Source of the DNA: a phage
Direction: 5' to 3' (one strand)
Sequence record: PZ379177.1
Length of the DNA stretch: 64,000 nt
In this document: in pieces, positions 1-64,000 of the stretch
How positions within the stretch are numbered: position 1 is the first letter of the stretch
Layout: each line of letters opens with the position of its first letter
Program-made: the position numbers and the translations under genes
Notes under the pieces: generated by a model
The model's input: the letters and a program-made list of their open reading frames with translations, nothing else
Database searches by the model: none
What the model was told of the DNA's origin: nothing

Positions 1-1578
1 CGGCGGCGGCGGTACGCCGTCCAATCGGCTAACGTTCCATGAGCGTCTGATGCCGTCAGTCTCTGCAATCAATGTTGCGTTTCCTGGGTACGGGTAGCCG
101 CCGATTGAACCAGAGTACGCAAGTGATGACCCAGGCTGCATGAATGACTCGCCCACCATGCCATTTCTTGTCGTCAACGGACCGTTTGCGCAAGAAATGT
201 TGTTGAGCGTTCCCGCCGTTACAGACAGTATTGCTGTTCCGTCAGAAGGAGGGTTTTGCGTTCCATAAAAATAAGGCTCAGGTCCATTTGGATTCTGAAC
301 AGGGTCGCAGACGCAAATCGAGTATCCAAAAAGAAGTGCATCAGACCCTTCAGGCAATTCACGAGTTTGAGTTGATCCAGCGGCAGTCGCCTTCAACTCT
401 ATTGAAAAGCTGGTACTTACTCCAGAAGCAGCGGTTGCCGTCTGCTCTACAATCCAGATTCGATACCAATCGCCGCCAATTGCTTTTATGCCACCACGGT
501 TTGATTCCCTTCTTACTCCATCGAATTTGCCTTTGATGAAATAGCTCAATGACGGGTCCAAGTTGAACTGGCCAGTGACGGGGTCAAACAGCTTTCCATT
601 ACTCGATGCATCACTATTCTCTGTAACAGAAACAGAAGCGACGTTTTCAGAAAGCACCTTTATGTAGAAGCTATAGCAAACGTTGACGCCAGCCTGCGAA
701 GGAAGCGAAATTGATTTGGCACTTGGATTATTGGCCAAAGAATACACAGGCTCACCGCTTGAAGCCGTCTTGATGACCCTTACTGCGTTGGCAAAATTCT
801 CTATGGCCTCGCCTGGGTAATCACCACACAACTGCCCATAGTAATCAGGCCCACCATACTGTCTGGTGTCGCCGCCGACAAGCCCTGTGCCGGAACCATT
901 TCCCCATGAGTACCAATCTGGGTGCGCCATCCGTGACACGGTGCCTGACACTCCGCTGATGGCCAGTCCGGCGTTGTTGCCATGGCTTAAAAGTATCTGC
1001 TTATAATCATGCTGAATCTCAGTTGACCCTTGCCAGTCGTACAGAAGGAATGAGCCATTGGTTGATTCAGACGAAGACACCGCGCCTTGAGTATTGTCGG
1101 TCACATATGCGTAGCGTGATGAAGAGTAATCCCAAGCCTCTCCACGGTTGAAAATCCACTTAAGCATGCGGTTGATACTTTCGATGCGGCCATCACTTGT
1201 AAGCGTCAGATAACGAAGCTTAAGAAGTATGCGCGCTTCTTCGATATTCTTTACAACCTTCCCGCCAGCACCAAAGAAGTTGCCGCCGATGTTGTCCGCA
1301 CCTTCAAAGTTGTCGCGCGTCGGTCCAAACGCCCAGTTGTGCTCATAATTGCTTAAGTCCACAAAGTCTCTTGGTATGCAAAGAATGTCGCACCAAATAT
1401 AAATGCCCATTGCATCACAAGTGTCAATGTTAAAAATGTTATTGTACCAGTCAGTCCAAAACTGATCTTGGTATCTTTCATACCAGTCACTTTTCTTTTG
1501 CACCAAAGATGCGATGTTTGGCGCATTGTTCTGCATCCACTTAAGGTTTTGCAACAGGTTTGTGTCAAACTTTTGCAT
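1..1578 (-). CDS. Tail fibre / host-specificity-like structural protein, partial (ATG at 1578-1576; 3' end runs off the window start)
   Basis: Hand translation of the minus frame from 1578 to 1 gives 526 codons with no stop (MQKFDTNLLQNLKWMQNNAPNIASLV...). GAGGAA RBS-like sequence just upstream, directly after the stop of the 423-aa gene. Gly/Ser/Thr-rich and last in the tail gene string. Not in the ORF track because it is truncated. Confidence 0.55.
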   Translation of the reverse strand, partial: MQKFDTNLLQNLKWMQNNAPNIASLVQKKSDWYERYQDQFWTDWYNNIFNIDTCDAMGIYIWCDILCIPRDFVDLSNYEHNWAFGPTRDNFEGADNIGGNFFGAGGKVVKNIEEARILLKLRYLTLTSDGRIESINRMLKWIFNRGEAWDYSSSRYAYVTDNTQGAVSSSESTNGSFLLYDWQGSTEIQHDYKQILLSHGNNAGLAISGVSGTVSRMAHPDWYSWGNGSGTGLVGGDTRQYGGPDYYGQLCGDYPGEAIENFANAVRVIKTASSGEPVYSLANNPSAKSISLPSQAGVNVCYSFYIKVLSENVASVSVTENSDASSNGKLFDPVTGQFNLDPSLSYFIKGKFDGVRRESNRGGIKAIGGDWYRIWIVEQTATAASGVSTSFSIELKATAAGSTQTRELPEGSDALLFGYSICVCDPVQNPNGPEPYFYGTQNPPSDGTAILSVTAGTLNNISCANGPLTTRNGMVGESFMQPGSSLAYSGSIGGYPYPGNATLIAETDGIRRSWNVSRLDGVPPPP

Positions 1579-1584
1579 AGTTCC

Positions 1585-2856
1585 TCACACAAATTTAACG
1601 TTGATGAAGCCGCGCATAGTATTAGCCTTATCCCAAGGATTGGCAATCCACTCGCTGCCGTAATCGGATGGATAATTTGGCGCTGCCTGTCCGCTTTTAA
1701 CTGCTGCAATTTTGCAATCTTTAATGTACAGACCTGGATACTCGCAAGATACTGCTGAAGCAATCTCAAAAGAAGATTGAGATTGGCCTACTGCATATCC
1801 TTGCTCGCCGTTAAAATTTCCATTACCGTAATTCAACACAGCGGCAATAATAGATTCGGCATCGGCGGTTGCGGTGCCTCTTACAACAGTAATATCGACA
1901 TACAAGTCATATATGACAGCAGTGTTGAACTTTACGAAATAAGACAGTTGTGATTCTTCGTCGACAACTTCTATTCCATCAGGAGAGTTGACTGGATTGC
2001 CCTGGTTGGCAGCACCAAAGTCCCACGGCTGGCCGCCCATTTTCGCTTTGAAAATAGTCTCAGCAAAAACTTGCTTATCGAAAGTTCCGCTTGCGCACAC
2101 CCAAACACCGTTAGGCGTTGAAAAGGTGATGCCGCGTACCGTTCCAGGCAATCCCGTGTCGTTCTCCACGACCATCACAGATTCCACGCCGTCGACCGAC
2201 ATGGCGCGAGCGCGAATGGCACCAAGCGATGCAATGCCCTGCTGGTAAAGACGCTTAACGCGAGCGGCCTTTAATGCTCCGTCGCCCATGTATTGCGCTC
2301 CTGGCACAGTCGTCGTTGCTGATGTTGAATACGTTCTTGACCATCCGATGACGTCATAACCTTGCACCACTGTAAACTCTTCATCAGGTGCAACAGTAAA
2401 TGAGCCATACTCTTTTGATGCAAGAGTCATATTGCTTGTCTTGCCAGTCGAAGTGATTTGAACGTCTTCCAAAACATACCAGTATGTGCCATTTGAATCC
2501 GTCAGCAAACTTCCAGCAGGAATCTCCAACAGCGGCGTTCCTTCTGCGGTAATTCCTTTTAGCATCGTGCTGATGTTTTTAGTTCGCTCAATCCCAAGCA
2601 ATGCCGCGATGGCATCAAGGTATACGCCATACGAATAATTTGGGTTGATGAGACTTCCCAGCTCGGCGTTGTTCTTCATCACTGAAGTTCTTGCCAAAGT
2701 CTCCGTTGCGATTAGGGTGCCTTGCGGTGTCGAGGCATCAACGTCAAGCCCGACCCCTAATGACTCAATCCATTCACTTTGAACGTCAGCCAGCAAATCG
2801 GCTGTGTCGATGGTTATTACACCAGTGCTTACTATGTAAGAATATTGTGCACTCAT
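1585..2856 (-). CDS. Tail/baseplate structural protein (possibly baseplate J-like)
   Basis: 423-aa ORF between the spike-like gene and the fibre-like gene; its start overlaps the upstream stop. Function inferred from position only. Confidence 0.5.
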   Translation of the reverse strand: MSAQYSYIVSTGVITIDTADLLADVQSEWIESLGVGLDVDASTPQGTLIATETLARTSVMKNNAELGSLINPNYSYGVYLDAIAALLGIERTKNISTMLKGITAEGTPLLEIPAGSLLTDSNGTYWYVLEDVQITSTGKTSNMTLASKEYGSFTVAPDEEFTVVQGYDVIGWSRTYSTSATTTVPGAQYMGDGALKAARVKRLYQQGIASLGAIRARAMSVDGVESVMVVENDTGLPGTVRGITFSTPNGVWVCASGTFDKQVFAETIFKAKMGGQPWDFGAANQGNPVNSPDGIEVVDEESQLSYFVKFNTAVIYDLYVDITVVRGTATADAESIIAAVLNYGNGNFNGEQGYAVGQSQSSFEIASAVSCEYPGLYIKDCKIAAVKSGQAAPNYPSDYGSEWIANPWDKANTMRGFINVKFV

Positions 2857-3605
2857 TCTATCATATCCCCAGTTCTGTTTCCAGGTCCGTTACCTATGTG
2901 ACCGTGAGTGGATACATTTGTGCCGCCGATTGTTGTGCCAGTCGGAAGCGTTGCCGTCGTTCCTTCTTTCCCTTCTATACCACCATTGAACGTTGCCTTT
3001 CCATTAACTATCAATTGTTGGTCGATAGTGGTTATTGGTGTTTTCACATTTACTCCAGCCGATGCAGTTATGTTTATCGAGTCATCACTTAATGCGATGC
3101 GGACAGCTCCGCTGAGTGACTGGATTACCATTGAGCCTGCATCCTCTCCGCTTATGGTGTATTTTCGAAATACATCCGGTATGAACAGTCCATCAGCGAA
3201 AGTTTTCGCGCGACCATTGGTAGGCGCGGTCGGCTTCAATTCTTCAAGGAATGTCGACAACTCGCGGTCGCCAGCGAATATCCAGCCCAAATCACCTTCT
3301 TTCAAAGGAAAGTTGATTACAAAGCCGCCGCCGCCGATTGCTAATACAGGAATTGACACCAGGGGTTGACGCTCCACTGGTTTATCATCAAGACTTACGA
3401 AATGAATAACAGGCTTTATGACTGCTAAATTCTGTTTGCGGTCATAAGATATTACTTGTGCAGGAATCATGCCGTCAGTGGTATACTTGCCACGGTCCAG
3501 CATTCCCTGCAGCGCGGCAAACATACTTGATTTGTCAGTTTGGTTGGGGCTTGTAAGTTGGGTTAACTTTTCTGCCATCATAGACTCCTTATATCTGATC
3601 AACAA
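2853..3605 (-). CDS. Baseplate central spike-like protein (gpV-like)
   Basis: 250 aa. Gly-rich beta region (AIGGGGFVINFPLKEGDLGW) and a C-terminal His-rich tip (GGTNVSTHGHIGNGPG), as in metal-binding spike apex domains. Position downstream of the tape measure gene. Confidence 0.55.
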   Translation of the reverse strand: MLIRYKESMMAEKLTQLTSPNQTDKSSMFAALQGMLDRGKYTTDGMIPAQVISYDRKQNLAVIKPVIHFVSLDDKPVERQPLVSIPVLAIGGGGFVINFPLKEGDLGWIFAGDRELSTFLEELKPTAPTNGRAKTFADGLFIPDVFRKYTISGEDAGSMVIQSLSGAVRIALSDDSINITASAGVNVKTPITTIDQQLIVNGKATFNGGIEGKEGTTATLPTGTTIGGTNVSTHGHIGNGPGNRTGDMIE

Positions 3606-3638
3606 ATTATAATCTATAAGGAGTCTATAAGCAATATT

Positions 3639-4160
3639 TTAGCGATTTGACTTTGATTCTTTAATGGCAGCTTCGTTTGAGTAGGCTTCATTAAGTGATT
3701 TTGCTATTAAACCATCAAACATGGCAAATGCATCACGCAATGAATAGTATTCTTCCAACTCCTTTAAAGAGGCAAGGCCGTTATTTATTAGACTTGCAAC
3801 CATTGGCTCAAGATAATTAGGCTCTACTGTCGGTGCATCCGCCAAGAATCTATTTGGAATCTTGGTGCCTTTCCAATCGCTAAGGAATCCAAAGTTGTGC
3901 TTTTTAACGGCTTCCATTAATACTTTCAACACAAGATTAGGCGGCAAGTGATTAGGTATGCTTTTCACTTCCTCACTAATTACTTTTTCAGAATTAAGCC
4001 TTACTTTGGACCCGTCATATTTGATGACATAACATTCACTCAATAATTCAAGTGGAGTTAATATGCTTATGTCGTCCACCATTTCGAATGCATCTATTGC
4101 GCTGAATTGATGAATTTCATAAGTAACGCCAAACAAGTCAATTACTTTATTCTTTCTCAT
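3639..4160 (-). CDS. Hypothetical tail-associated protein
   Basis: 173-aa ORF inside the co-oriented tail gene string. Confidence 0.5.
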   Translation of the reverse strand: MRKNKVIDLFGVTYEIHQFSAIDAFEMVDDISILTPLELLSECYVIKYDGSKVRLNSEKVISEEVKSIPNHLPPNLVLKVLMEAVKKHNFGFLSDWKGTKIPNRFLADAPTVEPNYLEPMVASLINNGLASLKELEEYYSLRDAFAMFDGLIAKSLNEAYSNEAAIKESKSNR

Positions 4161-4162
4161 AT

Positions 4163-5035
4163 TTATGCCGATGGTGCAACGCCGCCCGTCACCGTAAATA
4201 TATCATCACGACTTGCTAAATCATATTCAAGTTGCATGATGACAAATGTGGTGTCGTTCAAGCTTGGGTTTAAGACTGATTTGAATTTAACACCTTGTGC
4301 AAGCTTCAAATCTGCGTTATACATACAAGTAAAGTCTGCACCCCACTCGTTCCACATCGGTATTCCGACAAATTCCTCAATGACCGTAATCTGGTCTGGA
4401 TTTAGAATTTTGTCTTTATCCTTGGCAATTAACGTATCGTCATCAATGTATGCCGCGATGGAGTTGCGTTGATAGTTCTGGATCTCAAGCAGCAGCGCAG
4501 CAGCGACATATGTCGTTCTTCCTGGATTCACAAGTCGCTGATTGTTAATCGACGTATCACAAATAACAGTATCGATGTCCATTTGTTTTGCAGACCATTC
4601 CACAAACTCTTTGAAAGTCGGGTTGGATGGCGCAGCTTGAGTGATGAACTTAGTTCTGTTTATTTGGTTGGTGTAGCAAGTGATTCTGATGACAATATTC
4701 GGCGGCGGCGCTGTTATCTCAACTGTCGTCACCTGTCCCTTGTATACCAAGTTGCTGCTGATTACATTCCCTTCTCTGTATCCAGCTTCAATAGTCACGT
4801 TGACGTAGTTCGCCGCCAGCTGGCCTTGATCACGCAGACGTTTGTTGAATGCCGTGAAGTTGGAAAGCAGGTACTCTCTCAAGTACCCTGTTAATCCTGC
4901 GACTTCAATCGTGGCCTTATTCTGAACGGAAAGTGCTGCCTTTTTGATTCGGCATCTAAGCATCAATCCTTCGTCAAGCACTTGGCTTGTGCCATCCGGC
5001 ATGGATAAGGTGACTTTAAGGATTCTCTTTTTCAA
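4163..5035 (-). CDS. Tail/baseplate-associated protein (distal tail or hub-like)
   Basis: 290-aa ORF immediately downstream of the tape measure gene. Confidence 0.5.
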   Translation of the reverse strand: MKKRILKVTLSMPDGTSQVLDEGLMLRCRIKKAALSVQNKATIEVAGLTGYLREYLLSNFTAFNKRLRDQGQLAANYVNVTIEAGYREGNVISSNLVYKGQVTTVEITAPPPNIVIRITCYTNQINRTKFITQAAPSNPTFKEFVEWSAKQMDIDTVICDTSINNQRLVNPGRTTYVAAALLLEIQNYQRNSIAAYIDDDTLIAKDKDKILNPDQITVIEEFVGIPMWNEWGADFTCMYNADLKLAQGVKFKSVLNPSLNDTTFVIMQLEYDLASRDDIFTVTGGVAPSA

Positions 5036-5039
5036 ATGA

Positions 5040-7220
5040 TCACCACTTCAAAGGTGTAGCAGTAAGGTTGTTTATGTCGTTGATATCATCTTGTTCAAGC
5101 ACGCGCTTAGTCTCAATAGCCGTGCTTCGTGGGTCTTGAGCGCCGTTGACGTTGATGACAACGTTTTTCTGACCCATAGTGATATCACGCCCACCAGGTC
5201 GACTATTCGCGGAGAGGTCGCCGCCGTATTTCTGGAACGCCTCAAGCTGGAATGCCGCAAGACGAGCATTCTTCATCGCTTCGGCCTGAATGTTCGGTCT
5301 TACGCCTGGAGTTGAAGCCAGCTGCATGTTTTTAATATAATCCCTTTGCGTTCCAAGTTTAAGGTAAGTTTGAGCAAAGTCAATATCACCTTTGTTAACT
5401 TGCCCTTGCATCAGCTGCTCAACTGGCACGTTTAGGTATCCTGCAATGGCTTCTTGCAACTGTCTGTATTGCACCGTTTGGCGGGATTGGCCTTGTACTG
5501 GTGCATAGCTTCCTTTCGGCGCTTCTGCTCCGCTGCCGCTAAGAACTGGAGTAACTGGTGCACCTTGCGGCGCTCCTGTGGCGTATTCTCCATTCGCCTG
5601 TCGGTCGAGAGCAGCCATCACCTTGCCAGGATATGCACGGGTGTTCTTTCCCCATCCGCTGCGGTCATATCCACCGTGATACATAGTCAGGGCAAGATTC
5701 CAATCGCCATTGGCAGCGGTTAAATATTCCTTGAGAAGTTGAGCGCCGCCCATAATGTTTTGTCTTGGGTCGTTACCGTCTGTAATGCCAAGTCCCTTGA
5801 AGTTGGAAGGCATTATTTGCATCAATCCGGTCGCGCCTGCTCCGCTCACAGCGTTAGGGTTGAATCCAGATTCGACTTCTGTGACGGCCTTCATCATCGC
5901 AACAGGGATTCCATAACGCTTGGAGGCTTCCTCATAGATTGAGTCATATGCAGTCGGATTTCCTGACCCCAAGTTGTTGCCTACGGTCGCACCAGTGCTT
6001 AGTGCTGGCGTGCCAGGCATTGCGGATTGGCCTGCGCTTCGTCCTATCTCACCAGCCCATGCAGCCCACGCTTGTCGCTCATCAATAACACCAGCAAAGG
6101 TTGAAACGGCGCTTGAAAACAGGTTTATATCGCGAGTGAAAAGTGCTTGCGCAGAACGTTGTTCAGCCGCGTTTTGCTCCTGGTTCCTCTGGCGTTTCAC
6201 ATCGCCGTCAGCCATCTGAGTTATCCATCTATCAACGGCACGCTCGTGACGCTCGTTAACAGCCGCCTGTTTATCGAACGGGTGTTTCAAATCAGCGATG
6301 AAATTGTCGACAAATTCAGACCATCCATCAGACATCCTTTGGAACATCATCTGGAATCCTTCGACTGTATCGGCGGTCTTGCTGACAAGCATCGAGAATG
6401 CAGGCATCACGTTCTCACCGATTACCAGTTCAATGCGTCGCCAGTCTTCTTGAATTTGGCCCATGCTGTTTCGTATCGTTTCAAGCGCAGCCTGCTGTCT
6501 TTGCAGCTTCGCCGTTTCTTCGTCGCTTATACGGGTGCTTTCTTTGACTGATTGATTTCGCTCACGAAGCGCACGGACTTCATCGGCGGTAAAACCTGCC
6601 AGAGCACCAATAGCACGAGCGGTTTGCTCATTCACACTTCTCAGCTTTGTGCCAATTTCATCAAGCAGCTGGTTTGTGTCTTTGATGCCGCCGTTACTGT
6701 TGAAAGGACTGGTCCCCATCTTGTTCAGAAGCAAGTTATCCTTGTTCATCACATCGGGGTTGGTGTATGCGTTAAATGCGAGATTAGAAGCCTTGCTGAT
6801 TAAATCCCTTGACCCTTGCGCACCAAGAACTCCGCCTGAACTTTCATTCAATTGTCGCTGTAGTTGCTCCACTCCGATTGGTGAAAGCCCTGCTTCAAAT
6901 CCAAGCTTCCTTTGCGCTTCATATTCTTTTCGAACATCAACGATTGATTTAACGACAACAGCCAATCCTGCAACAACAGGAACGAGCGCGGCGAAGCGAT
7001 AAGTAAGCCGCGCAAGGATTCCGTCAATAGACCCCAGTTCAGCTGTGAGAGGCTTCAACTCACCAAACACATCTTTGAATGCTCCGGTGAAGTCTTTACC
7101 AGCGGACTTTGCCTTTTTGTTTGTCTGATCAACCTTATCTTGCAATTGCTCAAGACGATTGATGGACTCTTTCAAGTCCACCGTATATTGAAGCACAAAT
7201 TTTTCTAATGAGTCAGACAC
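5040..7220 (-). CDS. Tail tape measure protein with lytic transglycosylase (SLT) domain
   Basis: 726 aa. Long helical, Ala/Gln-rich N-terminal part. SLT-type motifs TEVESGFNPNAVSGAGATGLMQIMP and MYHGGYD. Sits between chaperone-sized ORFs and baseplate-like genes. Confidence 0.8.
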   Translation of the reverse strand: MSDSLEKFVLQYTVDLKESINRLEQLQDKVDQTNKKAKSAGKDFTGAFKDVFGELKPLTAELGSIDGILARLTYRFAALVPVVAGLAVVVKSIVDVRKEYEAQRKLGFEAGLSPIGVEQLQRQLNESSGGVLGAQGSRDLISKASNLAFNAYTNPDVMNKDNLLLNKMGTSPFNSNGGIKDTNQLLDEIGTKLRSVNEQTARAIGALAGFTADEVRALRERNQSVKESTRISDEETAKLQRQQAALETIRNSMGQIQEDWRRIELVIGENVMPAFSMLVSKTADTVEGFQMMFQRMSDGWSEFVDNFIADLKHPFDKQAAVNERHERAVDRWITQMADGDVKRQRNQEQNAAEQRSAQALFTRDINLFSSAVSTFAGVIDERQAWAAWAGEIGRSAGQSAMPGTPALSTGATVGNNLGSGNPTAYDSIYEEASKRYGIPVAMMKAVTEVESGFNPNAVSGAGATGLMQIMPSNFKGLGITDGNDPRQNIMGGAQLLKEYLTAANGDWNLALTMYHGGYDRSGWGKNTRAYPGKVMAALDRQANGEYATGAPQGAPVTPVLSGSGAEAPKGSYAPVQGQSRQTVQYRQLQEAIAGYLNVPVEQLMQGQVNKGDIDFAQTYLKLGTQRDYIKNMQLASTPGVRPNIQAEAMKNARLAAFQLEAFQKYGGDLSANSRPGGRDITMGQKNVVINVNGAQDPRSTAIETKRVLEQDDINDINNLTATPLKW

Positions 7221-7223
7221 AGT

Positions 7224-7640
7224 TTACCCCTTGTTTGGAGTCTCGCCGCTGAGGAATGGCGCGATTAATCGCATCGATTCGCCGATGAATGCTGCAGCCA
7301 TTTCGCCGCCAGCTTGTTCCCAGTAGCCTTCACGCTCGGCGTGAGTATCTGGGTTTATACCGTTCTCCATGAGGACTGCTTCGAAGACTTCTTTAAGGTT
7401 TTCCCAGTCACCAAGATGGTTGTCAATTAGTGCACCAGTGCTTAATGGGATTTCTTGGCCCACATCAAGCTCGACTTTTGCGAAGCTCAACACTTCCATC
7501 GTATACTCTGAACGAAACGCAGGGTCCTTCGACATTGCAAATTCGACAAAGCGACGCTGAATATTCCAGCCTTCCATCGCAGTCATTTTGCTGATTTTGA
7601 TTTCTACTGTACGACCAGTTTGTTTGTTGGTGATCTTCAT
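7224..7640 (-). CDS. Putative tail assembly chaperone
   Basis: 138-aa ORF immediately upstream of the tape measure gene. Confidence 0.45.
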   Translation of the reverse strand: MKITNKQTGRTVEIKISKMTAMEGWNIQRRFVEFAMSKDPAFRSEYTMEVLSFAKVELDVGQEIPLSTGALIDNHLGDWENLKEVFEAVLMENGINPDTHAEREGYWEQAGGEMAAAFIGESMRLIAPFLSGETPNKG

Positions 7641-7641
7641 T

Positions 7642-8202
7642 TTATATTCCTACTGTTGATTTTATTTTATTATATAACGAACTCACAGTTGTAGTCAAAC
7701 TGACTGGTTCTTTAATAGCAACACCATTTGATGATTCGTCTGCAGATTGTTTAGGGTCGAAGCTTCCTTGAATGCTAAATGACGTTTGCTCGAAAGTTAT
7801 TACTATTGAGACTCCATTCAAGTTTTCTTCTGACTGGGTTATTTCAACGTCGGACATCGACATTTTACTGGCAATGATGCTTCGAGAAGTTATTGAAAAT
7901 GTGACTTCGTCATCATCAAATGAATTTATGATATTTTCAATTGTAGACTGGTCATTGCAAATTACGTTTAACGCCATATGGGCTGGCATTACAACCTTTG
8001 CCGCCTGTAAATTGCTTACTGATGACGTGCTTGATACTTCGACAACCTGCATGGCTGTACCAGCAAGAGGGAATTGAGTTGTTTCTGCTGGGGATGTTAT
8101 TTCTGCAGAAACAGGTGAAAGCCTTGTCCAGACAGGAAGACCTGTTGACTCATTCGTTATGGTCAAAGATTGACCAGAAAGCAGAATCGAAACGAAGTCC
8201 AT
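7642..8202 (-). CDS. Putative tail assembly/structural protein
   Basis: 186-aa ORF adjacent to the chaperone-like ORF in the tail string. Confidence 0.4.
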   Translation of the reverse strand: MDFVSILLSGQSLTITNESTGLPVWTRLSPVSAEITSPAETTQFPLAGTAMQVVEVSSTSSVSNLQAAKVVMPAHMALNVICNDQSTIENIINSFDDDEVTFSITSRSIIASKMSMSDVEITQSEENLNGVSIVITFEQTSFSIQGSFDPKQSADESSNGVAIKEPVSLTTTVSSLYNKIKSTVGI

Positions 8203-8735
8203 CAGAACATCCCCTTGATACCATTCATCACCTTTGTAGCGACGCCAGTGACGCTGGCAGAAGTTTCTTTTATGTATGCAATGCCGCGCTCTATTACTGT
8301 TGAGTCGCCTGCCTGCGCTGTTTGAATAGACACATCCTGCTGTGTTAATATCTCATGGAAGACCAATTGTATGGGCTGAGATGTTATATTGTCAGCGTCC
8401 TGGCTGAAGTTGTTATTTTGCAGCACCATACGTTCGAATATTAGACCACGGGAATTAATTGTGTATATAGTCGACCTGTTTTGCAACATCTTAGCTATTG
8501 CATCTGATGCGCTTTTCGTCTGAGCTATCACGGTGACAGTGAGTATTCGCGGCATCTTTACTCTGCCATCGACAATATAGCTGCCGTCTTCCCTTTGGTT
8601 TTTGAATATCTTCGCTTGGAGTCTTATTTTAACGTTAACAATCGCCCAACCAAGCGTTGACACTTCCCCAAGGTTGAAGCTTCTTATTGTGAAGCTTCTG
8701 TTGGAAAGACTATATGACAATAAATCGATAGCCAT
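8202..8735 (-). CDS. Hypothetical tail protein
   Basis: 177-aa ORF; start and stop overlap with neighbours. Confidence 0.45.
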   Translation of the reverse strand: MAIDLLSYSLSNRSFTIRSFNLGEVSTLGWAIVNVKIRLQAKIFKNQREDGSYIVDGRVKMPRILTVTVIAQTKSASDAIAKMLQNRSTIYTINSRGLIFERMVLQNNNFSQDADNITSQPIQLVFHEILTQQDVSIQTAQAGDSTVIERGIAYIKETSASVTGVATKVMNGIKGMF

Positions 8736-9232
8736 TAAATTGACCCCAATATGCTCTGCACCACGCCTTTTGCAATTTGCGATGTGCTCTGTGCGCCGCC
8801 GTAGCTGGCAAACACGAATGTGTATCTGTTTGTCTTACGACGACCGGACTGCTCAATGGAGTCGCCAAGCGGACCGCTGATGATGGTCCCGTTCGAAAAC
8901 GCCACTCTGCCGCCATCAGGATATGTAATAAGCATTGATGTGACATCCTGGATAGGAAGCCACTTGAATCCGCCTTTACGAGCGGAAAGCAAAAGCTTTA
9001 GGTTTATGTCATCTTCAGTGTTTGGGATCACCGCAATGGATACGCGAACGACGGCGGCCTTGTCATAAATACAAATGCCGCCGTCATAAGTAAGTTGATA
9101 GCCTACTGATTCAACTTCCTCAATAATTAGCGAATCCTGGTCATCAGACAAAGAACTGATATTCAGCCCAACAGGAAAAGATTGGAGAGCGACAATTCTA
9201 ATGCTTGTGCCAAATCCACTAATATTGACCAT
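8735..9232 (-). CDS. Tail tube-like protein, paralog of 10183-10650
   Basis: 165 aa. N-terminus MVNISGFGTSIRIVALQSFPVGLNISSLSDDQD matches MINVSGFGASIRLVASNTFPNGVTLSDFADDAD of the 155-aa ORF. Confidence 0.5.
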   Translation of the reverse strand: MVNISGFGTSIRIVALQSFPVGLNISSLSDDQDSLIIEEVESVGYQLTYDGGICIYDKAAVVRVSIAVIPNTEDDINLKLLLSARKGGFKWLPIQDVTSMLITYPDGGRVAFSNGTIISGPLGDSIEQSGRRKTNRYTFVFASYGGAQSTSQIAKGVVQSILGSI

Positions 9233-9234
9233 GT

Positions 9235-9501
9235 TTACTCCGCAGATGCAGATTTAACTGCTGCAAGAATTTCATCCTTATAAGAAAGACCTTTGATGTC
9301 AATCTCATGTTCCTTTGCATAAGCCTTCAATTCAGAGACGCTCATTGAATCAAAATCAACTTTCGATTCCACTTCCTTCTCTTCAACCTGTTCTTTCTTC
9401 TCCGCAACAGGGTTTGAAGTCTTTTTGAATAATTCCGATGCGTCTTCAAATTTTTCGCCAAATTTCATGACGCCATTAGCAAAATGAATTACTTGTGCCA
9501 T
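9235..9501 (-). CDS. Hypothetical protein
   Basis: 88-aa acidic ORF in the tail string. Confidence 0.45.
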   Translation of the reverse strand: MAQVIHFANGVMKFGEKFEDASELFKKTSNPVAEKKEQVEEKEVESKVDFDSMSVSELKAYAKEHEIDIKGLSYKDEILAAVKSASAE

Positions 9502-9857
9502 TATTGATTACTCACCTTTATACGTTCGCCATAAATAGTCACCACTTCAGCGGTGAATCCAAGAATACCGTTTTGGATGGTGACAGTCAATGAGTCGATT
9601 CCGGCAACGTCTGCTTTCTTCAGAATAGCATCTGCAATCGACTTTCTCGCACCGTCTTCATCAACGGGCGATTTGAAAACAGTGCCTAAATAATCGACTC
9701 CGTTTTCAACATCGTACAAGTCTTCACCAAGTCGCAGTTGATGCGCTGCCTTGATAACTTGTACCATGGCCTTTTCTCCTGACAGAATATTCAAATTTCT
9801 TCCATCAGGCAGAAACAGGTCGTTGTTATCATTAACTTCAATCGTTAGAGTTGTCAA
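9501..9857 (-). CDS. Hypothetical protein
   Basis: 118-aa ORF; overlaps neighbours at both ends. Confidence 0.5.
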   Translation of the reverse strand: MTTLTIEVNDNNDLFLPDGRNLNILSGEKAMVQVIKAAHQLRLGEDLYDVENGVDYLGTVFKSPVDEDGARKSIADAILKKADVAGIDSLTVTIQNGILGFTAEVVTIYGERIKVSNQ

Positions 9858-10183
9858 ATTGCAAACTCCGCTTCAGCAGTTTTCTGGAATTCAGCCAACT
9901 CAGATTCTGACATGTAATATAAATTACAGCCGCCAGAGTTAAAATTCTCATAATCGGGTGTGCTGTCAAAAATAAAATTGCCGTACCCAATCATGAGATA
10001 TTTATAAGGCACCATTGGTATACCACCAAAACAACGTACCCCCTGAATCAACAATTCGCCATTGCGGTAAACATCTGCGCACATGTGCTCAATTGCGGCG
10101 AATATGTGCAGCTGCCAATAAGCACCGTCAACGTTAAAGCTGATATTCTGGTTAGGTACGCTGTCAAGTGGTATTTGATACAT
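9854..10183 (-). CDS. Hypothetical protein
   Basis: 109-aa ORF; overlaps neighbours at both ends. Confidence 0.5.
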   Translation of the reverse strand: MYQIPLDSVPNQNISFNVDGAYWQLHIFAAIEHMCADVYRNGELLIQGVRCFGGIPMVPYKYLMIGYGNFIFDSTPDYENFNSGGCNLYYMSESELAEFQKTAEAEFAI

Positions 10184-10650
10184 TATAAAATCTCTTGGTT
10201 GCTCACGCCAGTTTTGACTACGTTCTCAAACTTAAAGCGATATTGACGTGTTTTTACACGACCCTGAGACTGGATGCCAGGAATTACTGAGCCAGTCGTC
10301 AAAGTGCCCTTGTTCAGTGTAATGACCATGCCAGAAGGGTAGGTCAGAATAAGGGTGATCACGTCTTTCGCAGAGTTCTTTCGCTTGCCTACACGGTTAG
10401 CCGCTGCCAGAACATCTAAGTTCACATCGCTTTCAGAAGTAGGGATGATGTTGACGCCTACTTCAAGAGGGTTGGCACGGTTCCATACTACCAGGTCACC
10501 GTTCAATCCCATTGCTGCTTCAGAGATTTGAAGATCAGGCGCGTCAATCGGATCAGCATCATCTGCGAAATCAGAAAGAGTTACACCATTTGGAAAAGTG
10601 TTTGATGCCACTAAACGAATCGAAGCGCCAAAACCGGAAACGTTAATCAT
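10183..10650 (-). CDS. Putative tail tube protein
   Basis: 155 aa, directly downstream of the 512-aa sheath/major-tail candidate; paralog of 8735-9232. Confidence 0.5.
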   Translation of the reverse strand: MINVSGFGASIRLVASNTFPNGVTLSDFADDADPIDAPDLQISEAAMGLNGDLVVWNRANPLEVGVNIIPTSESDVNLDVLAAANRVGKRKNSAKDVITLILTYPSGMVITLNKGTLTTGSVIPGIQSQGRVKTRQYRFKFENVVKTGVSNQEIL

Positions 10651-10697
10651 TACAGATTCCTCTCAGAGAGATGGCCGCCAGTTACGGCGGCAATTAT

Positions 10698-12236
10698 TTA
10701 GATAAGAACGTCACGACCTTCAACGCGACGCACAGCATCATCTTTAGAGTAGATTAGCGTGTATGTTGCATAGTATTCGGTGCGCCCATCGGAAGTGGTT
10801 TCAGTATCAAAATCTACAGTCAGCCAGTAACCGATAGTTTCAACCTGCCGCCAAGCAGTGTTGTCACCGGAAGTTTGCGTGATGTATTGTTTCTGAATCT
10901 CAGTCAGCGCCTTGCCAACAGAGATGGTGCCGTTCACTTTTGCGTTATCCACAGCAACCTGAATCATGGCTTGCACAGTCGCCTTCCCTTCTTCGTTAGC
11001 AGGGACGCGACCAAGATTCAAGAACATGCTGAACAGCTGAGATGTAATAGCAGACTTGAGCCACATTTCGTTGGCATAAGTGTTCATATCAACTGCTGCT
11101 GTCGACCCGCCCATCAATACGCCGCGCTGGAAGAATGCCAAGGTTTGTCCGGCCTGCTGAGTAGCACCGATGTAGTTCGCACGGTTTTGATCAGCAGTAT
11201 CTGCGCGAGAGTCAGTTGAAACAGTCACGTTGCGAGTATCAAACTGATAATACATGTAGTTTTGAGTCGCATTCACAGTATTATAGTTTGTTGCCGCGAG
11301 GATTTCAGCAGGTGCTTGGTCGATGTAATCGTTGGCAAGGTTAGTTGCGCGAATCATCATGCCAACGCCTGAGTACCCTTTCAGAGCGGTGTAGTATGAC
11401 CCGATATTAGCGAACGAAGTCGAGAATAAATACATGTACATATTATTCTGCGAATGAGTCCACGCTGCCACAGCGGTAATTTCTTCCAGAGTTCGGTCAG
11501 CCCCAGCAAAAAGGAATGAGCCAAAGTTGTTGGAGATTTCCACAGATGCCGCGATGGCTTCTACCGGACTTGAAACGCCCTGGCCTGCAACGGTTACGGT
11601 GCCAGTGGTGGTCCAACCCAATGCTTGAGACGGGTCGGTCGGTTGGCCTGTGACGTTGATAGACAGGTTGCCTGCACCAGCGGTCGACGGCGCTGCTTCC
11701 AGTGTAAACTGCTGAGTATTAGCATTCCAATACACTTCTGCATCAGCAAGTGCAGGCACCGACGTGCCACCAGCTGATGCAAATTTAGTATTGATTGCCG
11801 TTTCCAGAAGTTCAGCCACATTTGCCAGACTTGTTGCCGCTGAAAGGTTAATTGCGTCAGTCAGGTAGTCTGTACCATCATAAGTAATGCTTAAGATAGC
11901 GCCAGTAAATGCTTGAAAAGTAGCAAGCACTTTAGGCTCAGTATCACCGATGACCATTGCTGGAATCGCAGTTGAAACAATGCGCGAGAAGCTGATTGAA
12001 TCAGGTGAGTTAATTTGCTTGCTGATGAATCCAAAATATAATGCTGCGCGCTTATATTCTTCGGAAGAATAACCGAAATATGATCCAACAGCATCAGCCG
12101 TTGAAAATTCTGCTACAATGCCAGGCGGCAGAACTGTATTAGAAGTCATGACGCGAAGAGACAGTTTGCGAACTGCAACAGCCGCGCCTGCTCCGACCCC
12201 TGATACAATTTTAATATAACGAGATTGACTGATCAC
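10698..12236 (-). CDS. Putative tail sheath or major tail protein
   Basis: 512-aa ORF between head-tail connector-sized genes and the tube-like gene. Assignment by size and order only. Confidence 0.5.
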   Translation of the reverse strand: MISQSRYIKIVSGVGAGAAVAVRKLSLRVMTSNTVLPPGIVAEFSTADAVGSYFGYSSEEYKRAALYFGFISKQINSPDSISFSRIVSTAIPAMVIGDTEPKVLATFQAFTGAILSITYDGTDYLTDAINLSAATSLANVAELLETAINTKFASAGGTSVPALADAEVYWNANTQQFTLEAAPSTAGAGNLSINVTGQPTDPSQALGWTTTGTVTVAGQGVSSPVEAIAASVEISNNFGSFLFAGADRTLEEITAVAAWTHSQNNMYMYLFSTSFANIGSYYTALKGYSGVGMMIRATNLANDYIDQAPAEILAATNYNTVNATQNYMYYQFDTRNVTVSTDSRADTADQNRANYIGATQQAGQTLAFFQRGVLMGGSTAAVDMNTYANEMWLKSAITSQLFSMFLNLGRVPANEEGKATVQAMIQVAVDNAKVNGTISVGKALTEIQKQYITQTSGDNTAWRQVETIGYWLTVDFDTETTSDGRTEYYATYTLIYSKDDAVRRVEGRDVLI

Positions 12237-12248
12237 GTCGGTGTCCTC

Positions 12249-12734
12249 TTATTTAATGACTTGGCTGCTGACAGATTGCCACATGAGGCTGGTGTGAATC
12301 AAAGGCTTGTCGAATCCCTTCACACGTACAGTATATCTGGCGTTTGGTTGCCACGGTCCGTTTTTAATTGATTCGACAATCTTTGCTTCCATCGCAAGCC
12401 CAATTTGACCCAATGCCTGTCTAGCGTCTATTTTACCGGAAAAAATCTTTTTAGCAATTTTATTCTCTATTTCACTGCGCTCACTAACGAATAATTCATA
12501 GGCATATCTCATGAATGGTCTGGGTGGCACTTCCACCCTGACTGGGCCTTGTCCAAAGTTCAAAACGGCTATGTGACCAAATTCGTTAAGTCGCGCGACT
12601 TCTGACACCAGTATGCCTTCTCCACCAGTTTCTGAAGGGTATCTGGTGGAATCAAACCATCCTGCTTCAACAGTAAGACCCTTCATAGATTGAAGCGCCT
12701 TAATTTGTTTTTCTATCATTTTTGATTTTGTCAT
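12249..12734 (-). CDS. Hypothetical head-tail joining/tail completion protein
   Basis: Track ORF 12249-12794 trimmed to the internal ATG (MTKSKMIEKQ...), which removes the overlap with the upstream gene ending at 12736. Confidence 0.45.
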   Translation of the reverse strand: MTKSKMIEKQIKALQSMKGLTVEAGWFDSTRYPSETGGEGILVSEVARLNEFGHIAVLNFGQGPVRVEVPPRPFMRYAYELFVSERSEIENKIAKKIFSGKIDARQALGQIGLAMEAKIVESIKNGPWQPNARYTVRVKGFDKPLIHTSLMWQSVSSQVIK

Positions 12735-12735
12735 A

Positions 12736-13317
12736 TTACACCGGAACGTCACCCAAATCATTATTAACAGCTCTTGCCACTGCAGGAGTATCAATTGAAA
12801 TTGCGTTTCTGTGAAGTATTACCAAATCAAAAGAAGGGAATGATTCGAATTGAGACATGTCATCATAAAACTTTTCATTATTATTCATGTCGATTCGATA
12901 TACTGAAGCTTGGTGCTTTTTAAACCAATCTCTCAGATTAGCTTTATGAGTTATGAATCTTGCCAAATAAGTCAACACGTCATTAGCAGTAGGCTTTTCT
13001 GGATTGCCAGGAACTTCTGGGAATAAGCCGCTGATTTGAAAACGTGTTGCGTATATCTGATCTTCAATATCTTTAAATTTTCCGTTTACAAATTGAGACT
13101 CATCATTGACAAATTCACTTTTCCTCATGGACCATCCAAACGGAACTGAGAATAAAAGGTTAAACCAAATTTGGTCACCAGTCGGAATACCCTGTTGAGT
13201 CGGTTGATACTTTTTCTGGACCGGAACAGCAGAAAGGTCTGCACGACTATACGCCGCCAGACCTTCTTCAATTCGCGTTGCCAGCATGTCAATCAGGTCG
13301 ACATCTGTCATATACAC
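12736..13317 (-). CDS. Hypothetical head-tail connector protein
   Basis: 193-aa ORF in the connector region. Confidence 0.5.
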   Translation of the reverse strand: MYMTDVDLIDMLATRIEEGLAAYSRADLSAVPVQKKYQPTQQGIPTGDQIWFNLLFSVPFGWSMRKSEFVNDESQFVNGKFKDIEDQIYATRFQISGLFPEVPGNPEKPTANDVLTYLARFITHKANLRDWFKKHQASVYRIDMNNNEKFYDDMSQFESFPSFDLVILHRNAISIDTPAVARAVNNDLGDVPV

Positions 13318-13318
13318 C

Positions 13319-13705
13319 TCAAGTAGACACTGGAAAGCTTTGTTTTATTTCCACGGCAAGGCAAGTCGTCCAACCATCTTGGTCAAACCATGTCGTTTCA
13401 TCTTCCATTTTATACGTTTTCCCACCAAACACAAAATAGTCGCCGGAAGCGTCGCGGTCAAGGTCAACAATGTCTTTGTCTACCCAGATTTTGACATAGT
13501 TCTTTTGAAGCTCCAATCCAAGCTCGACGTATTGATTTCGAAGAACAGCCTGCACCGAAGCAAGTAGCGTGATTGGTTCTTCATAAGTGGTAACGTAGTT
13601 GCGCATTTTATCAAGAGCGCGCCCCTTGTACATGTAATATTGAATCGGTTGGCGACCGATGACCTTTGTCGCAACTCGATATAAGTTTACGCCAGGAATC
13701 CTCAC
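13319..13705 (-). CDS. Hypothetical head-tail connector protein
   Basis: 128-aa ORF. Confidence 0.5.
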   Translation of the reverse strand: MRIPGVNLYRVATKVIGRQPIQYYMYKGRALDKMRNYVTTYEEPITLLASVQAVLRNQYVELGLELQKNYVKIWVDKDIVDLDRDASGDYFVFGGKTYKMEDETTWFDQDGWTTCLAVEIKQSFPVST

Positions 13706-14166
13706 CAGAATACCCCACCAATTTTACGAAATCCTTCGCGCTCTGGAAGACCGCCAAACGACAAGCCGCCGACAGCCAGTGCTTGCAGAAGCGCCCAAAG
13801 CGCCATGCCATAAGGAGTGCTTGAAAGCCAGTATTCCCAACCATCACTTGCAGGCGGCGCTACCTTATTCACGGTGATGTCACCGATTGTTGCACCAGTC
13901 ACGAAGCCGCCTTGTTCAACTCCGTCACCAGAAGACACAGACACCTGTTGGTCTGTGGCTATGCATAAAAGATGAGCCGTCATATATTCCAATGCCAGCT
14001 CCAATTTACTGCCATTTAAAACACGACAAGGACTGTCTTGTGATTCAATAAATTCACATGCCATGTCATAGAATACTTGAAGCGTTGCGTCAGGGAATTT
14101 GACCTGATCAGCAAACTGTGGAAATTTTATTCTGAACTTGTCGTAATCTAATGACATGGCATTCAC
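13702..14166 (-). CDS. Hypothetical head completion protein
   Basis: 154-aa ORF; overlaps the downstream gene. Confidence 0.5.
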   Translation of the reverse strand: MNAMSLDYDKFRIKFPQFADQVKFPDATLQVFYDMACEFIESQDSPCRVLNGSKLELALEYMTAHLLCIATDQQVSVSSGDGVEQGGFVTGATIGDITVNKVAPPASDGWEYWLSSTPYGMALWALLQALAVGGLSFGGLPEREGFRKIGGVFW

Positions 14167-14171
14167 CTTAT

Positions 14172-14636
14172 TTAAACGCGGAACAAATCATCTTCTTGGT
14201 CGCCGCTCAATTTAACCTTGATGCGCTTGTCAGCAGTTTCACGCGTCATAGGTGCGAACGGGTCATCTGACATGCCGCGCACTTCTTTAGCGACAGCCTT
14301 GTGATTGCCAACGATGTCGTGGTTAACCACTTTAACCAGACCTTTTTCAAGGTGCTGCTTGAATACGTGATGATCTTTTAAATGTTCAAAATCAGCATCG
14401 CTTACAACGGTGACGATTCCTTCAGGAGTCCACAAAGGTGCACCATCAGCGCCTTTTGCCATTTCACCAAAGCCGGAAGTTGCCGAAGTAAGACCAGCAC
14501 CGCCCTTGATCAGAATCTGTTTGCGAATATTTGGAAGAGCGCCTGAACCAGCTTTTGCGTTCGGATTTTCTTTCACTTCCGTATAGAAAGTGTAGTTGAC
14601 TGACATAGACATAGTTGAAACGATGTATTTTGGCAT
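14172..14636 (-). CDS. Hypothetical structural protein
   Basis: 154-aa ORF directly downstream of the capsid gene. Confidence 0.5.
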   Translation of the reverse strand: MPKYIVSTMSMSVNYTFYTEVKENPNAKAGSGALPNIRKQILIKGGAGLTSATSGFGEMAKGADGAPLWTPEGIVTVVSDADFEHLKDHHVFKQHLEKGLVKVVNHDIVGNHKAVAKEVRGMSDDPFAPMTRETADKRIKVKLSGDQEDDLFRV

Positions 14637-14751
14637 TTTGTAGTCCTATTTATATAAGCCTCAGATAAGCCCCTACAGCCCTTGAGGTCTATTGATATGG
14701 GGCGAAGCCTTTCGACCACGCCCCATGTGTTTTACTGTGTAATCACAGCAA

Positions 14752-15891
14752 TTAGATACCAGTCATACGGACGACTGCGAAAGGACGCTTGAGCAGAACG
14801 CCTGCTGTTGCGTTTGCGTAGTCTTCAACGTAGCTCTTAGCACGTTTCTCAACGCCCAGAGTCATGAACTTAGTCTGGACCAGCTGACTGAATACTGAAC
14901 CATCATCGCTTGAGCCATCAATTGAGGAATCGATGTGATCAGCGTACAGATATGCCACATTCAGGAAAGTCGGGTCACTGCCAAGTGCGCCGTTGAGTTC
15001 CGGTGCAGATTTGATCTTCATCTTCGGATAAGTCTGGGTGATCCAGTCACGTACAGAAATACCGAAGTCGGTGGTGTTTGACAGCCAATCAATAGAGTTG
15101 GTCGGCAGCGCCAGAGTCATGTCAACCTTCTCTGGATCAATCTGGTCCTGAGAGTTTACACGAATTTGACGAACCATCAAACGGATGTCTGCAGTCACCT
15201 GTTGGAAGGTCGCAGTAGCCCAGCCGGAAGTGGTGTTTGAAGTCATCGCCGCTGGCAGGTTTGGATCATTCAGGAAGCCGAACGTGCGGTTGTTCCCGTT
15301 GTACCAACCATAGAAGCCGATTGCGTTACGCATGATTTCCAGAGATACAGCAGCCTGCTGGCGCTTGGTTTCTGCGGAGTTCAGACGCATCGCAGACGCG
15401 CGACCTTCTTCCAGCATGCCGACTGCCATGCCCATTTCACCGCGAACGATGGAACGGCGTTCAAAGTTTACGTTCCAGCTTGCCAGAGGAATAGCGGTGA
15501 AATCACCATATTCAACTGCGGTGCCAGCTGGTTCAACAATGCCCTGAACGATTTCTGCATCTTCCCACTGGCCAACGGTGTCAATACCAACCAGCTCGTC
15601 AATTTTACGAGCAGCGGTCATGATTTTGACGAAGCCAGGCAGCCACTGTTGCAGGAACTGCAGCGGGGTCGGGATTGATGGCGTGGTCTGCGGCGCAGTA
15701 AATGCGGCGTCACCTACGCGGAAAGCGCCTGCACGGTTTAAGTGCTCAATCTGATCACGCACAATCGCGGAATCAAACACAATACCGATACGCGCAAGCT
15801 GGGAAACAGCCGCGTCGGTCACGGATTGCATATCAAAAGGGCGCACCTTGCTCGCTGGGAGGCGAGAGTGTGTTTGGCTAATGCGAGTCAT
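14752..15891 (-). CDS. Major capsid protein (putative)
   Basis: 379 aa, the usual size, placed after the protease/scaffold-like and decoration-like genes and before the connector genes. No search run. Confidence 0.6.
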
Positions 15892-15905
15892 TATTCACCT
15901 GCCTA

Positions 15906-16523
15906 TTAACGAGTCAATTGTACAATGGTATAAGTGGAAGACTGGACGCTTGGGCCGGAAAGGGCAATAGCAGTCGGGTCAATCACAATACCGCCTGGGA
16001 TGGCAACCATGCCAGTTGGCAGTGAGCCAGTATAGGCGATAATTGCACCGATAGGCAAGTTGTTCGGGTTGTTGCCGCTGGAAATGCCTTTAGGTACATA
16101 AGCGAGCAGGTCGCCGTAGTTCAGCGTCTGCGGGCTGGTGCTTGGGTTGAATACTTCAACTACGAGGCCCGTGCACATATCATAGAACTCGCCTTCGCTA
16201 TATTGAGGCAGAACCATGCTGGCACCCAAAGGACCAGTAGAGTTGCCATACAGCGCGTAACGCTTGCTATTGCCGAGGATGCCGTAGTAGTTGGTGCCGC
16301 CCAGCTCAACTTCAAAGTCCTGCGCGCCCAAAGTTTTGGTTTGACCAGTACCCATTAAGGATACGTCAGTCTTAAAACCGAACACACGGCTGATGGCGTT
16401 TACGTTTGCGCCTTCGTTGGCGTTGGCAATTCGGCCTGGCTTCCCACGCTGTGGGCCGTCGCGAACGATGTCGCCAGGAAAGCCAGTTGTATATTGACGG
16501 CCTACACTAGTTTGGAAAGTCAT
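15906..16523 (-). CDS. Putative capsid decoration/structural protein
   Basis: Track ORF 15906-16544 trimmed to the internal ATG (MTFQTSVG...) so that it abuts the upstream stop at 16526. Gly/Thr-rich. Confidence 0.45.
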   Translation of the reverse strand: MTFQTSVGRQYTTGFPGDIVRDGPQRGKPGRIANANEGANVNAISRVFGFKTDVSLMGTGQTKTLGAQDFEVELGGTNYYGILGNSKRYALYGNSTGPLGASMVLPQYSEGEFYDMCTGLVVEVFNPSTSPQTLNYGDLLAYVPKGISSGNNPNNLPIGAIIAYTGSLPTGMVAIPGGIVIDPTAIALSGPSVQSSTYTIVQLTR

Positions 16524-16525
16524 AT

Positions 16526-17944
16526 TTATTCCCCTTTCAACCAAGCTTCAAATGCTTCGTCAGTTGCTGCAGAATCCGCAGCGGCCTTTTGTTTTGCGAC
16601 TACACGCTGTTTTTGACCGTGTTCAACGCCGCGCAGATAGTTATCCACAACGTCAAACTCAGCACCATCAACGCACTTCAAGCCTAACTTTTTAGCGCCA
16701 TATTTCGCTACGGACTTGGAGTCCATAGTTGCATGATCAAAGGCACCAACAACTTTAGACAGGCGCTGGTAGAGGCTATTCTTACGAGCAGAATCAGCGT
16801 AGAAAGCAGCAACTGCTGAATCAGATGCCATTGAGTGTTCCCCTTTTGCTGGACCTGGCGACGCTTTCGCCGCTTTTGTCGGTTTGTCATCTTTTTCGAC
16901 CGAAGCCCCCTTTACGTTGCTGTTTTGCAGGCCGCTAACCACATCTTCAGCTTTGTCGCAAGGTGATACATCTTCAGCCTTGACTTCAACTTCTTCGTCT
17001 TTGACTTCGGCTTCAACTTCTTCTTCATCACCTACCGCGCCACCTTTCAGTTTTGCAATAAGTGCTTCGATTTGGCTGATCAGTTGCGGAAGCTCGCCAC
17101 CAGCGTGAGATTCAGTTTCAACTTCAAACTTCTCTTCACCTTCTGGAGTCTCTTCAGCTTCTGCTTTGACTTCTGGATCAACCATCACTTCTTCACGTTC
17201 TTCGGTTGAATCCTTCTCTTCTGCTTTCACTTCAACTTCGTCCTGATGAGCAGCTTCGGTGCTCTCTTCATTCAGAAATTGTTCGAGCGCAGGGATCAGT
17301 GATTTCAGCTGTTCAACAGCATTATCACGCGCTTTACCTTTTAACGGTTTTGGCATGTCTAAATCCTCGTTGGATGGTGTTACAGTCGTCAAACAAAGAT
17401 GGTCAAAGCAACGACCATCCAGCACCCGTGCACCTGGTACTCGACCAACGTCCACGAGAGCAATGTGGTTGCCGCGAAGAGTTGTCTGTACCACTTCATA
17501 CGGCTGCCCGTCAAACTCTCCAGACTGTATGATGAATTCACAGTCATAGCCCAAAGACAAGTCAACCTTTCCAGAATCGATGGCTTTCTTCAGACGACGG
17601 CTAAAAACTTTAAGATCGCCGCGCATCCATGGCTTGTCATAATAAACATTGCCAGTTAGAACGCCATCAACGCCATACTCTTCGGGTGCTGTGTTATCCT
17701 CATCACCTTCGAATCCAGAAAGCATTTCGTGATTGTCTATGAAAGGGATATTTTTGAATGAATCTATCGCTTCGGGGTCTTTCACCGCTGACTCTGGGCG
17801 ATAAACTTTTACGATGCGATTCGGATCACCATCAAGTCCAACCTGACCTGCAGAATAATCAAAAATGCCAAATGACGAAATGGGACAACCCACAATCGTC
17901 AAGAATCCATTTTTGTCAATTTCGCGTGCCGTTTGCATTCGCAT
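16526..17944 (-). CDS. Putative prohead protease/scaffolding protein with acidic linker
   Basis: 472 aa. Globular N-terminal region, then a long acidic low-complexity stretch (EEVEVKAEEKDSTEEREEVMVDPEVKAEAEE...) typical of scaffold proteins. First gene after the repeat-rich intergenic region. Start could be the ATG two codons in (17938). Confidence 0.5.
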   Translation of the reverse strand: MRMQTAREIDKNGFLTIVGCPISSFGIFDYSAGQVGLDGDPNRIVKVYRPESAVKDPEAIDSFKNIPFIDNHEMLSGFEGDEDNTAPEEYGVDGVLTGNVYYDKPWMRGDLKVFSRRLKKAIDSGKVDLSLGYDCEFIIQSGEFDGQPYEVVQTTLRGNHIALVDVGRVPGARVLDGRCFDHLCLTTVTPSNEDLDMPKPLKGKARDNAVEQLKSLIPALEQFLNEESTEAAHQDEVEVKAEEKDSTEEREEVMVDPEVKAEAEETPEGEEKFEVETESHAGGELPQLISQIEALIAKLKGGAVGDEEEVEAEVKDEEVEVKAEDVSPCDKAEDVVSGLQNSNVKGASVEKDDKPTKAAKASPGPAKGEHSMASDSAVAAFYADSARKNSLYQRLSKVVGAFDHATMDSKSVAKYGAKKLGLKCVDGAEFDVVDNYLRGVEHGQKQRVVAKQKAAADSAATDEAFEAWLKGE

Positions 17945-18039
17945 CCACCCTCAAATAAGTATTGTGTATTATATCTAATGAAAAAAACTTAGGCAAACAA
18001 TAATTATGGTTTGAATATGTATAACAACCGATATAGCCG

Positions 18040-18340
18040 CGCCTTAATTAGTGTGATACGGATGATACGGATAAAATGAGGCGTATTTTTATCCGTATCG
18101 GTGTATAAGCCGCGCTATCACTGGTGTGCTACGGATGATACGGATGATACGGATACTTTTCATATATAAGAGTTTATAAAAAAAATAAAATTAAATTAGA
18201 TATATAATTTTAAATTAATTTATTTGAATTCCTATAAAGTATCGCGGCAACGCGTATCATCCGTATCATCCGTAAGATTCTTTTGAAAACAACTACTTAC
18301 TTGATACGGATGATACGTCATTATACGCGTAAAATCCTGC
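18040..18340. repeat. TACGGAT-family repeat module, copy 1
   Basis: About 9 copies, e.g. GTGATACGGATGATACGGATAAAA, a 13-bp-arm palindrome GATACGGATAAAA...TTTTATCCGTATC, GCTACGGATGATACGGATGATACGGATAC and CGTATCATCCGTATCATCCGTAAGATTC, flanking an AT-rich core (AAAAAAAATAAAATTAAATTAGATATATAATTTTAAATTAATTTATTT). Confidence 0.75.
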
Positions 18341-18361
18341 GGCAATCCATTGCCAGGCGAT

Positions 18362-18498
18362 TCAGTGAATATTAAAAAGCACTCCAGCAACTAAAACGCC
18401 AATCAGCATCGAGTCGTAAACAGCCCATTTCCAAGAAAGCAAAGAGTTGCAATTAATATTTCGCACTTTAACGTAACGTGACTGAATAATCTTTTGCA
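18362..18498 (-). CDS. Small hydrophobic peptide (44 aa)
   Basis: ATG preceded by AAGAGGAAG RBS; product MQKIIQSRYVKVRNINCNSLLSWKWAVYDSMLIGVLVAGVLFNIH. Below the 60-aa track cutoff. Confidence 0.3.
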
Positions 18499-18509
18499 TA
18501 ACTTCCTCT

Positions 18510-19430
18510 TTAGTTCAACTTAATTGCGGTGATCTGTCCGTAAACGGTAGATGTCAATGCGTCTGTGCATTGATAGTTTAGATACACGTTGCCAGGCGCG
18601 GCAAGAGTAATTATCTTTGTTGGGATATTGCCGCCGAAACGACCTGCAGCCCGAATGCCAGCTGACATTGTAAATGCATCATCCGTAATATCTGAATTAC
18701 TTGTTGACAGCTTGACTGTAATTCCGGTATTCGCTTGAACTCCTGCTGTCGCGACAGTCAACTGACTTGCTGTCACAAGCCATTTCCCTGCAGGCAGGTT
18801 TAAGGTTGCCAGATTCACCAGAGTTGTCGGAGGATTGCTTACGCTGTTGCTTGCGTTCTGCACAGTGCTTGCAGCAGCATTAAGGACGCCAGAACCATCA
18901 ATTGATAGTGTCGTTCCTACCTTTATGCCACCCAAGGTTGATGCTGATGCAATCGGTAATGAGTATTGAGTCACACTAATTGTACCGTCACCTGCAACGC
19001 TTATGCCACTTCCTATTTTGACGCCGCCAAGAACAGAAGCCGTTGCCGCTGGTAGTGTGTATTGGTTGCTGCTGGATTTGACTACCTTAACGGCGACAGC
19101 ATTCTTGGACCCTCCAGACTCCATGCCTATAATCACTGCTTCTCCAAAAGCGATGGCGATCGTAGATGCAGTTAAACCAGTCTGCACGTCTGTTATGTTC
19201 ATTTTGGGAACTGAAAGTGTCAGATTCGGCTTGCTGGTAGAATCGCCATCATTACCGATCATAAAGAACTGGCCAACTGAATTGTATCCAGACGCCAATG
19301 GCGGACTCAATGGAACAATCAGGTTTTTATCGGATGTGAATTCCGAAACAATCGCCAAACCGTTAGCATATACAGCAGGCAATACTGGCGTTTGTCCAGA
19401 TAGAGGAAACGTGCTGATTGGTATCGTCAT
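18510..19430 (-). CDS. Structural protein with tandem beta-repeats (fibre-like)
   Basis: Track ORF 18510-19499 trimmed to the internal ATG (MTIPISTFPL...), which removes the overlap with the upstream gene ending at 19438. Internal repeat TLPAATASVLGGVKIGSGISVAGDGTISV / SLPIASASTLGGIKVGTTLSIDGSGVLN. Confidence 0.5.
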   Translation of the reverse strand: MTIPISTFPLSGQTPVLPAVYANGLAIVSEFTSDKNLIVPLSPPLASGYNSVGQFFMIGNDGDSTSKPNLTLSVPKMNITDVQTGLTASTIAIAFGEAVIIGMESGGSKNAVAVKVVKSSSNQYTLPAATASVLGGVKIGSGISVAGDGTISVTQYSLPIASASTLGGIKVGTTLSIDGSGVLNAAASTVQNASNSVSNPPTTLVNLATLNLPAGKWLVTASQLTVATAGVQANTGITVKLSTSNSDITDDAFTMSAGIRAAGRFGGNIPTKIITLAAPGNVYLNYQCTDALTSTVYGQITAIKLN

Positions 19431-19437
19431 AATGACC

Positions 19438-20289
19438 TCAAATGATTGGTATTTTTCTGCACTTGCAGTGTATCGCCCATCCAGGAGGACCGATGTCACC
19501 CTTTTTGAACTTCAACTCTCCGCCCACTTCCCATAGACGCTTGTCATCAAGTTTGAATCTCATTCCGTCGACATGTTCATGAGAGATTCGCGGCTCCTTT
19601 CCTGCTCCTGAGTGCGCCCATTCAAATTCTTCAACTCCATTCTGGCGCATCCTTTCATCGCTTAGAACGCAATACAATTTGCTTGTCTGGTCTTTAGCGA
19701 TTAAGTCGACTCTCTTTGCAGAGAAGTGTTTTACGTTTCGCAGCGCCGCCTGAATGCCTGACGTGCCTTGCTGGGCTGGGTCGGGCGAAGTCAGCGAAAG
19801 CATGACTGCTTCGTACACTCTGTTGTGAATATCCTCGCCGACCTTAGTCACTAGAGTCGTGTTAAACGTCTCGCTTGTTCTAAGAGTGTTCTCAACGAAT
19901 TTGTTATATGTGGCCTTTGGCGCTTCTATGCCTGCGGACTTAAGGCTGGCGAATGTAGCAGAAGTAGCACCCTTTTCAACCGACTTGATAAAATCAGCGG
20001 CAATCTTCGACCCAACACGAGCAAACGCCTTTGCCCATTTCAGCTGCAGACGTTTCATAAGAGTTTGGAATGTTGAATCAGCAGAGTCTTGCGCAAAGAA
20101 CTTCTGCACCTGCTTCTTTTCAAGCCACTCTGAAATTCCTGCCTGATAGTCATCAATCATCGCATAGCAAAGACCTTTCATCTCACGACGGTAGGCCATC
20201 GCAATAGCGTTTGATGGGATTATCGGACTGCCGCGCCCGATTCTATCGGGTGAGCGGCGTTCACGTTTTTTCGAAGCTTTAAAAGCCAT
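19438..20289 (-). CDS. Head morphogenesis protein (Mu gpF-like / SPP1 gp7-like)
   Basis: C-terminal signature ...EWAHSGAGKEPRISHEHVDGMRF...GPPGWAIHCKCRKI (PxxHxxCxC). Directly downstream of the portal gene. Start set at ATG 20289 (MAFKASKKRER...). Confidence 0.75.
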   Translation of the reverse strand: MAFKASKKRERRSPDRIGRGSPIIPSNAIAMAYRREMKGLCYAMIDDYQAGISEWLEKKQVQKFFAQDSADSTFQTLMKRLQLKWAKAFARVGSKIAADFIKSVEKGATSATFASLKSAGIEAPKATYNKFVENTLRTSETFNTTLVTKVGEDIHNRVYEAVMLSLTSPDPAQQGTSGIQAALRNVKHFSAKRVDLIAKDQTSKLYCVLSDERMRQNGVEEFEWAHSGAGKEPRISHEHVDGMRFKLDDKRLWEVGGELKFKKGDIGPPGWAIHCKCRKIPII

Positions 20290-20290
20290 A

Positions 20291-22666
20291 TCAACCTTGC
20301 TTCGGTGAATTAGTAGGATTATTGAGTGCTCCGTATGCTTGAGAGCAATCACCCTTCAACCACTCCTTGAATGAGTTCACATCTAATTCGTGGATTGAGT
20401 CGAATCCGTTCCAACCGTTACCAAATGATGCTTGATAAGCTTCTTTCGCTTCTTCTGCTGAATCGAATCCAAGCATACACTTGTGTTCATCAAACTCGCC
20501 AGAGTAGTTATCGTTTTGGTTCACGATAAAGACTTTCGGCGACTTCAGATTTGGACCCACAAAGCAGTCGACTTCATCACCGTCTGCGCCCTTGGTGCCC
20601 TTGATGAATCCGTAGTGGTGCGGCATCTTCACGGCCCATTCACCGTCAAGGCTGTTTCCTCTACGAATGCTGTTTCGCGGATTCTCAATGCCAAGAATCA
20701 TTCCGTGCAACTTCATCTTAGGTAATGATGCTGCGTCCATTTTACCCACGTTGTGGCGTAAGTTGACGACGTGTCCTTTAACGCTTGGAAGGGTAGACGG
20801 TTGCACCGACCGTGAATCTTTTTGAGGGTCAAAATCCACATCCTGACCTTCTTTCAGGTAGTAATCCGCAATACCCTCCAGCCCTTCTTTCAACTGCGTT
20901 AGGACATCAACCTGATGGCTTGATTCATCACCGGTATCGTCCATGTTGATTTCGACAGGCGCTTTGTCAGGGTTTTCCGCCAACTCACCACGCGCAGCAC
21001 CCTCTGGCATAATACCTGTTTCGCTATAGAACTGGCCGCCCATCTTAACGACATCAGCTTTCGCCTGTTCAATATCGGCCTTACCTTGCAGGACTTCACC
21101 AGCAGACTTGCCAAGCAATGCCATATTCTCTGGAGACATCCCTGGGGTTTCTTCTGCTGCGTCTTCCGGCAGACGGTTGTAGCCGCTGTTTTTGTCGTCT
21201 TTGATGCGGTCGCGCTCTTCATCAGGAGAAATGACGCCAGCATCAATAAGAGTTTTGCCAGTGTTGGCTCGCTTATCATTGATTTCTGCAAGTTGAGTAG
21301 CAGTAAGTGAGCCAACTGGTTCCCATGCAACCTTAACATCGACATCCACCCCTTCTGATTTGAGAAGGATTTTGTAATGGCGGTCGAGAATTTTTGTCAG
21401 GTCATGCTGCTGGCACGTTTCCAACTCTTCGTGATAGCTGACCATCTCGAATTCACCAGTGGCGTTAAAGCCTTTTGGCGAAGTCCCAAGCAGTTTGGTC
21501 GACGGAACTTTTGCGATTGCGGCCACAAGCTGGTACTGGTTCATGATGATGCTGTCGAAGTCTGACAAGTTGATGTCAAACTGGTCCATCTCTTCTTTTT
21601 GGCCAAGCACTTTGACTGCATAGTTGTCGCGGTACTTGATCCACATCATCAGACGTTCTGCAAAAGACCGCTCATTGGCAATAGCCTTGTCAACGTCGGT
21701 CCGCAGCGTCGTTGTACGCTTGGACATCGCCAGCAATGGCGCTTCGTTGGCGGTACGTTCAGCGGCATAGATGCGTTCATAAATCTGCTGAGTCAGAGGG
21801 ATGCCGCCGTAAATATAAGTCGGCTTGAGAATATCAGCTGGCTCATCGTTGCGCAAGATTATGAGGTGGCTGCGATGATAACGTTGTCCGCTGATTACCC
21901 AATATTCTGGGTCATAGAAGTGCTGTGATGCAGGGTCTGCCGTGTTTTCAGACGTCAGAAACGGCATCATCCAATAAGGGTCAACCTGAATGATTCCCTT
22001 ATAAGACCCCTTTGTCACACCATCAATGTTAAAAGGCTTGCTGTAATATTCTGGGTCATCGCTACGCACATCAAATATGATGACGCGGATACCAAAAATA
22101 TTTTTGAATCGTTCGGCTTCAACTAAGTGCTCTTTGATATTAAATTCTTTATCAATTTGCTTTAGGCGTTCGCTTGCCTGTACTGACAATTCTGACTCAG
22201 AACTGGATTTGACTTCCCAACCTTTACGGACCGCATCGCGGCCTACCATGGAACACGCCTTGTTCACCAGCCAATGCTGTGCGATGATGGCACAAGCTTG
22301 ATAGCCGATGAATGACTGTGACAGATACCAGTTTTGAAGTTGAATAGGTACTGTGTATGGGTTGACTTGCCCTTCTGAACTGATGTTCTTTAAGGCATTA
22401 TCCATAACCTTTTTGGATACTGTTGCGGAATCGACTGAACGACCTTTTATGATTGCAACACCATCGCCATTAATATCAGGCTCATATAAAGGGAAGTCAT
22501 CAACCGTTTTAAAGGTCGGTCGATTGCTTTCAGTCTTTTCCCAGCGTTGACCGCTGCCGCGCCTTTCAAGGCGTTCAAACGGTGCCAATGGGTCGCCTGG
22601 CGGCATCTCCGCTGGTTCGGCTTCTGGTTGCGTCTTCTCCCAGAGTTTTATGCCAAGAATTTTCAT
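20291..22666 (-). CDS. Portal protein with C-terminal inorganic-pyrophosphatase-like domain
   Basis: Large ORF between terminase and the Mu-F-like gene. Track start is TTG at 22699; ATG at 22666 (MKILGIKLW...) with AGGTGG RBS preferred. C-terminal ~150 aa carries MPHHYGFIKGTKGADGDEVDCFVG, which resembles the pyrophosphatase core [24 protein letters not shown]. Confidence 0.65.
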   Translation of the reverse strand: MKILGIKLWEKTQPEAEPAEMPPGDPLAPFERLERRGSGQRWEKTESNRPTFKTVDDFPLYEPDINGDGVAIIKGRSVDSATVSKKVMDNALKNISSEGQVNPYTVPIQLQNWYLSQSFIGYQACAIIAQHWLVNKACSMVGRDAVRKGWEVKSSSESELSVQASERLKQIDKEFNIKEHLVEAERFKNIFGIRVIIFDVRSDDPEYYSKPFNIDGVTKGSYKGIIQVDPYWMMPFLTSENTADPASQHFYDPEYWVISGQRYHRSHLIILRNDEPADILKPTYIYGGIPLTQQIYERIYAAERTANEAPLLAMSKRTTTLRTDVDKAIANERSFAERLMMWIKYRDNYAVKVLGQKEEMDQFDINLSDFDSIIMNQYQLVAAIAKVPSTKLLGTSPKGFNATGEFEMVSYHEELETCQQHDLTKILDRHYKILLKSEGVDVDVKVAWEPVGSLTATQLAEINDKRANTGKTLIDAGVISPDEERDRIKDDKNSGYNRLPEDAAEETPGMSPENMALLGKSAGEVLQGKADIEQAKADVVKMGGQFYSETGIMPEGAARGELAENPDKAPVEINMDDTGDESSHQVDVLTQLKEGLEGIADYYLKEGQDVDFDPQKDSRSVQPSTLPSVKGHVVNLRHNVGKMDAASLPKMKLHGMILGIENPRNSIRRGNSLDGEWAVKMPHHYGFIKGTKGADGDEVDCFVGPNLKSPKVFIVNQNDNYSGEFDEHKCMLGFDSAEEAKEAYQASFGNGWNGFDSIHELDVNSFKEWLKGDCSQAYGALNNPTNSPKQG

Positions 22667-22828
22667 TGTTAACGCCACCTGACAGTGAAAGGGAATCAAT
22701 CTATATTATAAATATTCATGTGTTTGTAAGCAAATGATATGTATGGTGATCATAAATAGTTCATAAAATATTTTGCTTTTGTATCATTTTGAGTTATATT
22801 TTAGTTAACTAAACGAAAGGAGATTGAA

Positions 22829-23245
22829 ATGAGCACAACAATTGTATTTGTCGTCCTACACAACGGCGAAGTCGTTAACGTATGCGAATATGAAGAAATG
22901 GCAAAGGCCACTGCTGCGAGATACGAAGGTGCTACTATTGACCCGTGGATTTTAGATGCGCGCAGCGTCTTGCAGGCGACTTTAGATGAGTGGTTGTTGG
23001 GTCGCAAGGTCTATCCAGTAGACAACATCGACTCAATTCAAGGCGAAACAGTATACTTTGAAGATGAATGCGTTCGCGGCATCGGCAAATTTATGGGATT
23101 ATGTCCATCTTCATCCAAAAATAAATTTTATCGTATTCAAGTTGAAGAAAACGATATGTTTGACAAAGTCACGCGCTCGATTGTTCCTGGCGGCGGCACT
23201 CCAATCTTTATGGCAGAATCAGACATCAAGGGGATTATCAAATGA
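22829..23245 (+). CDS. Hypothetical protein (opposite-strand insert)
   Basis: 138-aa ORF with strong RBS (AAAGGAGATTGAAATG), convergent with terminase. Confidence 0.55.
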   Translation: MSTTIVFVVLHNGEVVNVCEYEEMAKATAARYEGATIDPWILDARSVLQATLDEWLLGRKVYPVDNIDSIQGETVYFEDECVRGIGKFMGLCPSSSKNKFYRIQVEENDMFDKVTRSIVPGGGTPIFMAESDIKGIIK

Positions 23246-23481
23246 GAACTTTAACCGAACTCGATGTTTTGAAAGATGTTGCAGCCGCGCTGGGCGTTGA
23301 AGTCTCCGAAAAGTCGACACTGGGTGCGTTGCGTCGCGATTTACTCGAAGCCGTCGACCGCAACGATTTTGATCGTAAGTGTTTGCAAAAGAAGATTCGA
23401 CAGGCAGTAAGGGCGGGTAAGCGATTCCGTGCCAGGTCGTTTGCCGCAAGAAAACTCGACCTTCAGCACGGAATGCTTTAA
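23242..23481 (+). CDS. Hypothetical basic protein
   Basis: 79-aa ORF overlapping the upstream stop (ATGA); Arg/Lys-rich C-terminus. Confidence 0.5.
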   Translation: MRTLTELDVLKDVAAALGVEVSEKSTLGALRRDLLEAVDRNDFDRKCLQKKIRQAVRAGKRFRARSFAARKLDLQHGML

Positions 23482-23484
23482 TTG

Positions 23485-24945
23485 TCAAAGGTTAGAGAAG
23501 AAGCCGGATGCTGCAACAATTGGTTTCATCAACGCCATGATTGCTGCGTCCGCTTTGTTAGGCGATTTGACTCCACGCTTTGCCATATCCTTTTTCGATT
23601 CAACTTTAAACTTACCAAGCACAGACGTGTCTTTGCGCGGCGCTGACATCTCAAAAAGAAATGTCTCAATTTCTTCCGCAGACCAAGCAGGAATCCCAAG
23701 TTCTGGAATGCCGTCTGTGTCGATGGAAATCAGCTCATCAGTCGGGTATACGGCCTGCCCTGTTGCATACTCATATGTCTTCCTGAATCGTTCGGCAATC
23801 TCAGTCCATTTTTGCGCTTTTATGTTTGCGAAATGGTCTTTATTGAGTATTTCAACGTGTGGTAACTCAAGGAAGACGTCATCAGGATCATCAACAGCAC
23901 CTTGCGCGTTGAACGCATTAAATTCGATTCTTGGGAATGTTGGATTTTCATGGATTGCATACTCATTAAGCTCATCAAATTTTGAACCAGCAAATGCACC
24001 AACACCGATGGCGTCATAGGTAATTGATGCGCCGAATGTTAATGCATCTTTCCAAACTCCGCTTGCGGACTTAAGCAATTCATCTTCCAGACCTTCCCAT
24101 GTCTTGATGCCGCGCAATACGTTGCCCGTGACAAATGCTGTGGCGTTTAAGTCGTCGCCGTCGTCTGCCACGTCAAAGCCTATGCGGTTAGACCCTGACA
24201 AGCTCCATCCCAGCGTAGGGTGTTTGTGTAGGTTTAGCGCGGCCTTGACGAATGCACGGTTTATGACAGACTTGTCGCCGCCTGTCTTCGGTACTCCGCC
24301 ATAAACGTGTTCTGCCTTTTTCGGGTCGCGCTCATACATGCCAGCAATAACGTCCAGCATTGTTTGCGACAAGAATGGATTGTCCTGCCAGTTAATCTTC
24401 TTAACGATGGCGTTCTTCGGCGGTCGCATGACAAAGTTCTGGTAGACGAAATCAGCCTCTTCATCAGGGTTAAATATGATCCATATTTCGGACCCTTCCT
24501 TACGAATTGTCGGCTCAATAATGTCCCACTGCTCTTCAGTCAGCGCGTGCGCTTCCTCAAGCCAAAGAACATCAACGCCTTCTGTTGATTTGATTTCGTC
24601 AACGTTGCGTGCAATACCGTAAAATAAAAATTCAGATTTTGTTCTTTTGTGTTCAATAGAGTTCTTTAATAAGTTGAACTCGTCTTTAAAATCAGAAATC
24701 TCTATTTTGTCTTTTAATAGCGTATATACTGATTCAGAAATCTTGTTCTGGAATTGTCGGACGCAAAGGAATTTTAATTTAAAGTTTGCCGCCAAATAAA
24801 TAGCAAAACCAGCGGCATCATGCGATTTGGAAGATGCACGACCGCCGTATATTACTTTGTATCGCGCTTTCGTCTTCCAGACTTCTCTTAAAGCAGGATT
24901 CAACTGGTACATGACTTTCCAATTATGTGTTAATATTTTATTCAT
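23485..24945 (-). CDS. terL: Terminase large subunit
   Basis: 486 aa. N-terminal Walker A-like VIYGGRASSKSHD, Walker B-like VLWLEEAH, C-terminal acidic nuclease-type region GFDVADDGDD. Adjacent to portal. Confidence 0.9.
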   Translation of the reverse strand: MNKILTHNWKVMYQLNPALREVWKTKARYKVIYGGRASSKSHDAAGFAIYLAANFKLKFLCVRQFQNKISESVYTLLKDKIEISDFKDEFNLLKNSIEHKRTKSEFLFYGIARNVDEIKSTEGVDVLWLEEAHALTEEQWDIIEPTIRKEGSEIWIIFNPDEEADFVYQNFVMRPPKNAIVKKINWQDNPFLSQTMLDVIAGMYERDPKKAEHVYGGVPKTGGDKSVINRAFVKAALNLHKHPTLGWSLSGSNRIGFDVADDGDDLNATAFVTGNVLRGIKTWEGLEDELLKSASGVWKDALTFGASITYDAIGVGAFAGSKFDELNEYAIHENPTFPRIEFNAFNAQGAVDDPDDVFLELPHVEILNKDHFANIKAQKWTEIAERFRKTYEYATGQAVYPTDELISIDTDGIPELGIPAWSAEEIETFLFEMSAPRKDTSVLGKFKVESKKDMAKRGVKSPNKADAAIMALMKPIVAASGFFSNL

Positions 24946-25063
24946 ATTATAGTTTGCTTGCGACAGCTATATCAAGTAAAATTATGATTCCAGCTTAGTA
25001 TTGGATAAAGGGTGATCTTTTCGGCCAGATTCTTTCTGGCCATTTTTTTATCAGGAGTAAATC

Positions 25064-25294
25064 ATGGCCCTAGTAAATATTCAACTCACTCCATCTTACA
25101 CTTCCGTTCTTTCTGTTGCTGAAAACGTATCAGGCGCACTTATTCAAGTTCGCGGCGGTGCCGCAGAGATCTGTTTCGAAGAAAAAGCCGATGACAAGTT
25201 GATCGGAATAGCAGTTGTTGGCACGGTCACAATCCCGCCAGGCGTTGAGATTTTCGCGAAAGGAAGCGGCACATTAGTCGTGTCTTCTCACTAA
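25064..25294 (+). CDS. Hypothetical protein
   Basis: 76-aa ORF with RBS CAGGAGTAAATCATG. Confidence 0.5.
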   Translation: MALVNIQLTPSYTSVLSVAENVSGALIQVRGGAAEICFEEKADDKLIGIAVVGTVTIPPGVEIFAKGSGTLVVSSH

Positions 25295-25383
25295 TCATTT
25301 GCCATGGACGGCATAAATTCACAAAAAGTTTGCCTTTCTGAAACTCTGCATTATAATCATATTAACTCAAAACCGGAGGTAAT

Positions 25384-25599
25384 ATGAAACTAATCGACCG
25401 CGCCATCAAAGTCATTGATAATCACTCCACCGCGCTTGCTTTCGTGATGGGATTTTGTTTCACTGCTGCGTTTGGCGACGTTCACACATTCAAGTCTGTC
25501 ATCTTGTGCTGGTCCATTTGGTCACTTATTTCTCTGGTTTTGATTCTTCCGATGACATGGCTTGTTCTTACTTGTCTGGAATCTCAAGGTGAAGACTGA
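25384..25599 (+). CDS. Small membrane protein (holin-like candidate)
   Basis: 71 aa, two predicted hydrophobic helices; RBS CCGGAGGTAATATG. Confidence 0.5.
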   Translation: MKLIDRAIKVIDNHSTALAFVMGFCFTAAFGDVHTFKSVILCWSIWSLISLVLILPMTWLVLTCLESQGED

Positions 25600-25820
25600 T
25601 GAGGCTATCAATCAAAGAGCGGGCAAAGCGACCCAAAAGGAGTGAGCCAAAGTCCAAATACACATGCATCGGCGGACCATTCGACGGTCAAGTGATGTGG
25701 CTTTCAAAATCTAATCCATCGACGGTTGAGTTCAGCCTTCATGGAATGCGCGGCAGATACCTGCTAAATAGAGAAACAAGTGGCAGTACATTCGTGGAGT
25801 GGAAAGAAAATGGCAAATGA
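25599..25820 (+). CDS. Hypothetical basic protein
   Basis: 73-aa ORF whose start overlaps the upstream stop. Confidence 0.45.
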   Translation: MRLSIKERAKRPKRSEPKSKYTCIGGPFDGQVMWLSKSNPSTVEFSLHGMRGRYLLNRETSGSTFVEWKENGK

Positions 25821-26043
25821 ATTGACTTTAACAGTACCAAAAGAAGTGCTAGACAAGGCATATGCAGATTCTGTAAAAGAATTGGCTGGAGTGCTTGGAA
25901 TTGAAAATGAATTCAACGTTCAGCTGCAATTCCTTAAGGATACTCTTCAGATTAAAGAGAACAGAGAGGCGGGAAGTGGTGCGCCTTTAGCTTTAGCAAT
26001 CCTCTATGCGGGACTTGTTTTGCAATCTGGAGATGAACTGTGA
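25810..26043 (+). CDS. Hypothetical protein
   Basis: Track ORF 25780-26043 trimmed to ATG 25810 (MANELTLTVPKEV...). Confidence 0.45.
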   Translation: MANELTLTVPKEVLDKAYADSVKELAGVLGIENEFNVQLQFLKDTLQIKENREAGSGAPLALAILYAGLVLQSGDEL

Positions 26044-26239
26044 ATCGTTGGTGCAGTTGGAAGTTGAAACGTCTCGCCTGGGCCAATGCCGCCAATTCTG
26101 CTGGCCCAATCACCGCTGGTGTTGGGTCGATATGGGATGGTGAGGGCCGTTGGGACTCGCTGTGTGGCACGCGCTTATTCTTTCGCGTAAAATAATATTC
26201 GCCCTTCCCACATCGGGAAGGGAATTTAAAGAGGTTATC

Positions 26240-26581
26240 ATGAACAACACTTTATCACAACTTCTAATATGGACCATCGCCGCTATCATCGGCACCGTTA
26301 TTATGATGTCAAGTGCAAAGGCCGATACGGATATTTGCGGCAGACTTATGTCTGAGAATGGCGAGATTTATTATGGCAACTCAAAAGGTGATTATATATC
26401 GACTGAAGTTTGCGCTCAGAAGAAAGCAGAAATGCAAAAGCAGTATCATGAAGATCAATCCATATCTCAGGCCGCGCTGATTGAATTAAGTATATCAGCC
26501 ATCATCTTTCTAATCGTTTTTATGCTCATTATTAAACCAAATAATGACAGCAACCGTCATATTCCTCTCAAAAGAAATTAA
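26240..26581 (+). CDS. Secreted/membrane-anchored protein
   Basis: Start set at ATG 26240 with RBS AAGAGG. N-terminal signal-like helix MNNTLSQLLIWTIAAIIGTVIMMSSAKA and a C-terminal hydrophobic helix. Confidence 0.5.
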   Translation: MNNTLSQLLIWTIAAIIGTVIMMSSAKADTDICGRLMSENGEIYYGNSKGDYISTEVCAQKKAEMQKQYHEDQSISQAALIELSISAIIFLIVFMLIIKPNNDSNRHIPLKRN

Positions 26582-26619
26582 GGCTATAATACGGTTGTCG
26601 ACAAAACGAGGACCGTAAA

Positions 26620-28962
26620 ATGCCAAGGCTAATATTCAAAAACAACTTTGAGGTCGCGCTCGCTCAGCCAACGACGACTTCAAACACCACAATCACAATT
26701 CGCTCAGGGTCGGGCTTTCCGACCTTGGGCGCAAACGAGCGTGTAGTGGCGACAATCGTTGACGCTGCAACAGGCCTCCAATTCGAAATCGTCACAGTAA
26801 CAGCCGTTGTTGGAAACGTCCTGACCGTGCAGCGTGCACAAGAAGGAACTGCAGCGCGTGCATGGGCAGCTGGCGATTTACTTTCCATTCGAACAACTGC
26901 CGCGACTTTGACGGGTACTGTCCGAAACTTTGGAGAGATTCCCTCAGGCATCAACCTTAATGCGCTTACTGGCAGCTGGTTCGGTCAGTATTATCAACCT
27001 TCTAGTGGCGCAGCATCAACTGCGCTTAATTACCCACTCCAATCGTCTGGCGTGCTGGAAGTAATTCAAATTTCAGCAAATGCTTGCTCACAAAAATACA
27101 CTACCACAGTAGGTTTTGAATATAATAGAACATTTGATGGCGCATCATGGTCACCTTGGAAGAGGGTTTATAGCGAACTCGATGTAATCCCAGTCTCCAA
27201 CGGTGGTACAGGTCAAACTACCATCCAAGGAATGAAGTCTGCTTTTGGATTCGGGCAAGTCGCTGATCAGAATATTGTTCCTACTTCGATGGGCGGCACA
27301 GGCTCAGCAGACAACGCTCAAGCATGGCTAAATATTCGTCCACAAGGCTCAACACCGCTTGCTGGCGACCCAGTTAACGACTATGATGCGACAACTAAGC
27401 GTTGGGTTGAGAACTTAGTTAACACAGGCACCGTTGGCCCAAGTATGAACGGCGTCATGAACTATGGTGTTGGTGATTTCCATCTTCGCAATAGTAGATC
27501 ATATATTCAGCAATACGAAGTCGTTGCAGACGGGCAATTACTAAACCGTGCTGACTGGCCTGAACTTTGGGCATATGCACAGATGCTTTCACCCATTGCA
27601 GATGCCGATTGGCTTGCGGATAAGTTCAAACGTGCAAAATATTCTTTAGGCAACGGAACAACGACATTCCGTGTCCCAGACCTTAACGGTGTCCAGACAG
27701 GTTCTGTACGGGCGCTGTATGGGCGCGGCGATGGCGGAAACTCCACTGCGAACGGTCAAATATTCGAATCTGCCGCGCCAAACATCACAGGCTCAGCCGC
27801 AGGTGTATCGGCAGGCACTTATGCGCAAATTTTTGGCACAGCCGTCCGAGGTGCTTTTTACACAAACAATGATTTGTACCCTCAAGGCGCTGGCGACACC
27901 ATACCTGTTGGAAGCGGTGCAGTAGAGGGTCGTCTCAATACAATAAATATTGATGCATCCAGATCAAGCCCGATTTATGGAGCAGCAACTGACGAAATCA
28001 TGGGCCGCAACTTTGTAGGCATTTGGGTTATTCGTGCATCGGGCGGATTTGTTGCCGCGAATACGCAATGGCAAGTTATCAATGCTGATGCTGTTCGCCC
28101 AGGGTCTGGAGTGAAGGCATCTTCTGGACAGGTAAAGGCACAATACAAAATTGGGACGACAGTTGAAGCAGAAGCAGGATTGCGAAGCGATGCATACATG
28201 GATGGTATGTATTACGCAATAATGTCTGTCTACAACAAAACAAAAGGTGTTACAAAGGAATTTGCATTTGGCGATGATGGAATGCTGAATGGTGACAGAT
28301 ACACTGCAAGATATGGCACATTGATGGCTTGGAGTGAGACTGGTACTAGAAGGGGAACATTCTCGATTGAGAACCAGTCACTTGCGGCGAACTATGCATT
28401 CAATAGTCTGCTCAGTGGTGGGCAATCGGTATCAGCAGGATATTATACTTCTACACACTTTGGCATGATTCACAATGACGGTGGAAGCTTTGCTCAATCG
28501 TGCTGGCACGTGGTTGGTGACGAAAACAACGGGTATGGTTGCCGATTGGCGATTCAACCAAACAACGATAACATATTCTTTTATCGTTGGGTGCCTGGTG
28601 ATACCGCTACTTATACACTTGCAAAGAATGCTGTGTCTGATGAAAGGCTTAAATCTGATATCACTGATGTCTCTGTTGATAAGGCTTGGGCGAATATTGC
28701 TGCGCTTAACTTTGTTAATTTCGTCTATAAGTCCGATGAACAGCAAAGGTTGCGGCGCGGCATCATAGCACAGCCTACAGAGTTAATTGAGCCTCTTTAT
28801 GTTAAAACTCGTAAATTTTACGACGACAACAATGTGCAACAAGAGCAAAAGGAGCTTGACACAACTCCAATGCTTCTTGACACGATGCACGTGGTTCAGG
28901 AGTTGATGAAAAAGGTTGAGTCACTAGAGGCAGAGATAGCCGCGCTGAAATCAGCAAAATAA
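26620..28962 (+). CDS. Tail fibre/spike with C-terminal intramolecular chaperone (peptidase S74-like) domain
   Basis: 780 aa. C-terminal motif SDERLKSDITDVS...GIIAQPTELIEPLYV followed by a coiled-coil, as in auto-cleaving fibre chaperone domains. Gly/Thr/Ser-rich shaft. Confidence 0.8.
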   Translation: MPRLIFKNNFEVALAQPTTTSNTTITIRSGSGFPTLGANERVVATIVDAATGLQFEIVTVTAVVGNVLTVQRAQEGTAARAWAAGDLLSIRTTAATLTGTVRNFGEIPSGINLNALTGSWFGQYYQPSSGAASTALNYPLQSSGVLEVIQISANACSQKYTTTVGFEYNRTFDGASWSPWKRVYSELDVIPVSNGGTGQTTIQGMKSAFGFGQVADQNIVPTSMGGTGSADNAQAWLNIRPQGSTPLAGDPVNDYDATTKRWVENLVNTGTVGPSMNGVMNYGVGDFHLRNSRSYIQQYEVVADGQLLNRADWPELWAYAQMLSPIADADWLADKFKRAKYSLGNGTTTFRVPDLNGVQTGSVRALYGRGDGGNSTANGQIFESAAPNITGSAAGVSAGTYAQIFGTAVRGAFYTNNDLYPQGAGDTIPVGSGAVEGRLNTINIDASRSSPIYGAATDEIMGRNFVGIWVIRASGGFVAANTQWQVINADAVRPGSGVKASSGQVKAQYKIGTTVEAEAGLRSDAYMDGMYYAIMSVYNKTKGVTKEFAFGDDGMLNGDRYTARYGTLMAWSETGTRRGTFSIENQSLAANYAFNSLLSGGQSVSAGYYTSTHFGMIHNDGGSFAQSCWHVVGDENNGYGCRLAIQPNNDNIFFYRWVPGDTATYTLAKNAVSDERLKSDITDVSVDKAWANIAALNFVNFVYKSDEQQRLRRGIIAQPTELIEPLYVKTRKFYDDNNVQQEQKELDTTPMLLDTMHVVQELMKKVESLEAEIAALKSAK

Positions 28963-28971
28963 TTCACTCAA

Positions 28972-28996
28972 GGCGCTGAAAAGCGCCTTTACTTTA
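28972..28996 (+). terminator. Putative rho-independent terminator after the tail fibre gene
   Basis: Hairpin GGCGCT-GAAA-AGCGCC followed by a T-rich tract. Confidence 0.45.
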
Positions 28997-29043
28997 TGCT
29001 CGATTAAGTTATACTCATTATACGTTAACAAGTGAGGTGGTTC

Positions 29044-29250
29044 ATGGAAATTAAAGTATTGTCCGATTTTGTGAAAAGTATCGAAGCCAAAGGCATGACA
29101 ATCAAGGCCAAAGGCAGTCTCGTTTGCATTGATAAGCAACAAAGCGATCAAAGTATATCACTTGATGATATCAAAACGATGCAAAAGCTCAATAAGAAAG
29201 GTGCTTTGCACGAGTTCTTAACGGATATTGGAGCAGTGGACAATGGATAA
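29044..29250 (+). CDS. Hypothetical protein
   Basis: Track ORF starts at GTG 29032; ATG 29044 preferred (MEIKVLSDF...) with RBS GAGGTGG. Confidence 0.45.
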   Translation: MEIKVLSDFVKSIEAKGMTIKAKGSLVCIDKQQSDQSISLDDIKTMQKLNKKGALHEFLTDIGAVDNG

Positions 29251-29341
29251 AGAGGCACGGCGCTTTGCATTTTGGGGCACGGTTTGTGTTGTCTCCCTGT
29301 TTGGGATAGTTTACGCAATCATTCATGCTGCTGCGGCATAA
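29243..29341 (+). CDS. Small hydrophobic peptide (32 aa)
   Basis: ATG overlaps the upstream stop (ATGGATAA); product MDKEARRFAFWGTVCVVSLFGIVYAIIHAAAA. Below the track cutoff. Confidence 0.3.
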   Translation: MDKEARRFAFWGTVCVVSLFGIVYAIIHAAAA

Positions 29342-29344
29342 ATT

Positions 29345-29740
29345 ATGATCATCGATATTGAAAAGGCGCTTAAGCGTGAACTGACACCAGGCGCAACTCC
29401 TGGTGAAGAAGCCTACTACCGACCAAAGTCGCAACGCACCAATGATATTCCGGTCGCCAAGCGTACAGTGAATAAAAACGGTCAGCGGTCGCGACCGCGC
29501 TCTATCCGGTCCGGTGAGAAGCTGAAAACGATTCGTCAGTGTCTACAACGCCTCGAAATCATGGGTTGTCGCGCTTATATCGACCCTGATGGAAAGGTTC
29601 TGGTGAGAATTGGCAATAGTACACAACTACAAGACGGATTGCCCTGCGGCGAATCCAGACCCATAGCCAAGACCGACCGTGTAGCTACTGGCCGCGAGAT
29701 TGAGGAAAGTTGGTTGGGTGCTTTCTTATTAAAATATTGA
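29345..29740 (+). CDS. Hypothetical basic protein
   Basis: 131-aa ORF, Arg/Lys-rich. Confidence 0.5.
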   Translation: MIIDIEKALKRELTPGATPGEEAYYRPKSQRTNDIPVAKRTVNKNGQRSRPRSIRSGEKLKTIRQCLQRLEIMGCRAYIDPDGKVLVRIGNSTQLQDGLPCGESRPIAKTDRVATGREIEESWLGAFLLKY

Positions 29741-29747
29741 GGATTAT

Positions 29748-29945
29748 GTGAATCAAAATGAATCAGTAGCATTCTTACAATGGCTGGAAGGTGTGGTGGA
29801 GTATTACGCTCCAAAAGACCGCTTCATCTTTCAAGGAAAAAGTTACAAGCGCAAAGGGCAGGCCCAGAAAGCAGCGCGTAAGTACTGGAAGGAAGTTTAT
29901 TCAGAGTTCTTTCAGCAGATGGGCAGCACAGTTGGTATCGATTGA
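29748..29945 (+). CDS. Hypothetical protein
   Basis: 65-aa ORF. Confidence 0.45.
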   Translation: MNQNESVAFLQWLEGVVEYYAPKDRFIFQGKSYKRKGQAQKAARKYWKEVYSEFFQQMGSTVGID

Positions 29946-30043
29946 TGAATGTTGATTTCGTGATGTTTTTGATCATATTGGCGATAAGTTCAGTATTTGT
30001 TGTCGCTATGATCGCGCTTATTGATTGGTTGGATAAATAAATC
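29945..30043 (+). CDS. Small hydrophobic peptide (32 aa)
   Basis: ATG overlaps the upstream stop (TGATG); product MNVDFVMFLIILAISSVFVVAMIALIDWLDK. Below the track cutoff. Confidence 0.3.
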
Positions 30044-30749
30044 GTGGTTTTGGTGATTTTGGTGATTTAACCGTGAATCGTGGGTCGCTGTGGCGGCCCT
30101 TTCTTTTGCCTGCCGCGCAGGAGTGTACTGCAAATTTACTGTGGGCACAAAATAGTACGGTACTGTCCAGGACTTTTTCTTTGAAAAGTTAGTGGACCAA
30201 ATGTGTCGTATTTTGATTAGTGTACTGCAAATTCCATCAAGTAGCAAAACGCACCAAAAGACCCATGCCATAAAAACCACACGAACGCAATAATCAATCG
30301 CCGTTACAGTTTCCAGCGTTACAATTCGAAAGCGAATGATTCGATGCATAATAATATGAAGCATAATGATTCGAAAGCTAATGATTGCGTGTAGGATAAT
30401 ATCGGTGGGGATTATTCTAGATGCATGTAATTTCGCATGCGTACTATTTTCGGACGAAGGGTCGGCATATTCCTCGTTTTAGTTCGGAACGAAGGGAAAG
30501 TTTTGCGCCTTTATAAAACAATGACTTACGCGACCCGCCCTAACGGTCCGATATAGGTGTCTATATAAAACAAGGACTTACGCGATGTTCTCCATTTAAC
30601 GTAATACCCGTTATGCGAACTAAGGCGCATCTCGACGAAGATTATGCGACGACGAAGGGAAGGATAAAGGAGTTTTCGCGGAGAAGCGCATCGAGATAGG
30701 GACGAAGAAAAGCCGCGACTAAGCGCGGCCTATTAGTAACGGAAGGGTA
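30040..30749. repeat. Long non-coding repeat-rich region
   Basis: No credible ORF. Contains tandem TGGTGATTT x2, GTGTACTGCAAAT at about 30124 and 30221, AATGATTCGAAAGC-like x2, ACGAAGG x4, and TATAAAACAA(T/G)GACTTACGCGA twice (30510-30535, 30561-30587). Confidence 0.6.
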
Positions 30750-31040
30750 TTATAAGGAAACGATTTTAAAGAAAGAGTAACGGCCTTCGCCTTCGGATAC
30801 CGCGAGATATTCGCCGCCGAACTCCGTAGCAAAATAAACCTTGCCTTCGATAGTAACGCGGAAGGTAGAAATATCTTCCTCTTCGAGTTCCGTAAATTCG
30901 CTAAAATCGATAGGACTATGAAGCTCCTCGATAGTCGCATCTACGTTAAAGAGATAAACGTTTTTAAGTTTTTCGCCAAATACGTTAGAGTTTTCGGAAG
31001 TTTCGGCGCGAGCGTTACGGATAGCGGCTAAAGTAATCAT
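30750..31040 (-). CDS. Small acidic early protein B (96 aa)
   Basis: Preceded by the conserved leader ...CCCAACTAGGAGATTATTATG and promoter cassette B. Acidic product. Leu codons TTA/CTC/CTT; TG/CA dinucleotides depleted. Confidence 0.55.
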   Translation of the reverse strand: MITLAAIRNARAETSENSNVFGEKLKNVYLFNVDATIEELHSPIDFSEFTELEEEDISTFRVTIEGKVYFATEFGGEYLAVSEGEGRYSFFKIVSL

Positions 31041-31099
31041 AATAATCTCCTAGTTGGGTCGGGAGGGTAGCGACCTATTCGCTACCTCATCCCCTCTCG

Positions 31100-31137
31100 A
31101 TATAAAACATTATAGTCTTAGTGTACGAAGAAGTAAA
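31100..31137 (-). promoter_or_regulatory. Sigma70-like promoter, cassette B
   Basis: In gene sense: TTTACT - 17 nt - TATAAT, followed by TTTTATATCGAGAGGGG, a stem-loop (GTAGCGAATAGGTCGCTAC) and the conserved RBS. Confidence 0.55.
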
Positions 31138-31148
31138 GCACTTTTTCA

Positions 31149-31451
31149 TTATTCTGCGATAAAATATTTATAAGCTTTATCGCCTTCTACGTCGATATAC
31201 TCGACGATAATTAACGCTTCGCCGCGAGGCGTAACCGTCTCGATAAGGGTAACGGCTTCGTCGTCGGTCTTCGCGAAGCGGATGGCGCTACGTTCGGCAT
31301 ACTTCATATCGTCGAAGGAAAGGCCGATGAAGGCGACCGCGCGGACCTTAATGGCGCTAGATTCTAGTTCCGCGTTAACGGCGGCGATAAGAGAGCGAAC
31401 AGTTAAGCGGTCTTCGTCGTAAGTAAGGATGGAAGAGATTAAAGTAGTCAT
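31149..31451 (-). CDS. Small acidic early protein C (100 aa)
   Basis: Track ORF 31149-31508 trimmed to ATG 31451 (MTTLISSIL...), which follows the conserved GGGAGCTTTATTATG leader; preceded by promoter cassette C. Confidence 0.55.
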   Translation of the reverse strand: MTTLISSILTYDEDRLTVRSLIAAVNAELESSAIKVRAVAFIGLSFDDMKYAERSAIRFAKTDDEAVTLIETVTPRGEALIIVEYIDVEGDKAYKYFIAE

Positions 31452-31497
31452 AATAAAGCTCCCGATGCTAGTAGAAGAAAGGGCCATCGCCCGTCTC

Positions 31498-31535
31498 GAT
31501 ATAAACAAGTATACGCGAGTGTACGAAGAAGTAAA
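31498..31535 (-). promoter_or_regulatory. Sigma70-like promoter, cassette C
   Basis: In gene sense: TTTACT - 16 nt - TATACT, followed by TGTTTATATCGAGACGGG. Confidence 0.5.
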
Positions 31536-31579
31536 GAAAAAAGATAAAATAATTTATCGCATTTTTATCTAAAAAGTGC

Positions 31580-31615
31580 TTTACTTTTTTCTACACTATA
31601 TTATAATGTACTCAT
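31580..31615 (+). promoter_or_regulatory. Sigma70-like promoter, cassette A
   Basis: TTTACT (31580-31585) - 16 nt - TATAAT (31602-31607), followed by CTCATATCGGGACGGG, stem-loop GTTAACGAATAGGTCGTTAAC and CCCAACTAGGAGTTTATTATG. Confidence 0.55.
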
Positions 31616-31675
31616 ATCGGGACGGGATGAGTTAACGAATAGGTCGTTAACGCCTCTCCCAACTAGGAGTTTATT

Positions 31676-31990
31676 ATGGCTATCGTTACCCGCTTTACCC
31701 TCGAAAACGCAACCGCCGAAGTCCAGGGCGTTACGCTTACTTACGGCGAAATTCTCGCTAAATTCTCCGGCGTTCGCTTAGGCGAAGAAATTAACGACGC
31801 GACGGTAATCGAGCAACTCGCTGCTTCTCGCTTAGAGCGCGACGAAAACGGATTCTTCGAAGTCGATGCGGAATTAAATTTATGCGGTAAAACGGCGTTT
31901 ATTAACGAGTTCGAACTCGCCGTTTTAGTTAATTACGATAGCAAAGCTTACGCCTTCGCCCTCGAATTAATCGAAGACGACGAAGAGTAA
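31676..31990 (+). CDS. Small strongly acidic early protein A (104 aa), DNA-mimic-like candidate
   Basis: First gene after promoter cassette A. Product has many Glu/Asp and ends ELIEDDEE. No CTG or TTG Leu codons. Confidence 0.55.
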   Translation: MAIVTRFTLENATAEVQGVTLTYGEILAKFSGVRLGEEINDATVIEQLAASRLERDENGFFEVDAELNLCGKTAFINEFELAVLVNYDSKAYAFALELIEDDEE

Positions 31991-32070
31991 GAGAGGATTT
32001 TTAGAGCGTCGTGCGCGGCGCTTTAATAAAATTCTTTCGCGCCTAGCGCCCTAACAAATAGGAGTTTATT

Positions 32071-32697
32071 ATGGTTAGCTTAAATCGCTTTTCTACTAGC
32101 GGCGACGTTATCGCAACTAAGACCGCCGACCTCGTTGCATTCTATAATGCAAATTCCGGCTCAAAACCGATTAAGAAGTTTGCGGACCGCCGGACCGCCG
32201 AGACTCGCGTAATCGCGTTAATCGAGTCCTTAAACGCGCTCGATGCGCCGTCCAACGAGTCGCCCATCCCCGACGCGAAGGCGCGCGAGGAAGTGTCCAG
32301 CGATGTAAAAACTCATAAGGCGCGTGCGGTCGTTAAAAAGGCTGAGCCGACCCAGGAAGAACTCGACGCGATGACCGACGAAGAATATGAAGCCTTCGTT
32401 AAGAGCGGTTTAAATGATAGTGCAAATTGCGTAGTGCAAAATGGAACTCCTTCCCATCGCCGTTCGAATAGCGAAGGTATTGCAAAAAGCTGGGATAATA
32501 AGGAAGTGGCGCAAAAGCGTCTCACCCGTAACGGTGTCATGGTCGAGGGTGTAGGCGAGTTCAAATCGGTCCGCGTAGCGTTCGCTGCGCTGGGATTACC
32601 GGATAGCAAGCACATTCGCTTCCGCATGAAGCTTAAGGAAGCTGGGCGCTTGAACTTCGAGTTCGGCAACAAGTCCTACACCTTCCAGATTATCTAA
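32071..32697 (+). CDS. Hypothetical protein
   Basis: 208 aa; RBS context AATAGGAGTTTATTATG resembles cassette A. Contains two in-frame TAGTGCAAA repeat copies. Confidence 0.55.
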   Translation: MVSLNRFSTSGDVIATKTADLVAFYNANSGSKPIKKFADRRTAETRVIALIESLNALDAPSNESPIPDAKAREEVSSDVKTHKARAVVKKAEPTQEELDAMTDEEYEAFVKSGLNDSANCVVQNGTPSHRRSNSEGIAKSWDNKEVAQKRLTRNGVMVEGVGEFKSVRVAFAALGLPDSKHIRFRMKLKEAGRLNFEFGNKSYTFQII

Positions 32698-32747
32698 TAG
32701 AATGGCGGCCCTTCGGGGTCGCTTTTCATAGTGCAAATTGGTGGCTT

Positions 32748-33011
32748 ATGAATACGCTCATTCTCATCGCTACGTTATCCATCGGAAGTGGTCGCACCTT
32801 ATCCCTTTACGACCATAGTGCAAATTGCGCTTATCCTACGCGCGTTGCGGCGATAGTTAATAGTGCAAATAAGATGCTATTCGAGACTTGCTGGCGGGTC
32901 GATAACGAGAAAGGTCGGGTAGTCTTAGGTTATAGTGCAAATCTGCTGGTGGAGTCGTTCGATTGGACGGTTGAAGGTCGTAAATTGTTACGGAAAGTGA
33001 CTAAAAGATGA
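32748..33011 (+). CDS. Hypothetical protein (iteron-encoded SAN repeats)
   Basis: 87-aa ORF. Three in-frame TAGTGCAAA copies give HSANC, NSANK and YSANL. Could be a reading frame imposed by the repeats rather than a functional protein. Confidence 0.4.
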   Translation: MNTLILIATLSIGSGRTLSLYDHSANCAYPTRVAAIVNSANKMLFETCWRVDNEKGRVVLGYSANLLVESFDWTVEGRKLLRKVTKR

Positions 33012-33125
33012 CTTATAATAATACACTTTCTAACGCGTTTATGGTTGTAACCTTCCCCGTCGTATTACCGATGGCCCTAGAAGTGGAGAAAATGTGTTCT
33101 AGGGCCGTTTTATAGTGCAAATTGG

Positions 33126-33614
33126 CTAGTGGCGGGAGAATTGCTCACCTTCTTTGGCCGCCTCTCCAAAATCCTTGTAGAAATCGTCCATGGAACGGCC
33201 CATTTTACTATTGCCGTTTTCATCAATCATCGTGATGCCGTAGATGATATTCAGTTCACGAATAGCATTAAGTTTGGCTGACGCCGCGACTTCTGGATCA
33301 CGCACAAGCTTGACCAAATTGTGAATTGCACCTTTTACGCTCCACAAATCCTTGAGTGGCATCTCTTCCATACGCTTTTTGAAGCGCATCTTGTAGTATG
33401 GATTGCGTTGCGCGCAAAGGATTCGCTGGCCAGTGTAGTTATCCGTTGCAACTTCCATTCCAAATACTAGTGCAAAAGCTGCGCGCATGTCATGGCCCTG
33501 AATAACAAGGTCAATGAACTCATCGAATAAAGCCTGATTGTGCTCTGCAAATCGCGGGTCTTCAAAGTCTTCAGGCATCGCTACATAATCTTGACTCATA
33601 GTGCAAAATCCCAT
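33126..33614 (-). CDS. Hypothetical protein, possible helix-turn-helix DNA-binding protein
   Basis: 162-aa ORF whose start codon lies within an iteron copy (reverse complement TTTGCACTATG). A small-terminase-like role is speculative. Confidence 0.45.
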   Translation of the reverse strand: MGFCTMSQDYVAMPEDFEDPRFAEHNQALFDEFIDLVIQGHDMRAAFALVFGMEVATDNYTGQRILCAQRNPYYKMRFKKRMEEMPLKDLWSVKGAIHNLVKLVRDPEVAASAKLNAIRELNIIYGITMIDENGNSKMGRSMDDFYKDFGEAAKEGEQFSRH

Positions 33615-33699
33615 AGTGCAAATTAATAGTGTGAATTATACAATGGATGGACATTATATTCAAGTGCAGATTGATGTTCATTATGGCTATAAACGTACA

Positions 33700-34110
33700 C
33701 AAATCATAGTGCTGAATGGATAACGGACCGTGGTGCGTGGTGTACTGTTTGATACGGATAAAAGAAATCCATCCCTTTCGCCGCTTGTTATGCAAATCAA
33801 TGACTTAGCCGCTGCTGGCTGGTTTAAGCGTATCATGACGTATCATCCGTATTGCCGCAAGTCTTTGTTTTTACTTATATCTTACGGATAATACGTTAAA
33901 TATATAAATTAACATAAGTATGAGGATGTAGAAAAAAAATTAATTTAAATTAATTCAAAATGGAGTTAATTAATTTTTGAAATAATTCTGGTTACAATAA
34001 GGAAAAATGGCGTATCATCCGTATCATCCGTAAGATTCAGTGTACAAATCCAGGCGCGGCGCACCCTAGCGCCATGATACGGATAAAAACCTATCCGTAA
34101 GAGTGTACGC
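33700..34110. repeat. TACGGAT-family repeat module, copy 2
   Basis: About 8 direct and inverted copies of GATACGGAT/ATCCGTATC flanking an AT-rich core (GAAAAAAAATTAATTTAAATTAATTC...). Shares the exact 29-mer CGTATCATCCGTATCATCCGTAAGATTC with the module at 18.2 kb. Confidence 0.75.
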
Positions 34111-34415
34111 TTCAATTAAAGAATCCAGGCGCGGCGCGGCTTTCACCACCACACACCACGGTTCACTCTCCAAAATCCGCACACTAAATTCCAAAATCCA
34201 ATGCTCATACTCCAAAAATAAATCCAAATTTCCATTTTATTTATTATTTTCATCCACAATATACTAAATTCTATCCGTATTAACCACGACTCAACCCACC
34301 ACGATTCATGCCAATCACTTCAAAATTTCCATCGAAAACGACAAAAGGCCGCGTAAAGCGACCAATTGCACACATTCCATTATTCAAAACACGTAAACGA
34401 GTGTTCTTTTATCCA

Positions 34416-34955
34416 CTATAATTTAGGCATCAATCCCTTTTCCGTTCTCCTTTTTATCTCGTCTTCTATCATTTTATTGGTCACTCTATAGCCAATCCTT
34501 TCCAATTCCATTAATACTTCCTTTTGGTATTTTCTTATTTTCACAATGTCAACCGTATCCCTCCAATAAGATAATACCTTCTTAATGACTGACTTTTCCA
34601 TTTTATATCTGGCGGTAGTCATATACTTCATTTTAAAAATAGAGTTGATCGCATCAGTCTTTAACCATTCCTTTCTTAATTCAGGATGATCATTCCAAAG
34701 AGTAATGGCGAACTCCTGCGGACTTTTGCACCTGCTTTGAAGCTCCTTTATATAGTCAGCCGTTTTTACTTTTCTATCTAAACGCGCGCGGCAAACGGTG
34801 CACTCTTCCTTGAGCAACCAATCGGCCTTCTTATCAATTTGCAAAGTTGAATTGCCATCCCTTTTATACCTGCCGCAAAAGCTTATGCCTTCATCTTTTA
34901 AGAAGTAATGCAACTCTTTAGAGTATTTCGCTTTACGCCAAAAGCCTCCCATCAC
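34416..34955 (-). CDS. Hypothetical early protein
   Basis: 179-aa ORF; Cys-containing, basic. Confidence 0.5.
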   Translation of the reverse strand: MMGGFWRKAKYSKELHYFLKDEGISFCGRYKRDGNSTLQIDKKADWLLKEECTVCRARLDRKVKTADYIKELQSRCKSPQEFAITLWNDHPELRKEWLKTDAINSIFKMKYMTTARYKMEKSVIKKVLSYWRDTVDIVKIRKYQKEVLMELERIGYRVTNKMIEDEIKRRTEKGLMPKL

Positions 34956-35521
34956 CCCTCCTTAACTACCCGATAAGCAACAACGTCCCAAGCTTCTCCG
35001 TGGTGATCCCAATGCAAAACACTCGAGTGAATTTGATCATTGCCACGTTCGCCGTTACGCATTTTGAATTCAACCATTTCCCCAGGCACCGGATTATCGC
35101 CACCAAACCACACGGTCCACGCTTCCTCCTTCGGCGCATCAGAATCCACGCCTATAGTAGCAACGACGTCATGCAACTGCTTAACGAGCGCCGACGCATC
35201 ACGGACTTGTGAGCGTAATGCAACCAACTCGCGTTGCACTTCACTGTATTTCGCTTCCAGCGCGGCATAATCAGCAAACTTCACATATGAACCAGAGGTG
35301 TCATCACCCTCTGTATTGAGCCATGCATCATTGCAGTTTACTGCATACGTTTTAACTTCACCGCATTTCGGCTCAAGCGCGACGCGACTTTTTACTTCAC
35401 TGTATTTCGCTTCCAGCGCGGCATAGTCCTCATATTCAACATAGCCGCCTTCATCATCCTTTACAACTTCGCATGTGCAAGCGTGCTGCGTGCAATAATC
35501 AACATCATAACGTTGTATCAT
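34952..35521 (-). CDS. Hypothetical early protein with internal tandem duplication
   Basis: 189 aa; contains YEDYAALEAKYSEVK and FADYAALEAKYSEVQ, encoded by a 30-bp exact DNA repeat. Confidence 0.5.
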   Translation of the reverse strand: MIQRYDVDYCTQHACTCEVVKDDEGGYVEYEDYAALEAKYSEVKSRVALEPKCGEVKTYAVNCNDAWLNTEGDDTSGSYVKFADYAALEAKYSEVQRELVALRSQVRDASALVKQLHDVVATIGVDSDAPKEEAWTVWFGGDNPVPGEMVEFKMRNGERGNDQIHSSVLHWDHHGEAWDVVAYRVVKEG

Positions 35522-35738
35522 TTAACTTCTCCAAAATTTCGATGGCGATTTGTGTTTGCTTCTCAAGAGCAAGACGCAACATGTCAATTTGCAAGTCACG
35601 GTGGGCCAGTTCAGCGGCGATGTCTGACTTGCGGTAAAGTCCTTCATGAGTCATGGCATAGATGTGGCGCGTATAATAGCCGCCCTCGTCGAGTTGCTCG
35701 ATGTCACGTTGCCCGACTGCGTATTGTTTATCGGTCAT
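35505..35738 (-). CDS. Hypothetical early protein
   Basis: 77-aa ORF overlapping its neighbour. Confidence 0.4.
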   Translation of the reverse strand: MTDKQYAVGQRDIEQLDEGGYYTRHIYAMTHEGLYRKSDIAAELAHRDLQIDMLRLALEKQTQIAIEILEKLNDTTL

Positions 35739-35791
35739 GATGCATCCTTAGTTGGATAAAATTTAGGATTGGCCTTGTAGAATGCTTTGAG

Positions 35792-36067
35792 TCATGCCTT
35801 TGCTTCGGCAATGCTGCTGAACTCTTCCTTGGAGAGTCCGGTGCGGTCCTCGCCTGCGACCTTGAAATGGATGCGCACCTTGAGCCGAAGGTTGGTTGCT
35901 CTCGCGTAGTGGCCTTCATAGCCGTGATGGTCTAGGCTTACGATTGCGGCGAGAAGCTCGCAATCTTCTTTATCTGGATTGCCGCTGTAACAAGTCGGCC
36001 AGCCGCGACGTTGGAATGACCTGTATGAGCCTGTTGGCTCAGGGTCCACGTACCATTTCAATTTCAT
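35792..36067 (-). CDS. Hypothetical early protein
   Basis: 91-aa ORF. Confidence 0.4.
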   Translation of the reverse strand: MKLKWYVDPEPTGSYRSFQRRGWPTCYSGNPDKEDCELLAAIVSLDHHGYEGHYARATNLRLKVRIHFKVAGEDRTGLSKEEFSSIAEAKA

Positions 36068-36387
36068 TCAAATTTCTCCGTTTCTTTAATACACTGTAAT
36101 ACTTCTTCAAGGCCGACTTCAACTTGAACATTGCTTTGACGCATCTCATCAATGAAGTCATCTTCACAGCGTATCGGGTTGTGCATTGTTGATATTTCAA
36201 ATACCTCGACGTGACTTACCAAAGGCAGAAGGTGCTTCCTTACTAGTTTGATCAAAACATCGTGGGAGTCTTTGTCTTTTAATTCTGATTCAATATTGTT
36301 TTCTTCACAGAAAAGTGACACGATGTCACCATCCATGAATCCGAACTTAGATGCAAGCGAACGCGCCTGCAAGTTAAGAGTTTTCAT
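36064..36387 (-). CDS. Hypothetical early protein
   Basis: 107-aa ORF; stop/start overlap with neighbours. Confidence 0.5.
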   Translation of the reverse strand: MKTLNLQARSLASKFGFMDGDIVSLFCEENNIESELKDKDSHDVLIKLVRKHLLPLVSHVEVFEISTMHNPIRCEDDFIDEMRQSNVQVEVGLEEVLQCIKETEKFE

Positions 36388-36782
36388 TTGACCTTCTCCA
36401 ATTGGAATCTCGCTTCTGGAAAGCCTGCGACAAACATGTCACGGCCCTCGACATCACGCTTCACGAACCAACGCATCCCGTTGACGACCGTGAAGACAAT
36501 TTGCCTTCCATCAATAATAAGTCCTTTTGCCTCATAAAGCAAATAAGTCTGCCCGACTTTGAAGCTTAACATATCCTTGCTTGTGCTGGTGCACTTAAGC
36601 CGCCACTGGGTGAGATTGGATTCGCTTGCCTCGATGTCAACAACCTTACCGCGCAGCAGCGATGTGCGCTGAAGCTCTTGCATTTGCTCGTCGAACGTTA
36701 GCTCACGGCCTTCTTGCTCTTCCATTATTCCTCCACGACGCGATGATAGACATTCTTGCGCCGCTTTGCCTTGTACAGACAA
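36384..36782 (-). CDS. Hypothetical early protein
   Basis: 132-aa ORF. Confidence 0.5.
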   Translation of the reverse strand: MSVQGKAAQECLSSRRGGIMEEQEGRELTFDEQMQELQRTSLLRGKVVDIEASESNLTQWRLKCTSTSKDMLSFKVGQTYLLYEAKGLIIDGRQIVFTVVNGMRWFVKRDVEGRDMFVAGFPEARFQLEKVK

Positions 36783-36869
36783 CGGTCGCCGCTGCGGTTG
36801 TAGATGTTAAGCCAGGTGCGCTTACTAATCTTATATGGCACATGCGGCTTGATGAATAACAAACGGGCT

Positions 36870-37163
36870 TTAAGATTGGATGTCATAATATTTACCTCCA
36901 GCCATATTTTCTTTAATCTCTTTTAATGCCGCGCGACCTGCTTTTGTCATCACCACGGATGAATAGCGCGTCGGGTCTTTCTCCCCTGGCACCGCCCAAT
37001 CAACAAGGCCCAACCGGAATAAGACAGGGATTGATGGCGCATTGATGTCGTGAAACAGTGATGGCCGCTTTTCATAAGCCTTCTTGCGGTCGCCGCGCAG
37101 CATGTATGGCGTTCCGTCTTCCATCCGGTACAATGTTTGAATTTGCGCTAGACTTAGTCTCAT
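36870..37163 (-). CDS. Hypothetical early protein
   Basis: 97-aa ORF. Confidence 0.45.
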   Translation of the reverse strand: MRLSLAQIQTLYRMEDGTPYMLRGDRKKAYEKRPSLFHDINAPSIPVLFRLGLVDWAVPGEKDPTRYSSVVMTKAGRAALKEIKENMAGGKYYDIQS

Positions 37164-37465
37164 AGCTCCCCTCCAAACGTTGCAACACGGATGCCGCGCC
37201 GCTCGAACGTTAACATTGGGTTAAGGCCGTCAGCGCAAGTGATGAACAAATCATCAACGATAAGCTCATATCCGCCGACGTAAAGGATGAATGTGTCATC
37301 GCTGTTCTTCAACAGCATTATGGCAGCAATTCCGTTTTTGTTATTATTGAATCCGTGCACCGTCACCTCACCGACTTGCCTTTCAGTAAAGGTTTTAATG
37401 GCACCACAGTTCACGGCTTCTTGCAAAGCGTTCAAAATCTTTTTCTTCATCGCTTCGGTACTCAT
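37160..37465 (-). CDS. Hypothetical early protein
   Basis: 101-aa ORF. Confidence 0.5.
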   Translation of the reverse strand: MSTEAMKKKILNALQEAVNCGAIKTFTERQVGEVTVHGFNNNKNGIAAIMLLKNSDDTFILYVGGYELIVDDLFITCADGLNPMLTFERRGIRVATFGGEL

Positions 37466-37824
37466 AGCTCACCCTCTTTAAAAACAAAGCCGCTGATAAC
37501 AGATTGATAGTAGTTCACGCCGCGCACCTCTACAACCTTGCAGCGATGGGCCTGGCCCTTATGTTCTATCCACCAGACTTCCATATCAGGCAAGTTGTTG
37601 CGACGCGTCAACCAGCCGTGAAACAGCTTGTATGTTTCGCCGACCTTAAAAGGTTTCAGCGTACCGTAAGAATCAACCTTGAATGCGCAGACAACATCTT
37701 TGCTGTCTTTGTGCACCGCGTCATGAAATAATCCGCTTCTGCCAAACCTTTCGTCGTAACTCATAATCATTTCTCCTTTGCTTGATGAACTAAGTATAAT
37801 ACAGACAAATAAAAAGGCAAGCAT
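37462..37824 (-). CDS. Hypothetical early protein
   Basis: 120-aa ORF; true start may be internal (MIMSYDERF...). Confidence 0.45.
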   Translation of the reverse strand: MLAFLFVCIILSSSSKGEMIMSYDERFGRSGLFHDAVHKDSKDVVCAFKVDSYGTLKPFKVGETYKLFHGWLTRRNNLPDMEVWWIEHKGQAHRCKVVEVRGVNYYQSVISGFVFKEGEL

Positions 37825-37842
37825 TTAGCTCACCTTTTTGAA

Positions 37843-38103
37843 TTAAATATTCTTTGCCTCTTCGTGAAGGCCGACCGACCTTAGTTTACGCCGCAAGTAA
37901 GCTTTCTTTTCGCTCTCCCGTCCGGCTGGAGTGACGCGCCAGCGTAATGTGTTCTCCAGATTCTTGCGACGGTTGTGCTCGTCGAGTAGCTCTACCAGTG
38001 CCTTTGCGTCGTCGAGTGTTAACGCCACGGGCCGCGACCCATTAACGGCTTGTCGAAGCTTCCGCGCGGCAACGGCCAACTTAGTCATCGGACCCTTGTT
38101 CAC
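37843..38103 (-). CDS. Hypothetical basic early protein
   Basis: 86-aa ORF, Arg/Lys-rich. Confidence 0.45.
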   Translation of the reverse strand: MNKGPMTKLAVAARKLRQAVNGSRPVALTLDDAKALVELLDEHNRRKNLENTLRWRVTPAGRESEKKAYLRRKLRSVGLHEEAKNI

Positions 38104-38492
38104 GGCAACTCCTTATTCATCGGCGTTATGGACAGCACCTTCACTTCAGTGATGTCACGGTTGTATTCGCGCTTGATTTGTAGAATCTGGGATTGGATGC
38201 GCGCGATAAAGTGCGACGTGATTCCTTCCTTAACGTTAATCCAAGCCGCAAGTTGGATTGAGTCGATGTCACTTCTCAATGTCGTTGGGCAGTTAATAGC
38301 ACTTGGCGCACCGCTCGCACCGTAAGCCAGTTGCGCGTCATAAGCTGAATACTTGAATGACACCAGAAACATTCTTTCTTCAAGTTCGCTTTCGCTCTTA
38401 GGATTCTTATCACAGTTAATCATGTGCTGCACGAACTCTTCGTGTGGAAGGTGCATCACATCGTGGCAATAAGGGCAACGCTTCATTCTCAT
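38100..38492 (-). CDS. Hypothetical early protein with N-terminal zinc-finger-like motif
   Basis: 130 aa; CPYCHDVMHLPHEEFVQHMINC (C-x2-C...H...C). Confidence 0.5.
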   Translation of the reverse strand: MRMKRCPYCHDVMHLPHEEFVQHMINCDKNPKSESELEERMFLVSFKYSAYDAQLAYGASGAPSAINCPTTLRSDIDSIQLAAWINVKEGITSHFIARIQSQILQIKREYNRDITEVKVLSITPMNKELP

Positions 38493-38725
38493 TTTGCATA
38501 CTCCATAGCATATTGCTGCAGCTTAAATGCAGCCTTTTGTAATTGTTTACGACGCTCATTCAATTCTTTCCATTCTTCTTCAGGACAATTTAGAGAGTAG
38601 GCCTTGTTTGCAATCTTGATTAGTGATAAATGCGTTTGTTGAAAGCGCGACACCATACGCAACTCGTTGCGCTTGTTGAAAGACAGCTTACCCAGCGCGG
38701 CATTCATAATTGCACCTCGACACAC
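38489..38725 (-). CDS. Hypothetical early protein
   Basis: 78-aa ORF. Confidence 0.45.
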   Translation of the reverse strand: MCRGAIMNAALGKLSFNKRNELRMVSRFQQTHLSLIKIANKAYSLNCPEEEWKELNERRKQLQKAAFKLQQYAMEYAK

Positions 38726-39021
38726 GATTCACTAGCCTCGAAGCCCCACCCCTCCAGGCCGACTTCGCCGCAACAGCGCACACTTGCCCAGCCAGTCATG
38801 AGCCATTGGTGATACTTTTCGAAGTATGTCGGCTTTTCTGAGTAACAATGAACAAGGCCGTTATCGTCAATGGCCACGTAACGCGTCCAAGGTGCAACGG
38901 GTACAACTACGTCGCCGTGGTCTTCTGGCCAAGGCTTGATGTGTACAGCTGTGTTCAAGTCTACGTTTAACACGCTTCCTAACCGCTCGTCTTGTTCCTT
39001 GTCGATTCCTAAGTAAATCAT
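38704..39021 (-). CDS. Hypothetical early protein
   Basis: 105-aa ORF. Confidence 0.45.
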   Translation of the reverse strand: MIYLGIDKEQDERLGSVLNVDLNTAVHIKPWPEDHGDVVVPVAPWTRYVAIDDNGLVHCYSEKPTYFEKYHQWLMTGWASVRCCGEVGLEGWGFEASESCVEVQL

Positions 39022-39106
39022 AATTCACCTCGCTTGTTTGTCTTGATGAAAAGAGTATAAGTATTGATAAAAGAAAAGGCAAGCATTTAGCTCACCTTTT
39101 TGATAT

Positions 39107-39439
39107 TCATTTTACATAGTGGAGTAGGTCAATCTCTATCTCGTGCCGCGTCCTTGTTATCTTTGTATCACCCGTCCGATGGGAGAATTGATAGAAGAAA
39201 GAGTCTTTGTGAGCACCTCGTTCAAACGTCATGCTGGCAATTCTGCACCCGCATATTGCATCAAGCTTTGCTCCGTTGGACAAAAGGTTGAATGTCAATA
39301 CAGTGTTATCCATCCTTGCGTTTTGTTTGATGCACTTCTTTAAGAAGTAATAAGAATCAGCAAAAGAATTGGCCTTCTTCCATACTTCTTTTATCAATCC
39401 ACGCTCATGCGCGGCGAGTATCTGATCACGGGTCATCAC
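39107..39439 (-). CDS. Hypothetical early protein
   Basis: 110-aa ORF. Confidence 0.45.
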   Translation of the reverse strand: MMTRDQILAAHERGLIKEVWKKANSFADSYYFLKKCIKQNARMDNTVLTFNLLSNGAKLDAICGCRIASMTFERGAHKDSFFYQFSHRTGDTKITRTRHEIEIDLLHYVK

Positions 39440-39738
39440 TGCACCTCTGTTATTCCGGTAATTCGAACGATGACTGTGTCATCCAAATTGAACTGCTGCC
39501 GCGCGACGCGTTTGATGTCGTCCTTAAGGTCCGCAATCAACTCCCTTGTTAACACTGTACGCTCTGAAACGTCATATTGAACGTCAAAGGTATACTCGCC
39601 ATAAAATACCGCGCCATTGGGAAGTTGCACGACATAGAATGCCATATACATCGCATTGATATAATCTTCCATTATACATTCTCCGAATCTTGATGATATT
39701 TCGTAAGCCATTTTTGATATCGAAATAAGCAATCGCAA
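39436..39738 (-). CDS. Hypothetical early protein
   Basis: 100-aa ORF. Confidence 0.45.
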   Translation of the reverse strand: MRLLISISKMAYEISSRFGECIMEDYINAMYMAFYVVQLPNGAVFYGEYTFDVQYDVSERTVLTRELIADLKDDIKRVARQQFNLDDTVIVRITGITEVQ

Positions 39739-40001
39739 GCCTTTTTATTGCTTTTAAATCTTTCTAAGAAAAGAGTGTCAACTCCCATTGTTAAGGATTC
39801 GTCACAGCTCGAACGACCTACCAGCCACAAGCTATAAGTCTGAATGTCCAACCCATAATTTCTATCAAGATTCAAACGCACTTTTAACGGCCTTTCACCT
39901 TGCTCTTTTTCGAATTTCGTTAATCTTTCTTTAAAAGTATCTTTATTCATTATACATTCTCCACGGGTCGACGGATGAGTTTGCGTAATCCTTCGGGCCA
40001 T
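39672..40001 (-). CDS. Hypothetical early protein
   Basis: 109-aa ORF; the overlap with its neighbour leaves the start uncertain. Confidence 0.4.
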   Translation of the reverse strand: MARRITQTHPSTRGECIMNKDTFKERLTKFEKEQGERPLKVRLNLDRNYGLDIQTYSLWLVGRSSCDESLTMGVDTLFLERFKSNKKACDCLFRYQKWLTKYHQDSENV

Positions 40002-40297
40002 ACCTTCTTGATGACGGCCTTCGCTGGGCTGGATGAAAGCTTCTTCAGCTTCAATAGAACACAGCCTTCATCATCGTTCGGTTGCACCTGGATAACGACG
40101 CGCGCTTGTCGGTCGATGACCATGACATCGCCAACGCGAATGTCTTTTACCAACACGCCCATCTCCTTCGTGCCGGATACGCCAATCACATGGTCGCATC
40201 GAACGCGCGGCGGTAGCAGCGTGCCACCTTCAGCCATCTCACGCACGCGCTTCTTGATCTCTGCGCCATACAGCACTTCGTCTTTAACATGAGCCAT
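39950..40297 (-). CDS. Hypothetical early protein
   Basis: 115-aa ORF. Confidence 0.45.
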   Translation of the reverse strand: MAHVKDEVLYGAEIKKRVREMAEGGTLLPPRVRCDHVIGVSGTKEMGVLVKDIRVGDVMVIDRQARVVIQVQPNDDEGCVLLKLKKLSSSPAKAVIKKVWPEGLRKLIRRPVENV

Positions 40298-40766
40298 GGT
40301 CGAGTACCTTATAAAGAGTGCAAGAAGGACTGCTGAATTCCCTTAATGCATAAGCCACGTTCAAGCTGCCAGGTTCTTTCTTTGCGTTTGTCACTTCCAT
40401 GTATTGGCAGCCGTTTATGCTGTATCGTCTTACTACAACAGCATTGAAAATCTGACTGCCGTAATAGACGCAGACGATAACATCACCGACTTCTATTTTA
40501 TCAGCCGGAACAGGTTTAAGGCGCGGCTTTTTATCAACATAAGTTTTAATAGGAACTTTTACGCAACGTGATTGATGATGGACAAGTCTTTCAACATGCC
40601 TTTTTGTTGGCGGTAAGATATTGAATGACTCAACACCTGCAAACTCGTTGTCGATAAATGTATTTATTTTCATCCTTAATGGCATTGGGACGTCGCATTG
40701 ACTTGCTGCCGCTAAAATAATTGCGGCTTCTGATTTACTTAACATTAAAGGGCGATGGATGATCAT
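40284..40766 (-). CDS. Hypothetical early protein
   Basis: 160-aa ORF. Confidence 0.5.
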   Translation of the reverse strand: MIIHRPLMLSKSEAAIILAAASQCDVPMPLRMKINTFIDNEFAGVESFNILPPTKRHVERLVHHQSRCVKVPIKTYVDKKPRLKPVPADKIEVGDVIVCVYYGSQIFNAVVVRRYSINGCQYMEVTNAKKEPGSLNVAYALREFSSPSCTLYKVLDHGSC

Positions 40767-40920
40767 AATTAACCTCTGATTTGTGACACAAAACGTTTAT
40801 AATGTTCTTTGGCTAAGACGCGTGCGCGCTCTTTTGTATGGCCGCTGGCTTCAAGTACGCGGCGAAGCTGCTTGATTGCGTCCGCTTTACTAATCTTGTT
40901 ATCGTTAAACTGAAATTTAT

Positions 40921-41141
40921 TCATGCTTCACAAGCCGCCTTAATTTGACGTGGAGTAACGATGACTACTTCACCAACCAGTGACTTGTCATCTTCTTTTA
41001 CCGTATCGATTCGAACGCGATAGTGATTGCGACCGCGCGAATCAGTAAGGTATTGATCCAGCTCAAGGATGGTGCCTGCGCGCATATTCTGTCCTGACAT
41101 CCAACTGATGCGGTCCCCAGCCTTAAGAGTTTTCTTGCTCA
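40921..41141 (-). CDS. Hypothetical small protein
   Basis: Track ORF 40921-41307 trimmed to the internal ATG (MSKKTLKAGDRISW...) to avoid overlap with the 41150-41428 gene. Confidence 0.4.
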
Positions 41142-41149
41142 TCTTCAAC

Positions 41150-41428
41150 TCACTTATAATATTTAAACATAGCCGCGCAAAAGTCTTGCATGGCATTCTT
41201 AATTTGCTTCTTGAACAACGGGTCGTGCATCGTTTCAACATTCGTCTTAATCCGAACGTGACCGATAACATCAAACGCAGTTGCCGGCATCGGCTCATAG
41301 ATTTCATGATCGTTCAATATTATATCTAGTCTTGACTCAGAAATCACGGGATAATTCTTTCCAGCAGTAAACTGGTCATCAATCGATGACGTGCACTTGA
41401 CAAAGAACACTTTGTATGTAGAAATCAT
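41150..41428 (-). CDS. Hypothetical early protein
   Basis: 92-aa ORF. Confidence 0.45.
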   Translation of the reverse strand: MISTYKVFFVKCTSSIDDQFTAGKNYPVISESRLDIILNDHEIYEPMPATAFDVIGHVRIKTNVETMHDPLFKKQIKNAMQDFCAAMFKYYK

Positions 41429-41634
41429 AGTGAGTCCTTCGGGCCGCAGTAGCGCCCGTCCAGGTATCGGTCGTATTGGATTAAAGCGAATGTTTTCAAC
41501 GAAAGGTTACGGCGCTTAAACAGGTGACCCGTTGATGGATTCTGCTCGTGCGCCGTAGGATAAAGGCGTGTCAGGTAGTGGATGAGGACTTGTAAAGCCC
41601 TACGTTGCTTTGTTATTCTCCCTTGTGTATTCAT
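41425..41634 (-). CDS. Hypothetical early protein
   Basis: 69-aa ORF. Confidence 0.35.
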   Translation of the reverse strand: MNTQGRITKQRRALQVLIHYLTRLYPTAHEQNPSTGHLFKRRNLSLKTFALIQYDRYLDGRYCGPKDSL

Positions 41635-41824
41635 GGCTGAATCTACCCTCTGTCAATATCCGGTCGTGGATGACTATACCAGTGCACCGCAGGCGGTTGG
41701 CATTGCTTCGCGCCTTTGCTGCTTGATGAGGATTGAACAAGCCAAATAAACTAGCCTTAAAAGCAAACTGGTAATATTTGATTAAGGTACTAAGTGCTAA
41801 CTCAATCCTGTCTAAATTAATCAT
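41600..41824 (-). CDS. Hypothetical early protein
   Basis: 74-aa ORF. Confidence 0.35.
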   Translation of the reverse strand: MINLDRIELALSTLIKYYQFAFKASLFGLFNPHQAAKARSNANRLRCTGIVIHDRILTEGRFSHEYTRENNKAT

Positions 41825-41863
41825 AATATCACCTCGTCAGAAAAGCAAATATTTTGATGATAA

Positions 41864-42511
41864 TTATCCTGTGGCCTGCATATTGCGTACATACTTCTGC
41901 TCTAATGAATAGATGAAGTCGGCGACCGTCAATCCTTTGGTGTGCCACTCATACATTGTGTAGCCTGTATTCAGGAAATAGCCGCGCACTTTATCCATCG
42001 CTTCAGCTTCCTCCATGGAAGCCATCAGCGCGGCGACGTTATCATAAGAAGGCACAAATCCCTTCTTGCGTAGCGCATTGCGCAAATCTTTAGTTCTGAA
42101 TCCAATCTTGCACGGGTCATCACGGCCCGTTGATGATGCAACCTTCGGCAAAGCAAGGAACTCTTTGAGGAACATCGAGATGTTCAGGTCGCCTGCATCA
42201 TCAAGCTTCTGGAGTCGGTTGCGACCGCGCCCCTTGAATTCACTCGCACGGGGGTGAGCGCCAAAACAGTGCGCACCTTCCAATTTAGGGTCGATGATCA
42301 TCAAATCTTTTCCTACGCGCAATTCAACGTAGTAAAGGTATGTCTCATCGACAAGCTTCGTGCGTTTACAGGTGATGGAGTCCTTATCGTAACCAAAACC
42401 ACGCAACACGGTTGAAATCATCCGGTTCATTTCTTCTCCGTGAACGTCACTCTCTTTGTTCAGTTCACCGAGATGTTGAAAGAATTTAGCGATGTTGATT
42501 GCTTTATTCAT
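41864..42511 (-). CDS. Hypothetical early protein
   Basis: 215-aa ORF abutting the helicase gene. Confidence 0.5.
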   Translation of the reverse strand: MNKAINIAKFFQHLGELNKESDVHGEEMNRMISTVLRGFGYDKDSITCKRTKLVDETYLYYVELRVGKDLMIIDPKLEGAHCFGAHPRASEFKGRGRNRLQKLDDAGDLNISMFLKEFLALPKVASSTGRDDPCKIGFRTKDLRNALRKKGFVPSYDNVAALMASMEEAEAMDKVRGYFLNTGYTMYEWHTKGLTVADFIYSLEQKYVRNMQATG

Positions 42512-44181
42512 CAGAATTCATCCTTATCTCTTCCTAAAGAACGTTTGCGCTCAATAACCTTCTTCAAGAATTCAATATCTTCAGGGTCAGACTCGTCGCG
42601 AATAAGATACGCTAAGATAGTCATCAAGTCAGAAATGTATTCCCCTGCTTCATTCTTAATCAGCGGCGTAAAGTATCCACGCTGGTTGCGATAGGTCGCA
42701 GGCTCAAATCCAAGCTTCGACATGTGCGGCGCAAGGGTACGTGAGAAAGGCGACTTGCCGCACTTAGCTCTGAATCCCATAGCGATTGCACCACTGGTGA
42801 TGTGCCAGCGTCCGCTGTGATGTCGGTCATAAGGCGCGGTAATGACGACTTCAACAAGGTCGTTGTCGACCATCTCATCACGGATAACGCCGCGAGCACG
42901 TTCCATTTCATTCTTGCTAAACTCAGTAAGCATGCGAGATGTTTCACCAACAAACGCGTTGTAACCTGCTTCGCCGTGCTTCTCCATCCATGCAGCGCAC
43001 TCAGCCATCAATTGCCAAACGTCTTCTTTCAAAGTGGAAAGATCAGCTTGGAAGTCTTTCGACCAGTTCGGCTGCCCGTCCTTGTCAGCAAGTTGGCCAA
43101 CAAAGATAGGATATACACGACGGTTGCCCGTGTCATCACGCTGCATACCTGCGTATTCGTTGCCGTCCATGATAGCAATCCACTGGCGTGGTTTAACCTG
43201 CGTATCTTCAAATTTGAAGTCCAGGTCATCTTCCGTCTTAGTCAGGAATGCTTTCATGTTTTCGATGTCAGCCTTTTTAAAGCCTGTCATCTCGCCAACG
43301 TTCGCGATAATTGAGCGACCCGTAATAGCTCGCAAGAACGGGTTGAAGTTCTGCGCGGCCAAGTTCAACGGAATCGGTGTTGCGTGGCGGTCGTTCATAA
43401 TAGCTTCGCAAAGTAGCTTACTAAAATAACTCTTCCCTGCGTTCTGGCCGCCGATGAGCGCGATGGAGATTGGCGCTTGACATCCAGGGTTTGTCAGGCG
43501 GTTGTAGAGCGATAGCCAAAAATACACACCGATTTGTCGGTTTAACTCTGTATCGAACGGTCGGAATAGCTCGATAAGGTATTTTTCAATGCGCGCAGTA
43601 CCGTCCCATTCAGGAAGCTTCTTGTAGAAGAAGTCCATCAGGTCGTCGCGCTGATAACGCATGGCCCATTCCTTATAGGATTGAGCGACCTGACGTGAGT
43701 TTGGGTTGGACAGTCCTGCTGCGTCGACAGCGGCAACTATCTCTGTGACTTCCAAAGTACGGTCGGTGAATGTTTCGCCGCGATGGTCGACTAAGCGCCC
43801 ACGAAAAGTATCTTTGTGAGGGAATGGAACAACGCCACTTCCCTTATCAAACAACGCGTCGAAAACCGCATAACGGTTCATGTCACTCGTCCGGTCTGCC
43901 TGTAGAACGAAGTCATCTTTGGTAGGCTTGTAGTGAGGGAACTTGATTACCTGAAGTGAGGCGAGCAAGCGTGCTCTTTCAACCAAGTCTTCTTCACCGT
44001 AGCATTCCATGCGCTCTGCATCTTTCTCAACAGCCTTATGCTGGAGGCTGATTTTAGCTCTGGTGCCTTGCTGCTCTGCCGCTTGCATCTCTTCTGAAAC
44101 ACCAGCGTCTTGAATTTCGTCAAAGATTGCACCAAATTCATCACCTGTATCCTCTGGAAGATTGTCATGTTCAATTGACAT
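42511..44181 (-). CDS. VirE/D5-like P-loop DNA helicase (primase-associated)
   Basis: 556 aa; Walker A IALIGGQNAGKSYF; WDGTARIEKYLIELF region typical of phage VirE-family helicases. Confidence 0.7.
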   Translation of the reverse strand: MSIEHDNLPEDTGDEFGAIFDEIQDAGVSEEMQAAEQQGTRAKISLQHKAVEKDAERMECYGEEDLVERARLLASLQVIKFPHYKPTKDDFVLQADRTSDMNRYAVFDALFDKGSGVVPFPHKDTFRGRLVDHRGETFTDRTLEVTEIVAAVDAAGLSNPNSRQVAQSYKEWAMRYQRDDLMDFFYKKLPEWDGTARIEKYLIELFRPFDTELNRQIGVYFWLSLYNRLTNPGCQAPISIALIGGQNAGKSYFSKLLCEAIMNDRHATPIPLNLAAQNFNPFLRAITGRSIIANVGEMTGFKKADIENMKAFLTKTEDDLDFKFEDTQVKPRQWIAIMDGNEYAGMQRDDTGNRRVYPIFVGQLADKDGQPNWSKDFQADLSTLKEDVWQLMAECAAWMEKHGEAGYNAFVGETSRMLTEFSKNEMERARGVIRDEMVDNDLVEVVITAPYDRHHSGRWHITSGAIAMGFRAKCGKSPFSRTLAPHMSKLGFEPATYRNQRGYFTPLIKNEAGEYISDLMTILAYLIRDESDPEDIEFLKKVIERKRSLGRDKDEF

Positions 44182-44317
44182 TTAATCCTCCTGATACGGC
44201 TTTGTTATATTGTTGCATGGATATATCCTTTCAGGGTGCGGTAAATAAACGCCAGATTTCTGGCGTTGTATATTAATATAGTAAAACTCAATTTAAAGCA
44301 ATATAACTGGTGAACTA

Positions 44318-44608
44318 TCAGCAAGGAAATTGGTTGGCGTATGCCTTTCTCAATTTGTTTACTGATTGAACAGCATGAAGGTATTGGCAATCGGTGAAGA
44401 TGCGGCGCAAATGATCCATAGAAGACAGGTCATCGTTAGTAACCACCAGAATCTCTTCCGAAGGACAGCCAGCTTCTTTGACAATCTCATTGAGATTTGC
44501 GCCACTAATTTCTTCAACACGTTTCACCTCATCGATACCGTAAACATCAACGGCAACTTCGATGTCGTCATCGCTGATATTTTCACCATAAAGAATTACA
44601 ATATTCAT
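44318..44608 (-). CDS. Hypothetical early protein
   Basis: 96-aa acidic ORF. Confidence 0.45.
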   Translation of the reverse strand: MNIVILYGENISDDDIEVAVDVYGIDEVKRVEEISGANLNEIVKEAGCPSEEILVVTNDDLSSMDHLRRIFTDCQYLHAVQSVNKLRKAYANQFPC

Positions 44609-44727
44609 CCACTCACCCCTGCCAAATAATATGCCATATCCAATACATATAATAGCCCCAGGATGATGACAAGGGAAATGATTAATGTGTATTTCTTTAC
44701 GGCTTTCATAAGTATCTATACCTAAAT

Positions 44728-45072
44728 TTACTGTTGAGGATCACCAATGGAGTCTGTTGCATCCCATTCAACGCGTGCTGTGCGCTCTGCTGGTGGGCAA
44801 CCTTCGCCAGCGTAAAGCTCCACAACGCCTTCATGAGAGCAGCACTGGCACTCTACAAGGTCGCCATCTTCCCAGGCACCTTCCTCCGCGTTGCGATGCT
44901 GCCGCACCTTGATAACATCGCTTGCACAGTTAGGACAAGTCGAGAGATTGCTGGTAACGTTCCAGGTGAACTCGTTACGGAAAGCACCCATGCTACACCT
45001 CTTGATCTCTTTGCTGTTGAATCGCGGCTGAAGCTTCGTCAAAATTGACTGGCTCAACGGTGAACGTTGCAC
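44728..45072 (-). CDS. Hypothetical zinc-ribbon-like protein
   Basis: Contains CPNC...CQCCSH Cys clusters; start uncertain. Confidence 0.45.
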   Translation of the reverse strand: MQRSPLSQSILTKLQPRFNSKEIKRCSMGAFRNEFTWNVTSNLSTCPNCASDVIKVRQHRNAEEGAWEDGDLVECQCCSHEGVVELYAGEGCPPAERTARVEWDATDSIGDPQQ

Positions 45073-45283
45073 TGACCGTAAGGTTTTTAATAGTCAGCAG
45101 CGTATTGAATCGTTCGGCCTGAAGATTCATAGCGACATGCGTGGATACGTTAAGGATTGCCCCAACAACTTCCTCCACTGCGTAGCCTGCAAACAAAGGA
45201 AGAATCTGGTTGACAAGCTTAAGCTCGTTTTCAACACGAAGATTTTGTGCTTCTTCAACGGTCATCATTTTTGGTTCGTTCAT
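44993..45283 (-). CDS. Hypothetical early protein
   Basis: 96-aa ORF. Confidence 0.45.
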   Translation of the reverse strand: MNEPKMMTVEEAQNLRVENELKLVNQILPLFAGYAVEEVVGAILNVSTHVAMNLQAERFNTLLTIKNLTVSATFTVEPVNFDEASAAIQQQRDQEV

Positions 45284-45287
45284 TTTT

Positions 45288-45432
45288 ATTCCTTAACAAA
45301 TTCAGAGTAGTGTTGGGCCGCAGCCGCTTGATGGTGAGCCATGACTCCTTGAAGGGTCGGAAGCTCTGCTGGTTTAGGTTCTAACGACTTTAACAGACAT
45401 TCAACCTCGATGTTCAATTCTTCGCTTTGCAT
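45288..45432 (-). CDS. Small ORF (47 aa)
   Basis: ATG with AGAGGTGA RBS; product MQSEELNIEVECLLKSLEPKPAELPTLQGVMAHHQAAAAQHYSEFVKE. Below the track cutoff. Confidence 0.3.
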
Positions 45433-45490
45433 GAATCACCTCTGCTTCAGTTCATAAAATGATTATAGTTGCTATGAAAATAAAAGCAAA

Positions 45491-46573
45491 CTATTTTATG
45501 CCACCTGCACGACGATTTATCATGTCAAGTTGATTCTCAATATAAGGCATGACGATTGCTTCAACAAAAGCAGTCCAACCTTTCTTGCCTTCCCCTTTCC
45601 GGTGACAGTCGTGAGCGCAACCGAAAACGAATTCATGTTCAGCGCCAGGGATTGGGCCGCGAAAATAAGCGCCGTATGGGTCGCCGTTGGTGTGTTCTTC
45701 ACCCCAAGGACAGATGATGCGGCATTTGCCTGACATGTTTTCAACAACATCGCCATCGGACCCTTCACCCATCTTATTGCGAGCAAGGATTTGCTGGGCT
45801 ATTTTATACCAAACAGCATCATATTTGTATTCGTCAACGTCAATTTGAATTTCACGCTTTTGCGGCATAACGACGTGGAAACCGAAGGCTTGGCAAATCT
45901 CTTCGATTGTGTAGCGCAAAGAATAGTCTGCATGAACAAGTCGGCAGCGGAACGGGTCGCCGTTCTCATCGACATATTTATAGGGGCCGTCGTGAGTCAC
46001 ACGCTTGTTGTTGATGCACCCAGGAACACGGCCCACGCGCGTTACGTCTTTAATCGTGTTGTCGCCGCCCTTCTTGAGTACCATGTTAACGAAAGACCCA
46101 AGGAACGCTTTGAACTGAATAAGATGGTCAATCGGTTCTTTAAAGAAGTACCAAAGCTGGTGGTTGTTCGGTGAAGTCTCGACGATGACAGTCGGCTTCA
46201 GTCGCTCGAAAAAGAATTCCAAATCTAAATCGCCTTTGGACCCTTTACCGTGACCGATGTCGTCGACCATCATCGCCATACCGTGACCAAAGGCCGACTC
46301 TGTACGCCAGTATCGCATCTCACCCGTCTTTGGGTTGGGAGACTTACGCATCGAACTGATGCAAGCATAGCCGTTTTGGTGCTGCATGAGCGGCTTGCCC
46401 AACTTCCAAGGCTTAGGCCAGAAGCTGCTGTTGATCTTCTTGCCGCGTTCGTCGGTCTGTACCGTTGCTTCAGGAGCAAACACCGTCATGACGCGCTCAT
46501 CTTCTGGAATGCCTCTTTGGAGTTCTGTTAAAAACTCTTCGATTATTTTTGCTTCTTCTCTTAAACTAGCCAT
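45491..46573 (-). CDS. PrimPol-like (archaeo-eukaryotic-type) primase with C-terminal Cys/His cluster
   Basis: 360 aa; acidic MVDDIGHG, then ETSPNNHQLWYFF (SxxxxH motif), and C-terminal CPWGEEH...CAHDCH. Confidence 0.65.
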   Translation of the reverse strand: MASLREEAKIIEEFLTELQRGIPEDERVMTVFAPEATVQTDERGKKINSSFWPKPWKLGKPLMQHQNGYACISSMRKSPNPKTGEMRYWRTESAFGHGMAMMVDDIGHGKGSKGDLDLEFFFERLKPTVIVETSPNNHQLWYFFKEPIDHLIQFKAFLGSFVNMVLKKGGDNTIKDVTRVGRVPGCINNKRVTHDGPYKYVDENGDPFRCRLVHADYSLRYTIEEICQAFGFHVVMPQKREIQIDVDEYKYDAVWYKIAQQILARNKMGEGSDGDVVENMSGKCRIICPWGEEHTNGDPYGAYFRGPIPGAEHEFVFGCAHDCHRKGEGKKGWTAFVEAIVMPYIENQLDMINRRAGGIK

Positions 46574-46733
46574 CTTTCTTTCCTTCGGTGATCAATACCT
46601 GCAGTATAATATTGAGTGATACAAAGTCAACAATATTTACCATTTAGTTCACAATTTCGATTTACTTTGCTTTATACTATATCTGCAATTATACTATCAG
46701 AAAATATTTCCGCACTAACAAAGGTCGCCTGAA
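46574..46733. promoter_or_regulatory. Divergent AT-rich intergenic region
   Basis: Separates the leftward early operon from the rightward replication operon; contains TATAAT-like hexamers. No promoter mapped. Confidence 0.4.
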
Positions 46734-47060
46734 ATGAACGAAAAAGAGACGAAGCAACGCGAACGTGCAACACACGTCGGCATCGTTGAGTCCTTCCTTA
46801 ATACAAGATTGAATTCAAGCCTAACAATCATGCGATTCCTGGGTCAACCAGACAGAATCAAATTTATTTTTGCCGCAAATCCGGTATCGCTGTACATCCC
46901 TGTTGAATCCATGGCGTACTTAGTGCGCGACGAGAAAGGATGGAAGATACCAAACACAACTGTTTTCTTCAGCCATGTTGATGGTGAGATGTTTGAACGA
47001 AAAGAAGATTGCCATTTTATTCCAGTATATCTGGACCTTGACAGCGTAGTGGAGTTATAA
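46734..47060 (+). CDS. Hypothetical protein
   Basis: 108-aa ORF; its stop overlaps the helicase start. Confidence 0.5.
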   Translation: MNEKETKQRERATHVGIVESFLNTRLNSSLTIMRFLGQPDRIKFIFAANPVSLYIPVESMAYLVRDEKGWKIPNTTVFFSHVDGEMFERKEDCHFIPVYLDLDSVVEL

Positions 47061-48244
47061 TGAGCATTCCAGAATTTAATGATGAGCCAGTGATTCAGTT
47101 TAACGCGCAACAAATCGATGCCATCGAGAAGGCCGTTGCATGGTACAAGCGATTGCAGGACGGTAAAACTACGAAGCGCGTGTTTTTCATTGCTGGCTAT
47201 GCAGGGACTGGTAAAACCTCTATTGCTCGCGAGATTGTGCGCCGATGTGTCGGTGAGTACGGCGCTATCTATATTGCTCCGACCGGAAAGGCTGCAAGCC
47301 GATTAAAGCAAAAAGGCTGTCGTGGCGCTAAGACCCTTCACCAGTTCATCTATAACGTGCGCGGCGTTAACGATGACAATGAACCAATCTTCGCAAGAAA
47401 GTCAACGCTTGATGAAAGGCCGCACCTTGTCGTCCTTGATGAAGCTTCAATGGTCGGTGAGTGGGACACAGAGCGCCTTCTTGATCACCGCATCCCTGTC
47501 CTGGCATTAGGCGACATTGGACAAGTCCCTCCGGTAAAAGCCGCAGCCTACTTTACCGAAGAAGCCGTTGACGTACTGTTAACCGAAATCATGCGGCAGG
47601 GGAAAGAGTCAAACATAATCCGCGCCTCCTTCTTCGTGCGCCAAGGCAACCGACTTCCTCCGCGTGAATACGATGACGTCAAAGTATTGGCAGAATCGCC
47701 GCGCGTTACTGCGTTGAAGAAATTCATGGGCAAAGATGATCAAATTATTTGCTCCTATAACAGCACCAAAGATAAATGGAATTCATTATTACGGCAAGTG
47801 AGCGGACGTATAACGCCAATGCCAGGAATCGGTGAGAAGGTTATTTGCACCTTCAACCAACACGGGCCAGGATTCTGTAATGGCGAGCAAGGGATTGTTA
47901 TTAGCTATGAGCCAGTGCCGGACTTTGAAAGGGATGAAGATGAGTCGAATGAAATCATGTATGTTAATTTACGCTCATTGACTGATGGGAAAGATATAAA
48001 GGTAAAGATCAATCCTCTTTCCTTCTCTACTGATCAGGAAGTGCGCAAAGAGGCCCAACGCGCTGTTGGAGGCATGGACTATGGCTATGTCATCACGGTG
48101 CACAAATCGCAAGGCAGCGAGTGGGACAATGTGTGCGTGCTGGAAGAAATCTTGCACGGCGTTCCGTACTCCAAGATGATGTACACCGCTATCACCCGTG
48201 CTAAGAAGAATCTGACCGTGTACCGTGATTTGAAAGCGCGTTAA
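47060..48244 (+). CDS. Dda/RecD-like superfamily 1 DNA helicase
   Basis: 394 aa; Walker A GYAGTGKTS, Walker B VVLDEASMV, C-terminal VITVHKSQGSEWDNV. Confidence 0.85.
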   Translation: MSIPEFNDEPVIQFNAQQIDAIEKAVAWYKRLQDGKTTKRVFFIAGYAGTGKTSIAREIVRRCVGEYGAIYIAPTGKAASRLKQKGCRGAKTLHQFIYNVRGVNDDNEPIFARKSTLDERPHLVVLDEASMVGEWDTERLLDHRIPVLALGDIGQVPPVKAAAYFTEEAVDVLLTEIMRQGKESNIIRASFFVRQGNRLPPREYDDVKVLAESPRVTALKKFMGKDDQIICSYNSTKDKWNSLLRQVSGRITPMPGIGEKVICTFNQHGPGFCNGEQGIVISYEPVPDFERDEDESNEIMYVNLRSLTDGKDIKVKINPLSFSTDQEVRKEAQRAVGGMDYGYVITVHKSQGSEWDNVCVLEEILHGVPYSKMMYTAITRAKKNLTVYRDLKAR

Positions 48245-48397
48245 TGTTGACGTAAATTTACGAAAAATAAAACTGAAAATCAGTTTAATTAAAGTGGCAT
48301 TGCCGCCATAGTTTTTAGTTGCTACTGGCGGCGACTGAAGGCATAATTAAGTTATCCCAAACGGGGAATATAAAATAAACTAATTTATTTAAGGACT

Positions 48398-49243
48398 GTG
48401 AATATGGCCGAAGCAATCAAAGTATTATCTAAAGAAGAAAAACAAGCAGCCGCAGCAGAACGTCGTCGCGTGGCTGAAGAAAAACGCCTGGCTAAAAAGA
48501 AAGAAGCCGAAGAAAAACGCCAGAAGCGTGAGCAGGAAAAACAAGCCAAGCGTGAAGAAGCTGCGCTGAAACGCAAGCAAGCTGCTGATGAGAAGGCTCA
48601 GAAGCGTGCTGAAGAAGCAGCTAAGAAAGCTAAAGAGCGTGCAGAAAAGGCTGCCGCTAAGAAGGCAGAGCGTGAAGCCGCTAAAGCCGCTAAAGAAATT
48701 GAAAAGGCAAAGGCGAAAGAAGAAGCCAAGCGCCTGAAAGCTGAGCAGGCTGCGGCCAAGAAAGCTGAGCGTGATCAAGCCCGTGCTGCAGCGAAGGCCG
48801 AAAAAGAGAAGGCAAAAGAAGAAGCTAAAGCGAAACGCAAGGCAGAGCGTGAAGCTGCTAAGATTGCGGCGAAAGAAGCTGCAGAACAGCAGAAAGAACA
48901 GCGTAAGAAAGAAGCTGAAGAACGTCGCAAAGCCATCGCAGAACGTAAGGCTGCTAAAAAGGCAAACGGTCAGCGTCGTGCAAAAGCCACTCACTTCATC
49001 TACACTGGCAATGGCCTGAGCCAGCCGCAAGAGCATTCCACCCGTGGACGCGTTCTGGCGGCGATCAAAGAAGGCGAAGTTGGCGTGGCGCAGTCTATCG
49101 ATGAGCTGGGCGAAAAAGTTAAAGATCAACTGTTTGGCGCTTCCGTTCGCTCCTACCTGAGCAAGCTGGAAGAGATGGGCCACATCGAGTTTGTCGATGT
49201 TGAATCCAATGACGATGCCGAAGACGGTGATCAAGCGGAATAA
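48398..49243 (+). CDS. Lys/Ala/Glu-rich charged helical protein with globular C-terminal domain
   Basis: 281 aa; about 190 aa of KAE low-complexity (AEEKRQKREQEKQAKREEAALKRKQAADEKAQKRAEEAAKKAKERAEKAAAKK...) followed by a roughly 80-aa non-repetitive tail. Confidence 0.6.
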   Translation: MNMAEAIKVLSKEEKQAAAAERRRVAEEKRLAKKKEAEEKRQKREQEKQAKREEAALKRKQAADEKAQKRAEEAAKKAKERAEKAAAKKAEREAAKAAKEIEKAKAKEEAKRLKAEQAAAKKAERDQARAAAKAEKEKAKEEAKAKRKAEREAAKIAAKEAAEQQKEQRKKEAEERRKAIAERKAAKKANGQRRAKATHFIYTGNGLSQPQEHSTRGRVLAAIKEGEVGVAQSIDELGEKVKDQLFGASVRSYLSKLEEMGHIEFVDVESNDDAEDGDQAE

Positions 49244-49271
49244 CCTGTAGGACGGTTATGTAGCGGTAATT

Positions 49272-49298
49272 GACCCACACTTGTTGTGGGTCTTTTTT
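49272..49298 (+). terminator. Rho-independent terminator
   Basis: Hairpin GACCCACA-CTTGT-TGTGGGTC followed by TTTTTT, directly after the KAE-rich gene. Confidence 0.7.
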
Positions 49299-49377
49299 CG
49301 TCTGTACTAAATAGAAATGACTTGTTGCTGTAAAATAATTTAGCTATTATACTTCTCATATCACCCACAAAGGACAA

Positions 49378-50373
49378 ATGAACATGAAACAACCTGTAAT
49401 GATTATCGGCGGCGGCTTGGCAGGACTTATTACCGCGTGTCACTTCCCGAACTCTATTGTGTACGAAGCAGGGGAGCGAGCGCCACAGCACAAGGCGCTG
49501 CTACGCTTTCGCGGCGAAGAAGTAAGCCGTATTACCGGAATACCTTTTAAGGCCGTGACAGTTGACAAGGCTGTGTATTTTCGCGGTAACTACTACCACG
49601 ACCATTGCCCAATTAACCTTGCAAATATGTATTCCATGAAGGTCACCAATCAGTTTGGCAGCCGTTCAATCATGAAGCTTAAGACTGCAACGCGTTATAT
49701 TGCGCCTGATGACTTTTATGATCAGCTTGTCGACAAACTGGGTGACCGCATATTCTTTAATACTCCGGTTGATACTCTTTGCGGCTATAGCGAGACGCCA
49801 ATCATCAACACGTCGCCGCTGCCAGTAATGATGAAGCTTGCTGGGATTGATCAAAAGCTTGATTTCTCATTTGATAAAGCAAACATTCGCGTTTACCGCT
49901 TTAAGATTAAACGTAAGTGTGATTTGTATCAGACAATTTACTTCCCTGACTACTCCGTCAGAACTTACCGCGCATCAATTACTGGTGACACACTTATCAT
50001 TGAAACCATTCCTTTGGTCAGCGTGAGTGAAGCTGCAGTTGAAGCCGCTGGCGGCATCACTCGTTACCGTGACATGAAGCTGCGCGCAGAAGTCGACGAA
50101 GTGTTGACAGCCTTTGGCCTCTCATGGAGTGACATCGCTCTTGAAGAAGTTGAAAAGGTCGACCAGAAATATGGCAAGATTGTCGACATTCCGAAAGACT
50201 TGCGACACGCCCTACTCCTGCAGCTGACCATGGATTTAAACGTGTTTAGTGTCGGTCGATTTGCTACCTGGCGCAACATTTTGCTTGATGACGTCGCTCA
50301 TGACCTTGTTGAAGTTGAAAAACTCATCAAAGCAAATAACTATCAAAAATTTGCTTATATTGCTAATAAATAA
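49378..50373 (+). CDS. FAD/NAD(P)-binding Rossmann-fold oxidoreductase-like protein
   Basis: 331 aa; N-terminal dinucleotide-binding motif VMIIGGGLAGLITA (GxGxxG). Confidence 0.55.
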   Translation: MNMKQPVMIIGGGLAGLITACHFPNSIVYEAGERAPQHKALLRFRGEEVSRITGIPFKAVTVDKAVYFRGNYYHDHCPINLANMYSMKVTNQFGSRSIMKLKTATRYIAPDDFYDQLVDKLGDRIFFNTPVDTLCGYSETPIINTSPLPVMMKLAGIDQKLDFSFDKANIRVYRFKIKRKCDLYQTIYFPDYSVRTYRASITGDTLIIETIPLVSVSEAAVEAAGGITRYRDMKLRAEVDEVLTAFGLSWSDIALEEVEKVDQKYGKIVDIPKDLRHALLLQLTMDLNVFSVGRFATWRNILLDDVAHDLVEVEKLIKANNYQKFAYIANK

Positions 50374-50438
50374 TTTGCTTTCTGCTTCAATGGGCGTATA
50401 CTTTAATCATTGAAGCAGAACTCATAGAGGAAACGAAA

Positions 50439-50885
50439 ATGAAACGAATCACTGGAATCGCGCTTGCCGCGACTGCTATTCTCGGCACCATGTATATGGA
50501 AGCGACTGAAGCCGCTGTCCGTACTTCCGATTCAATCGCTGTTTACGATTGTGAAGCGATGGACGGTAAGACCGCAGCAACGACTGGTGCAAAGATTACC
50601 ACTTACATCGGTGTGAATGAGCAAGAAGGTCTGAATATTCAGATTCAGGGATTCACGGGAAAAGGTGTCAACCGGACTCCGTGGATGCAACGTTTCACTT
50701 TCGTCCAGCCTCGTTCAACTGGCGGCTTTATCAACCTGATTGGTGAAAACCGTTCTGGTGCAGAAATCTTTACATCAATGAGTTCTAATAATGAACCAAA
50801 GAAAAGTTTTCAGTTGCTTTATAACGCACAATTCGTTTATCATTGCGTTTTCTCTGGTGATCAGCAACTGGTAAATTACCGTTAA
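50439..50885 (+). CDS. Secreted protein
   Basis: 148 aa; signal-peptide-like N-terminus MKRITGIALAATAILGTMYMEATEA. Confidence 0.5.
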   Translation: MKRITGIALAATAILGTMYMEATEAAVRTSDSIAVYDCEAMDGKTAATTGAKITTYIGVNEQEGLNIQIQGFTGKGVNRTPWMQRFTFVQPRSTGGFINLIGENRSGAEIFTSMSSNNEPKKSFQLLYNAQFVYHCVFSGDQQLVNYR

Positions 50886-50898
50886 TAGGATAATTAAA

Positions 50899-51672
50899 AT
50901 GAAAGTTGAATTAGTAAGATACACCCAAGATGCACTTGAACTTCTGCTGGAAACAAAGAACACGCGCATGACTGGCAAGCCTGTCTCTGAGATGACAGAG
51001 TCAGAGAAACAAGAGCACTGGCGATATATGCTTGACACCATCAAGTCACCTTTTGACTTTGTGGACTATATCTTTGACATCACCGACGTGTCTAAGAACA
51101 TGACCCATCAAATGGTGCGCACCCGCACAGGCGCATATCAAGAGCGCACCAGTCGCGCTCAGGAGTCGTCAGCGTTTGATGCGATTCGTCCGAAGGCTTT
51201 TGAACATCCTGAAGGGTCCACAAGCGTGCTTGGCGAAAAGTGGGATGATGCCATGGCGACTATTGACGCAATCTATCAAGAGTTGCGCGCGGCGGGTGCA
51301 GAAATCCAAGATGCGCGTGGCGTCCTGCCTTCGAATATGCAAACGCACATCATGGCCAAGTTCAACTTGCGCACGCTGCAACAAATGGCATCCAACCGCC
51401 TCTGCACGCGCACTCAAGGCGAGTACCAAAACGTATTTCGCGCAATGGTTGCTGAAGTTCTTAATGTGCACCCGTGGGCAAACCCTCTCTTACAGCCGCT
51501 GTGCATCGGTATGGGTAAGTGCGCATTCCCTCGTCACGGTAAGGCCCATTGCCCTTGGTATCGTGATTGGATGGATACCACTGCACAGCAAGAAGAATTA
51601 CGCATCCAGTTTTGGGATGCCGCGCCAATCACCAATAATCCAGTTGCCAAAGATGGAGTATCAAAAGGATGA
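50899..51672 (+). CDS. ThyX-like flavin-dependent thymidylate synthase homolog with variant motif
   Basis: 257 aa; THQMVRTRTGAYQERTS aligns with the ThyX signature RHR-x7/8-S, but His is replaced by Thr (RTR). Confidence 0.55.
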   Translation: MKVELVRYTQDALELLLETKNTRMTGKPVSEMTESEKQEHWRYMLDTIKSPFDFVDYIFDITDVSKNMTHQMVRTRTGAYQERTSRAQESSAFDAIRPKAFEHPEGSTSVLGEKWDDAMATIDAIYQELRAAGAEIQDARGVLPSNMQTHIMAKFNLRTLQQMASNRLCTRTQGEYQNVFRAMVAEVLNVHPWANPLLQPLCIGMGKCAFPRHGKAHCPWYRDWMDTTAQQEELRIQFWDAAPITNNPVAKDGVSKG

Positions 51673-52517
51673 AAACCTTAAACATTTTTGATTTAGACGG
51701 CACCATATTTAATGACGCTTGGCGTTTACAATACATCGATAAAGAAAACAAGAACTATGATGGCTATCACGAGCGATTGACTCATGATGATCACTTTCCT
51801 AATATAGCTTCGCAAGTAGGCTGGTCACTAAGTGAAGGCGCTGTTGAGTTCTGGACAGCGCGACCTAACAAGTGGCGTGCGACTACAACTAAGAAGTTGG
51901 AAGATACTTTCGGATGTATGCCTGGCGTAATCATACGCATGCGCGGCGATGATGATTTGCGTAGCGCGGCAGCATTGAAAGCAGATTACATGCGTCGACT
52001 CCCTTCAGGCTATGATCAGGTGTATGTGTACGACGACCGCGCAGACGTTTTGGATGCCATGATCATTGAAGCGCGTCCAAAGACTGGCGTCACGTTCCGA
52101 TTCTACCTTTGCACCAATGGTAGCTTCACGGAATACCACACACTTTTTAACCGCTCTAATAAAGCGAAAGTGCCTACTACGCAGGACACGCTGGGAGATT
52201 CGTTAGAAGCAACCAAGCCTGCCACCGCCGCCGATATTCTTGATGCGATGGCCGCGACCTTCCGTGAGCGCAACGCCGTTTATGGCGATAACGCTGTGAT
52301 GGTAGGTCAGGTTATGCAGGTGCTTTTCCCTAATGGCGTAACGTTGAAAACGCCGGAAGACTACCACATGTGGCATCTGTTCGAGCTTAAGATTGTCAAG
52401 CTTACACGCTTTGCAATCAGCGGCCTGAAGCACGAAGACTCTATACACGATGATGGTGTTTACAGCGCCATGTGTGAACGTCTTGTCAACACCCATAATA
52501 TTAATTTCAATAAATAG
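51669..52517 (+). CDS. HAD-superfamily phosphatase-like protein with C-terminal extension
   Basis: 282 aa; N-terminal motif I IFDLDGTIF (DxDGT); start overlaps the upstream stop. Confidence 0.55.
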   Translation: MKTLNIFDLDGTIFNDAWRLQYIDKENKNYDGYHERLTHDDHFPNIASQVGWSLSEGAVEFWTARPNKWRATTTKKLEDTFGCMPGVIIRMRGDDDLRSAAALKADYMRRLPSGYDQVYVYDDRADVLDAMIIEARPKTGVTFRFYLCTNGSFTEYHTLFNRSNKAKVPTTQDTLGDSLEATKPATAADILDAMAATFRERNAVYGDNAVMVGQVMQVLFPNGVTLKTPEDYHMWHLFELKIVKLTRFAISGLKHEDSIHDDGVYSAMCERLVNTHNINFNK

Positions 52518-52581
52518 TTTACTTGTGCGTTTCGATGAGTTATATTTATCTCATCGAAACGAAGTCCAAAAGGATAAATAA

Positions 52582-53265
52582 ATGAAAAAAGTAATTGTTG
52601 TAACTGGCTGCAATTCCGGTCTTGGTAAATCCATTTTTGACACCCTTGGTGCTTACGGTCATGAAGTTGTCGGTATTGATTTGGAGAACGGCTATGACAT
52701 CCGTAACGCGAAACAGATGAAAGAGCTTCTCTCTCAATACGACGTAGAAGGCTTGATCAACTGCGCTGGCGTCAACTCCAACAACTGGTTCGAAGATGTT
52801 AACTACGAAGAGTTCAATCGCGTTATGCACACCAACGCCTTCTCTTTCGTCAACACGACTCAGGCCGCGCTGAAAAGTCTTATTGACAACAAAGGTTTTG
52901 TGATCAACATCGTTTCCAACGCTGCGCATATTCCTATGACGTCCAGCTTGTGTTATAATGCATCCAAGGCTGCTGCGCTTATGATTAGCAAGCAGATGGC
53001 TCACGAGCTTACGCCTAAGTACGGAATCACGGTATTCTCTATTAGTCCTAACAAGCTACGTGGTACTGGCATGTCCAAACAGATTGAAGATGCTGTTTGC
53101 GCGACTCGCGGCTGGACTCCTGAGTATGCTGCTGAATACCAGAAAAAGGCGTTGATGAACGGATTGGAGACTGAGCCGCAAGTAATTGCTGACTTCATTC
53201 GCCATATCTTAATTACGGGCGCATGGCGCTTTATGTCTGGTACTGATATTCCATTTGGGAAATAA
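52582..53265 (+). CDS. Short-chain dehydrogenase/reductase (SDR)
   Basis: 227 aa; cofactor motif VIVVTGCNSGLGKSI (TGxxxGxG) and catalytic YNASKAA (YxxxK). Confidence 0.75.
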   Translation: MKKVIVVTGCNSGLGKSIFDTLGAYGHEVVGIDLENGYDIRNAKQMKELLSQYDVEGLINCAGVNSNNWFEDVNYEEFNRVMHTNAFSFVNTTQAALKSLIDNKGFVINIVSNAAHIPMTSSLCYNASKAAALMISKQMAHELTPKYGITVFSISPNKLRGTGMSKQIEDAVCATRGWTPEYAAEYQKKALMNGLETEPQVIADFIRHILITGAWRFMSGTDIPFGK

Positions 53266-53268
53266 ATC

Positions 53269-53439
53269 ATGACTATCAAAGTTGTTGTAGAAGTGATTGG
53301 CGACGTAGCAGAAGTGAAGATTGATCAAGAAGGTGTTGGATTTGAAGTAATAAGAATCGAAAACGCAAAGATTAACCACGAGCGCGTCGGTGCCATTGAG
53401 ACTTATTCCATCGAAGGCAACACAGTAATTAATCAATAA
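53269..53439 (+). CDS. Small ORF (56 aa)
   Basis: ATG immediately after the SDR stop; product MTIKVVVEVIGDVAEVKIDQEGVGFEVIRIENAKINHERVGAIETYSIEGNTVINQ. Confidence 0.3.
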   Translation: MTIKVVVEVIGDVAEVKIDQEGVGFEVIRIENAKINHERVGAIETYSIEGNTVINQ

Positions 53440-53459
53440 TATTTAATTAAGGAAACAAA

Positions 53460-54011
53460 ATGCCACATTTTAAAATTGAACAAATCGCCCTGTCAATTCC
53501 AGGTGCTCAGCGCGCACAGAATTTCCTGGCTAAAATCGGCCTGACAGAATGGTTCCATGATCACGTTGTTGCTACTGGTCGCGTATTTGAAGCTGATGTC
53601 TTTAAGGGTCAGCGCGGCGATTGCACCAACGAAGCTGACTTGCGCTTCAACTATCAGGCTGGCAACGGCACCGATGGCGGCGCTGGTAAGCCTCTTGAGC
53701 TTGAAATTCTTGACTATACAAAAGGTTGCAACTGGATTCACGAAAACATCGAATACATCGATGCGCACGACAATCAGGTTAGCCATCTTGGTATGCACGT
53801 GACTGCCGCTGAACTTGCTGAATGGCGCAAGTTCTTTAAAGAAGAAGGCATTCAGGTTGCGCAGGAAGTCGTAACCGACTCTCACACCAACCCAAATATT
53901 GCTGGTCAGCGTCGTTACAACTATGTGATCTTTGATACGCGTGAGATCATCGGCGTTGATTTGAAGTTTATCGTGCGCTTGAATCAAGACGGTACTCCGT
54001 ACACTGTATAA
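53460..54011 (+). CDS. Hypothetical enzyme, possibly glyoxalase/VOC-like fold
   Basis: 183 aa; His/Glu-containing beta-alpha segments (LELEILDY, SHLGMHV). Assignment weak. Confidence 0.4.
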   Translation: MPHFKIEQIALSIPGAQRAQNFLAKIGLTEWFHDHVVATGRVFEADVFKGQRGDCTNEADLRFNYQAGNGTDGGAGKPLELEILDYTKGCNWIHENIEYIDAHDNQVSHLGMHVTAAELAEWRKFFKEEGIQVAQEVVTDSHTNPNIAGQRRYNYVIFDTREIIGVDLKFIVRLNQDGTPYTV

Positions 54012-54027
54012 CGAATCGTGAATCTGT

Positions 54028-54052
54028 GGCCGTCCTAATGGGCGGCCTTTTT
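54028..54052 (+). terminator. Putative rho-independent terminator
   Basis: Hairpin GGCCGTCC-TAAT-GGGCGGCC followed by TTTTT. Confidence 0.55.
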
Positions 54053-54065
54053 GTAGGAGGCCAAT

Positions 54066-54608
54066 GTGTTATTTCTCCCTTATGACTTCGAAACAACCGG
54101 ATTGACCGTGCACCCGAAAGCGCCGCTTGGGATGCAGCCGCGCCCTATTGAATTTGCAGGTCTGTTGACAGACGGCAAAGAGATTATTGAAACGTTTGAA
54201 TTCATAATTAATCCTGAAATCGTGATTGAAGAAATTATCACAAAGATTACCGGATTAACAAATGAAGACCTTGAGTGCAATCCACCATTCATCAATTTTG
54301 TCCCGCAGCTAAAAGAAATCTTCAAGAAGACGGCTGCCACTATCGCGCACAACCATGCGTTCGATAAAAACATTCTTGATTATGCACTACAGCGCGAAGG
54401 ACTTACGCTTGATGATGTTAATTTTCCAGAAATAAACATTTGTACAGTTGAGCAAACCTTGCCTATTTTTGGCCGAAGAGTTAAGCTTCAAGAGCTGTAT
54501 GAATTATATTTCGGAAAATATGAACAGAAACACCGTGCATTAGACGACGTAATATTACTGCACAAAGTCTGCCAACAAATTGGCGTATATGACATCTGGA
54601 GTAAATAA
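54066..54608 (+). CDS. DnaQ-like 3'-5' exonuclease (DEDDh family)
   Basis: 180 aa; Exo I motif FLPYDFETTGL, Exo II-like HNHAFDKNIL, Exo III HRALDDVILL. GTG start with AGGAGG RBS; stop overlaps the DnaE start. Confidence 0.75.
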   Translation: MLFLPYDFETTGLTVHPKAPLGMQPRPIEFAGLLTDGKEIIETFEFIINPEIVIEEIITKITGLTNEDLECNPPFINFVPQLKEIFKKTAATIAHNHAFDKNILDYALQREGLTLDDVNFPEINICTVEQTLPIFGRRVKLQELYELYFGKYEQKHRALDDVILLHKVCQQIGVYDIWSK

Positions 54609-57505
54609 TGTTTCCACAATTGAGAGTTCGCAGCGGTTACACGTTCAAAGAAGTTTATGGACGGCATCCTGAAATTATAGCACGGCTCAAAGAGTTGGGC
54701 TGCGAAGTCGCGGCATTAGTTGATAACAACACATGGGGTCACGTTCGCTGGGAAAAGGAATGCCAGAAAAATGATATTAAGCCTATGTTTGGAATGGAGA
54801 TTCCAATCATCGACCCTGATGCGGACCCGAAAAAGGGATTCAAACCGAAGGCTTGGATATTGGCCCTTGACTTAAAATCTTTTTACAACGCTACAACACT
54901 TGCAACGCAGCGTGGTGGTCTTACCCGTGCAGAGTTCGGGGCGCTTGATGGCGTCGTTAAATTCTGTGGCGGTGCCGTGGAACTGCTGCGGCCAGAGGAC
55001 TACGACTATATAGACGTCAACCCATCGTCGTTCCTTTTGGCAAAGCGCCAGGCGTTGGCTCATCGTAGCAGTGGAAGGCCGCTGGTTTTAACCGGATACA
55101 ATCACATGCCTTCTCCTGAGCACGTTGACTTCGCTTATGCGTGGGAAGTGCGCGACACGGTTAAGCCGCATTGCATCGTTGACGTTGAAGACTTGCGCAA
55201 ACAGCTTAAAGGCATCTTGACTGAAGATGAGCTTGATCAGGCAACGGCCAATGCCGTGGACATCGCGAACGGCATAGTCGGACTTGACTTGAAATTGCGT
55301 AAGGCACCGATTATTCACCTTGCTGGTGACATGGTAAAGCTTGCTCGCGAGGGGATGGAGTACCGTCTAAAAGCAGGTCACATCAAAGAATGGACTCAGG
55401 AATATGAGGACCGCTTCAACGAAGAAATTCACCAGATTCAGCTGAAAGATTTCGACTCATACTTTCTGGTGGTAGCGGACCTTGTACGATTCGCAAAAAC
55501 AAAAATGCTAGTCGGTCCTGCGCGCGGCTCATCGGCTGGTTCACTTGTTTGCTATTGCCTCGGCATCACGGAAGTGGACCCAATACCGTATAAACTGCTT
55601 TTTGCCCGATTCATCGACGTAAGCCGCGCCGACCTTCCTGACATCGACATCGACTTTGAAGATACCAAACGCTATATGGTGTTTGATTATCTTAAAGAGA
55701 AATACGGCGAAATGAACGTTGCAAAGCTTGGCAACATTAACACGCTTAAGGCCAACTCAGTAATGGCGCAGGTTGGTAAGAAGTTCAACATTGGATACCA
55801 CGAAACGGCCAACATTAAAAACGCACTGCTTGAATACTCATCCGGTGACGCCCGTTATGGCCACGGCCTGGAGGATACCTTTGCCACAACAACCACGGGT
55901 CAAGAGTTTGTGGCCAAATATCCTGATGCCGCGCGTTGCATGGGCGACCTTGAGATTCACCCGTCTCACACAGGTGTTCACGCAGCGGGAATCATTGTGT
56001 GTAATGACCCAATCTCTGATTATTGTACTGTAACTGCAGAAGGGATTGCACAAATTGATAAGCCTGACAGCGAATACCTTAACCTTTTGAAGCTTGATGC
56101 GCTGGGCCTTCGTACTCTCGGCATTATTTCTGATACAGGCGTTATTGATGCTGAAACGCTCTACGGCATCAAGCTTGATGATCAAAGCGTCCTTGACATT
56201 CTTAACGAAAACAAGATGTCAGGCATCTTCCAGTTTGAAGGCGACGCTGTACGCTCAGTAACAAACTTTGTGCACGTCGATAACTTTAACAAAATCGACA
56301 ACCTGACGGCTTTGGGTCGACCTGGCCCGTTGTCATCCGGTATGGCCCAGAAATACATTGAACGCGCAGCAGGGCGTGCGCCGATTGAATACGACGTGCC
56401 GCAGCTTGAGCCGTACTTAAAAGAGACTTACGGCGTGTTCCTTTACCAAGAGCAAATCATGGCCGTGGTTAAAGAGATTGGTTCATTTGACTGGGCGAAA
56501 ACATCCGCTGTGCGTAAGGCAATGTCAGGCCGTAAGGGTGAGGAATACTTTAACAAGCTTGGCGAAGACTTTGTTGCAGGCGCAATAAATAACGGCGTAC
56601 CGGAAGCGGATGCAAGAAAGCTTTGGCAGGCGATGGCTACGTTCGGGTCATGGGGCTTTAACAAGTCGCACTCCGTGTCATACGCGGTCGTGACCTACTG
56701 GACCTTGTGGCTTAAACGACACTACCCGTTGGAATTTGCCGCTGCTTGCTTACGCGCTGCTAAGGACGAAGACCAGACGATTGCGATATTACGTGAACTT
56801 GCGAAGGAAGGCGTGGATTATGTGCCAATCGACCCTGATCACTCTTCAATGAACTGGACCATCGCTAACGGAAAGCTAATCGGCGGCATCATGAACGCGA
56901 AAGGGTACGGAATGGTGAAGGCGATGAAGTATATCGAAGCACGTGAAGCCGGAACCTTAACGCAAAAGCAAAAGGACGCATTGGCCAATGCTGAAGTAAA
57001 ATACGGCGACCTTACAGAGATGCACACAAAGTTCGGCTGGGCGTATAATGACCCGTATCTGATTGGTGTGACGTCCGGCGCTTCAATACGCCAGATGAAG
57101 GAAGTCGGTGATGACGAGCGCGCAATAGTAATCGGCAAGTTGACAAAGAAAGTGCTTGCGGACGAGAACGAAGCAACACGCATCCGTAAACGACTTGAGC
57201 GCGGCATCTATACAAAGCACGGCAAGCTTAAAAAGGGTCTTCAAGTTGATGGCCGCTACGCAGAGTTTGACCAGTACGGGAACAAGCTTGAGACTCAGTT
57301 CATCGACCTTATGTGCAAAGACGACTCGACCGACTCGCCAATGCGCTTCAGGATTCGCCCAGAGAAGTTCCAGAAGTACGGGAAGTACATTGCTGAAAAC
57401 GTCGGGAACGGCGCATTCTTCCTGATGAAAGGTCGCAAGCTTGAAGGCATTGACATGTTCATCGTTGACGTGATCAAACAGGTGTATCCAGATGGCAACA
57501 AATAA
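54608..57505 (+). CDS. DNA polymerase III alpha-type (DnaE-like) replicative polymerase
   Basis: 965 aa; DnaE-like segments GPARGSSAGSLVCYCLGITEVDP and FNKSHSVSYAVVTYWTLWLKRHYPLEFAAACL. Confidence 0.85.
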   Translation: MFPQLRVRSGYTFKEVYGRHPEIIARLKELGCEVAALVDNNTWGHVRWEKECQKNDIKPMFGMEIPIIDPDADPKKGFKPKAWILALDLKSFYNATTLATQRGGLTRAEFGALDGVVKFCGGAVELLRPEDYDYIDVNPSSFLLAKRQALAHRSSGRPLVLTGYNHMPSPEHVDFAYAWEVRDTVKPHCIVDVEDLRKQLKGILTEDELDQATANAVDIANGIVGLDLKLRKAPIIHLAGDMVKLAREGMEYRLKAGHIKEWTQEYEDRFNEEIHQIQLKDFDSYFLVVADLVRFAKTKMLVGPARGSSAGSLVCYCLGITEVDPIPYKLLFARFIDVSRADLPDIDIDFEDTKRYMVFDYLKEKYGEMNVAKLGNINTLKANSVMAQVGKKFNIGYHETANIKNALLEYSSGDARYGHGLEDTFATTTTGQEFVAKYPDAARCMGDLEIHPSHTGVHAAGIIVCNDPISDYCTVTAEGIAQIDKPDSEYLNLLKLDALGLRTLGIISDTGVIDAETLYGIKLDDQSVLDILNENKMSGIFQFEGDAVRSVTNFVHVDNFNKIDNLTALGRPGPLSSGMAQKYIERAAGRAPIEYDVPQLEPYLKETYGVFLYQEQIMAVVKEIGSFDWAKTSAVRKAMSGRKGEEYFNKLGEDFVAGAINNGVPEADARKLWQAMATFGSWGFNKSHSVSYAVVTYWTLWLKRHYPLEFAAACLRAAKDEDQTIAILRELAKEGVDYVPIDPDHSSMNWTIANGKLIGGIMNAKGYGMVKAMKYIEAREAGTLTQKQKDALANAEVKYGDLTEMHTKFGWAYNDPYLIGVTSGASIRQMKEVGDDERAIVIGKLTKKVLADENEATRIRKRLERGIYTKHGKLKKGLQVDGRYAEFDQYGNKLETQFIDLMCKDDSTDSPMRFRIRPEKFQKYGKYIAENVGNGAFFLMKGRKLEGIDMFIVDVIKQVYPDGNK

Positions 57506-57914
57506 CCGTGAGCAGAAATACATATTCGTGCCTTTGAAGAAGCATTCAGAATCGGTATTGAAGCTTCAACGAATCGAGTCGATGACTGGTGATGGCGTGC
57601 CGGACGTAATCGGCACCAACCGGAAAGGGCGCGGCTTTTGGCTTGAAATGAAGTTCTTTGAATCGTGGCCTGCAAGGGCCACCACTGCACCTTTCAGAAA
57701 TGCATTTGAGAAAGGCCAATGCAGCTTTCTTTCTTCGTGGAATGATTGGAAATACCCATCATTTGTTCTGCTTAAGGTTGATTCTGAGAAGATGTTTTAT
57801 TTAGTCCACCCTTCTATTGAATTAAAGCGTTATAATATTGCAGACGTTCAACGTGAGATAATCGTGAAGGGAACTATTCATCACATCATCAAGTATTTAG
57901 AGGAATTGTCATGA
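57492..57914 (+). CDS. VRR-NUC domain nuclease
   Basis: 140 aa; PD-(D/E)xK-type motif GDGVPDVIGTNRKGRGFWLEMKF. Immediately upstream of and overlapping the SNF2 helicase gene. Confidence 0.65.
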   Translation: MATNNREQKYIFVPLKKHSESVLKLQRIESMTGDGVPDVIGTNRKGRGFWLEMKFFESWPARATTAPFRNAFEKGQCSFLSSWNDWKYPSFVLLKVDSEKMFYLVHPSIELKRYNIADVQREIIVKGTIHHIIKYLEELS

Positions 57915-59434
57915 AAACACAAGGAATGCGCCACCAATTATTGGCGCTTGATAAAGCAGGCCGCAGAAAATACTTTGCTTATTTTATGGAGCAGGGTCTT
58001 GGCAAAACCTGGACTGCTTTGGCAGAGTTTGAAAAGCACTTCACTGCTGGCGCGTTCGATGCCATGGTCGTCATCGCTCCAAACGGTGTCCACTCCAACT
58101 GGATTCGTCGTGAAGCACCAGAACACCTTTCCATCAAGTGGATTGGGCACTACTGGCGCGGCAACGACAAGATGAAGACTAAAAAGGGCAAGGCGCTTTG
58201 GGAGAAGATGTTTGCTGATCACTACCCTGAAGGCGAAGTGCCTGCGCGCATCTTCTCATTCAACATCGATACCGTCAACACACCAGTAGGTTATCAACAC
58301 ATCGAGTCGGTCTTGAAGAAATACCGCTGCCTGATGATCATTGATGAATCGACTCGCATCAAAAATAACACAGCAAAACGCTCCATCAAGGTCGTGGAGT
58401 TGGGTCGGCTGGCAAAGGCCCGTCGAATCCTTTCTGGCACGCCGTTGCCGCGCTCGCCTGCGGATATTTACATGCAATATCACTTCCTTGAAGCAGGCTT
58501 GCTCGGCACCAAATCTTTCCGCGCCTTCAACTCTGAATTCACTGTGCTACTTGAAGCGCACGACCCAGAAATGCAAGCCATCCTCAAGAAAATCGGCGGC
58601 AATGGCTATGGGATTCCGCAAGTGCCGCGCAAAGACCAGTTTGGCCGACCGATGTACAAAAACCTTGACAAGCTTATCCGGCTGATGGAACCGCACTATT
58701 TTCGTGCGACAAAAGCGGAATACTTGCCTGACCTTCCAGAGAAGGTGTATAAGTTTATCGACTTCGAGCTGTCGCCTAAACAACGCGATGTCTACGATGA
58801 ACTCAAGAATGAGTACAACTATTTGATGGAATACAAGGGCGAAGAAGAAAACGTCAAGTTTGAGATGATCGCATCTCGCACTAAGATGAAGCAGGTGACA
58901 TCAGGCTTTGTTAAGGTGTATGATGAGATGGTCTACATGGAAGACAACCCACGATTCACAGCCTTTAAGGATTATGTGGAAGGGGTGCTGGAAGACGACC
59001 CAGAGCGCAAATTCATTGTTTGGGCCATCTTTAAGGAAGAGATGAACCAGATTAAGGACTGGCTTGAGTCTGAAGGCGTGGTCACTGGTGTGTACAACGG
59101 TGAAACATCAAAAGAGCAGCGCGAGTTCTTGATTGATGACTTCCAGAAAAACACAGTCGAGAACGGTGGAACGCAAGTGTTGGTGTGTCACGCAGCTGCG
59201 GCAGGCATCGGAATCACGCTTACCGCCGCCGACTTGGCAATCTATTATTCTTGCAACTATGACAACGAGTTGCGAAAGCAATCCGAAGACCGAAATCACC
59301 GCATCGGCACCAAATCAAGCGTGTTGTATGTTGATTTTATTGGCGTTGATACCATCGACGAAGAAATTCAGCGTTCACTGAGCATGAAATCTATGCTTGC
59401 TGATCACATCCTCGACGGCAAAAAGATGAATTAA
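57911..59434 (+). CDS. SNF2-family helicase
   Basis: 507 aa; motifs MEQGLGKTWT, LMIIDESTRIKN, LSGTPLPRSPADIY and C-terminal helicase motif QVLVCHAAAAGIGITLT. Confidence 0.85.
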   Translation: MKTQGMRHQLLALDKAGRRKYFAYFMEQGLGKTWTALAEFEKHFTAGAFDAMVVIAPNGVHSNWIRREAPEHLSIKWIGHYWRGNDKMKTKKGKALWEKMFADHYPEGEVPARIFSFNIDTVNTPVGYQHIESVLKKYRCLMIIDESTRIKNNTAKRSIKVVELGRLAKARRILSGTPLPRSPADIYMQYHFLEAGLLGTKSFRAFNSEFTVLLEAHDPEMQAILKKIGGNGYGIPQVPRKDQFGRPMYKNLDKLIRLMEPHYFRATKAEYLPDLPEKVYKFIDFELSPKQRDVYDELKNEYNYLMEYKGEEENVKFEMIASRTKMKQVTSGFVKVYDEMVYMEDNPRFTAFKDYVEGVLEDDPERKFIVWAIFKEEMNQIKDWLESEGVVTGVYNGETSKEQREFLIDDFQKNTVENGGTQVLVCHAAAAGIGITLTAADLAIYYSCNYDNELRKQSEDRNHRIGTKSSVLYVDFIGVDTIDEEIQRSLSMKSMLADHILDGKKMN

Positions 59435-59508
59435 TATCAAAAATAATTTGACTTGTCATGGAAGATGAGTCATAATTACTTCATCGAAACGAAACAGAGG
59501 AATACAAA

Positions 59509-59772
59509 ATGGTACGCATCCTTGAACGTTACAAAAATGAAGCTACTGGCGCAATCGCTTTCAAACGTCTTTTGGTCAAAGAAATTGACGGGATGTTCCG
59601 CGTTGTTAAAGAGTTTGATTATGGCAACGGTGCTGGGGTGAATACCGTTATTATGCCTGGCATCAAGGCGTATAAAACCTTGAAAGGCGCTGAGAAGGCT
59701 TTGGCGGCTTGGAAGCCTGAACGTTATCAAATGACCCGTGTTGAAGGGCTAATGCAAGAAGGTAAAATATGA
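59509..59772 (+). CDS. Hypothetical protein
   Basis: 87-aa ORF. Confidence 0.5.
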   Translation: MVRILERYKNEATGAIAFKRLLVKEIDGMFRVVKEFDYGNGAGVNTVIMPGIKAYKTLKGAEKALAAWKPERYQMTRVEGLMQEGKI

Positions 59773-60326
59773 GCAATATTAATTGGGAAGATGATTTGCC
59801 GCAGGTCGCTCCTGAGAGCATTCAAGAGCGCCTTGCGCGCTTAGTATCTGAACTGGCAGAACGCCAAGAAGCTTTGACAGAGCTTGAAGATGAAGCTGAT
59901 ATGCAAAAGCAGCGAATCAGTGAAATCAAAACTGTTCTGCTTCCTGGCGTTATGGATGAGCTTGGCGTGTCCGAAATCAAGCTTGAGGACAAGACCAAAA
60001 TCAAGGTCGAGTCCAAGGTGAATGCTTCAATCAAGAAAGAAAACGAATTAAAAGTTTTCGATTGGCTTGTCAACAACGGTTACGGCGGCTTGATCAAGTC
60101 CAGCGTCACGGCTGAGTTCGGTCGCGAAGAAATCGAACAGGCGCAAGAGATTGTTGCCGCGCTGCGTGAAGATGGTGTTGAAGTCACATTGAAACAAGGC
60201 GTTCATTCTGCTACACTGAAGTCATTTGTAAAAGAACAGCTGGAAGCAGGCAATCCAGTTAGTGAAGATATTAGCGTTTTTGAATACAAAGAAGCTAAAA
60301 TAACCTTGCCTAAAAGCAAAAAGTAA
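59769..60326 (+). CDS. Hypothetical coiled-coil protein
   Basis: 185-aa ORF; acidic coiled-coil N-terminus. Confidence 0.5.
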   Translation: MSNINWEDDLPQVAPESIQERLARLVSELAERQEALTELEDEADMQKQRISEIKTVLLPGVMDELGVSEIKLEDKTKIKVESKVNASIKKENELKVFDWLVNNGYGGLIKSSVTAEFGREEIEQAQEIVAALREDGVEVTLKQGVHSATLKSFVKEQLEAGNPVSEDISVFEYKEAKITLPKSKK

Positions 60327-60385
60327 TTTAACCTTTATCTTGAAATCAGGTTGCCACGAAACTTGATACTATAGGAAAATATCAA

Positions 60386-61246
60386 ATGTCTAAGAAAGAA
60401 ACTACCGAAGTTGCAGTGAAAAACACCCAGATGTCCGCTATGGCTGATTTTGTCGACATGACCGATTTTGGCGCTGGTTTTGAAGGTGCCGATGCCGATG
60501 CATATGCCATTCCTTTTATCGTCGTGCTGCAGAAGATGTCTCCTATGGTCGACGAAGATGATCCAAAACACGTTCCTGGCGCAAAAGCTGGCATGCTTTA
60601 CAACACCGTTACTGGTGAGTTGTATGACGGCAAGAAAGGCGTGCAGATCATTCCTTGCGCATTCAAACGTACCTTCATTCTTTGGGGCGGTCGCGAGTCC
60701 GACGATAAAGGCTTTAAAGGTGAATTTACCAAAGAGCACGTTGATGCAGAAGTAGCGGCAGGCCGCGCTGTTGAGATCAACGGTAAAGTATTTGTGCCGG
60801 ACGAAAACGGCAAGGTGCACGAGAAGAAGTCTCCTTACTACGCAGATACACGTAACCACTTCGTAATTCTGTTGAACGAAGAAACGGGTGAATTTGGTAG
60901 CGCAATGCTGTCTTTGACTTCTTCCATGATCAAGCCGTCTCGCATGCTGATGACCGCTCTGCAGCAGAAGAAAGTTCAGACTCCGCAAGGTCTGAAAACG
61001 CCGCCGACCTTTATGAACATCGTTCGCATGGGTACTGCATCCCAGTCCAAAGACGGCAACACCTGGTCCGTTCTTAAGTTTGAGCTGGAAGGTCTGGTGC
61101 AGGACAAAGGTCTGTACGAAGTCGCCAAGGCATTCCACAACGACGTAGTTGGCGGCAACGTTAACATCGACCGCAGCAAGCAAGAAGAAGCAAGTGGCGC
61201 TGCTGGCCCTGTCAATGAAACTCCGACCGACGCAGAAGAGTTTTAA
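60386..61246 (+). CDS. Putative ssDNA-binding/annealing protein with acidic C-terminal tail
   Basis: 286 aa; ends ...NETPTDAEEF, an acidic tail with terminal Phe as in SSB-type proteins; sits in the replication module. Confidence 0.45.
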   Translation: MSKKETTEVAVKNTQMSAMADFVDMTDFGAGFEGADADAYAIPFIVVLQKMSPMVDEDDPKHVPGAKAGMLYNTVTGELYDGKKGVQIIPCAFKRTFILWGGRESDDKGFKGEFTKEHVDAEVAAGRAVEINGKVFVPDENGKVHEKKSPYYADTRNHFVILLNEETGEFGSAMLSLTSSMIKPSRMLMTALQQKKVQTPQGLKTPPTFMNIVRMGTASQSKDGNTWSVLKFELEGLVQDKGLYEVAKAFHNDVVGGNVNIDRSKQEEASGAAGPVNETPTDAEEF

Positions 61247-61303
61247 TCGACAATCAAATCAACAAGGCTGCCGATTGGCGGCCTTTTATTTATCTGGTGC
61301 ATC

Positions 61304-61822
61304 ATGATAGAAAGAATTGTACCGCTCCTGAAGATTCTGGCCCTTGTTGGCGCATTTGCCGCTGGATCATACGTTGAAGACCTGCAGCAAACCAACGCAT
61401 CACTGGCCAAGGATAATCAATATCTGACATCGCTTAATGAGCGTAAGGACAAGATAAATGCACTCGAAGAGCAAATTGCATCTTTACAGGTTGAATCGGC
61501 ATCGGCATATGAGAAGGGTCGCCAGGAAGCGCAACTGGTTGCTGATGACACTATTGCTAGTTACAAGTCTGGGAATATCAAGCTGCGCGAGCAACTCAGC
61601 TGCTCCCGTGAGTTACTCAGGAGTATGCCCGACTCTGCGACCACTGGACGCCTCTCTATCCCAGAAGGAAACTGTGGACTATCAGAAGAAGATGTCAGAT
61701 TTCTTGTTCAGTTCGCCGCAGAAACAAACCGATTAAAAGAGAAGGTTAATAGCTTGATTGATACTTATAATCAGGCTAAAATAAAAATCGATCAATTCAA
61801 TGCATCAAAGGAAAATAAATGA
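61304..61822 (+). CDS. Putative i-spanin (Rz-like)
   Basis: 172 aa; N-terminal transmembrane helix (IVPLLKILALVGAFAAGSYV) followed by coiled-coil; a lipoprotein ORF is embedded in the +1 frame. Confidence 0.5.
   Translation: MIERIVPLLKILALVGAFAAGSYVEDLQQTNASLAKDNQYLTSLNERKDKINALEEQIASLQVESASAYEKGRQEAQLVADDTIASYKSGNIKLREQLSCSRELLRSMPDSATTGRLSIPEGNCGLSEEDVRFLVQFAAETNRLKEKVNSLIDTYNQAKIKIDQFNASKENK
61509..61736 (+). CDS. Putative o-spanin (Rz1-like lipoprotein) embedded in the i-spanin gene
   Basis: ATG at 61509; product MRRVARKRNWLLMTLLLVTSLGISSCASNSAAPVSYSGVCPTLRPLD... with a lipobox-like ISSC and a Pro-containing mature region. Lies wholly inside 61304-61822 in another frame. Confidence 0.45.
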   Translation: MRRVARKRNWLLMTLLLVTSLGISSCASNSAAPVSYSGVCPTLRPLDASLSQKETVDYQKKMSDFLFSSPQKQTD

Positions 61823-62412
61823 AACAGATTTATGCAAACATTCGCCAGTGGGCTTCTGACCGTAACATCATCCAAGGTTGCGACCTTAAGGACCAATACC
61901 CGAAGCTTATCAGCGAGTTTGGGGAGTTAACCGACCACGTTGATCAACTCCATGACCTTGTGTTCTTTGACCCTGAAATCGGATATACAGAGCAGGCCAT
62001 TTGTGATTTGCAAGCCGCAATCAAGGACGACATCGGTGATTGCCTTGTTGTGTTAACTATTCTTGCCGCGCAAAATGGTGCAAAAATCGAAGACATCAAC
62101 GGCGGCGGTTGCGCTGACAAAGGCGCTCACCCTCATTCCTTTATCCTTCGCTTGGCGAAGACTCTCGGACGGCTTGGTGACGCCATTGCTAAAAATCAAA
62201 GCATGGATATTGATGTCACTATCATGGCCGCAGTCGATTATCTTTCCGGCGTAGCGCATGATTATGGACTTCGACTGTCTGATTGCGCTCAAGCCGCCTA
62301 TGAAGACATCAAGGACCGTAAAGGTGTGATGTACAACGGAACGTTTATCAAATCGACTGATCAGGCTTATGCCTATGCGCTGGAACAAGTGATGAATAAG
62401 GAGTTTGAGTGA
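61819..62412 (+). CDS. MazG-like nucleotide pyrophosphohydrolase
   Basis: 197 aa; EExGE-like LISEFGELTDHV and DDIGDCLVVLTILAAQNGAKIEDI. Confidence 0.6.
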   Translation: MKQIYANIRQWASDRNIIQGCDLKDQYPKLISEFGELTDHVDQLHDLVFFDPEIGYTEQAICDLQAAIKDDIGDCLVVLTILAAQNGAKIEDINGGGCADKGAHPHSFILRLAKTLGRLGDAIAKNQSMDIDVTIMAAVDYLSGVAHDYGLRLSDCAQAAYEDIKDRKGVMYNGTFIKSTDQAYAYALEQVMNKEFE

Positions 62413-63386
62413 TGGCAGGAGAAATCAAAGCATTAAAACCAATGAAAGGTTGCCAGCGTAAACAAATCATCGAGCGCGGCGAAGATGTGCCGCTGCCTTG
62501 CGGATTATCCTTCAAGGTCGATGGAATACGCGCGATGGCGTATGACAACTTGCCAATGGGCACATCCGGCATGGCACTGCGCAACATTCAAATCAAAAAA
62601 GAGTTCCTATTCTTGGGTGAATTGATTCACGGACTTGATGGAGAGCTAATTGACGGTAATCCGAATGACAAGAACGTCATGCAACAGGCCTATACTGCAT
62701 GCATGAACACTGATGCAATCACTAACTTTACATGGTGGGTGTTTGATGACTTCAGCGACCCTGATTTGCCTTTTGAAAAGCGTTATGCAAACTATCGCGC
62801 TAGAGTTGCTGAAGTCAATCAGCACCTCATCAACCATGGTCGACGCCCATTCCTTCGCGCTCTCGAATATCGAAACATCGAAAATATGGAACAGTACGCG
62901 GCGATGCAAATCGAAGCAGACCAACTTGGCTATGAAGGCTTGTATGGCAAGTCTTGGACGGGCAAATACAAGCATGGCCGCGCGACGCCAAAGTCACGTG
63001 ATGTGTGGAAGGACAAGCCGTGGACCGATGAGGAAGGACTGATCATAGACTTCGTTGAGATGATGGAGAACAACAACGAAGCATTCATTGATGAGTTGGG
63101 TCGCACTAAGCGTTCGAAAGAGGCTGAAGGCTTAGTTGCAAAAGGATACCTTGGATCATTTGTGGTTGTCAATCCAAAATATGTTGATGAGAAAGGTGAA
63201 ATGATTCCTTTCCGCGTCTCCGCTGGTTCAATGCCTATGGCAGAGAGAAAAATGCTTTGGGAGAATCGCGAGAATTATCGCAACAAGTATCTGACATATA
63301 AATTCTTCAACTTTGGCATCGTTGACGTGCCGCGCTCTGCCTTGTATAAATGCTTCCGTGATATTACCGATATGGAGTATTTTTAA
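62409..63386 (+). CDS. ATP-dependent DNA (or RNA) ligase
   Basis: 325 aa; nucleotidyltransferase motif I LSFKVDGIRAM (KxDGxR) and motif EGLVAKG. Confidence 0.7.
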   Translation: MMAGEIKALKPMKGCQRKQIIERGEDVPLPCGLSFKVDGIRAMAYDNLPMGTSGMALRNIQIKKEFLFLGELIHGLDGELIDGNPNDKNVMQQAYTACMNTDAITNFTWWVFDDFSDPDLPFEKRYANYRARVAEVNQHLINHGRRPFLRALEYRNIENMEQYAAMQIEADQLGYEGLYGKSWTGKYKHGRATPKSRDVWKDKPWTDEEGLIIDFVEMMENNNEAFIDELGRTKRSKEAEGLVAKGYLGSFVVVNPKYVDEKGEMIPFRVSAGSMPMAERKMLWENRENYRNKYLTYKFFNFGIVDVPRSALYKCFRDITDMEYF

Positions 63387-63471
63387 CACACTGGATAAAT
63401 AATTGGTGCGTATAATCTATCGCGCCGTTTTCTAGAATTTAATATACAGTGTATACATAAAGCCGGAAATT

Positions 63472-63497
63472 TCCGGCTTTTCTTTTATTTACTTTCG
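63472..63497 (+). terminator. Rho-independent terminator
   Basis: Hairpin AGCCGGAAATTTCCGGCT followed by TTTTCTTTT, downstream of the ligase gene. Confidence 0.65.
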
Positions 63498-63561
63498 GCG
63501 TATTTACTTTCAAAACCTTGAGCCTATACTATTAATATTCATAATCAAAAGGTGAATTATA

Positions 63562-64000
63562 ATGAAAGCGAACAAATTAAAGATTGTTTTGATCATCATC
63601 ATGGCTATGCTGACAGTTATATTCTTCACCAAGACTGCATCGGCTGAAAATATGTTTACGCCGCCGAATGGAAGTGCAAAAGTTTTGACAAGATATTTCA
63701 ACAATGGGCAGTCATTTGAGTTTTGCTGGAATAAATACGACGTAATAAAAGAAAGATTTGACAAAGAAAAGATGTGCGTAATGAATGATCGCGGTCGGCA
63801 GGTCGTGTCGTTTGTGTTCGGAATGTCAATGGCAAAAGTTGATGCCCCTGAAATCGTTGTCAGGTATAATACATTGGACAGCGGCCTTGTCGACAAGACA
63901 TACCCTGTTGCAGTAGACAGCAGGACAGGCGGCGCACTAATACTCACTCCAGAAGATAAATCAGATGTCGTTAACATGCTCATCAACAGCAAAGACGTAA
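63562..64000 (+). CDS. Secreted protein, partial (3' end beyond the window)
   Basis: ATG with AAAGGTGA RBS; signal-peptide-like N-terminus MKANKLKIVLIIIMAMLTVIFFTKTASA; no stop before the window end. Preferred over the antisense track ORF 63510-63992. Confidence 0.5.
   Translation, partial: MKANKLKIVLIIIMAMLTVIFFTKTASAENMFTPPNGSAKVLTRYFNNGQSFEFCWNKYDVIKERFDKEKMCVMNDRGRQVVSFVFGMSMAKVDAPEIVVRYNTLDSGLVDKTYPVAVDSRTGGALILTPEDKSDVVNMLINSKDV

What the first reader, a model, noticed from the sequence alone, without database searches (positions are those of the whole stretch)
32418..33636. Dense same-orientation TAGTGCAAA iteron array spanning genes and the start of a convergent gene
Ten exact copies of TAGTGCAAA (consensus (C/T)ATAGTGCAAAT) occur in 1.2 kb, all on one strand. 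About one chance copy of a 9-mer would be expected per roughly 260 kb. The repeats lie in-frame inside two ORFs, forcing repeated Ser-Ala-Asn tripeptides, in an intergenic gap, and across the start codon of the minus-strand gene 33126-33614. Related GTGTACTGCAAAT copies sit at about 30124 and 30221. Inference: a protein-binding array such as a replication origin, a packaging recognition site or a partition-like site, or an unusual promoter family.
Basis: seen in the sequence. Interest (0 to 1): 0.75.

Follow-up and report, generated by a model that had tools for sequence, protein, structure and literature searches.

The report
One-way repeat array beside terminase gene
A real, one-directional array of an 11-base motif sits in the terminal repeat of this E. 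coli phage, over and beside its small terminase gene. It is conserved across several phage genera and is most likely a DNA-packaging signal for a terminase family whose DNA target is unknown.

Summary
There are ten exact TAGTGCAAA copies, all on the + strand, at 32418-33622, against 0.7 expected. None occur elsewhere in the window or in a complete 68.3-kb relative.

The window is a Wifcevirus (E. coli myovirus). The array lies inside its 3.7-kb direct terminal repeat (window 30257-33961), 0.3-1.5 kb from one physical genome end.

It matches the solved E217 TerS (PDB 7UXE) at E=7e-34.

The same asymmetric motif, R-TAGTGC-R-R-A-T-Y, forms 7-14-copy one-strand arrays at the terS end in eight lineages: 84 copies, none on the opposite strand. 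These include Pantoea phage Kyle, whose TerS is only 40-43% identical.

Copies sit at non-homologous positions in different lineages, so selection acts on the DNA motif, not on the embedded peptides.

Best reading (about 0.45): a polar packaging signal read by the terminase. This is inferred; no binding was tested.

Arrays occur only with one TerS subtype. They are separable from the co-oriented Chi arrays found in relatives. The motif is not enriched or skewed in E. coli DNA. It fails tests for iterons, sigma-70 promoters, partition sites and coding repeats.

The parts
30257..33961 (.). Direct terminal repeat (DTR) of the phage genome, collapsed to one copy in this window. The physical ends map to 30257 and 33961.
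   Evidence: In the WFH record MK373776, bases 1-3701 are identical to 67583-71283. This repeat aligns to window 30257-33961 at 95-96% identity. Korf 2019 (PMC6563267) reports terminal repeats of about 3.7 kb.
32417..32427 (+). Motif copy 1, ATAGTGCAAAT, inside the 208-aa gene (reads D-S-A-N)
   Evidence: Lost with copy 2 in 3 of 14 relatives by replacement of this gene segment.
32431..32441 (+). Motif copy 2, GTAGTGCAAAA, inside the 208-aa gene in a different frame
32728..32738 (+). Motif copy 3, ATAGTGCAAAT, intergenic. It directly follows the terminator T-tract and lies 10 nt before the ATG at 32748.
   Evidence: A copy in the same place precedes the ribosome-binding site (RBS) of the small ORF in L138, L139 and L141.
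32815..32825 (+). Motif copy 4, in ORF 32748-33011 (H-S-A-N)
32860..32870 (+). Motif copy 5, in ORF 32748-33011 (N-S-A-N)
32932..32942 (+). Motif copy 6, in ORF 32748-33011 (Y-S-A-N), followed 2 nt later by a Chi site
32945..32952 (+). Chi site GCTGGTGG, on the same strand as the array. It is oriented to be active for RecBCD entering at the 33961 end.
   Evidence: Relatives carry 5-9 co-oriented Chi sites in this stretch.
33073..33106 (.). Hairpin terminator between the convergent + strand genes and terS
   Evidence: Read from the sequence. Annotated as a terminator in WFH and WFC.
33112..33122 (+). Motif copy 7, intergenic, directly after the terminator T-tract
33126..33599 (-). terS, small terminase subunit (157 aa)
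   Evidence: phmmer E=7.3e-34 and profile E=1.6e-45 to PDB 7uxe_A, the E217 small terminase. The Foldseek top hit is also 7uxe_A. It is 41% identical to Pbunavirus TerS. The start codon was fixed using the indel in relatives. Variable sites by codon position are 6/3/52.
33467..33477 (+). Motif copy 8, CTAGTGCAAAA, antisense inside terS (codons A-F-A-L-V)
   Evidence: Copies inside terS sit at non-homologous codons in other lineages.
33598..33608 (+). Motif copy 9, ATAGTGCAAAA, overlapping the terS start codon
33613..33623 (+). Motif copy 10, ATAGTGCAAAT, in the terS 5' leader
33626..33636 (+). Degenerate copy ATAGTGTGAAT, overlapping the terS -10/start region
33635..33680 (-). Two overlapping sigma-70-like promoters for terS, each with a perfect TATAAT -10 (TTGAAT-17-TATAAT and TGAACA-16-TATAAT)
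   Evidence: A -10 followed by tandem motif copies is also seen in L138 and L141.
33661..33671 (+). Degenerate copy CAAGTGCAGAT, overlapping the terS -35
33706..33717 (+). Degenerate copy ATAGTGCTGAAT (TAGTGC core kept)
32144..32154 (+). One-mismatch copy ATAATGCAAAT in the 208-aa gene
32071..32697 (+). 208-aa gene of unknown function (phrog_4730), which hosts copies 1-2
   Evidence: Variable sites by codon position are 12/18/100. No Pfam, NCBIfam or PDB match.
32748..33011 (+). 87-aa gene of unknown function, which hosts copies 4-6
   Evidence: Variable sites by codon position are 4/7/32, which indicates a real coding gene.
30217..30232 (+). TTAGTGTACTGCAAAT, the 'related' motif, 25-40 nt outside the DTR boundary at 30257
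   Evidence: Its core, CAGTACACTAAT on the opposite strand, is conserved at the same place in Kyle, L159 and L160.

Best explanation
The array is a cis-acting packaging signal read by the phage terminase.

Proposed mechanism (all steps inferred): ring-shaped small terminase (TerS), encoded inside the array, binds the asymmetric 11-bp sites R-TAGTGC-R-R-A-T-Y. These are scattered over about 1.2 kb at the terS end of the direct terminal repeat. Because every site points the same way, the bound complex gives the large terminase a polarity for the exact cut at the repeat boundary about 330 bp away (33961/33962). The signal could act at initiation, like lambda cosB or a pac site. Alternatively it could act as a one-way slow-down and termination signal as the motor approaches the terminal cut, like lambda cosQ. 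In Wifcevirus, copies lying over the terS promoter, leader and start codon would also let TerS limit its own synthesis.

Shown here: the motif array, its polarity and uniqueness, its position in the repeat, the TerS identity of the gene, conservation across genera, turnover of copy positions, and restriction to one TerS subtype.

Not shown: that TerS or any protein binds the motif, and the direction of packaging.
For: 1. The gene inside the array is TerS: 7uxe_A at E=7.3e-34 (single sequence) and 1.6e-45 (profile), and it is the Foldseek top hit. In P22 the pac site lies within the terS gene and in SPP1 the contact points flank the initial cut (review PMC9611059).
2. The array lies in the DTR, 325-1543 bp from a physical end. 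In Pantoea phage Kyle it lies 477-1478 bp from the same end.
3. It is unique in the genome: 10 of 10 copies fall within 1.2 kb of a complete 68.3-kb relative. In Kyle, 14 copies lie in the array against 5 on that strand in the other 68 kb.
4. In eight lineages, 84 copies lie on one strand and none on the other, with one shared consensus, although TerS falls to 40-43% identity.
5. Copies inside terS occupy non-homologous codons in different lineages, always as TTT-GCA-CTA (F-A-L). Motif columns are less variable than flanks: 3/87 against 125/873, p=0.0025. Selection therefore acts on the DNA motif.
6. A prediction was tested. TerS proteins with (Q/K/R)-R before the invariant NPYY (window, L138-L141, Kyle) carry arrays. 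Two further lineages chosen only for that residue pattern (P0008, P0010) also carry arrays of 13-14 and 9 copies. Seven lineages with E-x at that position carry none: Pbunavirus, Burkholderia WTB, Serratia Hera, L153-155, L161, L162, L163. E217 TerS, which is E-S type, showed no appreciable DNA binding in vitro (PMC9611059).
7. The array is separable from the Chi arrays. Hera has Chi without TAGTGC. Wifcevirus and L138 have TAGTGC with one or no Chi.
8. A TAGTG-containing element on the same strand marks the other DTR boundary in four lineages.
Against: - No binding data exist.
- The array spans 1.2 kb with irregular, unphased spacing of 10-464 bp. From my recollection this is far larger than known pac or cosB sites (roughly 100-300 bp), and it does not fit simple wrapping around one ring.
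- A second repeat family, TATCCG/CGGATA, flanks the actual boundary at 33961. It is also present in lineages without TAGTGC arrays, so it is a rival candidate for the true terminase recognition and cut signal.
- The link between TerS subtype and array may reflect a single ancestral event, so it is confounded by phylogeny.
- The motif stays the same while TerS diverges to 40-43% identity. This would also fit a more conserved or host partner.
- In Kyle, L159 and L160 no copy overlaps the terS promoter, so autoregulation cannot be the general function.
Confidence: 0.45

Rival explanations
1. The motif is a Chi-like polar signal. It would be read by an enzyme that enters at, or translocates from, the nearby DNA end: a host or phage helicase-nuclease, or the recombination machinery acting on the terminal repeat. 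It would work by density, not position, to protect or process the terS-side end.
For: - The array has a single orientation relative to the physical end, and copy positions turn over while density is kept.
- In five lineages the array is interleaved with Chi arrays of 5-9 copies on the same strand and in the same stretch.
- Terminal Chi clusters are a known phage strategy, in P1 and lambdoid LLS (PMC12315714).
- The motif is unchanged across phages whose TerS has diverged by about 60%.
Against: - TAGTGC is neither over-represented nor skewed in 100 kb of E. coli K-12 (14 against 10, with 24 expected). Chi in the same sample is 19 against 1.
- Serratia phage Hera has the Chi array but no TAGTGC.
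- I know of no E. coli enzyme that recognises this sequence (recollection only).
- Presence of the array tracks the phage TerS subtype.
Confidence: 0.15
2. The array is a set of binding sites for another phage DNA-binding protein made from the terminal repeat, for example the conserved protein of about 200 aa. This protein would form a nucleoprotein domain that silences terS and the convergent early genes, or caps the end.
For: - In Wifcevirus, L138 and L141, tandem copies sit between the terS -10 and its start codon, an operator-like position.
- The neighbouring genes are conserved across all array-bearing lineages and have no assigned function.
Against: - Most copies lie inside coding regions, far from promoters.
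- In Kyle, L159 and L160 none lies upstream of terS.
- Genes of similar size lie in the equivalent position next to terS in Pbunavirus, which has no array; their homology to the array-bearing phages' genes was not tested.
- No DNA-binding domain was detected in any DTR protein.
Confidence: 0.15
3. The array is a replication element: either an iteron-type origin or a cluster of one-strand priming sites for the phage primase, placed near the 3' end of the template strand.
For: - An AT-rich, repeat-rich 0.8-kb non-coding stretch adjoins the array (33620-34400, GC about 0.40).
- In Burkholderia WTB, Serratia Hera and L160 a primase or helicase gene lies on the other side of that non-coding stretch, immediately or a few small genes upstream of terS.
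- All copies lie on one strand.
Against: - Spacing is irregular and shows no helical phasing.
- No initiator gene is adjacent.
- The array runs through three genes.
- The primase and helicase are shared by family members that lack the array.
Confidence: 0.08
4. The motif is a family of unusual promoters, a -10-like ATAGT element.
For: - Some copies read TATAGT or CATAGT.
- Copies at 32729 and 33113 follow terminators, and one precedes the RBS of the small ORF in four lineages.
- TATAATGCAAAT occurs at 32143.
Against: - The base at the would-be -11 position is A 42, G 26, C 9, T 7 across the 84 copies, yet A-11 is essential for sigma-70.
- The promoter scan found no -35 partner at any copy on the + strand.
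- Most copies lie inside genes or antisense to terS.
- No phage RNA polymerase or sigma factor was found among the large ORFs tested.
Confidence: 0.03

Closest known systems
Phage P1 pac site (hexamer repeats bound by PacA)
   Same: - Several copies of a short asymmetric motif serve as the terminase recognition signal.
- The signal is located in or next to the small-terminase gene.
- Chi sites cluster in the adjacent terminally redundant DNA (P1 Chi clustering: PMC12315714; the pac details are from my own recollection).
   Different: - As I recall, P1 pac is about 160 bp, with hexamers on both sides of the cut, and is regulated by Dam methylation. Packaging there is headful.
- Here the array is 1.2 kb, lies entirely to one side of the cut at 0.3-1.5 kb, contains no GATC in the motif, and the genome has exact 3.7-kb direct terminal repeats.
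Lambda cosB (gpNu1 R sites) and cosQ (polar termination signal)
   Same: - These are TerS-bound repeats next to the cut site.
- cosQ is an orientation-dependent signal read by the translocating terminase.
   Different: - Lambda has three R sites in about 120 bp and a single cosQ (my recollection).
- No sequence similarity to the motif here.
- Here 10-14 copies are spread through coding genes.
E217 / Pbunavirus small terminase (PDB 7UXE)
   Same: The TerS encoded in the array is a clear homologue: 41-42% identity, E=7e-34. In both phage groups terS lies far from terL.
   Different: - E217 TerS showed no appreciable DNA binding in vitro, and no pac site is known for it (PMC9611059).
- Pbunavirus has no array near terS.
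- Pbunavirus has E-S where the array-bearing phages have (Q/K/R)-R before NPYY.
Short repeat arrays flanking the terminal repeat of T7 (SRL/SRR)
   Same: These are arrays of a short direct repeat, irregularly spaced, next to the DTR of a phage with exact ends. Their function is still unsettled. (My recollection of Dunn and Studier 1983; not checked with the tools.)
   Different: The T7 arrays lie outside the 160-bp repeat and in non-coding DNA. Here the array lies inside a 3.7-kb repeat and overlaps genes, including terS.
T5 injection-stop region in the left terminal repeat
   Same: It is a cis-acting repeat cluster inside a long terminal repeat that carries early genes (Davison preprint 10.1101/866236).
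   Different: - The T5 region is untranslated, with inverted repeats, palindromes and 8 DnaA boxes.
- Here there is one polar motif, mostly within genes.
- By my hand comparison, the motif's reverse complement matches the DnaA-box consensus TTWTNCACA at 7-8 of 9 positions and fails a relaxed consensus at 3 positions.
Chi (RecBCD) and other polar motifs such as KOPS
   Same: The motif has strict single orientation relative to a DNA end. It appears to act by density rather than position. In relatives it is interleaved with true Chi arrays.
   Different: It is not enriched or skewed in host DNA, and no enzyme is known to recognise it.

Membership tests
Terminase recognition (pac / cosB-type) site | Lies in or next to the small-terminase gene | tested here: met
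   terS (33126-33599) is inside the array. The TerS identity comes from matches to 7uxe_A.
Terminase recognition (pac / cosB-type) site | Lies close to the site where genome ends are cut | tested here: met
   The last exact copy is 340 bp from the DTR boundary at 33961, mapped by homology to WFH. The geometry is the same in Kyle. The ends themselves were not measured for this phage.
Terminase recognition (pac / cosB-type) site | Unique in the genome | tested here: met
Terminase recognition (pac / cosB-type) site | Site specificity tracks TerS type | tested here: inconclusive
   Arrays are present in 8 of 8 lineages with (Q/K/R)R-NPYY TerS, including two predicted in advance. They are absent in 7 of 7 lineages with E-x-NPYY. 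The array-bearing lineages probably form one clade, so this may be a single event.
Terminase recognition (pac / cosB-type) site | TerS binds the site, and the site is required in cis for packaging | not testable with these tools
   Needs EMSA or ChIP, and recoding or transduction assays.
Iteron-type replication origin | Direct repeats of about 17-22 bp at regular, helically phased spacing | tested here: not met
   The motif is 11 bp. Spacings run from 10 to 464 bp, with no 10-11 bp periodicity (R about 0.09, p>0.5).
Iteron-type replication origin | Adjacent gene for an initiator (Rep) protein | tested here: not met
   The adjacent genes are terS and proteins of unknown function. No Rep domain was found.
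Iteron-type replication origin | Adjoining AT-rich unwinding region | tested here: inconclusive
   33001-35000 has GC of 0.40 and many repeats, but this stretch also holds the DTR boundary.
Sigma-70 promoter family | -10 hexamer with invariant A at -11 and T at -7, plus a -35 at 16-18 bp | tested here: not met
   The would-be -11 base is A 42, G 26, C 9, T 7. No + strand promoter-like site was called at any copy.
Sigma-70 promoter family | Sites lie upstream of genes, in the sense orientation | tested here: not met
   Seven of ten copies lie inside genes or antisense to terS.
Chi-like host polar signal | Single orientation relative to the DNA end | tested here: met
   84 copies on one strand, none on the other. 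This is the same strand as Chi.
Chi-like host polar signal | Over-represented and strand-skewed in the host chromosome | tested here: not met
   In 100 kb of E. coli K-12, TAGTGC is 14 against 10 (24 expected), while Chi is 19 against 1.
Partition (parS / centromere) site | Adjacent ParA/ParB-type genes, with palindromic or regularly phased repeats | tested here: not met
   No such domains were found in the DTR proteins. The motif is asymmetric and its spacing is irregular.
Protein-coding repeat | Copies lie in one reading frame of one protein and are conserved as peptide | tested here: not met
   Copies lie in three genes, in two frames of one gene, antisense in terS (as F-A-L), and in intergenic DNA. 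Codons are identical at every copy, and positions differ between lineages.

The most novel reading that the evidence does not exclude
R-TAGTGC-R-R-A-T-Y may be a new orientation-dependent control sequence that is read by a moving machine, not a static operator. One version: a repeated one-way brake or termination signal that lets the packaging motor stop and cut exactly at the end of a long terminal repeat. Another version: a phage-specific Chi-like signal that tames an end-entering helicase-nuclease. In the second version, early-made TerS bound to the sites could act as the roadblock.
Probability: 0.22. Interest if true: 0.8.

Novelty: new variant of a known kind. Interest (0 to 1): 0.62.

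Why it matters
How small terminases recognise viral DNA is a long-standing open problem. For the E217/Pbunavirus TerS family no DNA target is known, and the purified protein did not bind DNA in vitro (PMC9611059). This array offers a concrete candidate site for the enterobacterial branch of that family: an 11-bp sequence, conserved across genera, with defined polarity and copy number. It is directly testable by EMSA, ChIP, synonymous recoding and plasmid transduction.

It also bears on how phages with long exact terminal repeats mark their ends. The relatives add new cases of terminal Chi arrays in lytic myoviruses. If the motif is instead a signal read in one direction by a moving enzyme, it would be a new kind of polar control sequence.

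Tried and rejected
- An IMG/VR scan for paired copies (TAGTGCAAA-N3-33-TAGTGCAAA) returned more than 120 loci. Almost all were unrelated chance or tandem-repeat matches; only one was a Wifcevirus.
- Pfam, PHROGs and NCBIfam gave no function for any DTR protein. TerS was recognised only through the PDB sequence search.
- Rfam found nothing in 29800-34600.
- No homologous DNA was found in 5,426 E. coli genomes or in PLSDB plasmids, so no satellite or prophage copy was found.
- Full-text searches for the motif, and of Wifcevirus papers, found no description of it.
- The E217 terminase paper (PMC10026623) is not held.
- The homologue search for the 208-aa protein was saturated by near-identical Wifcevirus sequences. 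No useful alignment or structure could be made, so the second structure job was not used.
- I compared the motif by hand, from memory, with the consensus sites of DnaA, IHF, Fis, CRP, sigma-54, NtrC, marbox, ops, Ter and EcoKI. None fits.
- Helical phasing of the copies was tested and is absent. The only periodicity is a multiple-of-3 bias from embedding in codons.
- Pbunavirus, Burkholderia WTB, Serratia Hera and L153-155 were searched for an analogous array of a different motif near terS by ranking 8-mers with up to one mismatch. L161-L163 were searched with exact 6- and 8-mers. None stood above shuffled controls (where run) except Chi in Hera.
Full report
**1.

TAGTGCAAA occurs ten times in the 64-kb window. 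All copies are on the + strand, between 32418 and 33622. The expected count is 0.70, and none of 100 dinucleotide-preserving shuffles reached ten. Allowing mismatches adds four degenerate copies on the same strand: 32144, 33626, 33661 and 33706. A complete 68,319-nt Wifcevirus genome (OZ035737) holds exactly ten copies, on one strand, within 1.2 kb, and none elsewhere.

- The three copies in ORF 32748-33011 share a frame (x-S-A-N), but the two in ORF 32071-32697 are in different frames.
- The minus-strand gene starts at the ATG at 33599-33597, not at 33614. A 1-nt indel in many relatives puts the upstream ATG out of frame.

**2. Where the array sits**

The window is 91-96% identical to Wifcevirus phages, which are E. 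coli and Shigella myoviruses of 66-72 kb. The 208-aa protein encoded in the array is 100% identical to that of phage Mansfield. WFH and WFC were deposited with direct terminal repeats of about 3.7 kb (PMC6563267). In WFH, bases 1-3701 equal 67583-71283, and this repeat maps to window 30257-33961. The array is therefore inside the terminal repeat, 325-1543 bp from the physical end at 33961.

The repeat holds six genes in three transcription units, with three near-identical sigma-70-type early promoters. Codon-position patterns of variation across 15 genomes show that ORFs 32071-32697, 32748-33011 and 33126-33599 are real genes (12/18/100, 4/7/32 and 6/3/52). The 108-nt ORF annotated in some relatives at 33008-33115 is probably not a gene (5/7/8).

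**3. The convergent gene is the small terminase**

No Pfam, PHROG-function or NCBIfam match exists for it. A search of solved structures, however, matches it to 7uxe_A, the small terminase of Pseudomonas phage E217. The match is E=7.3e-34 with the single sequence and 1.6e-45 with a profile, at 42% identity over residues 3-147. An AlphaFold model (pLDDT 73.6) has 7uxe_A as its only significant Foldseek hit, followed by the PaP3 and NV1 small terminases. TerL (23485-24945) and portal (20291-22699) lie about 8-10 kb away.

A review of small terminases records two relevant points about E217. Its terS also lies far from terL, and E217 TerS showed no appreciable DNA binding in vitro (PMC9611059). 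No DNA target is therefore known for this family.

**4. The array is conserved far beyond the genus, as a DNA signal**

Within 14 Wifcevirus genomes the copies sit at homologous positions. Two are lost in three genomes through replacement of a segment of the 208-aa gene. For copies 3-10, motif columns vary less than their surroundings: 3/87 against 125/873, p=0.0025.

More distant TerS homologues at 40-68% identity were traced to their contigs: L138-L141, L159, L160 and Pantoea phage Kyle (Kylevirus). Each carries 7-14 copies of TAGTGC with the same flanks. All copies lie on the strand antisense to terS, in the same terS-proximal stretch. Pooled, there are 84 copies on one strand and none on the other. 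The consensus is R-TAGTGC-R-R-A-T-Y.

In Kyle's complete genome (DTR of 3603 bp), 14 copies lie 477-1478 bp from the left end. Only 5 lie on that strand in the other 68 kb.

Inside terS the copies occupy non-homologous codons in different lineages: nt 123 in the window and L138, nt 33 in L139 and L141, nt 48 in L140, plus others. They always read TTT-GCA-CTA (F-A-L). Copy positions thus turn over while number, strand and region are kept. This is the signature of selection on the DNA motif itself and excludes a coding-repeat explanation.

**5. What it is not**

- *Spacing.* Distances between copies run from 10 to 464 bp with no helical phasing. There is only a multiple-of-3 bias, from embedding in codons.
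- *Iteron origin.* No initiator, ParA/ParB or other DNA-binding domain is detectable next to the array.
- *Sigma-70 promoter.* The base that would be the essential -11 A of a -10 element is A, G, C or T (42/26/9/7). No -35 partner is found, and most copies lie inside genes or antisense to terS.
- *Known RNA or host copy.* Rfam finds nothing. No homologous DNA exists in E. coli genomes or plasmids. No paper in the held library mentions the motif.

**6. Chi arrays in the same place**

One perfect Chi (32945) and three one-mismatch Chi-like sites lie on the + strand of the array region, with none on the minus strand. In relatives this becomes striking. L139, L141, L159, L160 and Kyle each have 5-9 perfect Chi sites, all on the same strand as TAGTGC and interleaved with it. 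Serratia phage Hera has a Chi-like array near terS: 14 sites with up to one mismatch on one strand, none on the other.

The orientation is the one that is active for RecBCD entering at the terS-side end. Terminal Chi clusters are already known for P1 and for lambdoid phages that lack recombination genes (PMC12315714), so this is a further example of a known strategy.

It matters here for two reasons. It independently marks this end as one that is exposed. It also raised the possibility that TAGTGC is itself a Chi-like signal. Two tests speak against the simple form of that idea:
- In 100 kb of E. coli K-12, Chi is 19 against 1, while TAGTGC is 14 against 10 and under-represented.
- The two arrays are separable. 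Hera has Chi only. Wifcevirus and L138 have TAGTGC with one or no Chi.

**7. A tested prediction linking the array to the TerS subtype**

Aligning TerS from array-bearing and array-free phages shows a charge switch just before the invariant NPYY, at the end of a predicted helix. Array-bearing phages have (Q/K/R)-R. Pbunavirus, Burkholderia WTB and Serratia Hera have E-(S/A).

From a profile search I then chose homologues only by this residue pattern. Both K-R lineages (P0008, P0010) turned out to carry arrays of 13-14 and 9 copies. The E-R, E-K and E-M lineages, and the E-H lineage L153-155, carry none. The score is 8 of 8 against 0 of 7.

The array-bearing lineages probably form one clade, however, so this is suggestive and not independent evidence. 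It does fit the reported lack of DNA binding by the E-S-type E217 protein.

**8. Best explanation and its limits**

I read the array as a polar packaging signal read by the terminase through TerS (confidence about 0.45). The grounds are:
- its position over terS;
- its closeness to the cut site;
- its uniqueness in the genome;
- its polarity;
- its restriction to one TerS subtype;
- a TAGTG-containing element, conserved in four lineages, on the same strand at the other repeat boundary (30217-32).

Whether it acts at initiation (pac/cosB-like) or as a one-way approach and termination signal (cosQ-like) cannot be decided. The Chi orientation hints that the terS end is the exposed, possibly first-ejected and last-packaged end, which would favour the termination version. 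That is inference only.

In Wifcevirus, L138 and L141, tandem copies between the terS -10 and its ATG suggest added autoregulation. Kyle, L159 and L160 lack this arrangement, so it cannot be the core function.

The main caveats are:
- no binding data;
- an unusually large and irregular array;
- a second repeat family (TATCCG/CGGATA) that flanks the boundary at 33961 itself and also occurs in array-free lineages. This family may be the actual recognition and cut signal.

Rivals are a Chi-like signal for an end-entering enzyme (0.15), sites for another early phage protein (0.15), a replication or priming element (0.08) and promoters (0.03).

**9. Novelty and verdict**

The array is real, strongly non-random, conserved across at least two named genera (Wifcevirus, Kylevirus) and several uncultivated lineages, and undescribed in the literature I could search. 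If it is a terminase signal, it is a new variant of a known kind. It would also give a testable DNA target for a TerS family that has none. If it is a signal read in one direction by a moving enzyme, it would be further from anything known. Interest: 0.62.

Noticed in passing
window 32945-32952 (+); also 32890, 33125, 33811; relatives L139, L141, L159, L160, Kyle (L156), Hera (L144): The window has one perfect Chi site and three one-mismatch Chi-like sites, all on the + strand of the array region. Relatives carry 5-9 perfect Chi sites on one strand in the same terS-proximal part of the terminal repeat. The sites are oriented for RecBCD entering at the terS-side end. Serratia phage Hera has a Chi-like array there without any TAGTGC.
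   Followed up: yes
window 33750-34290 (e.g. 33839-33851, 34011-34032, 33879-33895, 34078-34100): A second repeat family, TATCCG(T)A / TACGGATA, occurs in both orientations and flanks the terminal-repeat boundary at 33961. It is also enriched upstream of terS in Kyle, L139, L141, and in the array-free lineages L162 and L163. It is a candidate for the real terminase recognition and cut signal, or for an origin.
   Followed up: partly
window 30217-30232 (+), and 30120-30135: TTAGTGTACTGCAAAT lies 25-40 nt outside the other repeat boundary (30257). Its core, CAGTACACTAAT on the opposite strand, is conserved at the same distance from terS in Kyle, L159 and L160, although the flanking DNA has diverged.
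   Followed up: partly
window 30055-30075 and 34157-34177: An inverted pair containing CACGGTTCAC lies about 200 nt outside each boundary of the terminal repeat. The related 9-mer TCACGGTTC is the most frequent 9-mer in the 12.5-kb terS locus L138 (7 copies).
   Followed up: no
window 31109-31146 (-), 31508-31540 (-), 31571-31607 (+): Three near-identical early promoters (AAAAAGTGCTTTACTTCTTCGTACAC...TATAAT) drive the divergent gene pairs inside the terminal repeat.
   Followed up: no
window 33126-33599 (-) and relatives' records: terS is annotated as 'hypothetical protein' in nearly all Wifcevirus, Kylevirus and Pbunavirus records seen. In WFH its start is over-extended by 144 nt, through its own promoter (WFH_00001, 202-834).
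   Followed up: yes
window 20291-22699 (-): The portal protein carries a C-terminal inorganic pyrophosphatase domain (PF18823, E=3e-46), an unusual fusion.
   Followed up: no
window 32400-32445 versus RCIP0319, vB_Eco4M-7, IMGVR_2706795708: A short segment of the 208-aa gene is replaced by a divergent allele in three genomes. The replacement removes motif copies 1 and 2 without disrupting the gene.
   Followed up: partly
window 30315-30402: Overlapping direct repeats of about 15-30 nt (AATGATTCGAAAGC...) lie just inside the 30257 end of the terminal repeat. A similar AATGATTC-rich stretch is frequent in L140.
   Followed up: no
IMG/VR loci L019, L020, L029, L068, L125 (contigs of about 13.9 kb): These unrelated linear-looking contigs have inverted terminal repeats. 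In the two I read (L019, L020), each end holds four copies of a GA(T)TWGTGCAAA motif within about 100 nt. The shared 9-mer is probably a coincidence.
   Followed up: no

What the first reader, a model, noticed from the sequence alone, without database searches (positions are those of the whole stretch)
33640..34400. TACGGAT-family iteron module, copy 2, adjoining a strand-asymmetric CA-rich tract
The second copy has about 8 TACGGAT/ATCCGTA units, the same AT-rich core and the same 29-mer. It sits between the TAGTGCAAA array and the leftward early operon. It is followed (34130-34330) by a C/A/T-only tract with TCCAAAAT-like repeats and almost no G. Two homologous modules 16 kb apart, each upstream of a long leftward operon, suggest paired regulatory or origin elements.
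Basis: seen in the sequence. Interest (0 to 1): 0.6.

Follow-up and report, generated by a model that had tools for sequence, protein, structure and literature searches.

The report
Phage genome end and packaging site
The repeat-flanked AT-rich module is where this E. coli phage's packaged DNA begins, next to the small-terminase gene, and related phages carry an unexplained second copy of it among their head genes.

Summary
There are 8 exact TACGGAT/ATCCGTA words at 33753-34279. An 84% AT core and an exact 29-mer are shared with a second module at 18055-18328. A tract at 34141-34340 has 5% G, the lowest of any 200-nt stretch in the window.

The window is a Wifcevirus, an E. coli myophage related to PB1. 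Four relatives sequenced by three groups all start at the same base. That base maps to window 33961|33962, at the dyad centre of the AT core. The gene 350 bp away (33126-33599, minus strand) is the small terminase (E = 1.6e-45 to PDB 7UXE). So copy 2 is the left boundary of a 3.7-kb terminal repeat, and most likely the packaging-initiation site.

The same two-module layout recurs in Pantoea phage Kyle, Pseudomonas phage E217 and Salmonella phage PCSE1. One module lies upstream of the small terminase gene and one upstream of the head protease gene. Each lineage has its own repeat word, confined to its two modules.

The strand asymmetry is conserved in composition but not in sequence, and only at the terminase-side module. 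An origin role and the role of copy 1 remain open. Nothing supports a small RNA.

The parts
33890..34016 (.). AT-rich core of module copy 2. The physical left end of the virion DNA maps between 33961 and 33962.
   Evidence: 80% A+T. The records of WFH, WFC, Ro157lw and Mansfield all begin at the base that aligns with 33961. Inverted repeats I3, I9 and I10 are centred at 33953-33968.
34010..34038 (+). Inner repeat array on the unique-sequence side of the core (two ATCCGTA units). It lies within the exact 29-mer shared with copy 1.
   Evidence: The words are invariant in 10 Wifcevirus genomes, while the half-core beside them varies in sequence and length.
33828..33896 (.). Repeat arrays on the terminal-repeat side: GCGTATCATGACGTATCATCCGTAT (33828-33852) and TCTTACGGATAATACGT (33880-33896).
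   Evidence: inverted repeats I3 and I5. Conserved in all relatives.
34075..34099 (.). Palindromic pair of words, TGATACGGATAAAAACCTATCCGTA, forming the outer site on the unique-sequence side.
33717..33763 (.). Outer dyad arm on the terminal-repeat side (CGTGGTG words plus one TACGGAT). It pairs with 34147-34172 and 34269-34303.
   Evidence: Inverted repeats I1 (35 nt, 77%) and I2 (26 nt, 81%). ACCACG occurs in inverted orientation on the two sides.
34130..34345 (+). G-poor CA-rich tract. It reads as GT-rich on the strand that encodes the small terminase. It holds one ATCCGTA at 34273 and the ACCACG and TCCAAAA words.
   Evidence: 5-7% G. The sequence diverges among Wifceviruses, but positive GC skew upstream of the module is conserved in every lineage examined.
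34347..34363 (-). Intrinsic terminator-like hairpin that ends the leftward early operon upstream of the module.
   Evidence: Annotated as a terminator in WFH.
33126..33599 (-). Small terminase (TerS) gene.
   Evidence: A profile of the protein and its relatives matches PDB 7UXE (E217 small terminase) at E = 1.6e-45 over 149 residues. The Mansfield record annotates it as terminase small subunit.
33635..33680 (-). Two overlapping sigma-70-like promoter matches (10 of 12 positions each) between the module and TerS.
   Evidence: These are consensus matches only.
30257..33961 (.). Stretch equivalent to the direct terminal repeat of related phages (3705 bp here). It is present once in this collapsed assembly.
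   Evidence: The ends of the WFH and Ro157lw records map to 33961 and 30257. Published repeat lengths are 3533-3784 bp.
18055..18328 (.). Module copy 1: repeat arrays around an AT core (18155-18251), in the same orientation as copy 2. It lies between a terminator (18400->18378) and the promoter-like site of the head protease gene.
16526..17944 (-). Head maturation protease gene (DUF2213), the first gene downstream of copy 1.
   Evidence: Pfam E = 5.1e-35. Annotated as head maturation protease in ManiWeber.
23485..24945 (-). Large terminase (TerL) gene.
   Evidence: Pfam Terminase_3, E = 3.2e-37.
32071..32697 (+). Conserved 208-aa protein of unknown function, convergent with TerS. It is a second candidate binder of the repeat words.
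   Evidence: 35% identical to E217 gp79 (E = 5e-31). Homologues exist in Kyle and PCSE1. No Pfam, NCBIfam or PDB match.

Best explanation
Copy 2 (about 33717-34345) is the concatemer-junction and packaging-initiation region of a Wifcevirus. A phage protein binds the 9-bp-phased GATACGGAT words. The most likely binder is the ring-forming small terminase encoded 350 bp away. The words form inverted arrays on both sides of a 110-bp AT-rich core. The large terminase then cuts in that core, at 33961|33962, which is the dyad centre. This cut makes the left end of the virion DNA. Packaging then runs toward the TerS gene, through the 3.7-kb repeat and the rest of the genome, and stops after the next copy of the repeat near 30257. 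Copy 1 binds the same factor but is not a genome end. Its role is inferred only: it may be a partner site that the terminase pairs with the terminal module, or a feedback control on the head operon. What is shown: the position of the end, the identity of TerS, and the paired conservation with lineage-specific words. What is inferred: which protein binds, the direction of packaging, and what copy 1 does.
For: 1. Four Wifcevirus records from three laboratories begin at the same base. These are WFH and WFC (ends placed where most reads stop), Ro157lw (PhageTerm) and Mansfield (PhageTerm). That base aligns to window 33961|33962.
2. In Pantoea phage Kyle the left end of the terminal repeat also falls in the AT core of the equivalent module.
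3. In Pbunavirus Ab27, reads show a single fixed termination and no terminal repeat. Its first base equals E217 position 58659, inside the core of the E217 module.
4. The adjacent ORF is a small terminase (E = 1.6e-45 to 7UXE). This adjacency holds in all four lineages checked. The primase gene is adjacent in only two of them.
5. The cut lies at the centre of a roughly 590-bp imperfect palindrome.
6. The words are invariant across 10 Wifceviruses, while the spacer sequence between them varies.
7. Each lineage has its own word, confined to its two modules. Kyle has GGTTATT 7 and 6 times, with none elsewhere in 31 kb. E217 has GTAATTTG 5 and 4 times, with none elsewhere in 27 kb. PCSE1 has ATATCGGC and TATAACGG.
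8. The N-terminal half of TerS, where established knowledge of other small terminases places the DNA-binding domain, varies more than the ring-forming C-terminal core.
9. With this direction of packaging the early operon is packaged last. This would fit its being the first DNA to enter the next host (my inference; the order of DNA entry was not tested).
Against: 1. No binding data exist. The review reports that E217 TerS showed no appreciable DNA binding in vitro; it does not say which DNA was tested.
2. A packaging site does not need a second copy 16 kb away. In Kyle that copy has an almost identical core, including the cut position, yet no record begins there.
3. Inverted binding arrays around an AT-rich core are also the classic layout of a replication origin.
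4. The ends were determined on relatives that are 90-95% identical here, not on this phage.
5. Pseudomonas phage Banzai, another Pbunavirus, gave no PhageTerm peak at all.
Confidence: 0.72

Rival explanations
1. Both modules are replication origins. An initiator, such as the phage primase-helicase, binds the inverted word arrays and melts the AT-rich core. The genome end lies in one origin either by coincidence or because fork or nick formation there is used to duplicate the terminal repeat.
For: The modules contain the two AT-richest stretches of the whole window, each flanked by inverted repeat arrays. There are two homologous copies per genome. From memory, SPP1 oriL/oriR, P4 ori/crr and the three HSV origins are precedents. 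In E217 and PCSE1 the TerS-side module sits directly downstream of the primase gene. Duplicating a 3.7-kb repeat needs DNA synthesis that starts at its left boundary (inference).
Against: In Wifcevirus and Kyle the module is not next to any replication gene, yet it is always next to TerS. DnaA boxes are not enriched and none lies in a core. The cumulative GC-skew minima published for Pbunavirus lie within the replication genes. An origin does not by itself explain a fixed virion end at the dyad centre in three genera.
Confidence: 0.25
2. The modules are upstream regulatory regions of late genes. A phage transcription factor, or TerS acting as a regulator, binds the words and controls the sigma-70-like promoters of TerS and of the head protease, capsid and tail operon.
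For: Each module lies between a terminator and a promoter-like site that faces a late gene. The head-gap position, just upstream of the protease gene, is kept in five lineages. From memory, SPP1 TerS binds a packaging region that overlaps the promoter of its own operon.
Against: Other late units, such as those starting with TerL or the portal gene, have no such module. There are only two modules per genome. The arrays extend 100-300 bp beyond the promoter-like sites and surround a 100-bp AT core, which is far more than an operator needs. This reading does not explain the genome end. Promoter-like matches are no more frequent than in shuffled sequence.
Confidence: 0.2
3. The CA-rich tract encodes a small regulatory RNA transcribed rightward out of the module.
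For: A weak promoter-like site (9 of 12 positions) at 33991-34018 faces rightward. The compositional bias of the flank is conserved.
Against: No Rfam match. The + strand RNA is unstructured (z +0.78). The sequence of the tract is not conserved even within the genus. The promoter-like site is not conserved in the WFH-type or WFC-type variants. The bias is mirrored on the other side of the dyad, which suggests a property of the DNA rather than of a transcript.
Confidence: 0.07

Closest known systems
SPP1 packaging site (pacL-pacC-pacR) bound by the small terminase G1P (from memory, not tested here)
   Same: Short repeated protein-binding boxes lie on both sides of a cleavage region of about 100 bp. 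The site is next to the small terminase gene. Packaging runs from the cut toward the terminase gene.
   Different: SPP1 packages by the headful, without a fixed terminal repeat. No second homologous packaging module is known elsewhere in its genome. The boxes are unrelated in sequence. Here the arrays are longer, dyad-symmetric and flanked by strand-skewed tracts.
T7/T3 concatemer junction (terminal repeat, pacB, SRL/SRR short-repeat arrays) (from memory)
   Same: Virion ends are fixed by sequence, with a direct terminal repeat. Arrays of short repeats flank the repeat boundary. The repeat must be duplicated during maturation.
   Different: The T7 repeat is 160 bp, against 3.7 kb here. In T7 the terminase genes sit at the right end and are not inside the repeat. 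T7 has no internal second copy. The terminases are of different families (TerL here is Terminase_3).
T4 gp16 pairing of homologous pac-like sites in genes 16 and 19 (from memory)
   Same: Two homologous sites lie kilobases apart, one at the small terminase gene and one among the structural genes. In T4 they are proposed to be brought together by rings of small terminase.
   Different: The T4 sites are about 24 bp, lie inside coding sequence, and T4 ends are not fixed. Here the sites are intergenic modules of 270-600 bp with AT cores. Pairing of the two modules here is pure conjecture.
Pseudomonas phage E217 and the PB1-like terminase system (PDB 7UXE)
   Same: TerS is homologous. The TerS gene lies far from TerL. 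E217 has the same two-module layout, with the word GTAATTTG(G).
   Different: Pbunaviruses are reported as headful packagers or to have a single fixed end without a terminal repeat. No packaging site has been assigned in the papers I could read. The main E217 terminase paper was not available.
Paired iteron origins: SPP1 oriL/oriR, P4 ori/crr, HSV oriS (from memory)
   Same: Binding sites are repeated or inverted around an AT-rich segment. There are two homologous copies per genome, one of them in a late-gene region.
   Different: None of these origins coincides with a virion end. No initiator is linked to the modules here.

Membership tests
Terminase recognition and cleavage site at a direct-terminal-repeat boundary | The physical end of the virion DNA lies at a fixed sequence inside the element. 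| tested here: met
   The first bases of the WFH, WFC, Ro157lw and Mansfield records align to 33961|33962. The methods used to place the ends are given. This was tested on relatives, not on reads of this phage.
Terminase recognition and cleavage site at a direct-terminal-repeat boundary | The genome has a direct terminal repeat that begins at the element. | tested here: met
   Self-comparison of the records gives terminal repeats of 3701, 3784 and 3533 bp, all starting at that base. Kyle has 3603 bp. The window holds a single collapsed copy, at 30257-33961.
Terminase recognition and cleavage site at a direct-terminal-repeat boundary | The phage encodes small and large terminase subunits. | tested here: met
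   TerS matches 7UXE at E = 1.6e-45. TerL matches Terminase_3 at E = 3.2e-37.
Terminase recognition and cleavage site at a direct-terminal-repeat boundary | The small terminase binds the element specifically, and the element is sufficient for packaging. | not testable with these tools
   This needs gel-shift or footprinting assays and a plasmid packaging assay. The review reports no appreciable DNA binding by E217 TerS in vitro.
Iteron-type replication origin | Repeated binding words lie next to an AT-rich unwinding element. | tested here: met
Iteron-type replication origin | The element is linked to an initiator gene, or carries host DnaA boxes. | tested here: inconclusive
   A primase gene is adjacent in E217 and PCSE1 but not in Wifcevirus or Kyle. 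DnaA boxes number 13 against 14.5 expected, and none lies in a core.
Iteron-type replication origin | Replication starts at the element. | not testable with these tools
   This needs copy-number profiling or 2D gels. The published Pbunavirus GC-skew minima lie elsewhere, which is weak evidence.
Small non-coding RNA gene (CA-rich tract) | A conserved sequence or structure, or membership of a described RNA family. | tested here: not met
   No Rfam match at E <= 1. Folding z-scores are +0.78 and -1.69. The sequence is not conserved within the genus.
Chi-like RecBCD-attenuating sequence (GT-rich strand of the tract) | The E. coli Chi octamer GCTGGTGG, in the active orientation, near the DNA end. 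| tested here: not met
   No match within one mismatch anywhere in 34130-34345.

The most novel reading that the evidence does not exclude
PB1-like myophages (Wifcevirus, Kylevirus, Pbunavirus and relatives) use a two-part DNA recognition system. One lineage-specific factor, probably the decameric small terminase, binds two homologous dyad-symmetric modules 16-20 kb apart. One module is cleaved to make the genome end. The other, upstream of the head protease gene, is never cleaved. Pairing of the two modules, or titration of the factor between them, would license packaging or link it to head production. Alternatively the modules could serve as combined origin and packaging elements that prime duplication of the 3.7-kb repeat.
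Probability: 0.25. Interest if true: 0.8.

Novelty: new variant of a known kind. Interest (0 to 1): 0.6.

Why it matters
Wifceviruses and Pbunaviruses are used or proposed for phage therapy and biocontrol. Their packaging signals are unknown, and the published accounts of PB1-like genome ends contradict each other. E217 small terminase has a solved structure but no known DNA target. This analysis supplies concrete candidate targets: GATACGGAT arrays in Wifcevirus and GTAATTTGG arrays in Pbunavirus. It also fixes a cut position and identifies a conserved second site. Several questions become directly testable. What does this terminase family recognise? How is a long terminal repeat delimited and duplicated, a mechanism described as unknown? 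Why does one lineage make terminal repeats while a sister lineage packages by the headful from what looks like the same site? The result also matters in practice, for opening genome records at the true end and for designing packageable vectors or rebooted synthetic genomes.

Tried and rejected
1. Small RNA: no Rfam match and no significant fold.
2. Chi-like protection of the new DNA ends: no Chi octamer in the tract.
3. DnaA-dependent origin: boxes are not enriched.
4. Promoter function of the words: sigma-70-like matches are no more frequent than in shuffles and lie outside the arrays. The TATCAT created by the words is not matched with a conserved -35 element in the variants.
5. The 208-aa neighbour of TerS as binder: no family or solved-structure match. 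The single-sequence AlphaFold model was unusable (pLDDT 38), so no fold search was run.
6. Widening the survey: the diverse TerS alignment A4 was too divergent for the search for related loci.
7. Evidence that copy 1 is a second end: no record starts there.
8. Literature: the main E217 terminase paper is not held. The transcription-start tables for phage 14-1 are not held. No held paper contains the long repeat strings.
9. The head-gap module is not universal. It is not evident in Xanthomonas phage XcP1 or in the metagenomic lineage L160.

Full report
**Observation.** TACGGAT occurs 23 times in the window against 5.06 expected, and no shuffle reached 23. Eight hits lie at 33753-34279 and nine at 18057-18311. 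An exact 29-mer, GCGTATCATCCGTATCATCCGTAAGATTC, occurs only at 18252-18280 and 34010-34038. The two AT-richest 100-nt stretches of the whole window (84% AT) are the cores of the two modules. The + strand of 34141-34340 has 5% G, the lowest G or C content of any 200-nt stretch on either strand. One correction is needed. Copy 2 lies downstream of the long leftward operon, after its terminator at 34363->34347, and upstream of a single leftward gene.

**What the genome is.** The window is 90-95% identical in this region to Wifcevirus phages: RCIP0319, Ro157lw, WFH, WFC, FEC19 and vB_Eco4M-7. These are E. coli myophages of 66-72 kb, distantly related to the Pseudomonas PB1-like Pbunavirus. Gene content agrees:
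- Large terminase at 23485-24945 (minus strand), Terminase_3.
- Portal protein at 20291-22699.
- Head fibre protein at 18510-19499.
- DUF2213 head maturation protease at 16526-17944.

**The genome end lies inside the finding.** Several Wifcevirus records carry a direct terminal repeat, and three groups reported it. Korf et al. gave about 3.7 kb for WFC and WFH, with the ends placed where most reads stop abruptly. Liao et al. gave 3533 bp for Ro157lw using PhageTerm. D'Souza et al. gave 3673 bp for Mansfield using PhageTerm. I compared the two ends of each record and found repeats of 3701, 3784 and 3533 bp. All of these records, and Mansfield, begin at the same base...TTAATTAACTCC|ATTTTGAATTAATTTAAATT. 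On the minus strand of the window this is 33961|33962, in the middle of the AT-rich core. Inverted repeats I3, I9 and I10 are centred at 33953-33968. Longer arms (33717-33763 against 34147-34303) extend the dyad to about 590 bp. The right end of WFH and Ro157lw maps to 30257, and WFC ends 83 bp further on. The window therefore holds one collapsed copy of the repeat at 30257-33961.

**The neighbouring gene is the small terminase.** The ORF at 33126-33599 (minus strand) has no Pfam match, and its PHROG family has no assigned function. A profile of the protein and six relatives matches PDB 7UXE at E = 1.6e-45 over 149 residues. 7UXE is the decameric small terminase of Pbunavirus E217. The Mansfield record already calls the gene terminase small subunit. 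A review notes that the E217 TerS gene lies about 58 kb from TerL, and that E217 TerS showed no appreciable DNA binding in vitro.

**Anatomy of the modules.** I read both modules in the direction of the TerS gene. Both have the same plan. Inner arrays of 9-bp-phased GATACGGAT units point toward a core of 100-110 bp. Outer arrays point away from it. In copy 2 one outer array is replaced by a palindromic pair at 34075-34099. Sigma-70-like promoter matches (10 of 12 positions) lie between each module and its downstream gene. Terminator-like hairpins lie upstream of each module. Across ten Wifcevirus genomes the words and the bases next to the cut never change. The half-core on the unique-sequence side exists in three versions of different sequence and length. 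The CA-rich tract is not alignable between these types. The words are therefore under selection in their own right.

**The pair of modules is conserved, with lineage-specific words.** Copy 1 lies in a 415-bp gap between a small ORF downstream of the head fibre gene and the head maturation protease gene. The same two-module layout occurs in three further lineages. "Other" counts copies outside the two modules in the sequence I held for each phage:

| Phage | TerS identity to window | Word | TerS-side | Head gap | Other |
|---|---|---|---|---|---|
| Pantoea phage Kyle | 43% | GGTTATT | 7 | 6 | 0 in 31 kb |
| Pseudomonas phage E217 | 41% | GTAATTTG | 5 | 4 | 0 in 27 kb |
| Salmonella phage PCSE1 | 30% | ATATCGGC | 4 | 5 | 1 in 32 kb |
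| Salmonella phage PCSE1 | 30% | TATAACGG | 4 | 4 | 0 in 32 kb |

Kyle also carries the related word GGATATT in both modules.

Two more lineages show one module each:
- Metagenomic contigs L030-L032 (TerS 42% identical) have AGTTGCGG words around an AT-rich core just upstream of TerS.
- Contig L157 (protease 54% identical) has ACTTTTC words and an 84% AT core in the head gap.

The head-gap module is not evident in Xanthomonas phage XcP1 or in lineage L160.

Within each phage the two cores are also homologous to each other. In Kyle they are nearly identical across the cut position. Kyle's terminal repeat (3603 bp) begins in the core of its TerS-side module. [quoted passage not shown] The first base of Ab27 is E217 position 58659, inside the core of the E217 module. 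There are only two modules per genome. The 4 kb of genome missing from the window has no TACGGAT in WFH.

**The strand asymmetry.** On the TerS-coding strand, the flank upstream of the TerS-side module is G-rich. GC skew there is +0.3 to +0.86 in the Wifceviruses, E217, PCSE1 and L030, and weaker in Kyle. The downstream flank tends to be C-rich, reaching -0.7 in E217. The head-gap modules show no such pattern. Part of it is the mirror image of a GT-rich stretch on the other side of the dyad (I1 and I2). As a result, both DNA ends made by the cut carry a G/T-rich strand that ends 3'. I could not assign a function to this. There is no Chi octamer, no Rfam match and no RNA structure beyond shuffled controls.

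**Interpretation.** The best-supported reading is that copy 2 is the site where packaging starts and where the genome end is made. The position of the end, the identity of the neighbouring gene and the paired conservation are shown. Three things are inferred:
- That TerS is the protein that binds the words. This is supported by adjacency in all four lineages, against two of four for the primase gene, and by greater variability of the TerS N-terminal half.
- That packaging runs toward TerS.
- What copy 1 does.

An origin function remains a serious rival. It could also coexist with packaging, because a 3.7-kb repeat must be re-synthesised from its left boundary. A purely transcriptional role fits the position of copy 1 but explains neither the end nor the size of the modules.

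**Novelty.** The terminal repeat and the TerS annotation are already published. I found no description of the repeat-flanked core, of the end lying at its dyad centre, of the second copy, or of the lineage-specific words. The long repeat strings occur in no held paper. The main E217 terminase paper could not be read, so prior description there cannot be excluded. I class this as a new variant of a known kind: a terminase recognition and cleavage region with an unusual, conserved internal duplicate.

Noticed in passing
window 32418-33622: TAGTGCAAA has 10 exact copies, all on the + strand, and all inside the terminal-repeat-equivalent region. Three tandem 15-bp units (CATAGTGCAAAATCC / CATAGTGCAAATTAA / TAGTGTGAATTATAC) overlap the TerS start codon on the opposite strand. 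The variants TACTGCAAA at 30126 and 30223 sit beside the right boundary of the repeat.
   Followed up: partly
window 30300-30395: Just inside the right boundary of the terminal repeat (30257) there are three copies of an AATGATTCGA-like word. They may mark the terminating cut. The WFC record ends 83 bp beyond the WFH and Ro157lw ends.
   Followed up: no
window 32071-32697 (+): A 208-aa protein is conserved as the convergent neighbour of TerS in Wifcevirus, Kyle and E217 (gp79), and has two paralogues in PCSE1. It has conserved N- and C-terminal domains joined by a variable acidic linker. It has no family or structure match, and the AlphaFold model failed.
   Followed up: partly
window 20291-22699 (-): The portal protein (Phage_portal_3) carries a C-terminal domain that matches Pfam InPase, PF18823 (inorganic pyrophosphatase), at E = 3.1e-46.
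   Followed up: no
L019 (E217 record) about 58990-59080: The leader between the module and the TerS gene in E217 contains two tandem copies of a roughly 43-bp CA-rich unit (CACCCACCATCGTCGCCCACCAACCGCCGACTCGATCCT). The annotated gene gp77 overlaps the module and is probably not a real gene.
   Followed up: no
whole window: Sequences within one mismatch of the E. coli Chi octamer are over-represented, 56 against 35.8 +/- 6.3 expected. None lies in the CA-rich tract.
   Followed up: no
one search hit list: Dozens of contigs of about 68 kb that encode proteins nearly identical to this phage's occur in public sequencing-run assemblies (Logan, ENA and NCBI). Many are labelled as Escherichia coli and one as Salmonella enterica. 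Wifceviruses therefore seem to be frequent passengers or contaminants in bacterial isolate sequencing.
   Followed up: no
window 34416-34955 (-): This 179-aa ORF, directly upstream of the terminator, has an extremely purine-rich coding strand. The + strand of 34411-34610 has 7% G. It extends the skewed region into coding sequence. The protein matches phrog_2358, of unknown function.
   Followed up: no

What the first reader, a model, noticed from the sequence alone, without database searches (positions are those of the whole stretch)
42511..57505. Replication set combines a DnaE-type polymerase, separate DnaQ exonuclease, PrimPol-like primase and VirE-like helicase
The replisome genes are a DnaE-like alpha subunit with a separately encoded, translationally coupled DnaQ-like proofreader, a PrimPol-like primase (45491-46573) and a VirE/D5-like helicase (42511-44181) on the opposite strand, plus a Dda-like helicase. 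No family A or B polymerase is present in the window. This cellular-type polymerase with a split primase-helicase is a less common phage combination and may help place the phage taxonomically.
Basis: partly seen in the sequence, partly recalled or inferred. Interest (0 to 1): 0.4.

Follow-up and report, generated by a model that had tools for sequence, protein, structure and literature searches.

The report
Known PB1-type phage replication gene set
The genes are real and correctly read, but they are the standard, already annotated DNA-replication module of Wifcevirus and other PB1-like phages (family Lindbergviridae), so the finding is ordinary.

Summary
54608-57505(+) is a family C (DnaE-type) polymerase. 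54066-54608(+) is a DEDDh (DnaQ-like) exonuclease whose stop overlaps the dnaE start (TAATG). 45491-46573(-) is an archaeo-eukaryotic-type primase, specifically of the RepB' family, not the Pfam Prim-Pol family. 42511-44181(-) is a VapE/VirE-family SF3 helicase, and 47060-48244(+) is a Dda/RecD-like SF1B helicase. I found no family A or B polymerase, sliding clamp, clamp loader or SSB in the window.

The region is 95-96% identical in DNA to Wifcevirus phages (Bas98/99, WFC, FEC19). Those records already carry the same annotations. The whole module is syntenic in Pbunavirus, and its dnaQ-dnaE core in Myosmarvirus, Carpasinavirus and Burkholderia phage Maja. PB1-like phages were described as having "DNA polymerase III", helicase, primase, ligase and ThyX by 2010.

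The combination is uncommon among phages (947 family C polymerases in 18,382 genomes in one survey) but it is a hallmark of Lindbergviridae. What I add is detail: a degenerate PHP domain, no tau-binding domain, no canonical clamp-binding motif, a DnaQ without the epsilon tail, and a zinc finger on the primase.

Verdict: already known, low interest.

The parts
42511..44181 (-). VapE/VirE-family SF3 (AAA+-type) helicase, 556 aa. Walker A GGQNAGKS lies at aa 244-251. No primase domain is fused to it.
   Evidence: Pfam VapE-like_dom 1.6e-28, aa 189-407. phrog_4630 4e-255 and phrog_256 'DNA helicase' 8e-36. Motif positions. 100% identical to the phage Mansfield protein and 44-47% to Pbunavirus and Serratia phage orthologs.
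45491..46573 (-). RepB'-family archaeo-eukaryotic primase, 360 aa, with a C-terminal Cys/His zinc-finger-like motif. Key residues: VDD 103-105, ETSPNNHQ 132-139, C288/H294/C319/H321.
   Evidence: Pfam RepB_primase 1.6e-36. A profile of five orthologs has RSF1010 RepB' (3H20/3H25) as its best PDB match, aligning VDD and ETSPxNxQ, but weakly (E about 0.1). The motif II Gln is typical of the RepB' family (PMC5862659).
46574..46733 (.). AT-rich divergent intergenic region between the leftward primase/helicase genes and the rightward replication genes.
   Evidence: Sequence read. One sigma-70-like site on the minus strand at 46630-46603. No repeats found there. The function as a promoter region is inferred.
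47060..48244 (+). Dda/RecD-like SF1B helicase, 394 aa. Motifs: GYAGTGKT 46-53, DEASM 127-131, TVHKSQG 346-352.
   Evidence: Pfam AAA_30 1.7e-22 and UvrD_C_2 4.3e-13. phrog_325 'Dda-like helicase' 2.7e-98. NCBIfam RecD2 1.8e-34, below its cutoff. Motifs.
50899..51672 (+). ThyX flavin-dependent thymidylate synthase (nucleotide supply).
   Evidence: Pfam Thy1 3.5e-30; phrog_85.
54028..54047 (+). Terminator-like GC-rich hairpin with a T-run just upstream of dnaQ. It marks the start of the dnaQ-dnaE-nuclease-SNF2 block.
   Evidence: Terminators are annotated at the equivalent place in phages XcP1 and Maja.
54066..54608 (+). DnaQ-like DEDDh 3'-5' exonuclease, 180 aa. D7, E9, D100, H156 and D161 are present. 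It has no epsilon-type C-terminal tail.
   Evidence: Pfam RNase_T 2.6e-22. phrog_192 'DNA polymerase exonuclease subunit' 3.4e-37. PDB PolC exonuclease domain 2p1j 1.6e-6. Alignment with E. coli epsilon.
54608..57505 (+). Family C (DnaE-type) DNA polymerase, 965 aa. The start overlaps the dnaQ stop (TAATG).
   Evidence: Pfam. PDB Pol III alpha 1e-84 over aa 240-798. NCBIfam TIGR00594 scores 475 bits, above its cutoff of 434. Catalytic D345/D347 (PDIDIDF) and D497 are conserved.
57492..57914 (+). 140-aa protein overlapping the dnaE end by 14 nt and the SNF2 start by 4 nt. It is a probable PD-(D/E)xK nuclease (RecU/Hjc/VRR-NUC-like), not a polymerase accessory.
   Evidence: Invariant E29, P37-D38 and E52-x-K54. 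Conserved downstream of dnaE in four other genera. The AF2 model is only moderate (pLDDT 66.6). Foldseek top hits are RecU/PrfA and Hjc resolvases and the SPARDA nuclease, E about 1e-3.
57911..59434 (+). SNF2-family helicase/translocase, 507 aa.
   Evidence: Pfam SNF2-rel_dom 8.6e-22 and Helicase_C 5.8e-11; phrog_62 2e-106.
61819..62412 (+). MazG-like nucleotide pyrophosphohydrolase.
   Evidence: phrog_1992 6e-63.
62409..63386 (+). ATP-dependent DNA ligase (Okazaki-fragment sealing).
   Evidence: phrog_114 5e-42. Weak Pfam ligase OB and adenylation hits. Annotated as ligase in Bas98.

Best explanation
This is the conserved replication module of a Wifcevirus (family Lindbergviridae, PB1-like myoviruses). 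What is shown is family membership and conservation of catalytic residues. The mechanism below is inferred. The VapE/VirE-type SF3 helicase unwinds the fork. The separately encoded RepB'-type archaeo-eukaryotic primase makes primers. The DnaE-type family C polymerase extends them, while the DEDDh exonuclease made from the overlapping upstream gene proofreads; the polymerase's own PHP domain has lost the usual His ligands. The Dda/RecD-like SF1B helicase and the SNF2 helicase with its PD-(D/E)xK nuclease probably handle roadblock removal, fork remodelling and recombination-dependent replication. The ATP-dependent ligase seals nicks, and ThyX and MazG condition the dNTP pool. No clamp, clamp loader or SSB is encoded. 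Processivity must therefore come from host factors, from coupling to the phage helicase, or from the polymerase itself.
For: Profile hits for every component come from three libraries and from PDB sequences. Catalytic residues are conserved: polymerase D345/D347/D497, exonuclease D7/E9/D100/H156/D161, primase VDD and ETSPxNxQ, and the helicase Walker motifs. The dnaQ stop/dnaE start overlap is conserved in five genera. The whole module is syntenic in Pbunavirus Nello. The region is 95-96% identical in DNA to Wifcevirus genomes that carry the same annotations. This DnaE is the only polymerase in the window and in the complete Bas98 genome annotation. In the literature, family C polymerases occur in phages, AEP primases typically pair with SF3 helicases, and the VirE family is a putative replicative helicase (PMC4889955). 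PB1-like phages were described as encoding a complete replication machinery (PMC3008698).
Against: I found no biochemical study of any Lindbergviridae replication protein, so all the roles are homology-based. DnaE falls below every NCBIfam DnaE equivalog cutoff, and DnaQ falls below all epsilon cutoffs. DnaQ lacks the epsilon C-terminal segment that binds alpha in E. coli, so a DnaE-DnaQ complex is inferred only from gene overlap. DnaE lacks the tau-binding domain, and neither protein has a Qxx[LIMV]x[FLY] clamp-binding motif, so how processivity is achieved is unknown. Which of the three helicases is the replicative one is not established.
Confidence: 0.85

Rival explanations
1. The DnaE homolog is a repair or translesion polymerase of the DnaE2/ImuC kind, and the phage genome is replicated by host Pol III.
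For: A few public records label orthologs 'dnaE2: error-prone DNA polymerase'. The protein is short, lacks the tau-binding domain and misses all the DnaE equivalog cutoffs.
Against: It scores much better against the DnaE1 model PRK05673 (496 bits) than against the error-prone model PRK05672 (331 bits). It is translationally linked to a proofreading exonuclease, which error-prone DnaE2 enzymes are not known to have (my own knowledge). It sits in a module with its own primase, helicases and ligase, and it is conserved across the family.
Confidence: 0.05
2. The RepB'-like protein is not a general lagging-strand primase. Like RSF1010 RepB', it would be a site-specific initiator primase that primes only at dedicated single-strand initiation hairpins, so the phage would replicate mainly by leading-strand or strand-displacement synthesis.
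For: The Pfam family and the best PDB match are RSF1010 RepB'. [quoted passage not shown] The phage also encodes a strand-displacement-friendly set of SF1B and SNF2 helicases and a resolvase-like nuclease.
Against: The phage protein carries a zinc-finger-like CHCH motif where RepB' has its C-terminal PriCT-1 domain. It is always encoded upstream of an SF3 helicase, and directly adjacent to it in phage Carpasina; that is the typical primase-helicase primosome pairing (PMC4889955). The phage also encodes a ligase, which implies discontinuous synthesis. I found no hairpin or repeat candidates in 44100-47100.
Confidence: 0.15
3. The 556-aa VapE-family protein is itself a primase, as many GenBank records and PHROGs label it ('DNA primase'), so the phage would have two primases and no SF3 helicase.
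For: phrog_4630 and several other matching PHROGs are named 'DNA primase'. Bas98, FEC19 and others annotate 'DNA primase (x2)'.
Against: The only recognisable domain is the P-loop VapE/DUF5906 NTPase, aa 189-407, with Walker A GGQNAGKS. In the longer 'primase' PHROGs it matches only the C-terminal helicase part, for example positions 465-804 of 823. No DnaG, Toprim or AEP domain was detected in aa 1-188. Kazlauskas et al. classify the VirE family as SF3 helicases that are often fused to primases, which explains the inherited label.
Confidence: 0.05

Closest known systems
Replication module of Wifcevirus phages (for example HermannAdler_Bas98 PQ850608, vB_EcoM_WFC NC_048195, FEC19 NC_048073)
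   Same: 95-96% nucleotide identity over 95-96% of 42511-57505, with the same genes in the same order. These records already annotate DNA polymerase (III alpha), DNA polymerase exonuclease subunit, two 'DNA primases', Dda-like helicase, ThyX, PNK-like protein and FabG-like protein.
   Different: Only allelic differences. The early region (25001-50000) is 93-95% identical over 69-84% coverage to the listed best genomes, so the window is a distinct isolate or lineage and not an exact database copy.
Pbunavirus (PB1-like) replication module, for example Pseudomonas phage Nello gp59c-gp82 and JG024 ORF50-77
   Same: The full synteny is shared: VapE helicase and RepB'-type primase on one strand; Dda-like helicase, K/E/A-rich protein, flavoprotein, ThyX, PNK-like protein, 3'-5' exonuclease overlapping DnaE, small nuclease-like protein, SNF2, MazG and ligase on the other. 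It was described as a complete replication machinery in 2010.
   Different: Protein identities are 58-61% for DnaE, 55% for DnaQ, about 64% for the primase and about 44% for the helicase. Pbunavirus DnaE has an insertion of about 70 aa after the HhH region. The intervening small genes differ.
E. coli Pol III core (alpha DnaE plus epsilon DnaQ)
   Same: The same polymerase fold family and catalytic aspartates, a non-catalytic-looking PHP domain combined with a separate DEDDh proofreader, and HhH and OB-like regions after the fingers.
   Different: About 30% identity. The phage alpha has 965 aa against 1160, lacks the tau-binding C-terminal domain and the QADMF/QVELEF clamp motifs, and its PHP lacks the His residues that E. 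coli keeps (Q4/R6/R8). The phage exonuclease lacks the C-terminal part of epsilon (about the last 50-60 aa, aligned to gaps) that carries the clamp- and alpha-binding elements. No theta, beta or clamp loader is encoded.
RSF1010 RepB' primase (PDB 3H20) and the RepB' AEP family
   Same: A Pfam PF16793 match, the acidic VDD motif, and ETSPxNxQ with Gln in place of the motif II His.
   Different: The C-terminal domain is a conserved Cys/His zinc-finger-like motif, not PriCT-1. It is partnered with an SF3 VapE helicase, whereas RSF1010 uses its own RepA helicase (my own knowledge). It is phage-borne and not plasmid-borne.
Fused primase-helicases of the D5/P4-alpha/VirE type
   Same: AEP primase followed by an SF3 helicase in the same orientation, the typical co-occurrence. 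The two genes are separated by only 12 bp in phage Carpasina.
   Different: Here they are two separate genes, with about 1.3 kb of small ORFs between them.

Membership tests
Family C DNA polymerase (Pol III alpha / DnaE type) | Polymerase core (palm/NTPase) and fingers domains score above the curated thresholds. | tested here: met
   PF07733 214 bits (cutoff 23.9), PF17657 129.5 bits (cutoff 22). TIGR00594 superfamily 475 bits, above 434.
Family C DNA polymerase (Pol III alpha / DnaE type) | Three catalytic aspartates (E. coli D401, D403, D555). | tested here: met
   D345 and D347 in PDIDIDF and D497 in KLDALG. All three are invariant in six aligned sequences that include E. coli.
Family C DNA polymerase (Pol III alpha / DnaE type) | N-terminal PHP domain. 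| tested here: inconclusive
   PF02811 scores 26.6 bits against a cutoff of 26.4, over aa 5-91 only. The positions aligned to E. coli H8, R10 and H12 are Q4, R6 and R8. The domain is therefore present but degenerate.
Bacterial replicative DnaE1 (equivalog of E. coli alpha) | Full-length equivalog score and the tau-binding C-terminal domain. | tested here: not met
   Best equivalog PRK05673 scores 496 bits against a cutoff of 1002. The alignment ends at the OB-like region and nothing corresponds to the E. coli C-terminal domain.
Bacterial replicative DnaE1 (equivalog of E. coli alpha) | Canonical beta-clamp-binding motif (QL[SD]LF or Qxx[LIMV]x[FL]). | tested here: not met
   A regex search finds none in DnaE or DnaQ. 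The position aligned to E. coli QADMF reads NAEVKY (aa 794-799), conserved across genera as [NKE][AS][EV][VI]x[YF].
DnaQ / epsilon-type DEDDh proofreading exonuclease | Exo I, II and III-epsilon motifs (D, E, D, H, D). | tested here: met
   D7, E9, D100, H156 and D161 align with E. coli epsilon. PF00929 80.5 bits (cutoff 24).
DnaQ / epsilon-type DEDDh proofreading exonuclease | C-terminal alpha-binding segment, and epsilon equivalog score. | tested here: not met
   The protein ends at aa 180, and the C-terminal part of epsilon (about the last 50-60 aa, aligned to gaps) has no counterpart. dnaQ_proteo scores 44 bits against a cutoff of 223.
DnaQ / epsilon-type DEDDh proofreading exonuclease | Physical and functional association with the polymerase. 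| not testable with these tools
   Only indirect evidence: the stop/start overlap is conserved in five genera.
RepB' family of archaeo-eukaryotic primases (PrimPol-PV1 supergroup) | Match to the RepB primase catalytic domain, with motif I acidic residues and motif II Gln. | tested here: met
   PF16793 126 bits (cutoff 24.3). VDD 103-105 and Q139 are invariant. They align with RepB' VDD and ETSPKNYQ. The family trait is described in PMC5862659.
RepB' family of archaeo-eukaryotic primases (PrimPol-PV1 supergroup) | C-terminal PriCT-1 domain, as in the prototype. | tested here: not met
   No Pfam hit beyond aa 237. A conserved C288/H294/C319/H321 motif is there instead.
Pfam Prim-Pol (bifunctional primase-polymerase) family | Match to the Prim-Pol domain model. 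| tested here: not met
   RepB_primase is the only Pfam family reported at E <= 0.01.
VapE/VirE family of SF3 helicases | VapE P-loop NTPase domain with a Walker A motif. | tested here: met
   PF05272 100 bits (cutoff 25). GGQNAGKS at aa 244-251.
VapE/VirE family of SF3 helicases | ATP-dependent DNA unwinding. | not testable with these tools
   According to PMC4889955 no member of the VirE group has been characterised.
Dda/RecD-like SF1B helicases | SF1 motifs I, II and VI, and an AAA_30 plus UvrD_C_2 architecture. | tested here: met
   It is below the RecD2 equivalog cutoff (119 against 500 bits).
Genus Wifcevirus, family Lindbergviridae | High nucleotide identity and synteny with classified members. 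| tested here: met
   95-96% identity over 95-96% of the region to WFC, WFH, FEC19 and Bas98-101. Taxonomy from PMC12451628.

The most novel reading that the evidence does not exclude
Lindbergviridae may run a minimal, self-contained family C replisome: a DnaE without a tau-binding domain, an epsilon-tail-less DnaQ, a RepB'-type primase and a VapE helicase. It would work without the canonical bacterial clamp and clamp-loader interactions, either with no clamp at all or through the conserved non-canonical [NKE][AS][EV][VI]x[YF] motif that sits where E. coli alpha has QADMF. If so, it would be a simple model for how a bacterial-type polymerase achieves processivity without tau and beta, and it might bear on the very short latent period reported for Wifcevirus.
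Probability: 0.25. Interest if true: 0.45.

Novelty: already known. Interest (0 to 1): 0.12.

Why it matters
It matters little as a discovery. The module is annotated in several hundred Lindbergviridae genomes and was noted in PB1-like phages by 2010. Its practical value is taxonomic. The RepB'-type primase and the DnaE C-terminal region are near-exclusive markers of Lindbergviridae among 50,697 phage records, so they place the window firmly in that family, genus Wifcevirus. One open question remains and is testable: how does a clamp-less, tau-less DnaE/DnaQ pair replicate 68 kb quickly? I found no biochemical work on any of these proteins.

Tried and rejected
1. Hidden clamp, clamp loader or SSB. 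Pfam and PHROG scans of 30 further ORFs across the window gave none.
2. The 331-aa unknown protein as a possible beta-clamp. I rejected this: the AF2 model (pLDDT 86.7) has a UDP-galactopyranose mutase / amine oxidase FAD fold.
3. The 140-aa protein coupled to dnaE as a possible polymerase accessory. I rejected this in favour of a PD-(D/E)xK nuclease partner of SNF2, based on motifs plus Foldseek on a moderate model. The word-indexed homolog search found only 6 relatives, so the model is shallow.
4. PDB sequence searches for the 331-, 215- and 183-aa unknowns found nothing meaningful.
5. A canonical clamp-binding motif regex found none in DnaE or DnaQ.
6. Origin-like repeats or hairpins in 44100-47100: only short chance-level matches. 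Promoter and terminator scans were not above the shuffled expectation overall (24 against 20.1, 23 against 17.4); only the hairpin at 54028-54047 is convincing.
7. PrimPol family membership of the primase is not supported by Pfam; the match is RepB' instead.
8. I did not use the third homolog search, the representative-library search or the metagenome and genome scans, because the answer was already clear.


Full report
**Observation.** The ORF table shows all the genes at exactly the coordinates given:
- 42511-44181(-), 556 aa
- 45491-46573(-), 360 aa
- 47060-48244(+), 394 aa
- 54066-54608(+), 180 aa
- 54608-57505(+), 965 aa

Pfam assigns them as follows:
- The 965-aa protein matches DNA_pol3_alpha (3.1e-63), the Pol III alpha fingers domain (1e-37) and, marginally, PHP (8.5e-6).
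- The 180-aa protein matches RNase_T/DEDDh exonuclease (2.6e-22).
- The 360-aa protein matches RepB_primase (1.6e-36).
- The 556-aa protein matches the VapE-like domain (1.6e-28).
- The 394-aa protein matches AAA_30/UvrD_C_2, an SF1 helicase architecture.

PHROGs, NCBIfam and PDB sequence searches agree. The dnaQ stop and the dnaE start overlap as TAATG at 54606-54610, with GGAG 7 nt upstream.

**No other polymerase or accessory factor.** The only ORFs of at least 500 aa in the window are these:
- a portal fused to a pyrophosphatase domain
- an SLT tail lysin
- the sheath
- a tail fibre
- VapE, DnaE and SNF2

Pfam and PHROG scans of 30 further ORFs found no family A or B polymerase, sliding clamp, clamp loader or SSB. 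The complete annotation of the close relative Bas98 (115 CDS) lists none either. The roughly 4 kb of genome outside the window corresponds there to tail and endolysin genes.

**What it is.** The 15-kb region is 95-96% identical in DNA, over 95-96% of its length, to Wifcevirus phages: HermannAdler_Bas98, ManiWeber_Bas99, vB_EcoM_WFC/WFH, vB_Eco4M-7 and FEC19. Their records already carry 'DNA polymerase III alpha subunit', 'DNA polymerase exonuclease subunit', 'DNA primase' (twice), 'Dda-like/RecD-like helicase', ThyX and so on. The variable early region is 93-95% identical over 69-84% coverage to the listed best genomes, so the window is a separate isolate of the genus.

ICTV placed Wifcevirus with Pbunavirus, Myosmarvirus, Carpasinavirus, Bcepfunavirus and others in the new family Lindbergviridae, the PB1-like phages (PMC12451628).

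The whole module is syntenic in Pbunavirus Nello. VapE helicase and primase lie on one strand. On the other lie Dda-like helicase, a K/E/A-rich protein, a flavoprotein, ThyX, a PNK-like protein, a 3'-5' exonuclease overlapping DnaE, a small protein, SNF2, MazG and ligase.

The dnaQ/dnaE overlap is kept in every other phage sampled:
- Nello: 1 nt
- Serratia phage WR01: 1 nt
- Xanthomonas phage XcP1: 4 nt
- Burkholderia phage Maja: 4 nt

They support translational coupling as a conserved feature; coupling itself is inferred.

The PB1-like phage JG024 was described in 2010 as having 'a complete DNA replication machinery'. [quoted passage not shown]

**How common is the combination?** By tblastn against 50,697 phage records:
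- DnaE homologs occur in 1377 records, mainly Pseudomonas, Mycobacterium, Streptomyces, Gordonia and Bacillus phages.
- The RepB'-type primase occurs in only 365 records, almost all Lindbergviridae (Pseudomonas 294, Escherichia 27, Serratia 9, Burkholderia 6, Xanthomonas 6, Pantoea 3).
- The C-terminal 206 aa of this DnaE occur in about as many records (360) with almost the same organism breakdown.
- VapE-type helicases occur in 860 records from many phage groups.

Published surveys agree:
- One found 6560 PolA, 2857 PolB and 947 family C polymerases in 18,382 Caudoviricetes, with family C 'the rarest' (PMC11348598).
- Family C polymerases are 'rare and present only in bacteriophages' among viruses (PMC4889955).
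- AEP primases typically co-occur with SF3 helicases (PMC4889955).
- The VirE family is a putative replicative helicase that is often fused to a primase (PMC4889955).
- Bacterial-type and archaeo-eukaryotic-type parts are 'typically intermixed' in phage genomes (PMC4889955).

The set is a family hallmark and not a novelty.

**Details of the polymerase.** It aligns to E. coli and Thermus alpha over aa 240-798 (E about 1e-84). The catalytic aspartates are conserved: D345 and D347 in PDIDIDF, and D497 in KLDALG.

It passes the TIGR00594 superfamily cutoff but no DnaE equivalog cutoff. It scores better against the DnaE1 model than the error-prone DnaE2 model, 496 against 331 bits.

The PHP domain is short and degenerate. 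The residues aligned to E. coli H8, R10 and H12 are Q4, R6 and R8 in all five phage genera. That fits a polymerase relying on a separate proofreader.

After the HhH region there is an OB-like segment. The tau-binding C-terminal domain is absent.

No Qxx[LIMV]x[FLY] motif exists in DnaE or DnaQ. The residues aligned with the E. coli internal clamp motif QADMF are NAEVKY (aa 794-799). Across genera they are conserved as [NKE][AS][EV][VI]x[YF] followed by [AG]DL. Whether this binds a clamp is speculation.

**Details of the exonuclease.** All five DEDDh residues are present: D7, E9, D100, H156 and D161. The C-terminal part of E. coli epsilon (about the last 50-60 aa, aligned to gaps), which carries the clamp- and alpha-binding elements, is missing. 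If the two phage proteins form a complex, the interface must differ from the E. coli one.

**Details of the primase.** The Pfam match is RepB_primase and not Prim-Pol. A profile of five orthologs has RSF1010 RepB' (3H20/3H25) as its best PDB match. The match is weak (E about 0.1) but aligns VDD and ETSPxNxQ.

Kazlauskas et al. 2018 describe the RepB' family as part of the PrimPol-PV1 supergroup of AEPs, with Gln replacing the motif II His and a C-terminal PriCT-1 domain in the prototype (PMC5862659). The phage protein has that Gln (Q139). In place of PriCT-1 it has an invariant C288/H294/C319/H321 zinc-finger-like motif.

The primase gene always lies upstream of the helicase gene on the same strand. 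The two are 12 bp apart in phage Carpasina and 1.3 kb apart here. This looks like a split version of the common fused primase-helicase.

**Details of the helicases and neighbours.**
- VapE has Walker A GGQNAGKS at aa 244-251 and no detectable primase domain. The widespread 'DNA primase' label is inherited from fused relatives, since it matches only their C-terminal helicase part.
- The Dda-like protein has SF1 motifs I, II and VI.
- Downstream of dnaE, a 140-aa ORF overlaps dnaE by 14 nt and SNF2 by 4 nt, and it is conserved in every genus sampled. It has invariant E29, P37-D38 and E52-x-K54. A moderate AF2 model (pLDDT 66.6) matches RecU/PrfA and Hjc resolvases and other PD-(D/E)xK nucleases at E about 1e-3. 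I read it as the nuclease partner of the SNF2 helicase and not as a polymerase accessory. That reading is tentative.
- A terminator-like hairpin at 54028-54047 precedes dnaQ, and terminators are annotated at the same place in XcP1 and Maja. So dnaQ-dnaE-nuclease-SNF2 looks like one conserved block.

**Mechanism (inferred).**
1. The SF3 VapE helicase and the RepB'-type primase act as a two-protein primosome.
2. DnaE with DnaQ acts as the polymerase-proofreader core.
3. The Dda-like and SNF2/nuclease proteins handle roadblocks, fork remodelling or recombination-dependent replication.
4. The ligase seals nicks.
5. ThyX and MazG support dNTP supply.

Primer removal, SSB and any clamp would have to come from the host or from unrecognised proteins. 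I found no biochemical study of any of these proteins.

**Rivals considered.**
- A DnaE2-like repair polymerase is unlikely. The protein is closer to the DnaE1 model, it has a proofreader partner, and it is the only polymerase in the genome.
- A RepB'-like, site-specific, leading-strand-only initiator is possible but disfavoured by the helicase pairing, the ligase and the lack of hairpin candidates.
- VapE as a second primase is unlikely on domain evidence.

**Verdict.** The novelty rating is 'already known'. Interest is low. The residual open point is how a clamp-less, tau-less family C polymerase achieves processivity in a phage reported to have a very short latent period (PMC11990801).

Noticed in passing
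window 49378-50373 (+), with neighbours 50899-54011: A 331-aa protein has no Pfam, NCBIfam or PDB sequence hit, but it has 1952 homologs in the metagenome protein database; among the 120 best listed, many lie on 60-73 kb contigs. It models confidently (pLDDT 86.7) as a compact two-domain FAD enzyme of the UDP-galactopyranose mutase / amine oxidase / renalase type. It sits in the replication module next to ThyX, a HAD/PNKP-like phosphatase, an SDR and a 183-aa protein (53460-54011) whose ortholog is annotated as glyoxalase/bleomycin-resistance-like. [quoted passage not shown] An untested idea is that this enzyme cluster modifies nucleotides or DNA.
   Followed up: partly
window 57492-57914 (+): A 140-aa ORF overlaps both dnaE and the SNF2 helicase gene and is conserved in five Lindbergviridae genera. 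It has an invariant E...PD...ExK signature and weak structural matches to RecU/Hjc-type resolvases. It is annotated 'DNA helicase' or hypothetical in public records, which is probably a mislabel.
   Followed up: partly
window 20291-22699 (-): The portal protein (Phage_portal_3, 3.5e-88) carries a C-terminal InPase inorganic-pyrophosphatase-like domain (PF18823, 3.1e-46). Bas98 annotates the likely counterpart (by position in its gene order) only as 'minor head protein'.
   Followed up: no
window 48398-49243 (+): A 281-aa protein has about 190 aa of Lys/Glu/Ala-rich low-complexity sequence, which causes the local AT-skew peak. A conserved C-terminal domain of about 100 aa and an acidic tail follow. 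Relatives annotate it variously as 'TolA protein' or 'ATP-dependent DNA helicase'. The C-terminal domain is conserved in Serratia and Burkholderia phages. Its function is unknown; it could be a DNA-binding or SSB-like accessory.
   Followed up: partly
window 50439-50885 (+): A 148-aa ORF with an N-terminal signal-peptide-like sequence sits inside the replication module. It has no Pfam or PHROG hit, and tblastn found nothing in the partial loci I held from five other Lindbergviridae phages; only the Nello locus covers the equivalent part of the module. It may be a genus-specific moron.
   Followed up: partly
window 34952-35521 (-): The N-terminal 45 aa of a 189-aa early protein give a weak PHROG match (1.8e-4) to a Lar-like restriction alleviation protein. 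This may be relevant to the reported RM resistance.
   Followed up: no
window 44181-45491 (-): About 1.3 kb holding six annotated small genes in Bas98 separates the primase and helicase genes here. In Xanthomonas phage Carpasina the two genes are only 12 bp apart (L012 4480-7313). That suggests insertion of small accessory genes into an ancestral primase-helicase pair.
   Followed up: partly
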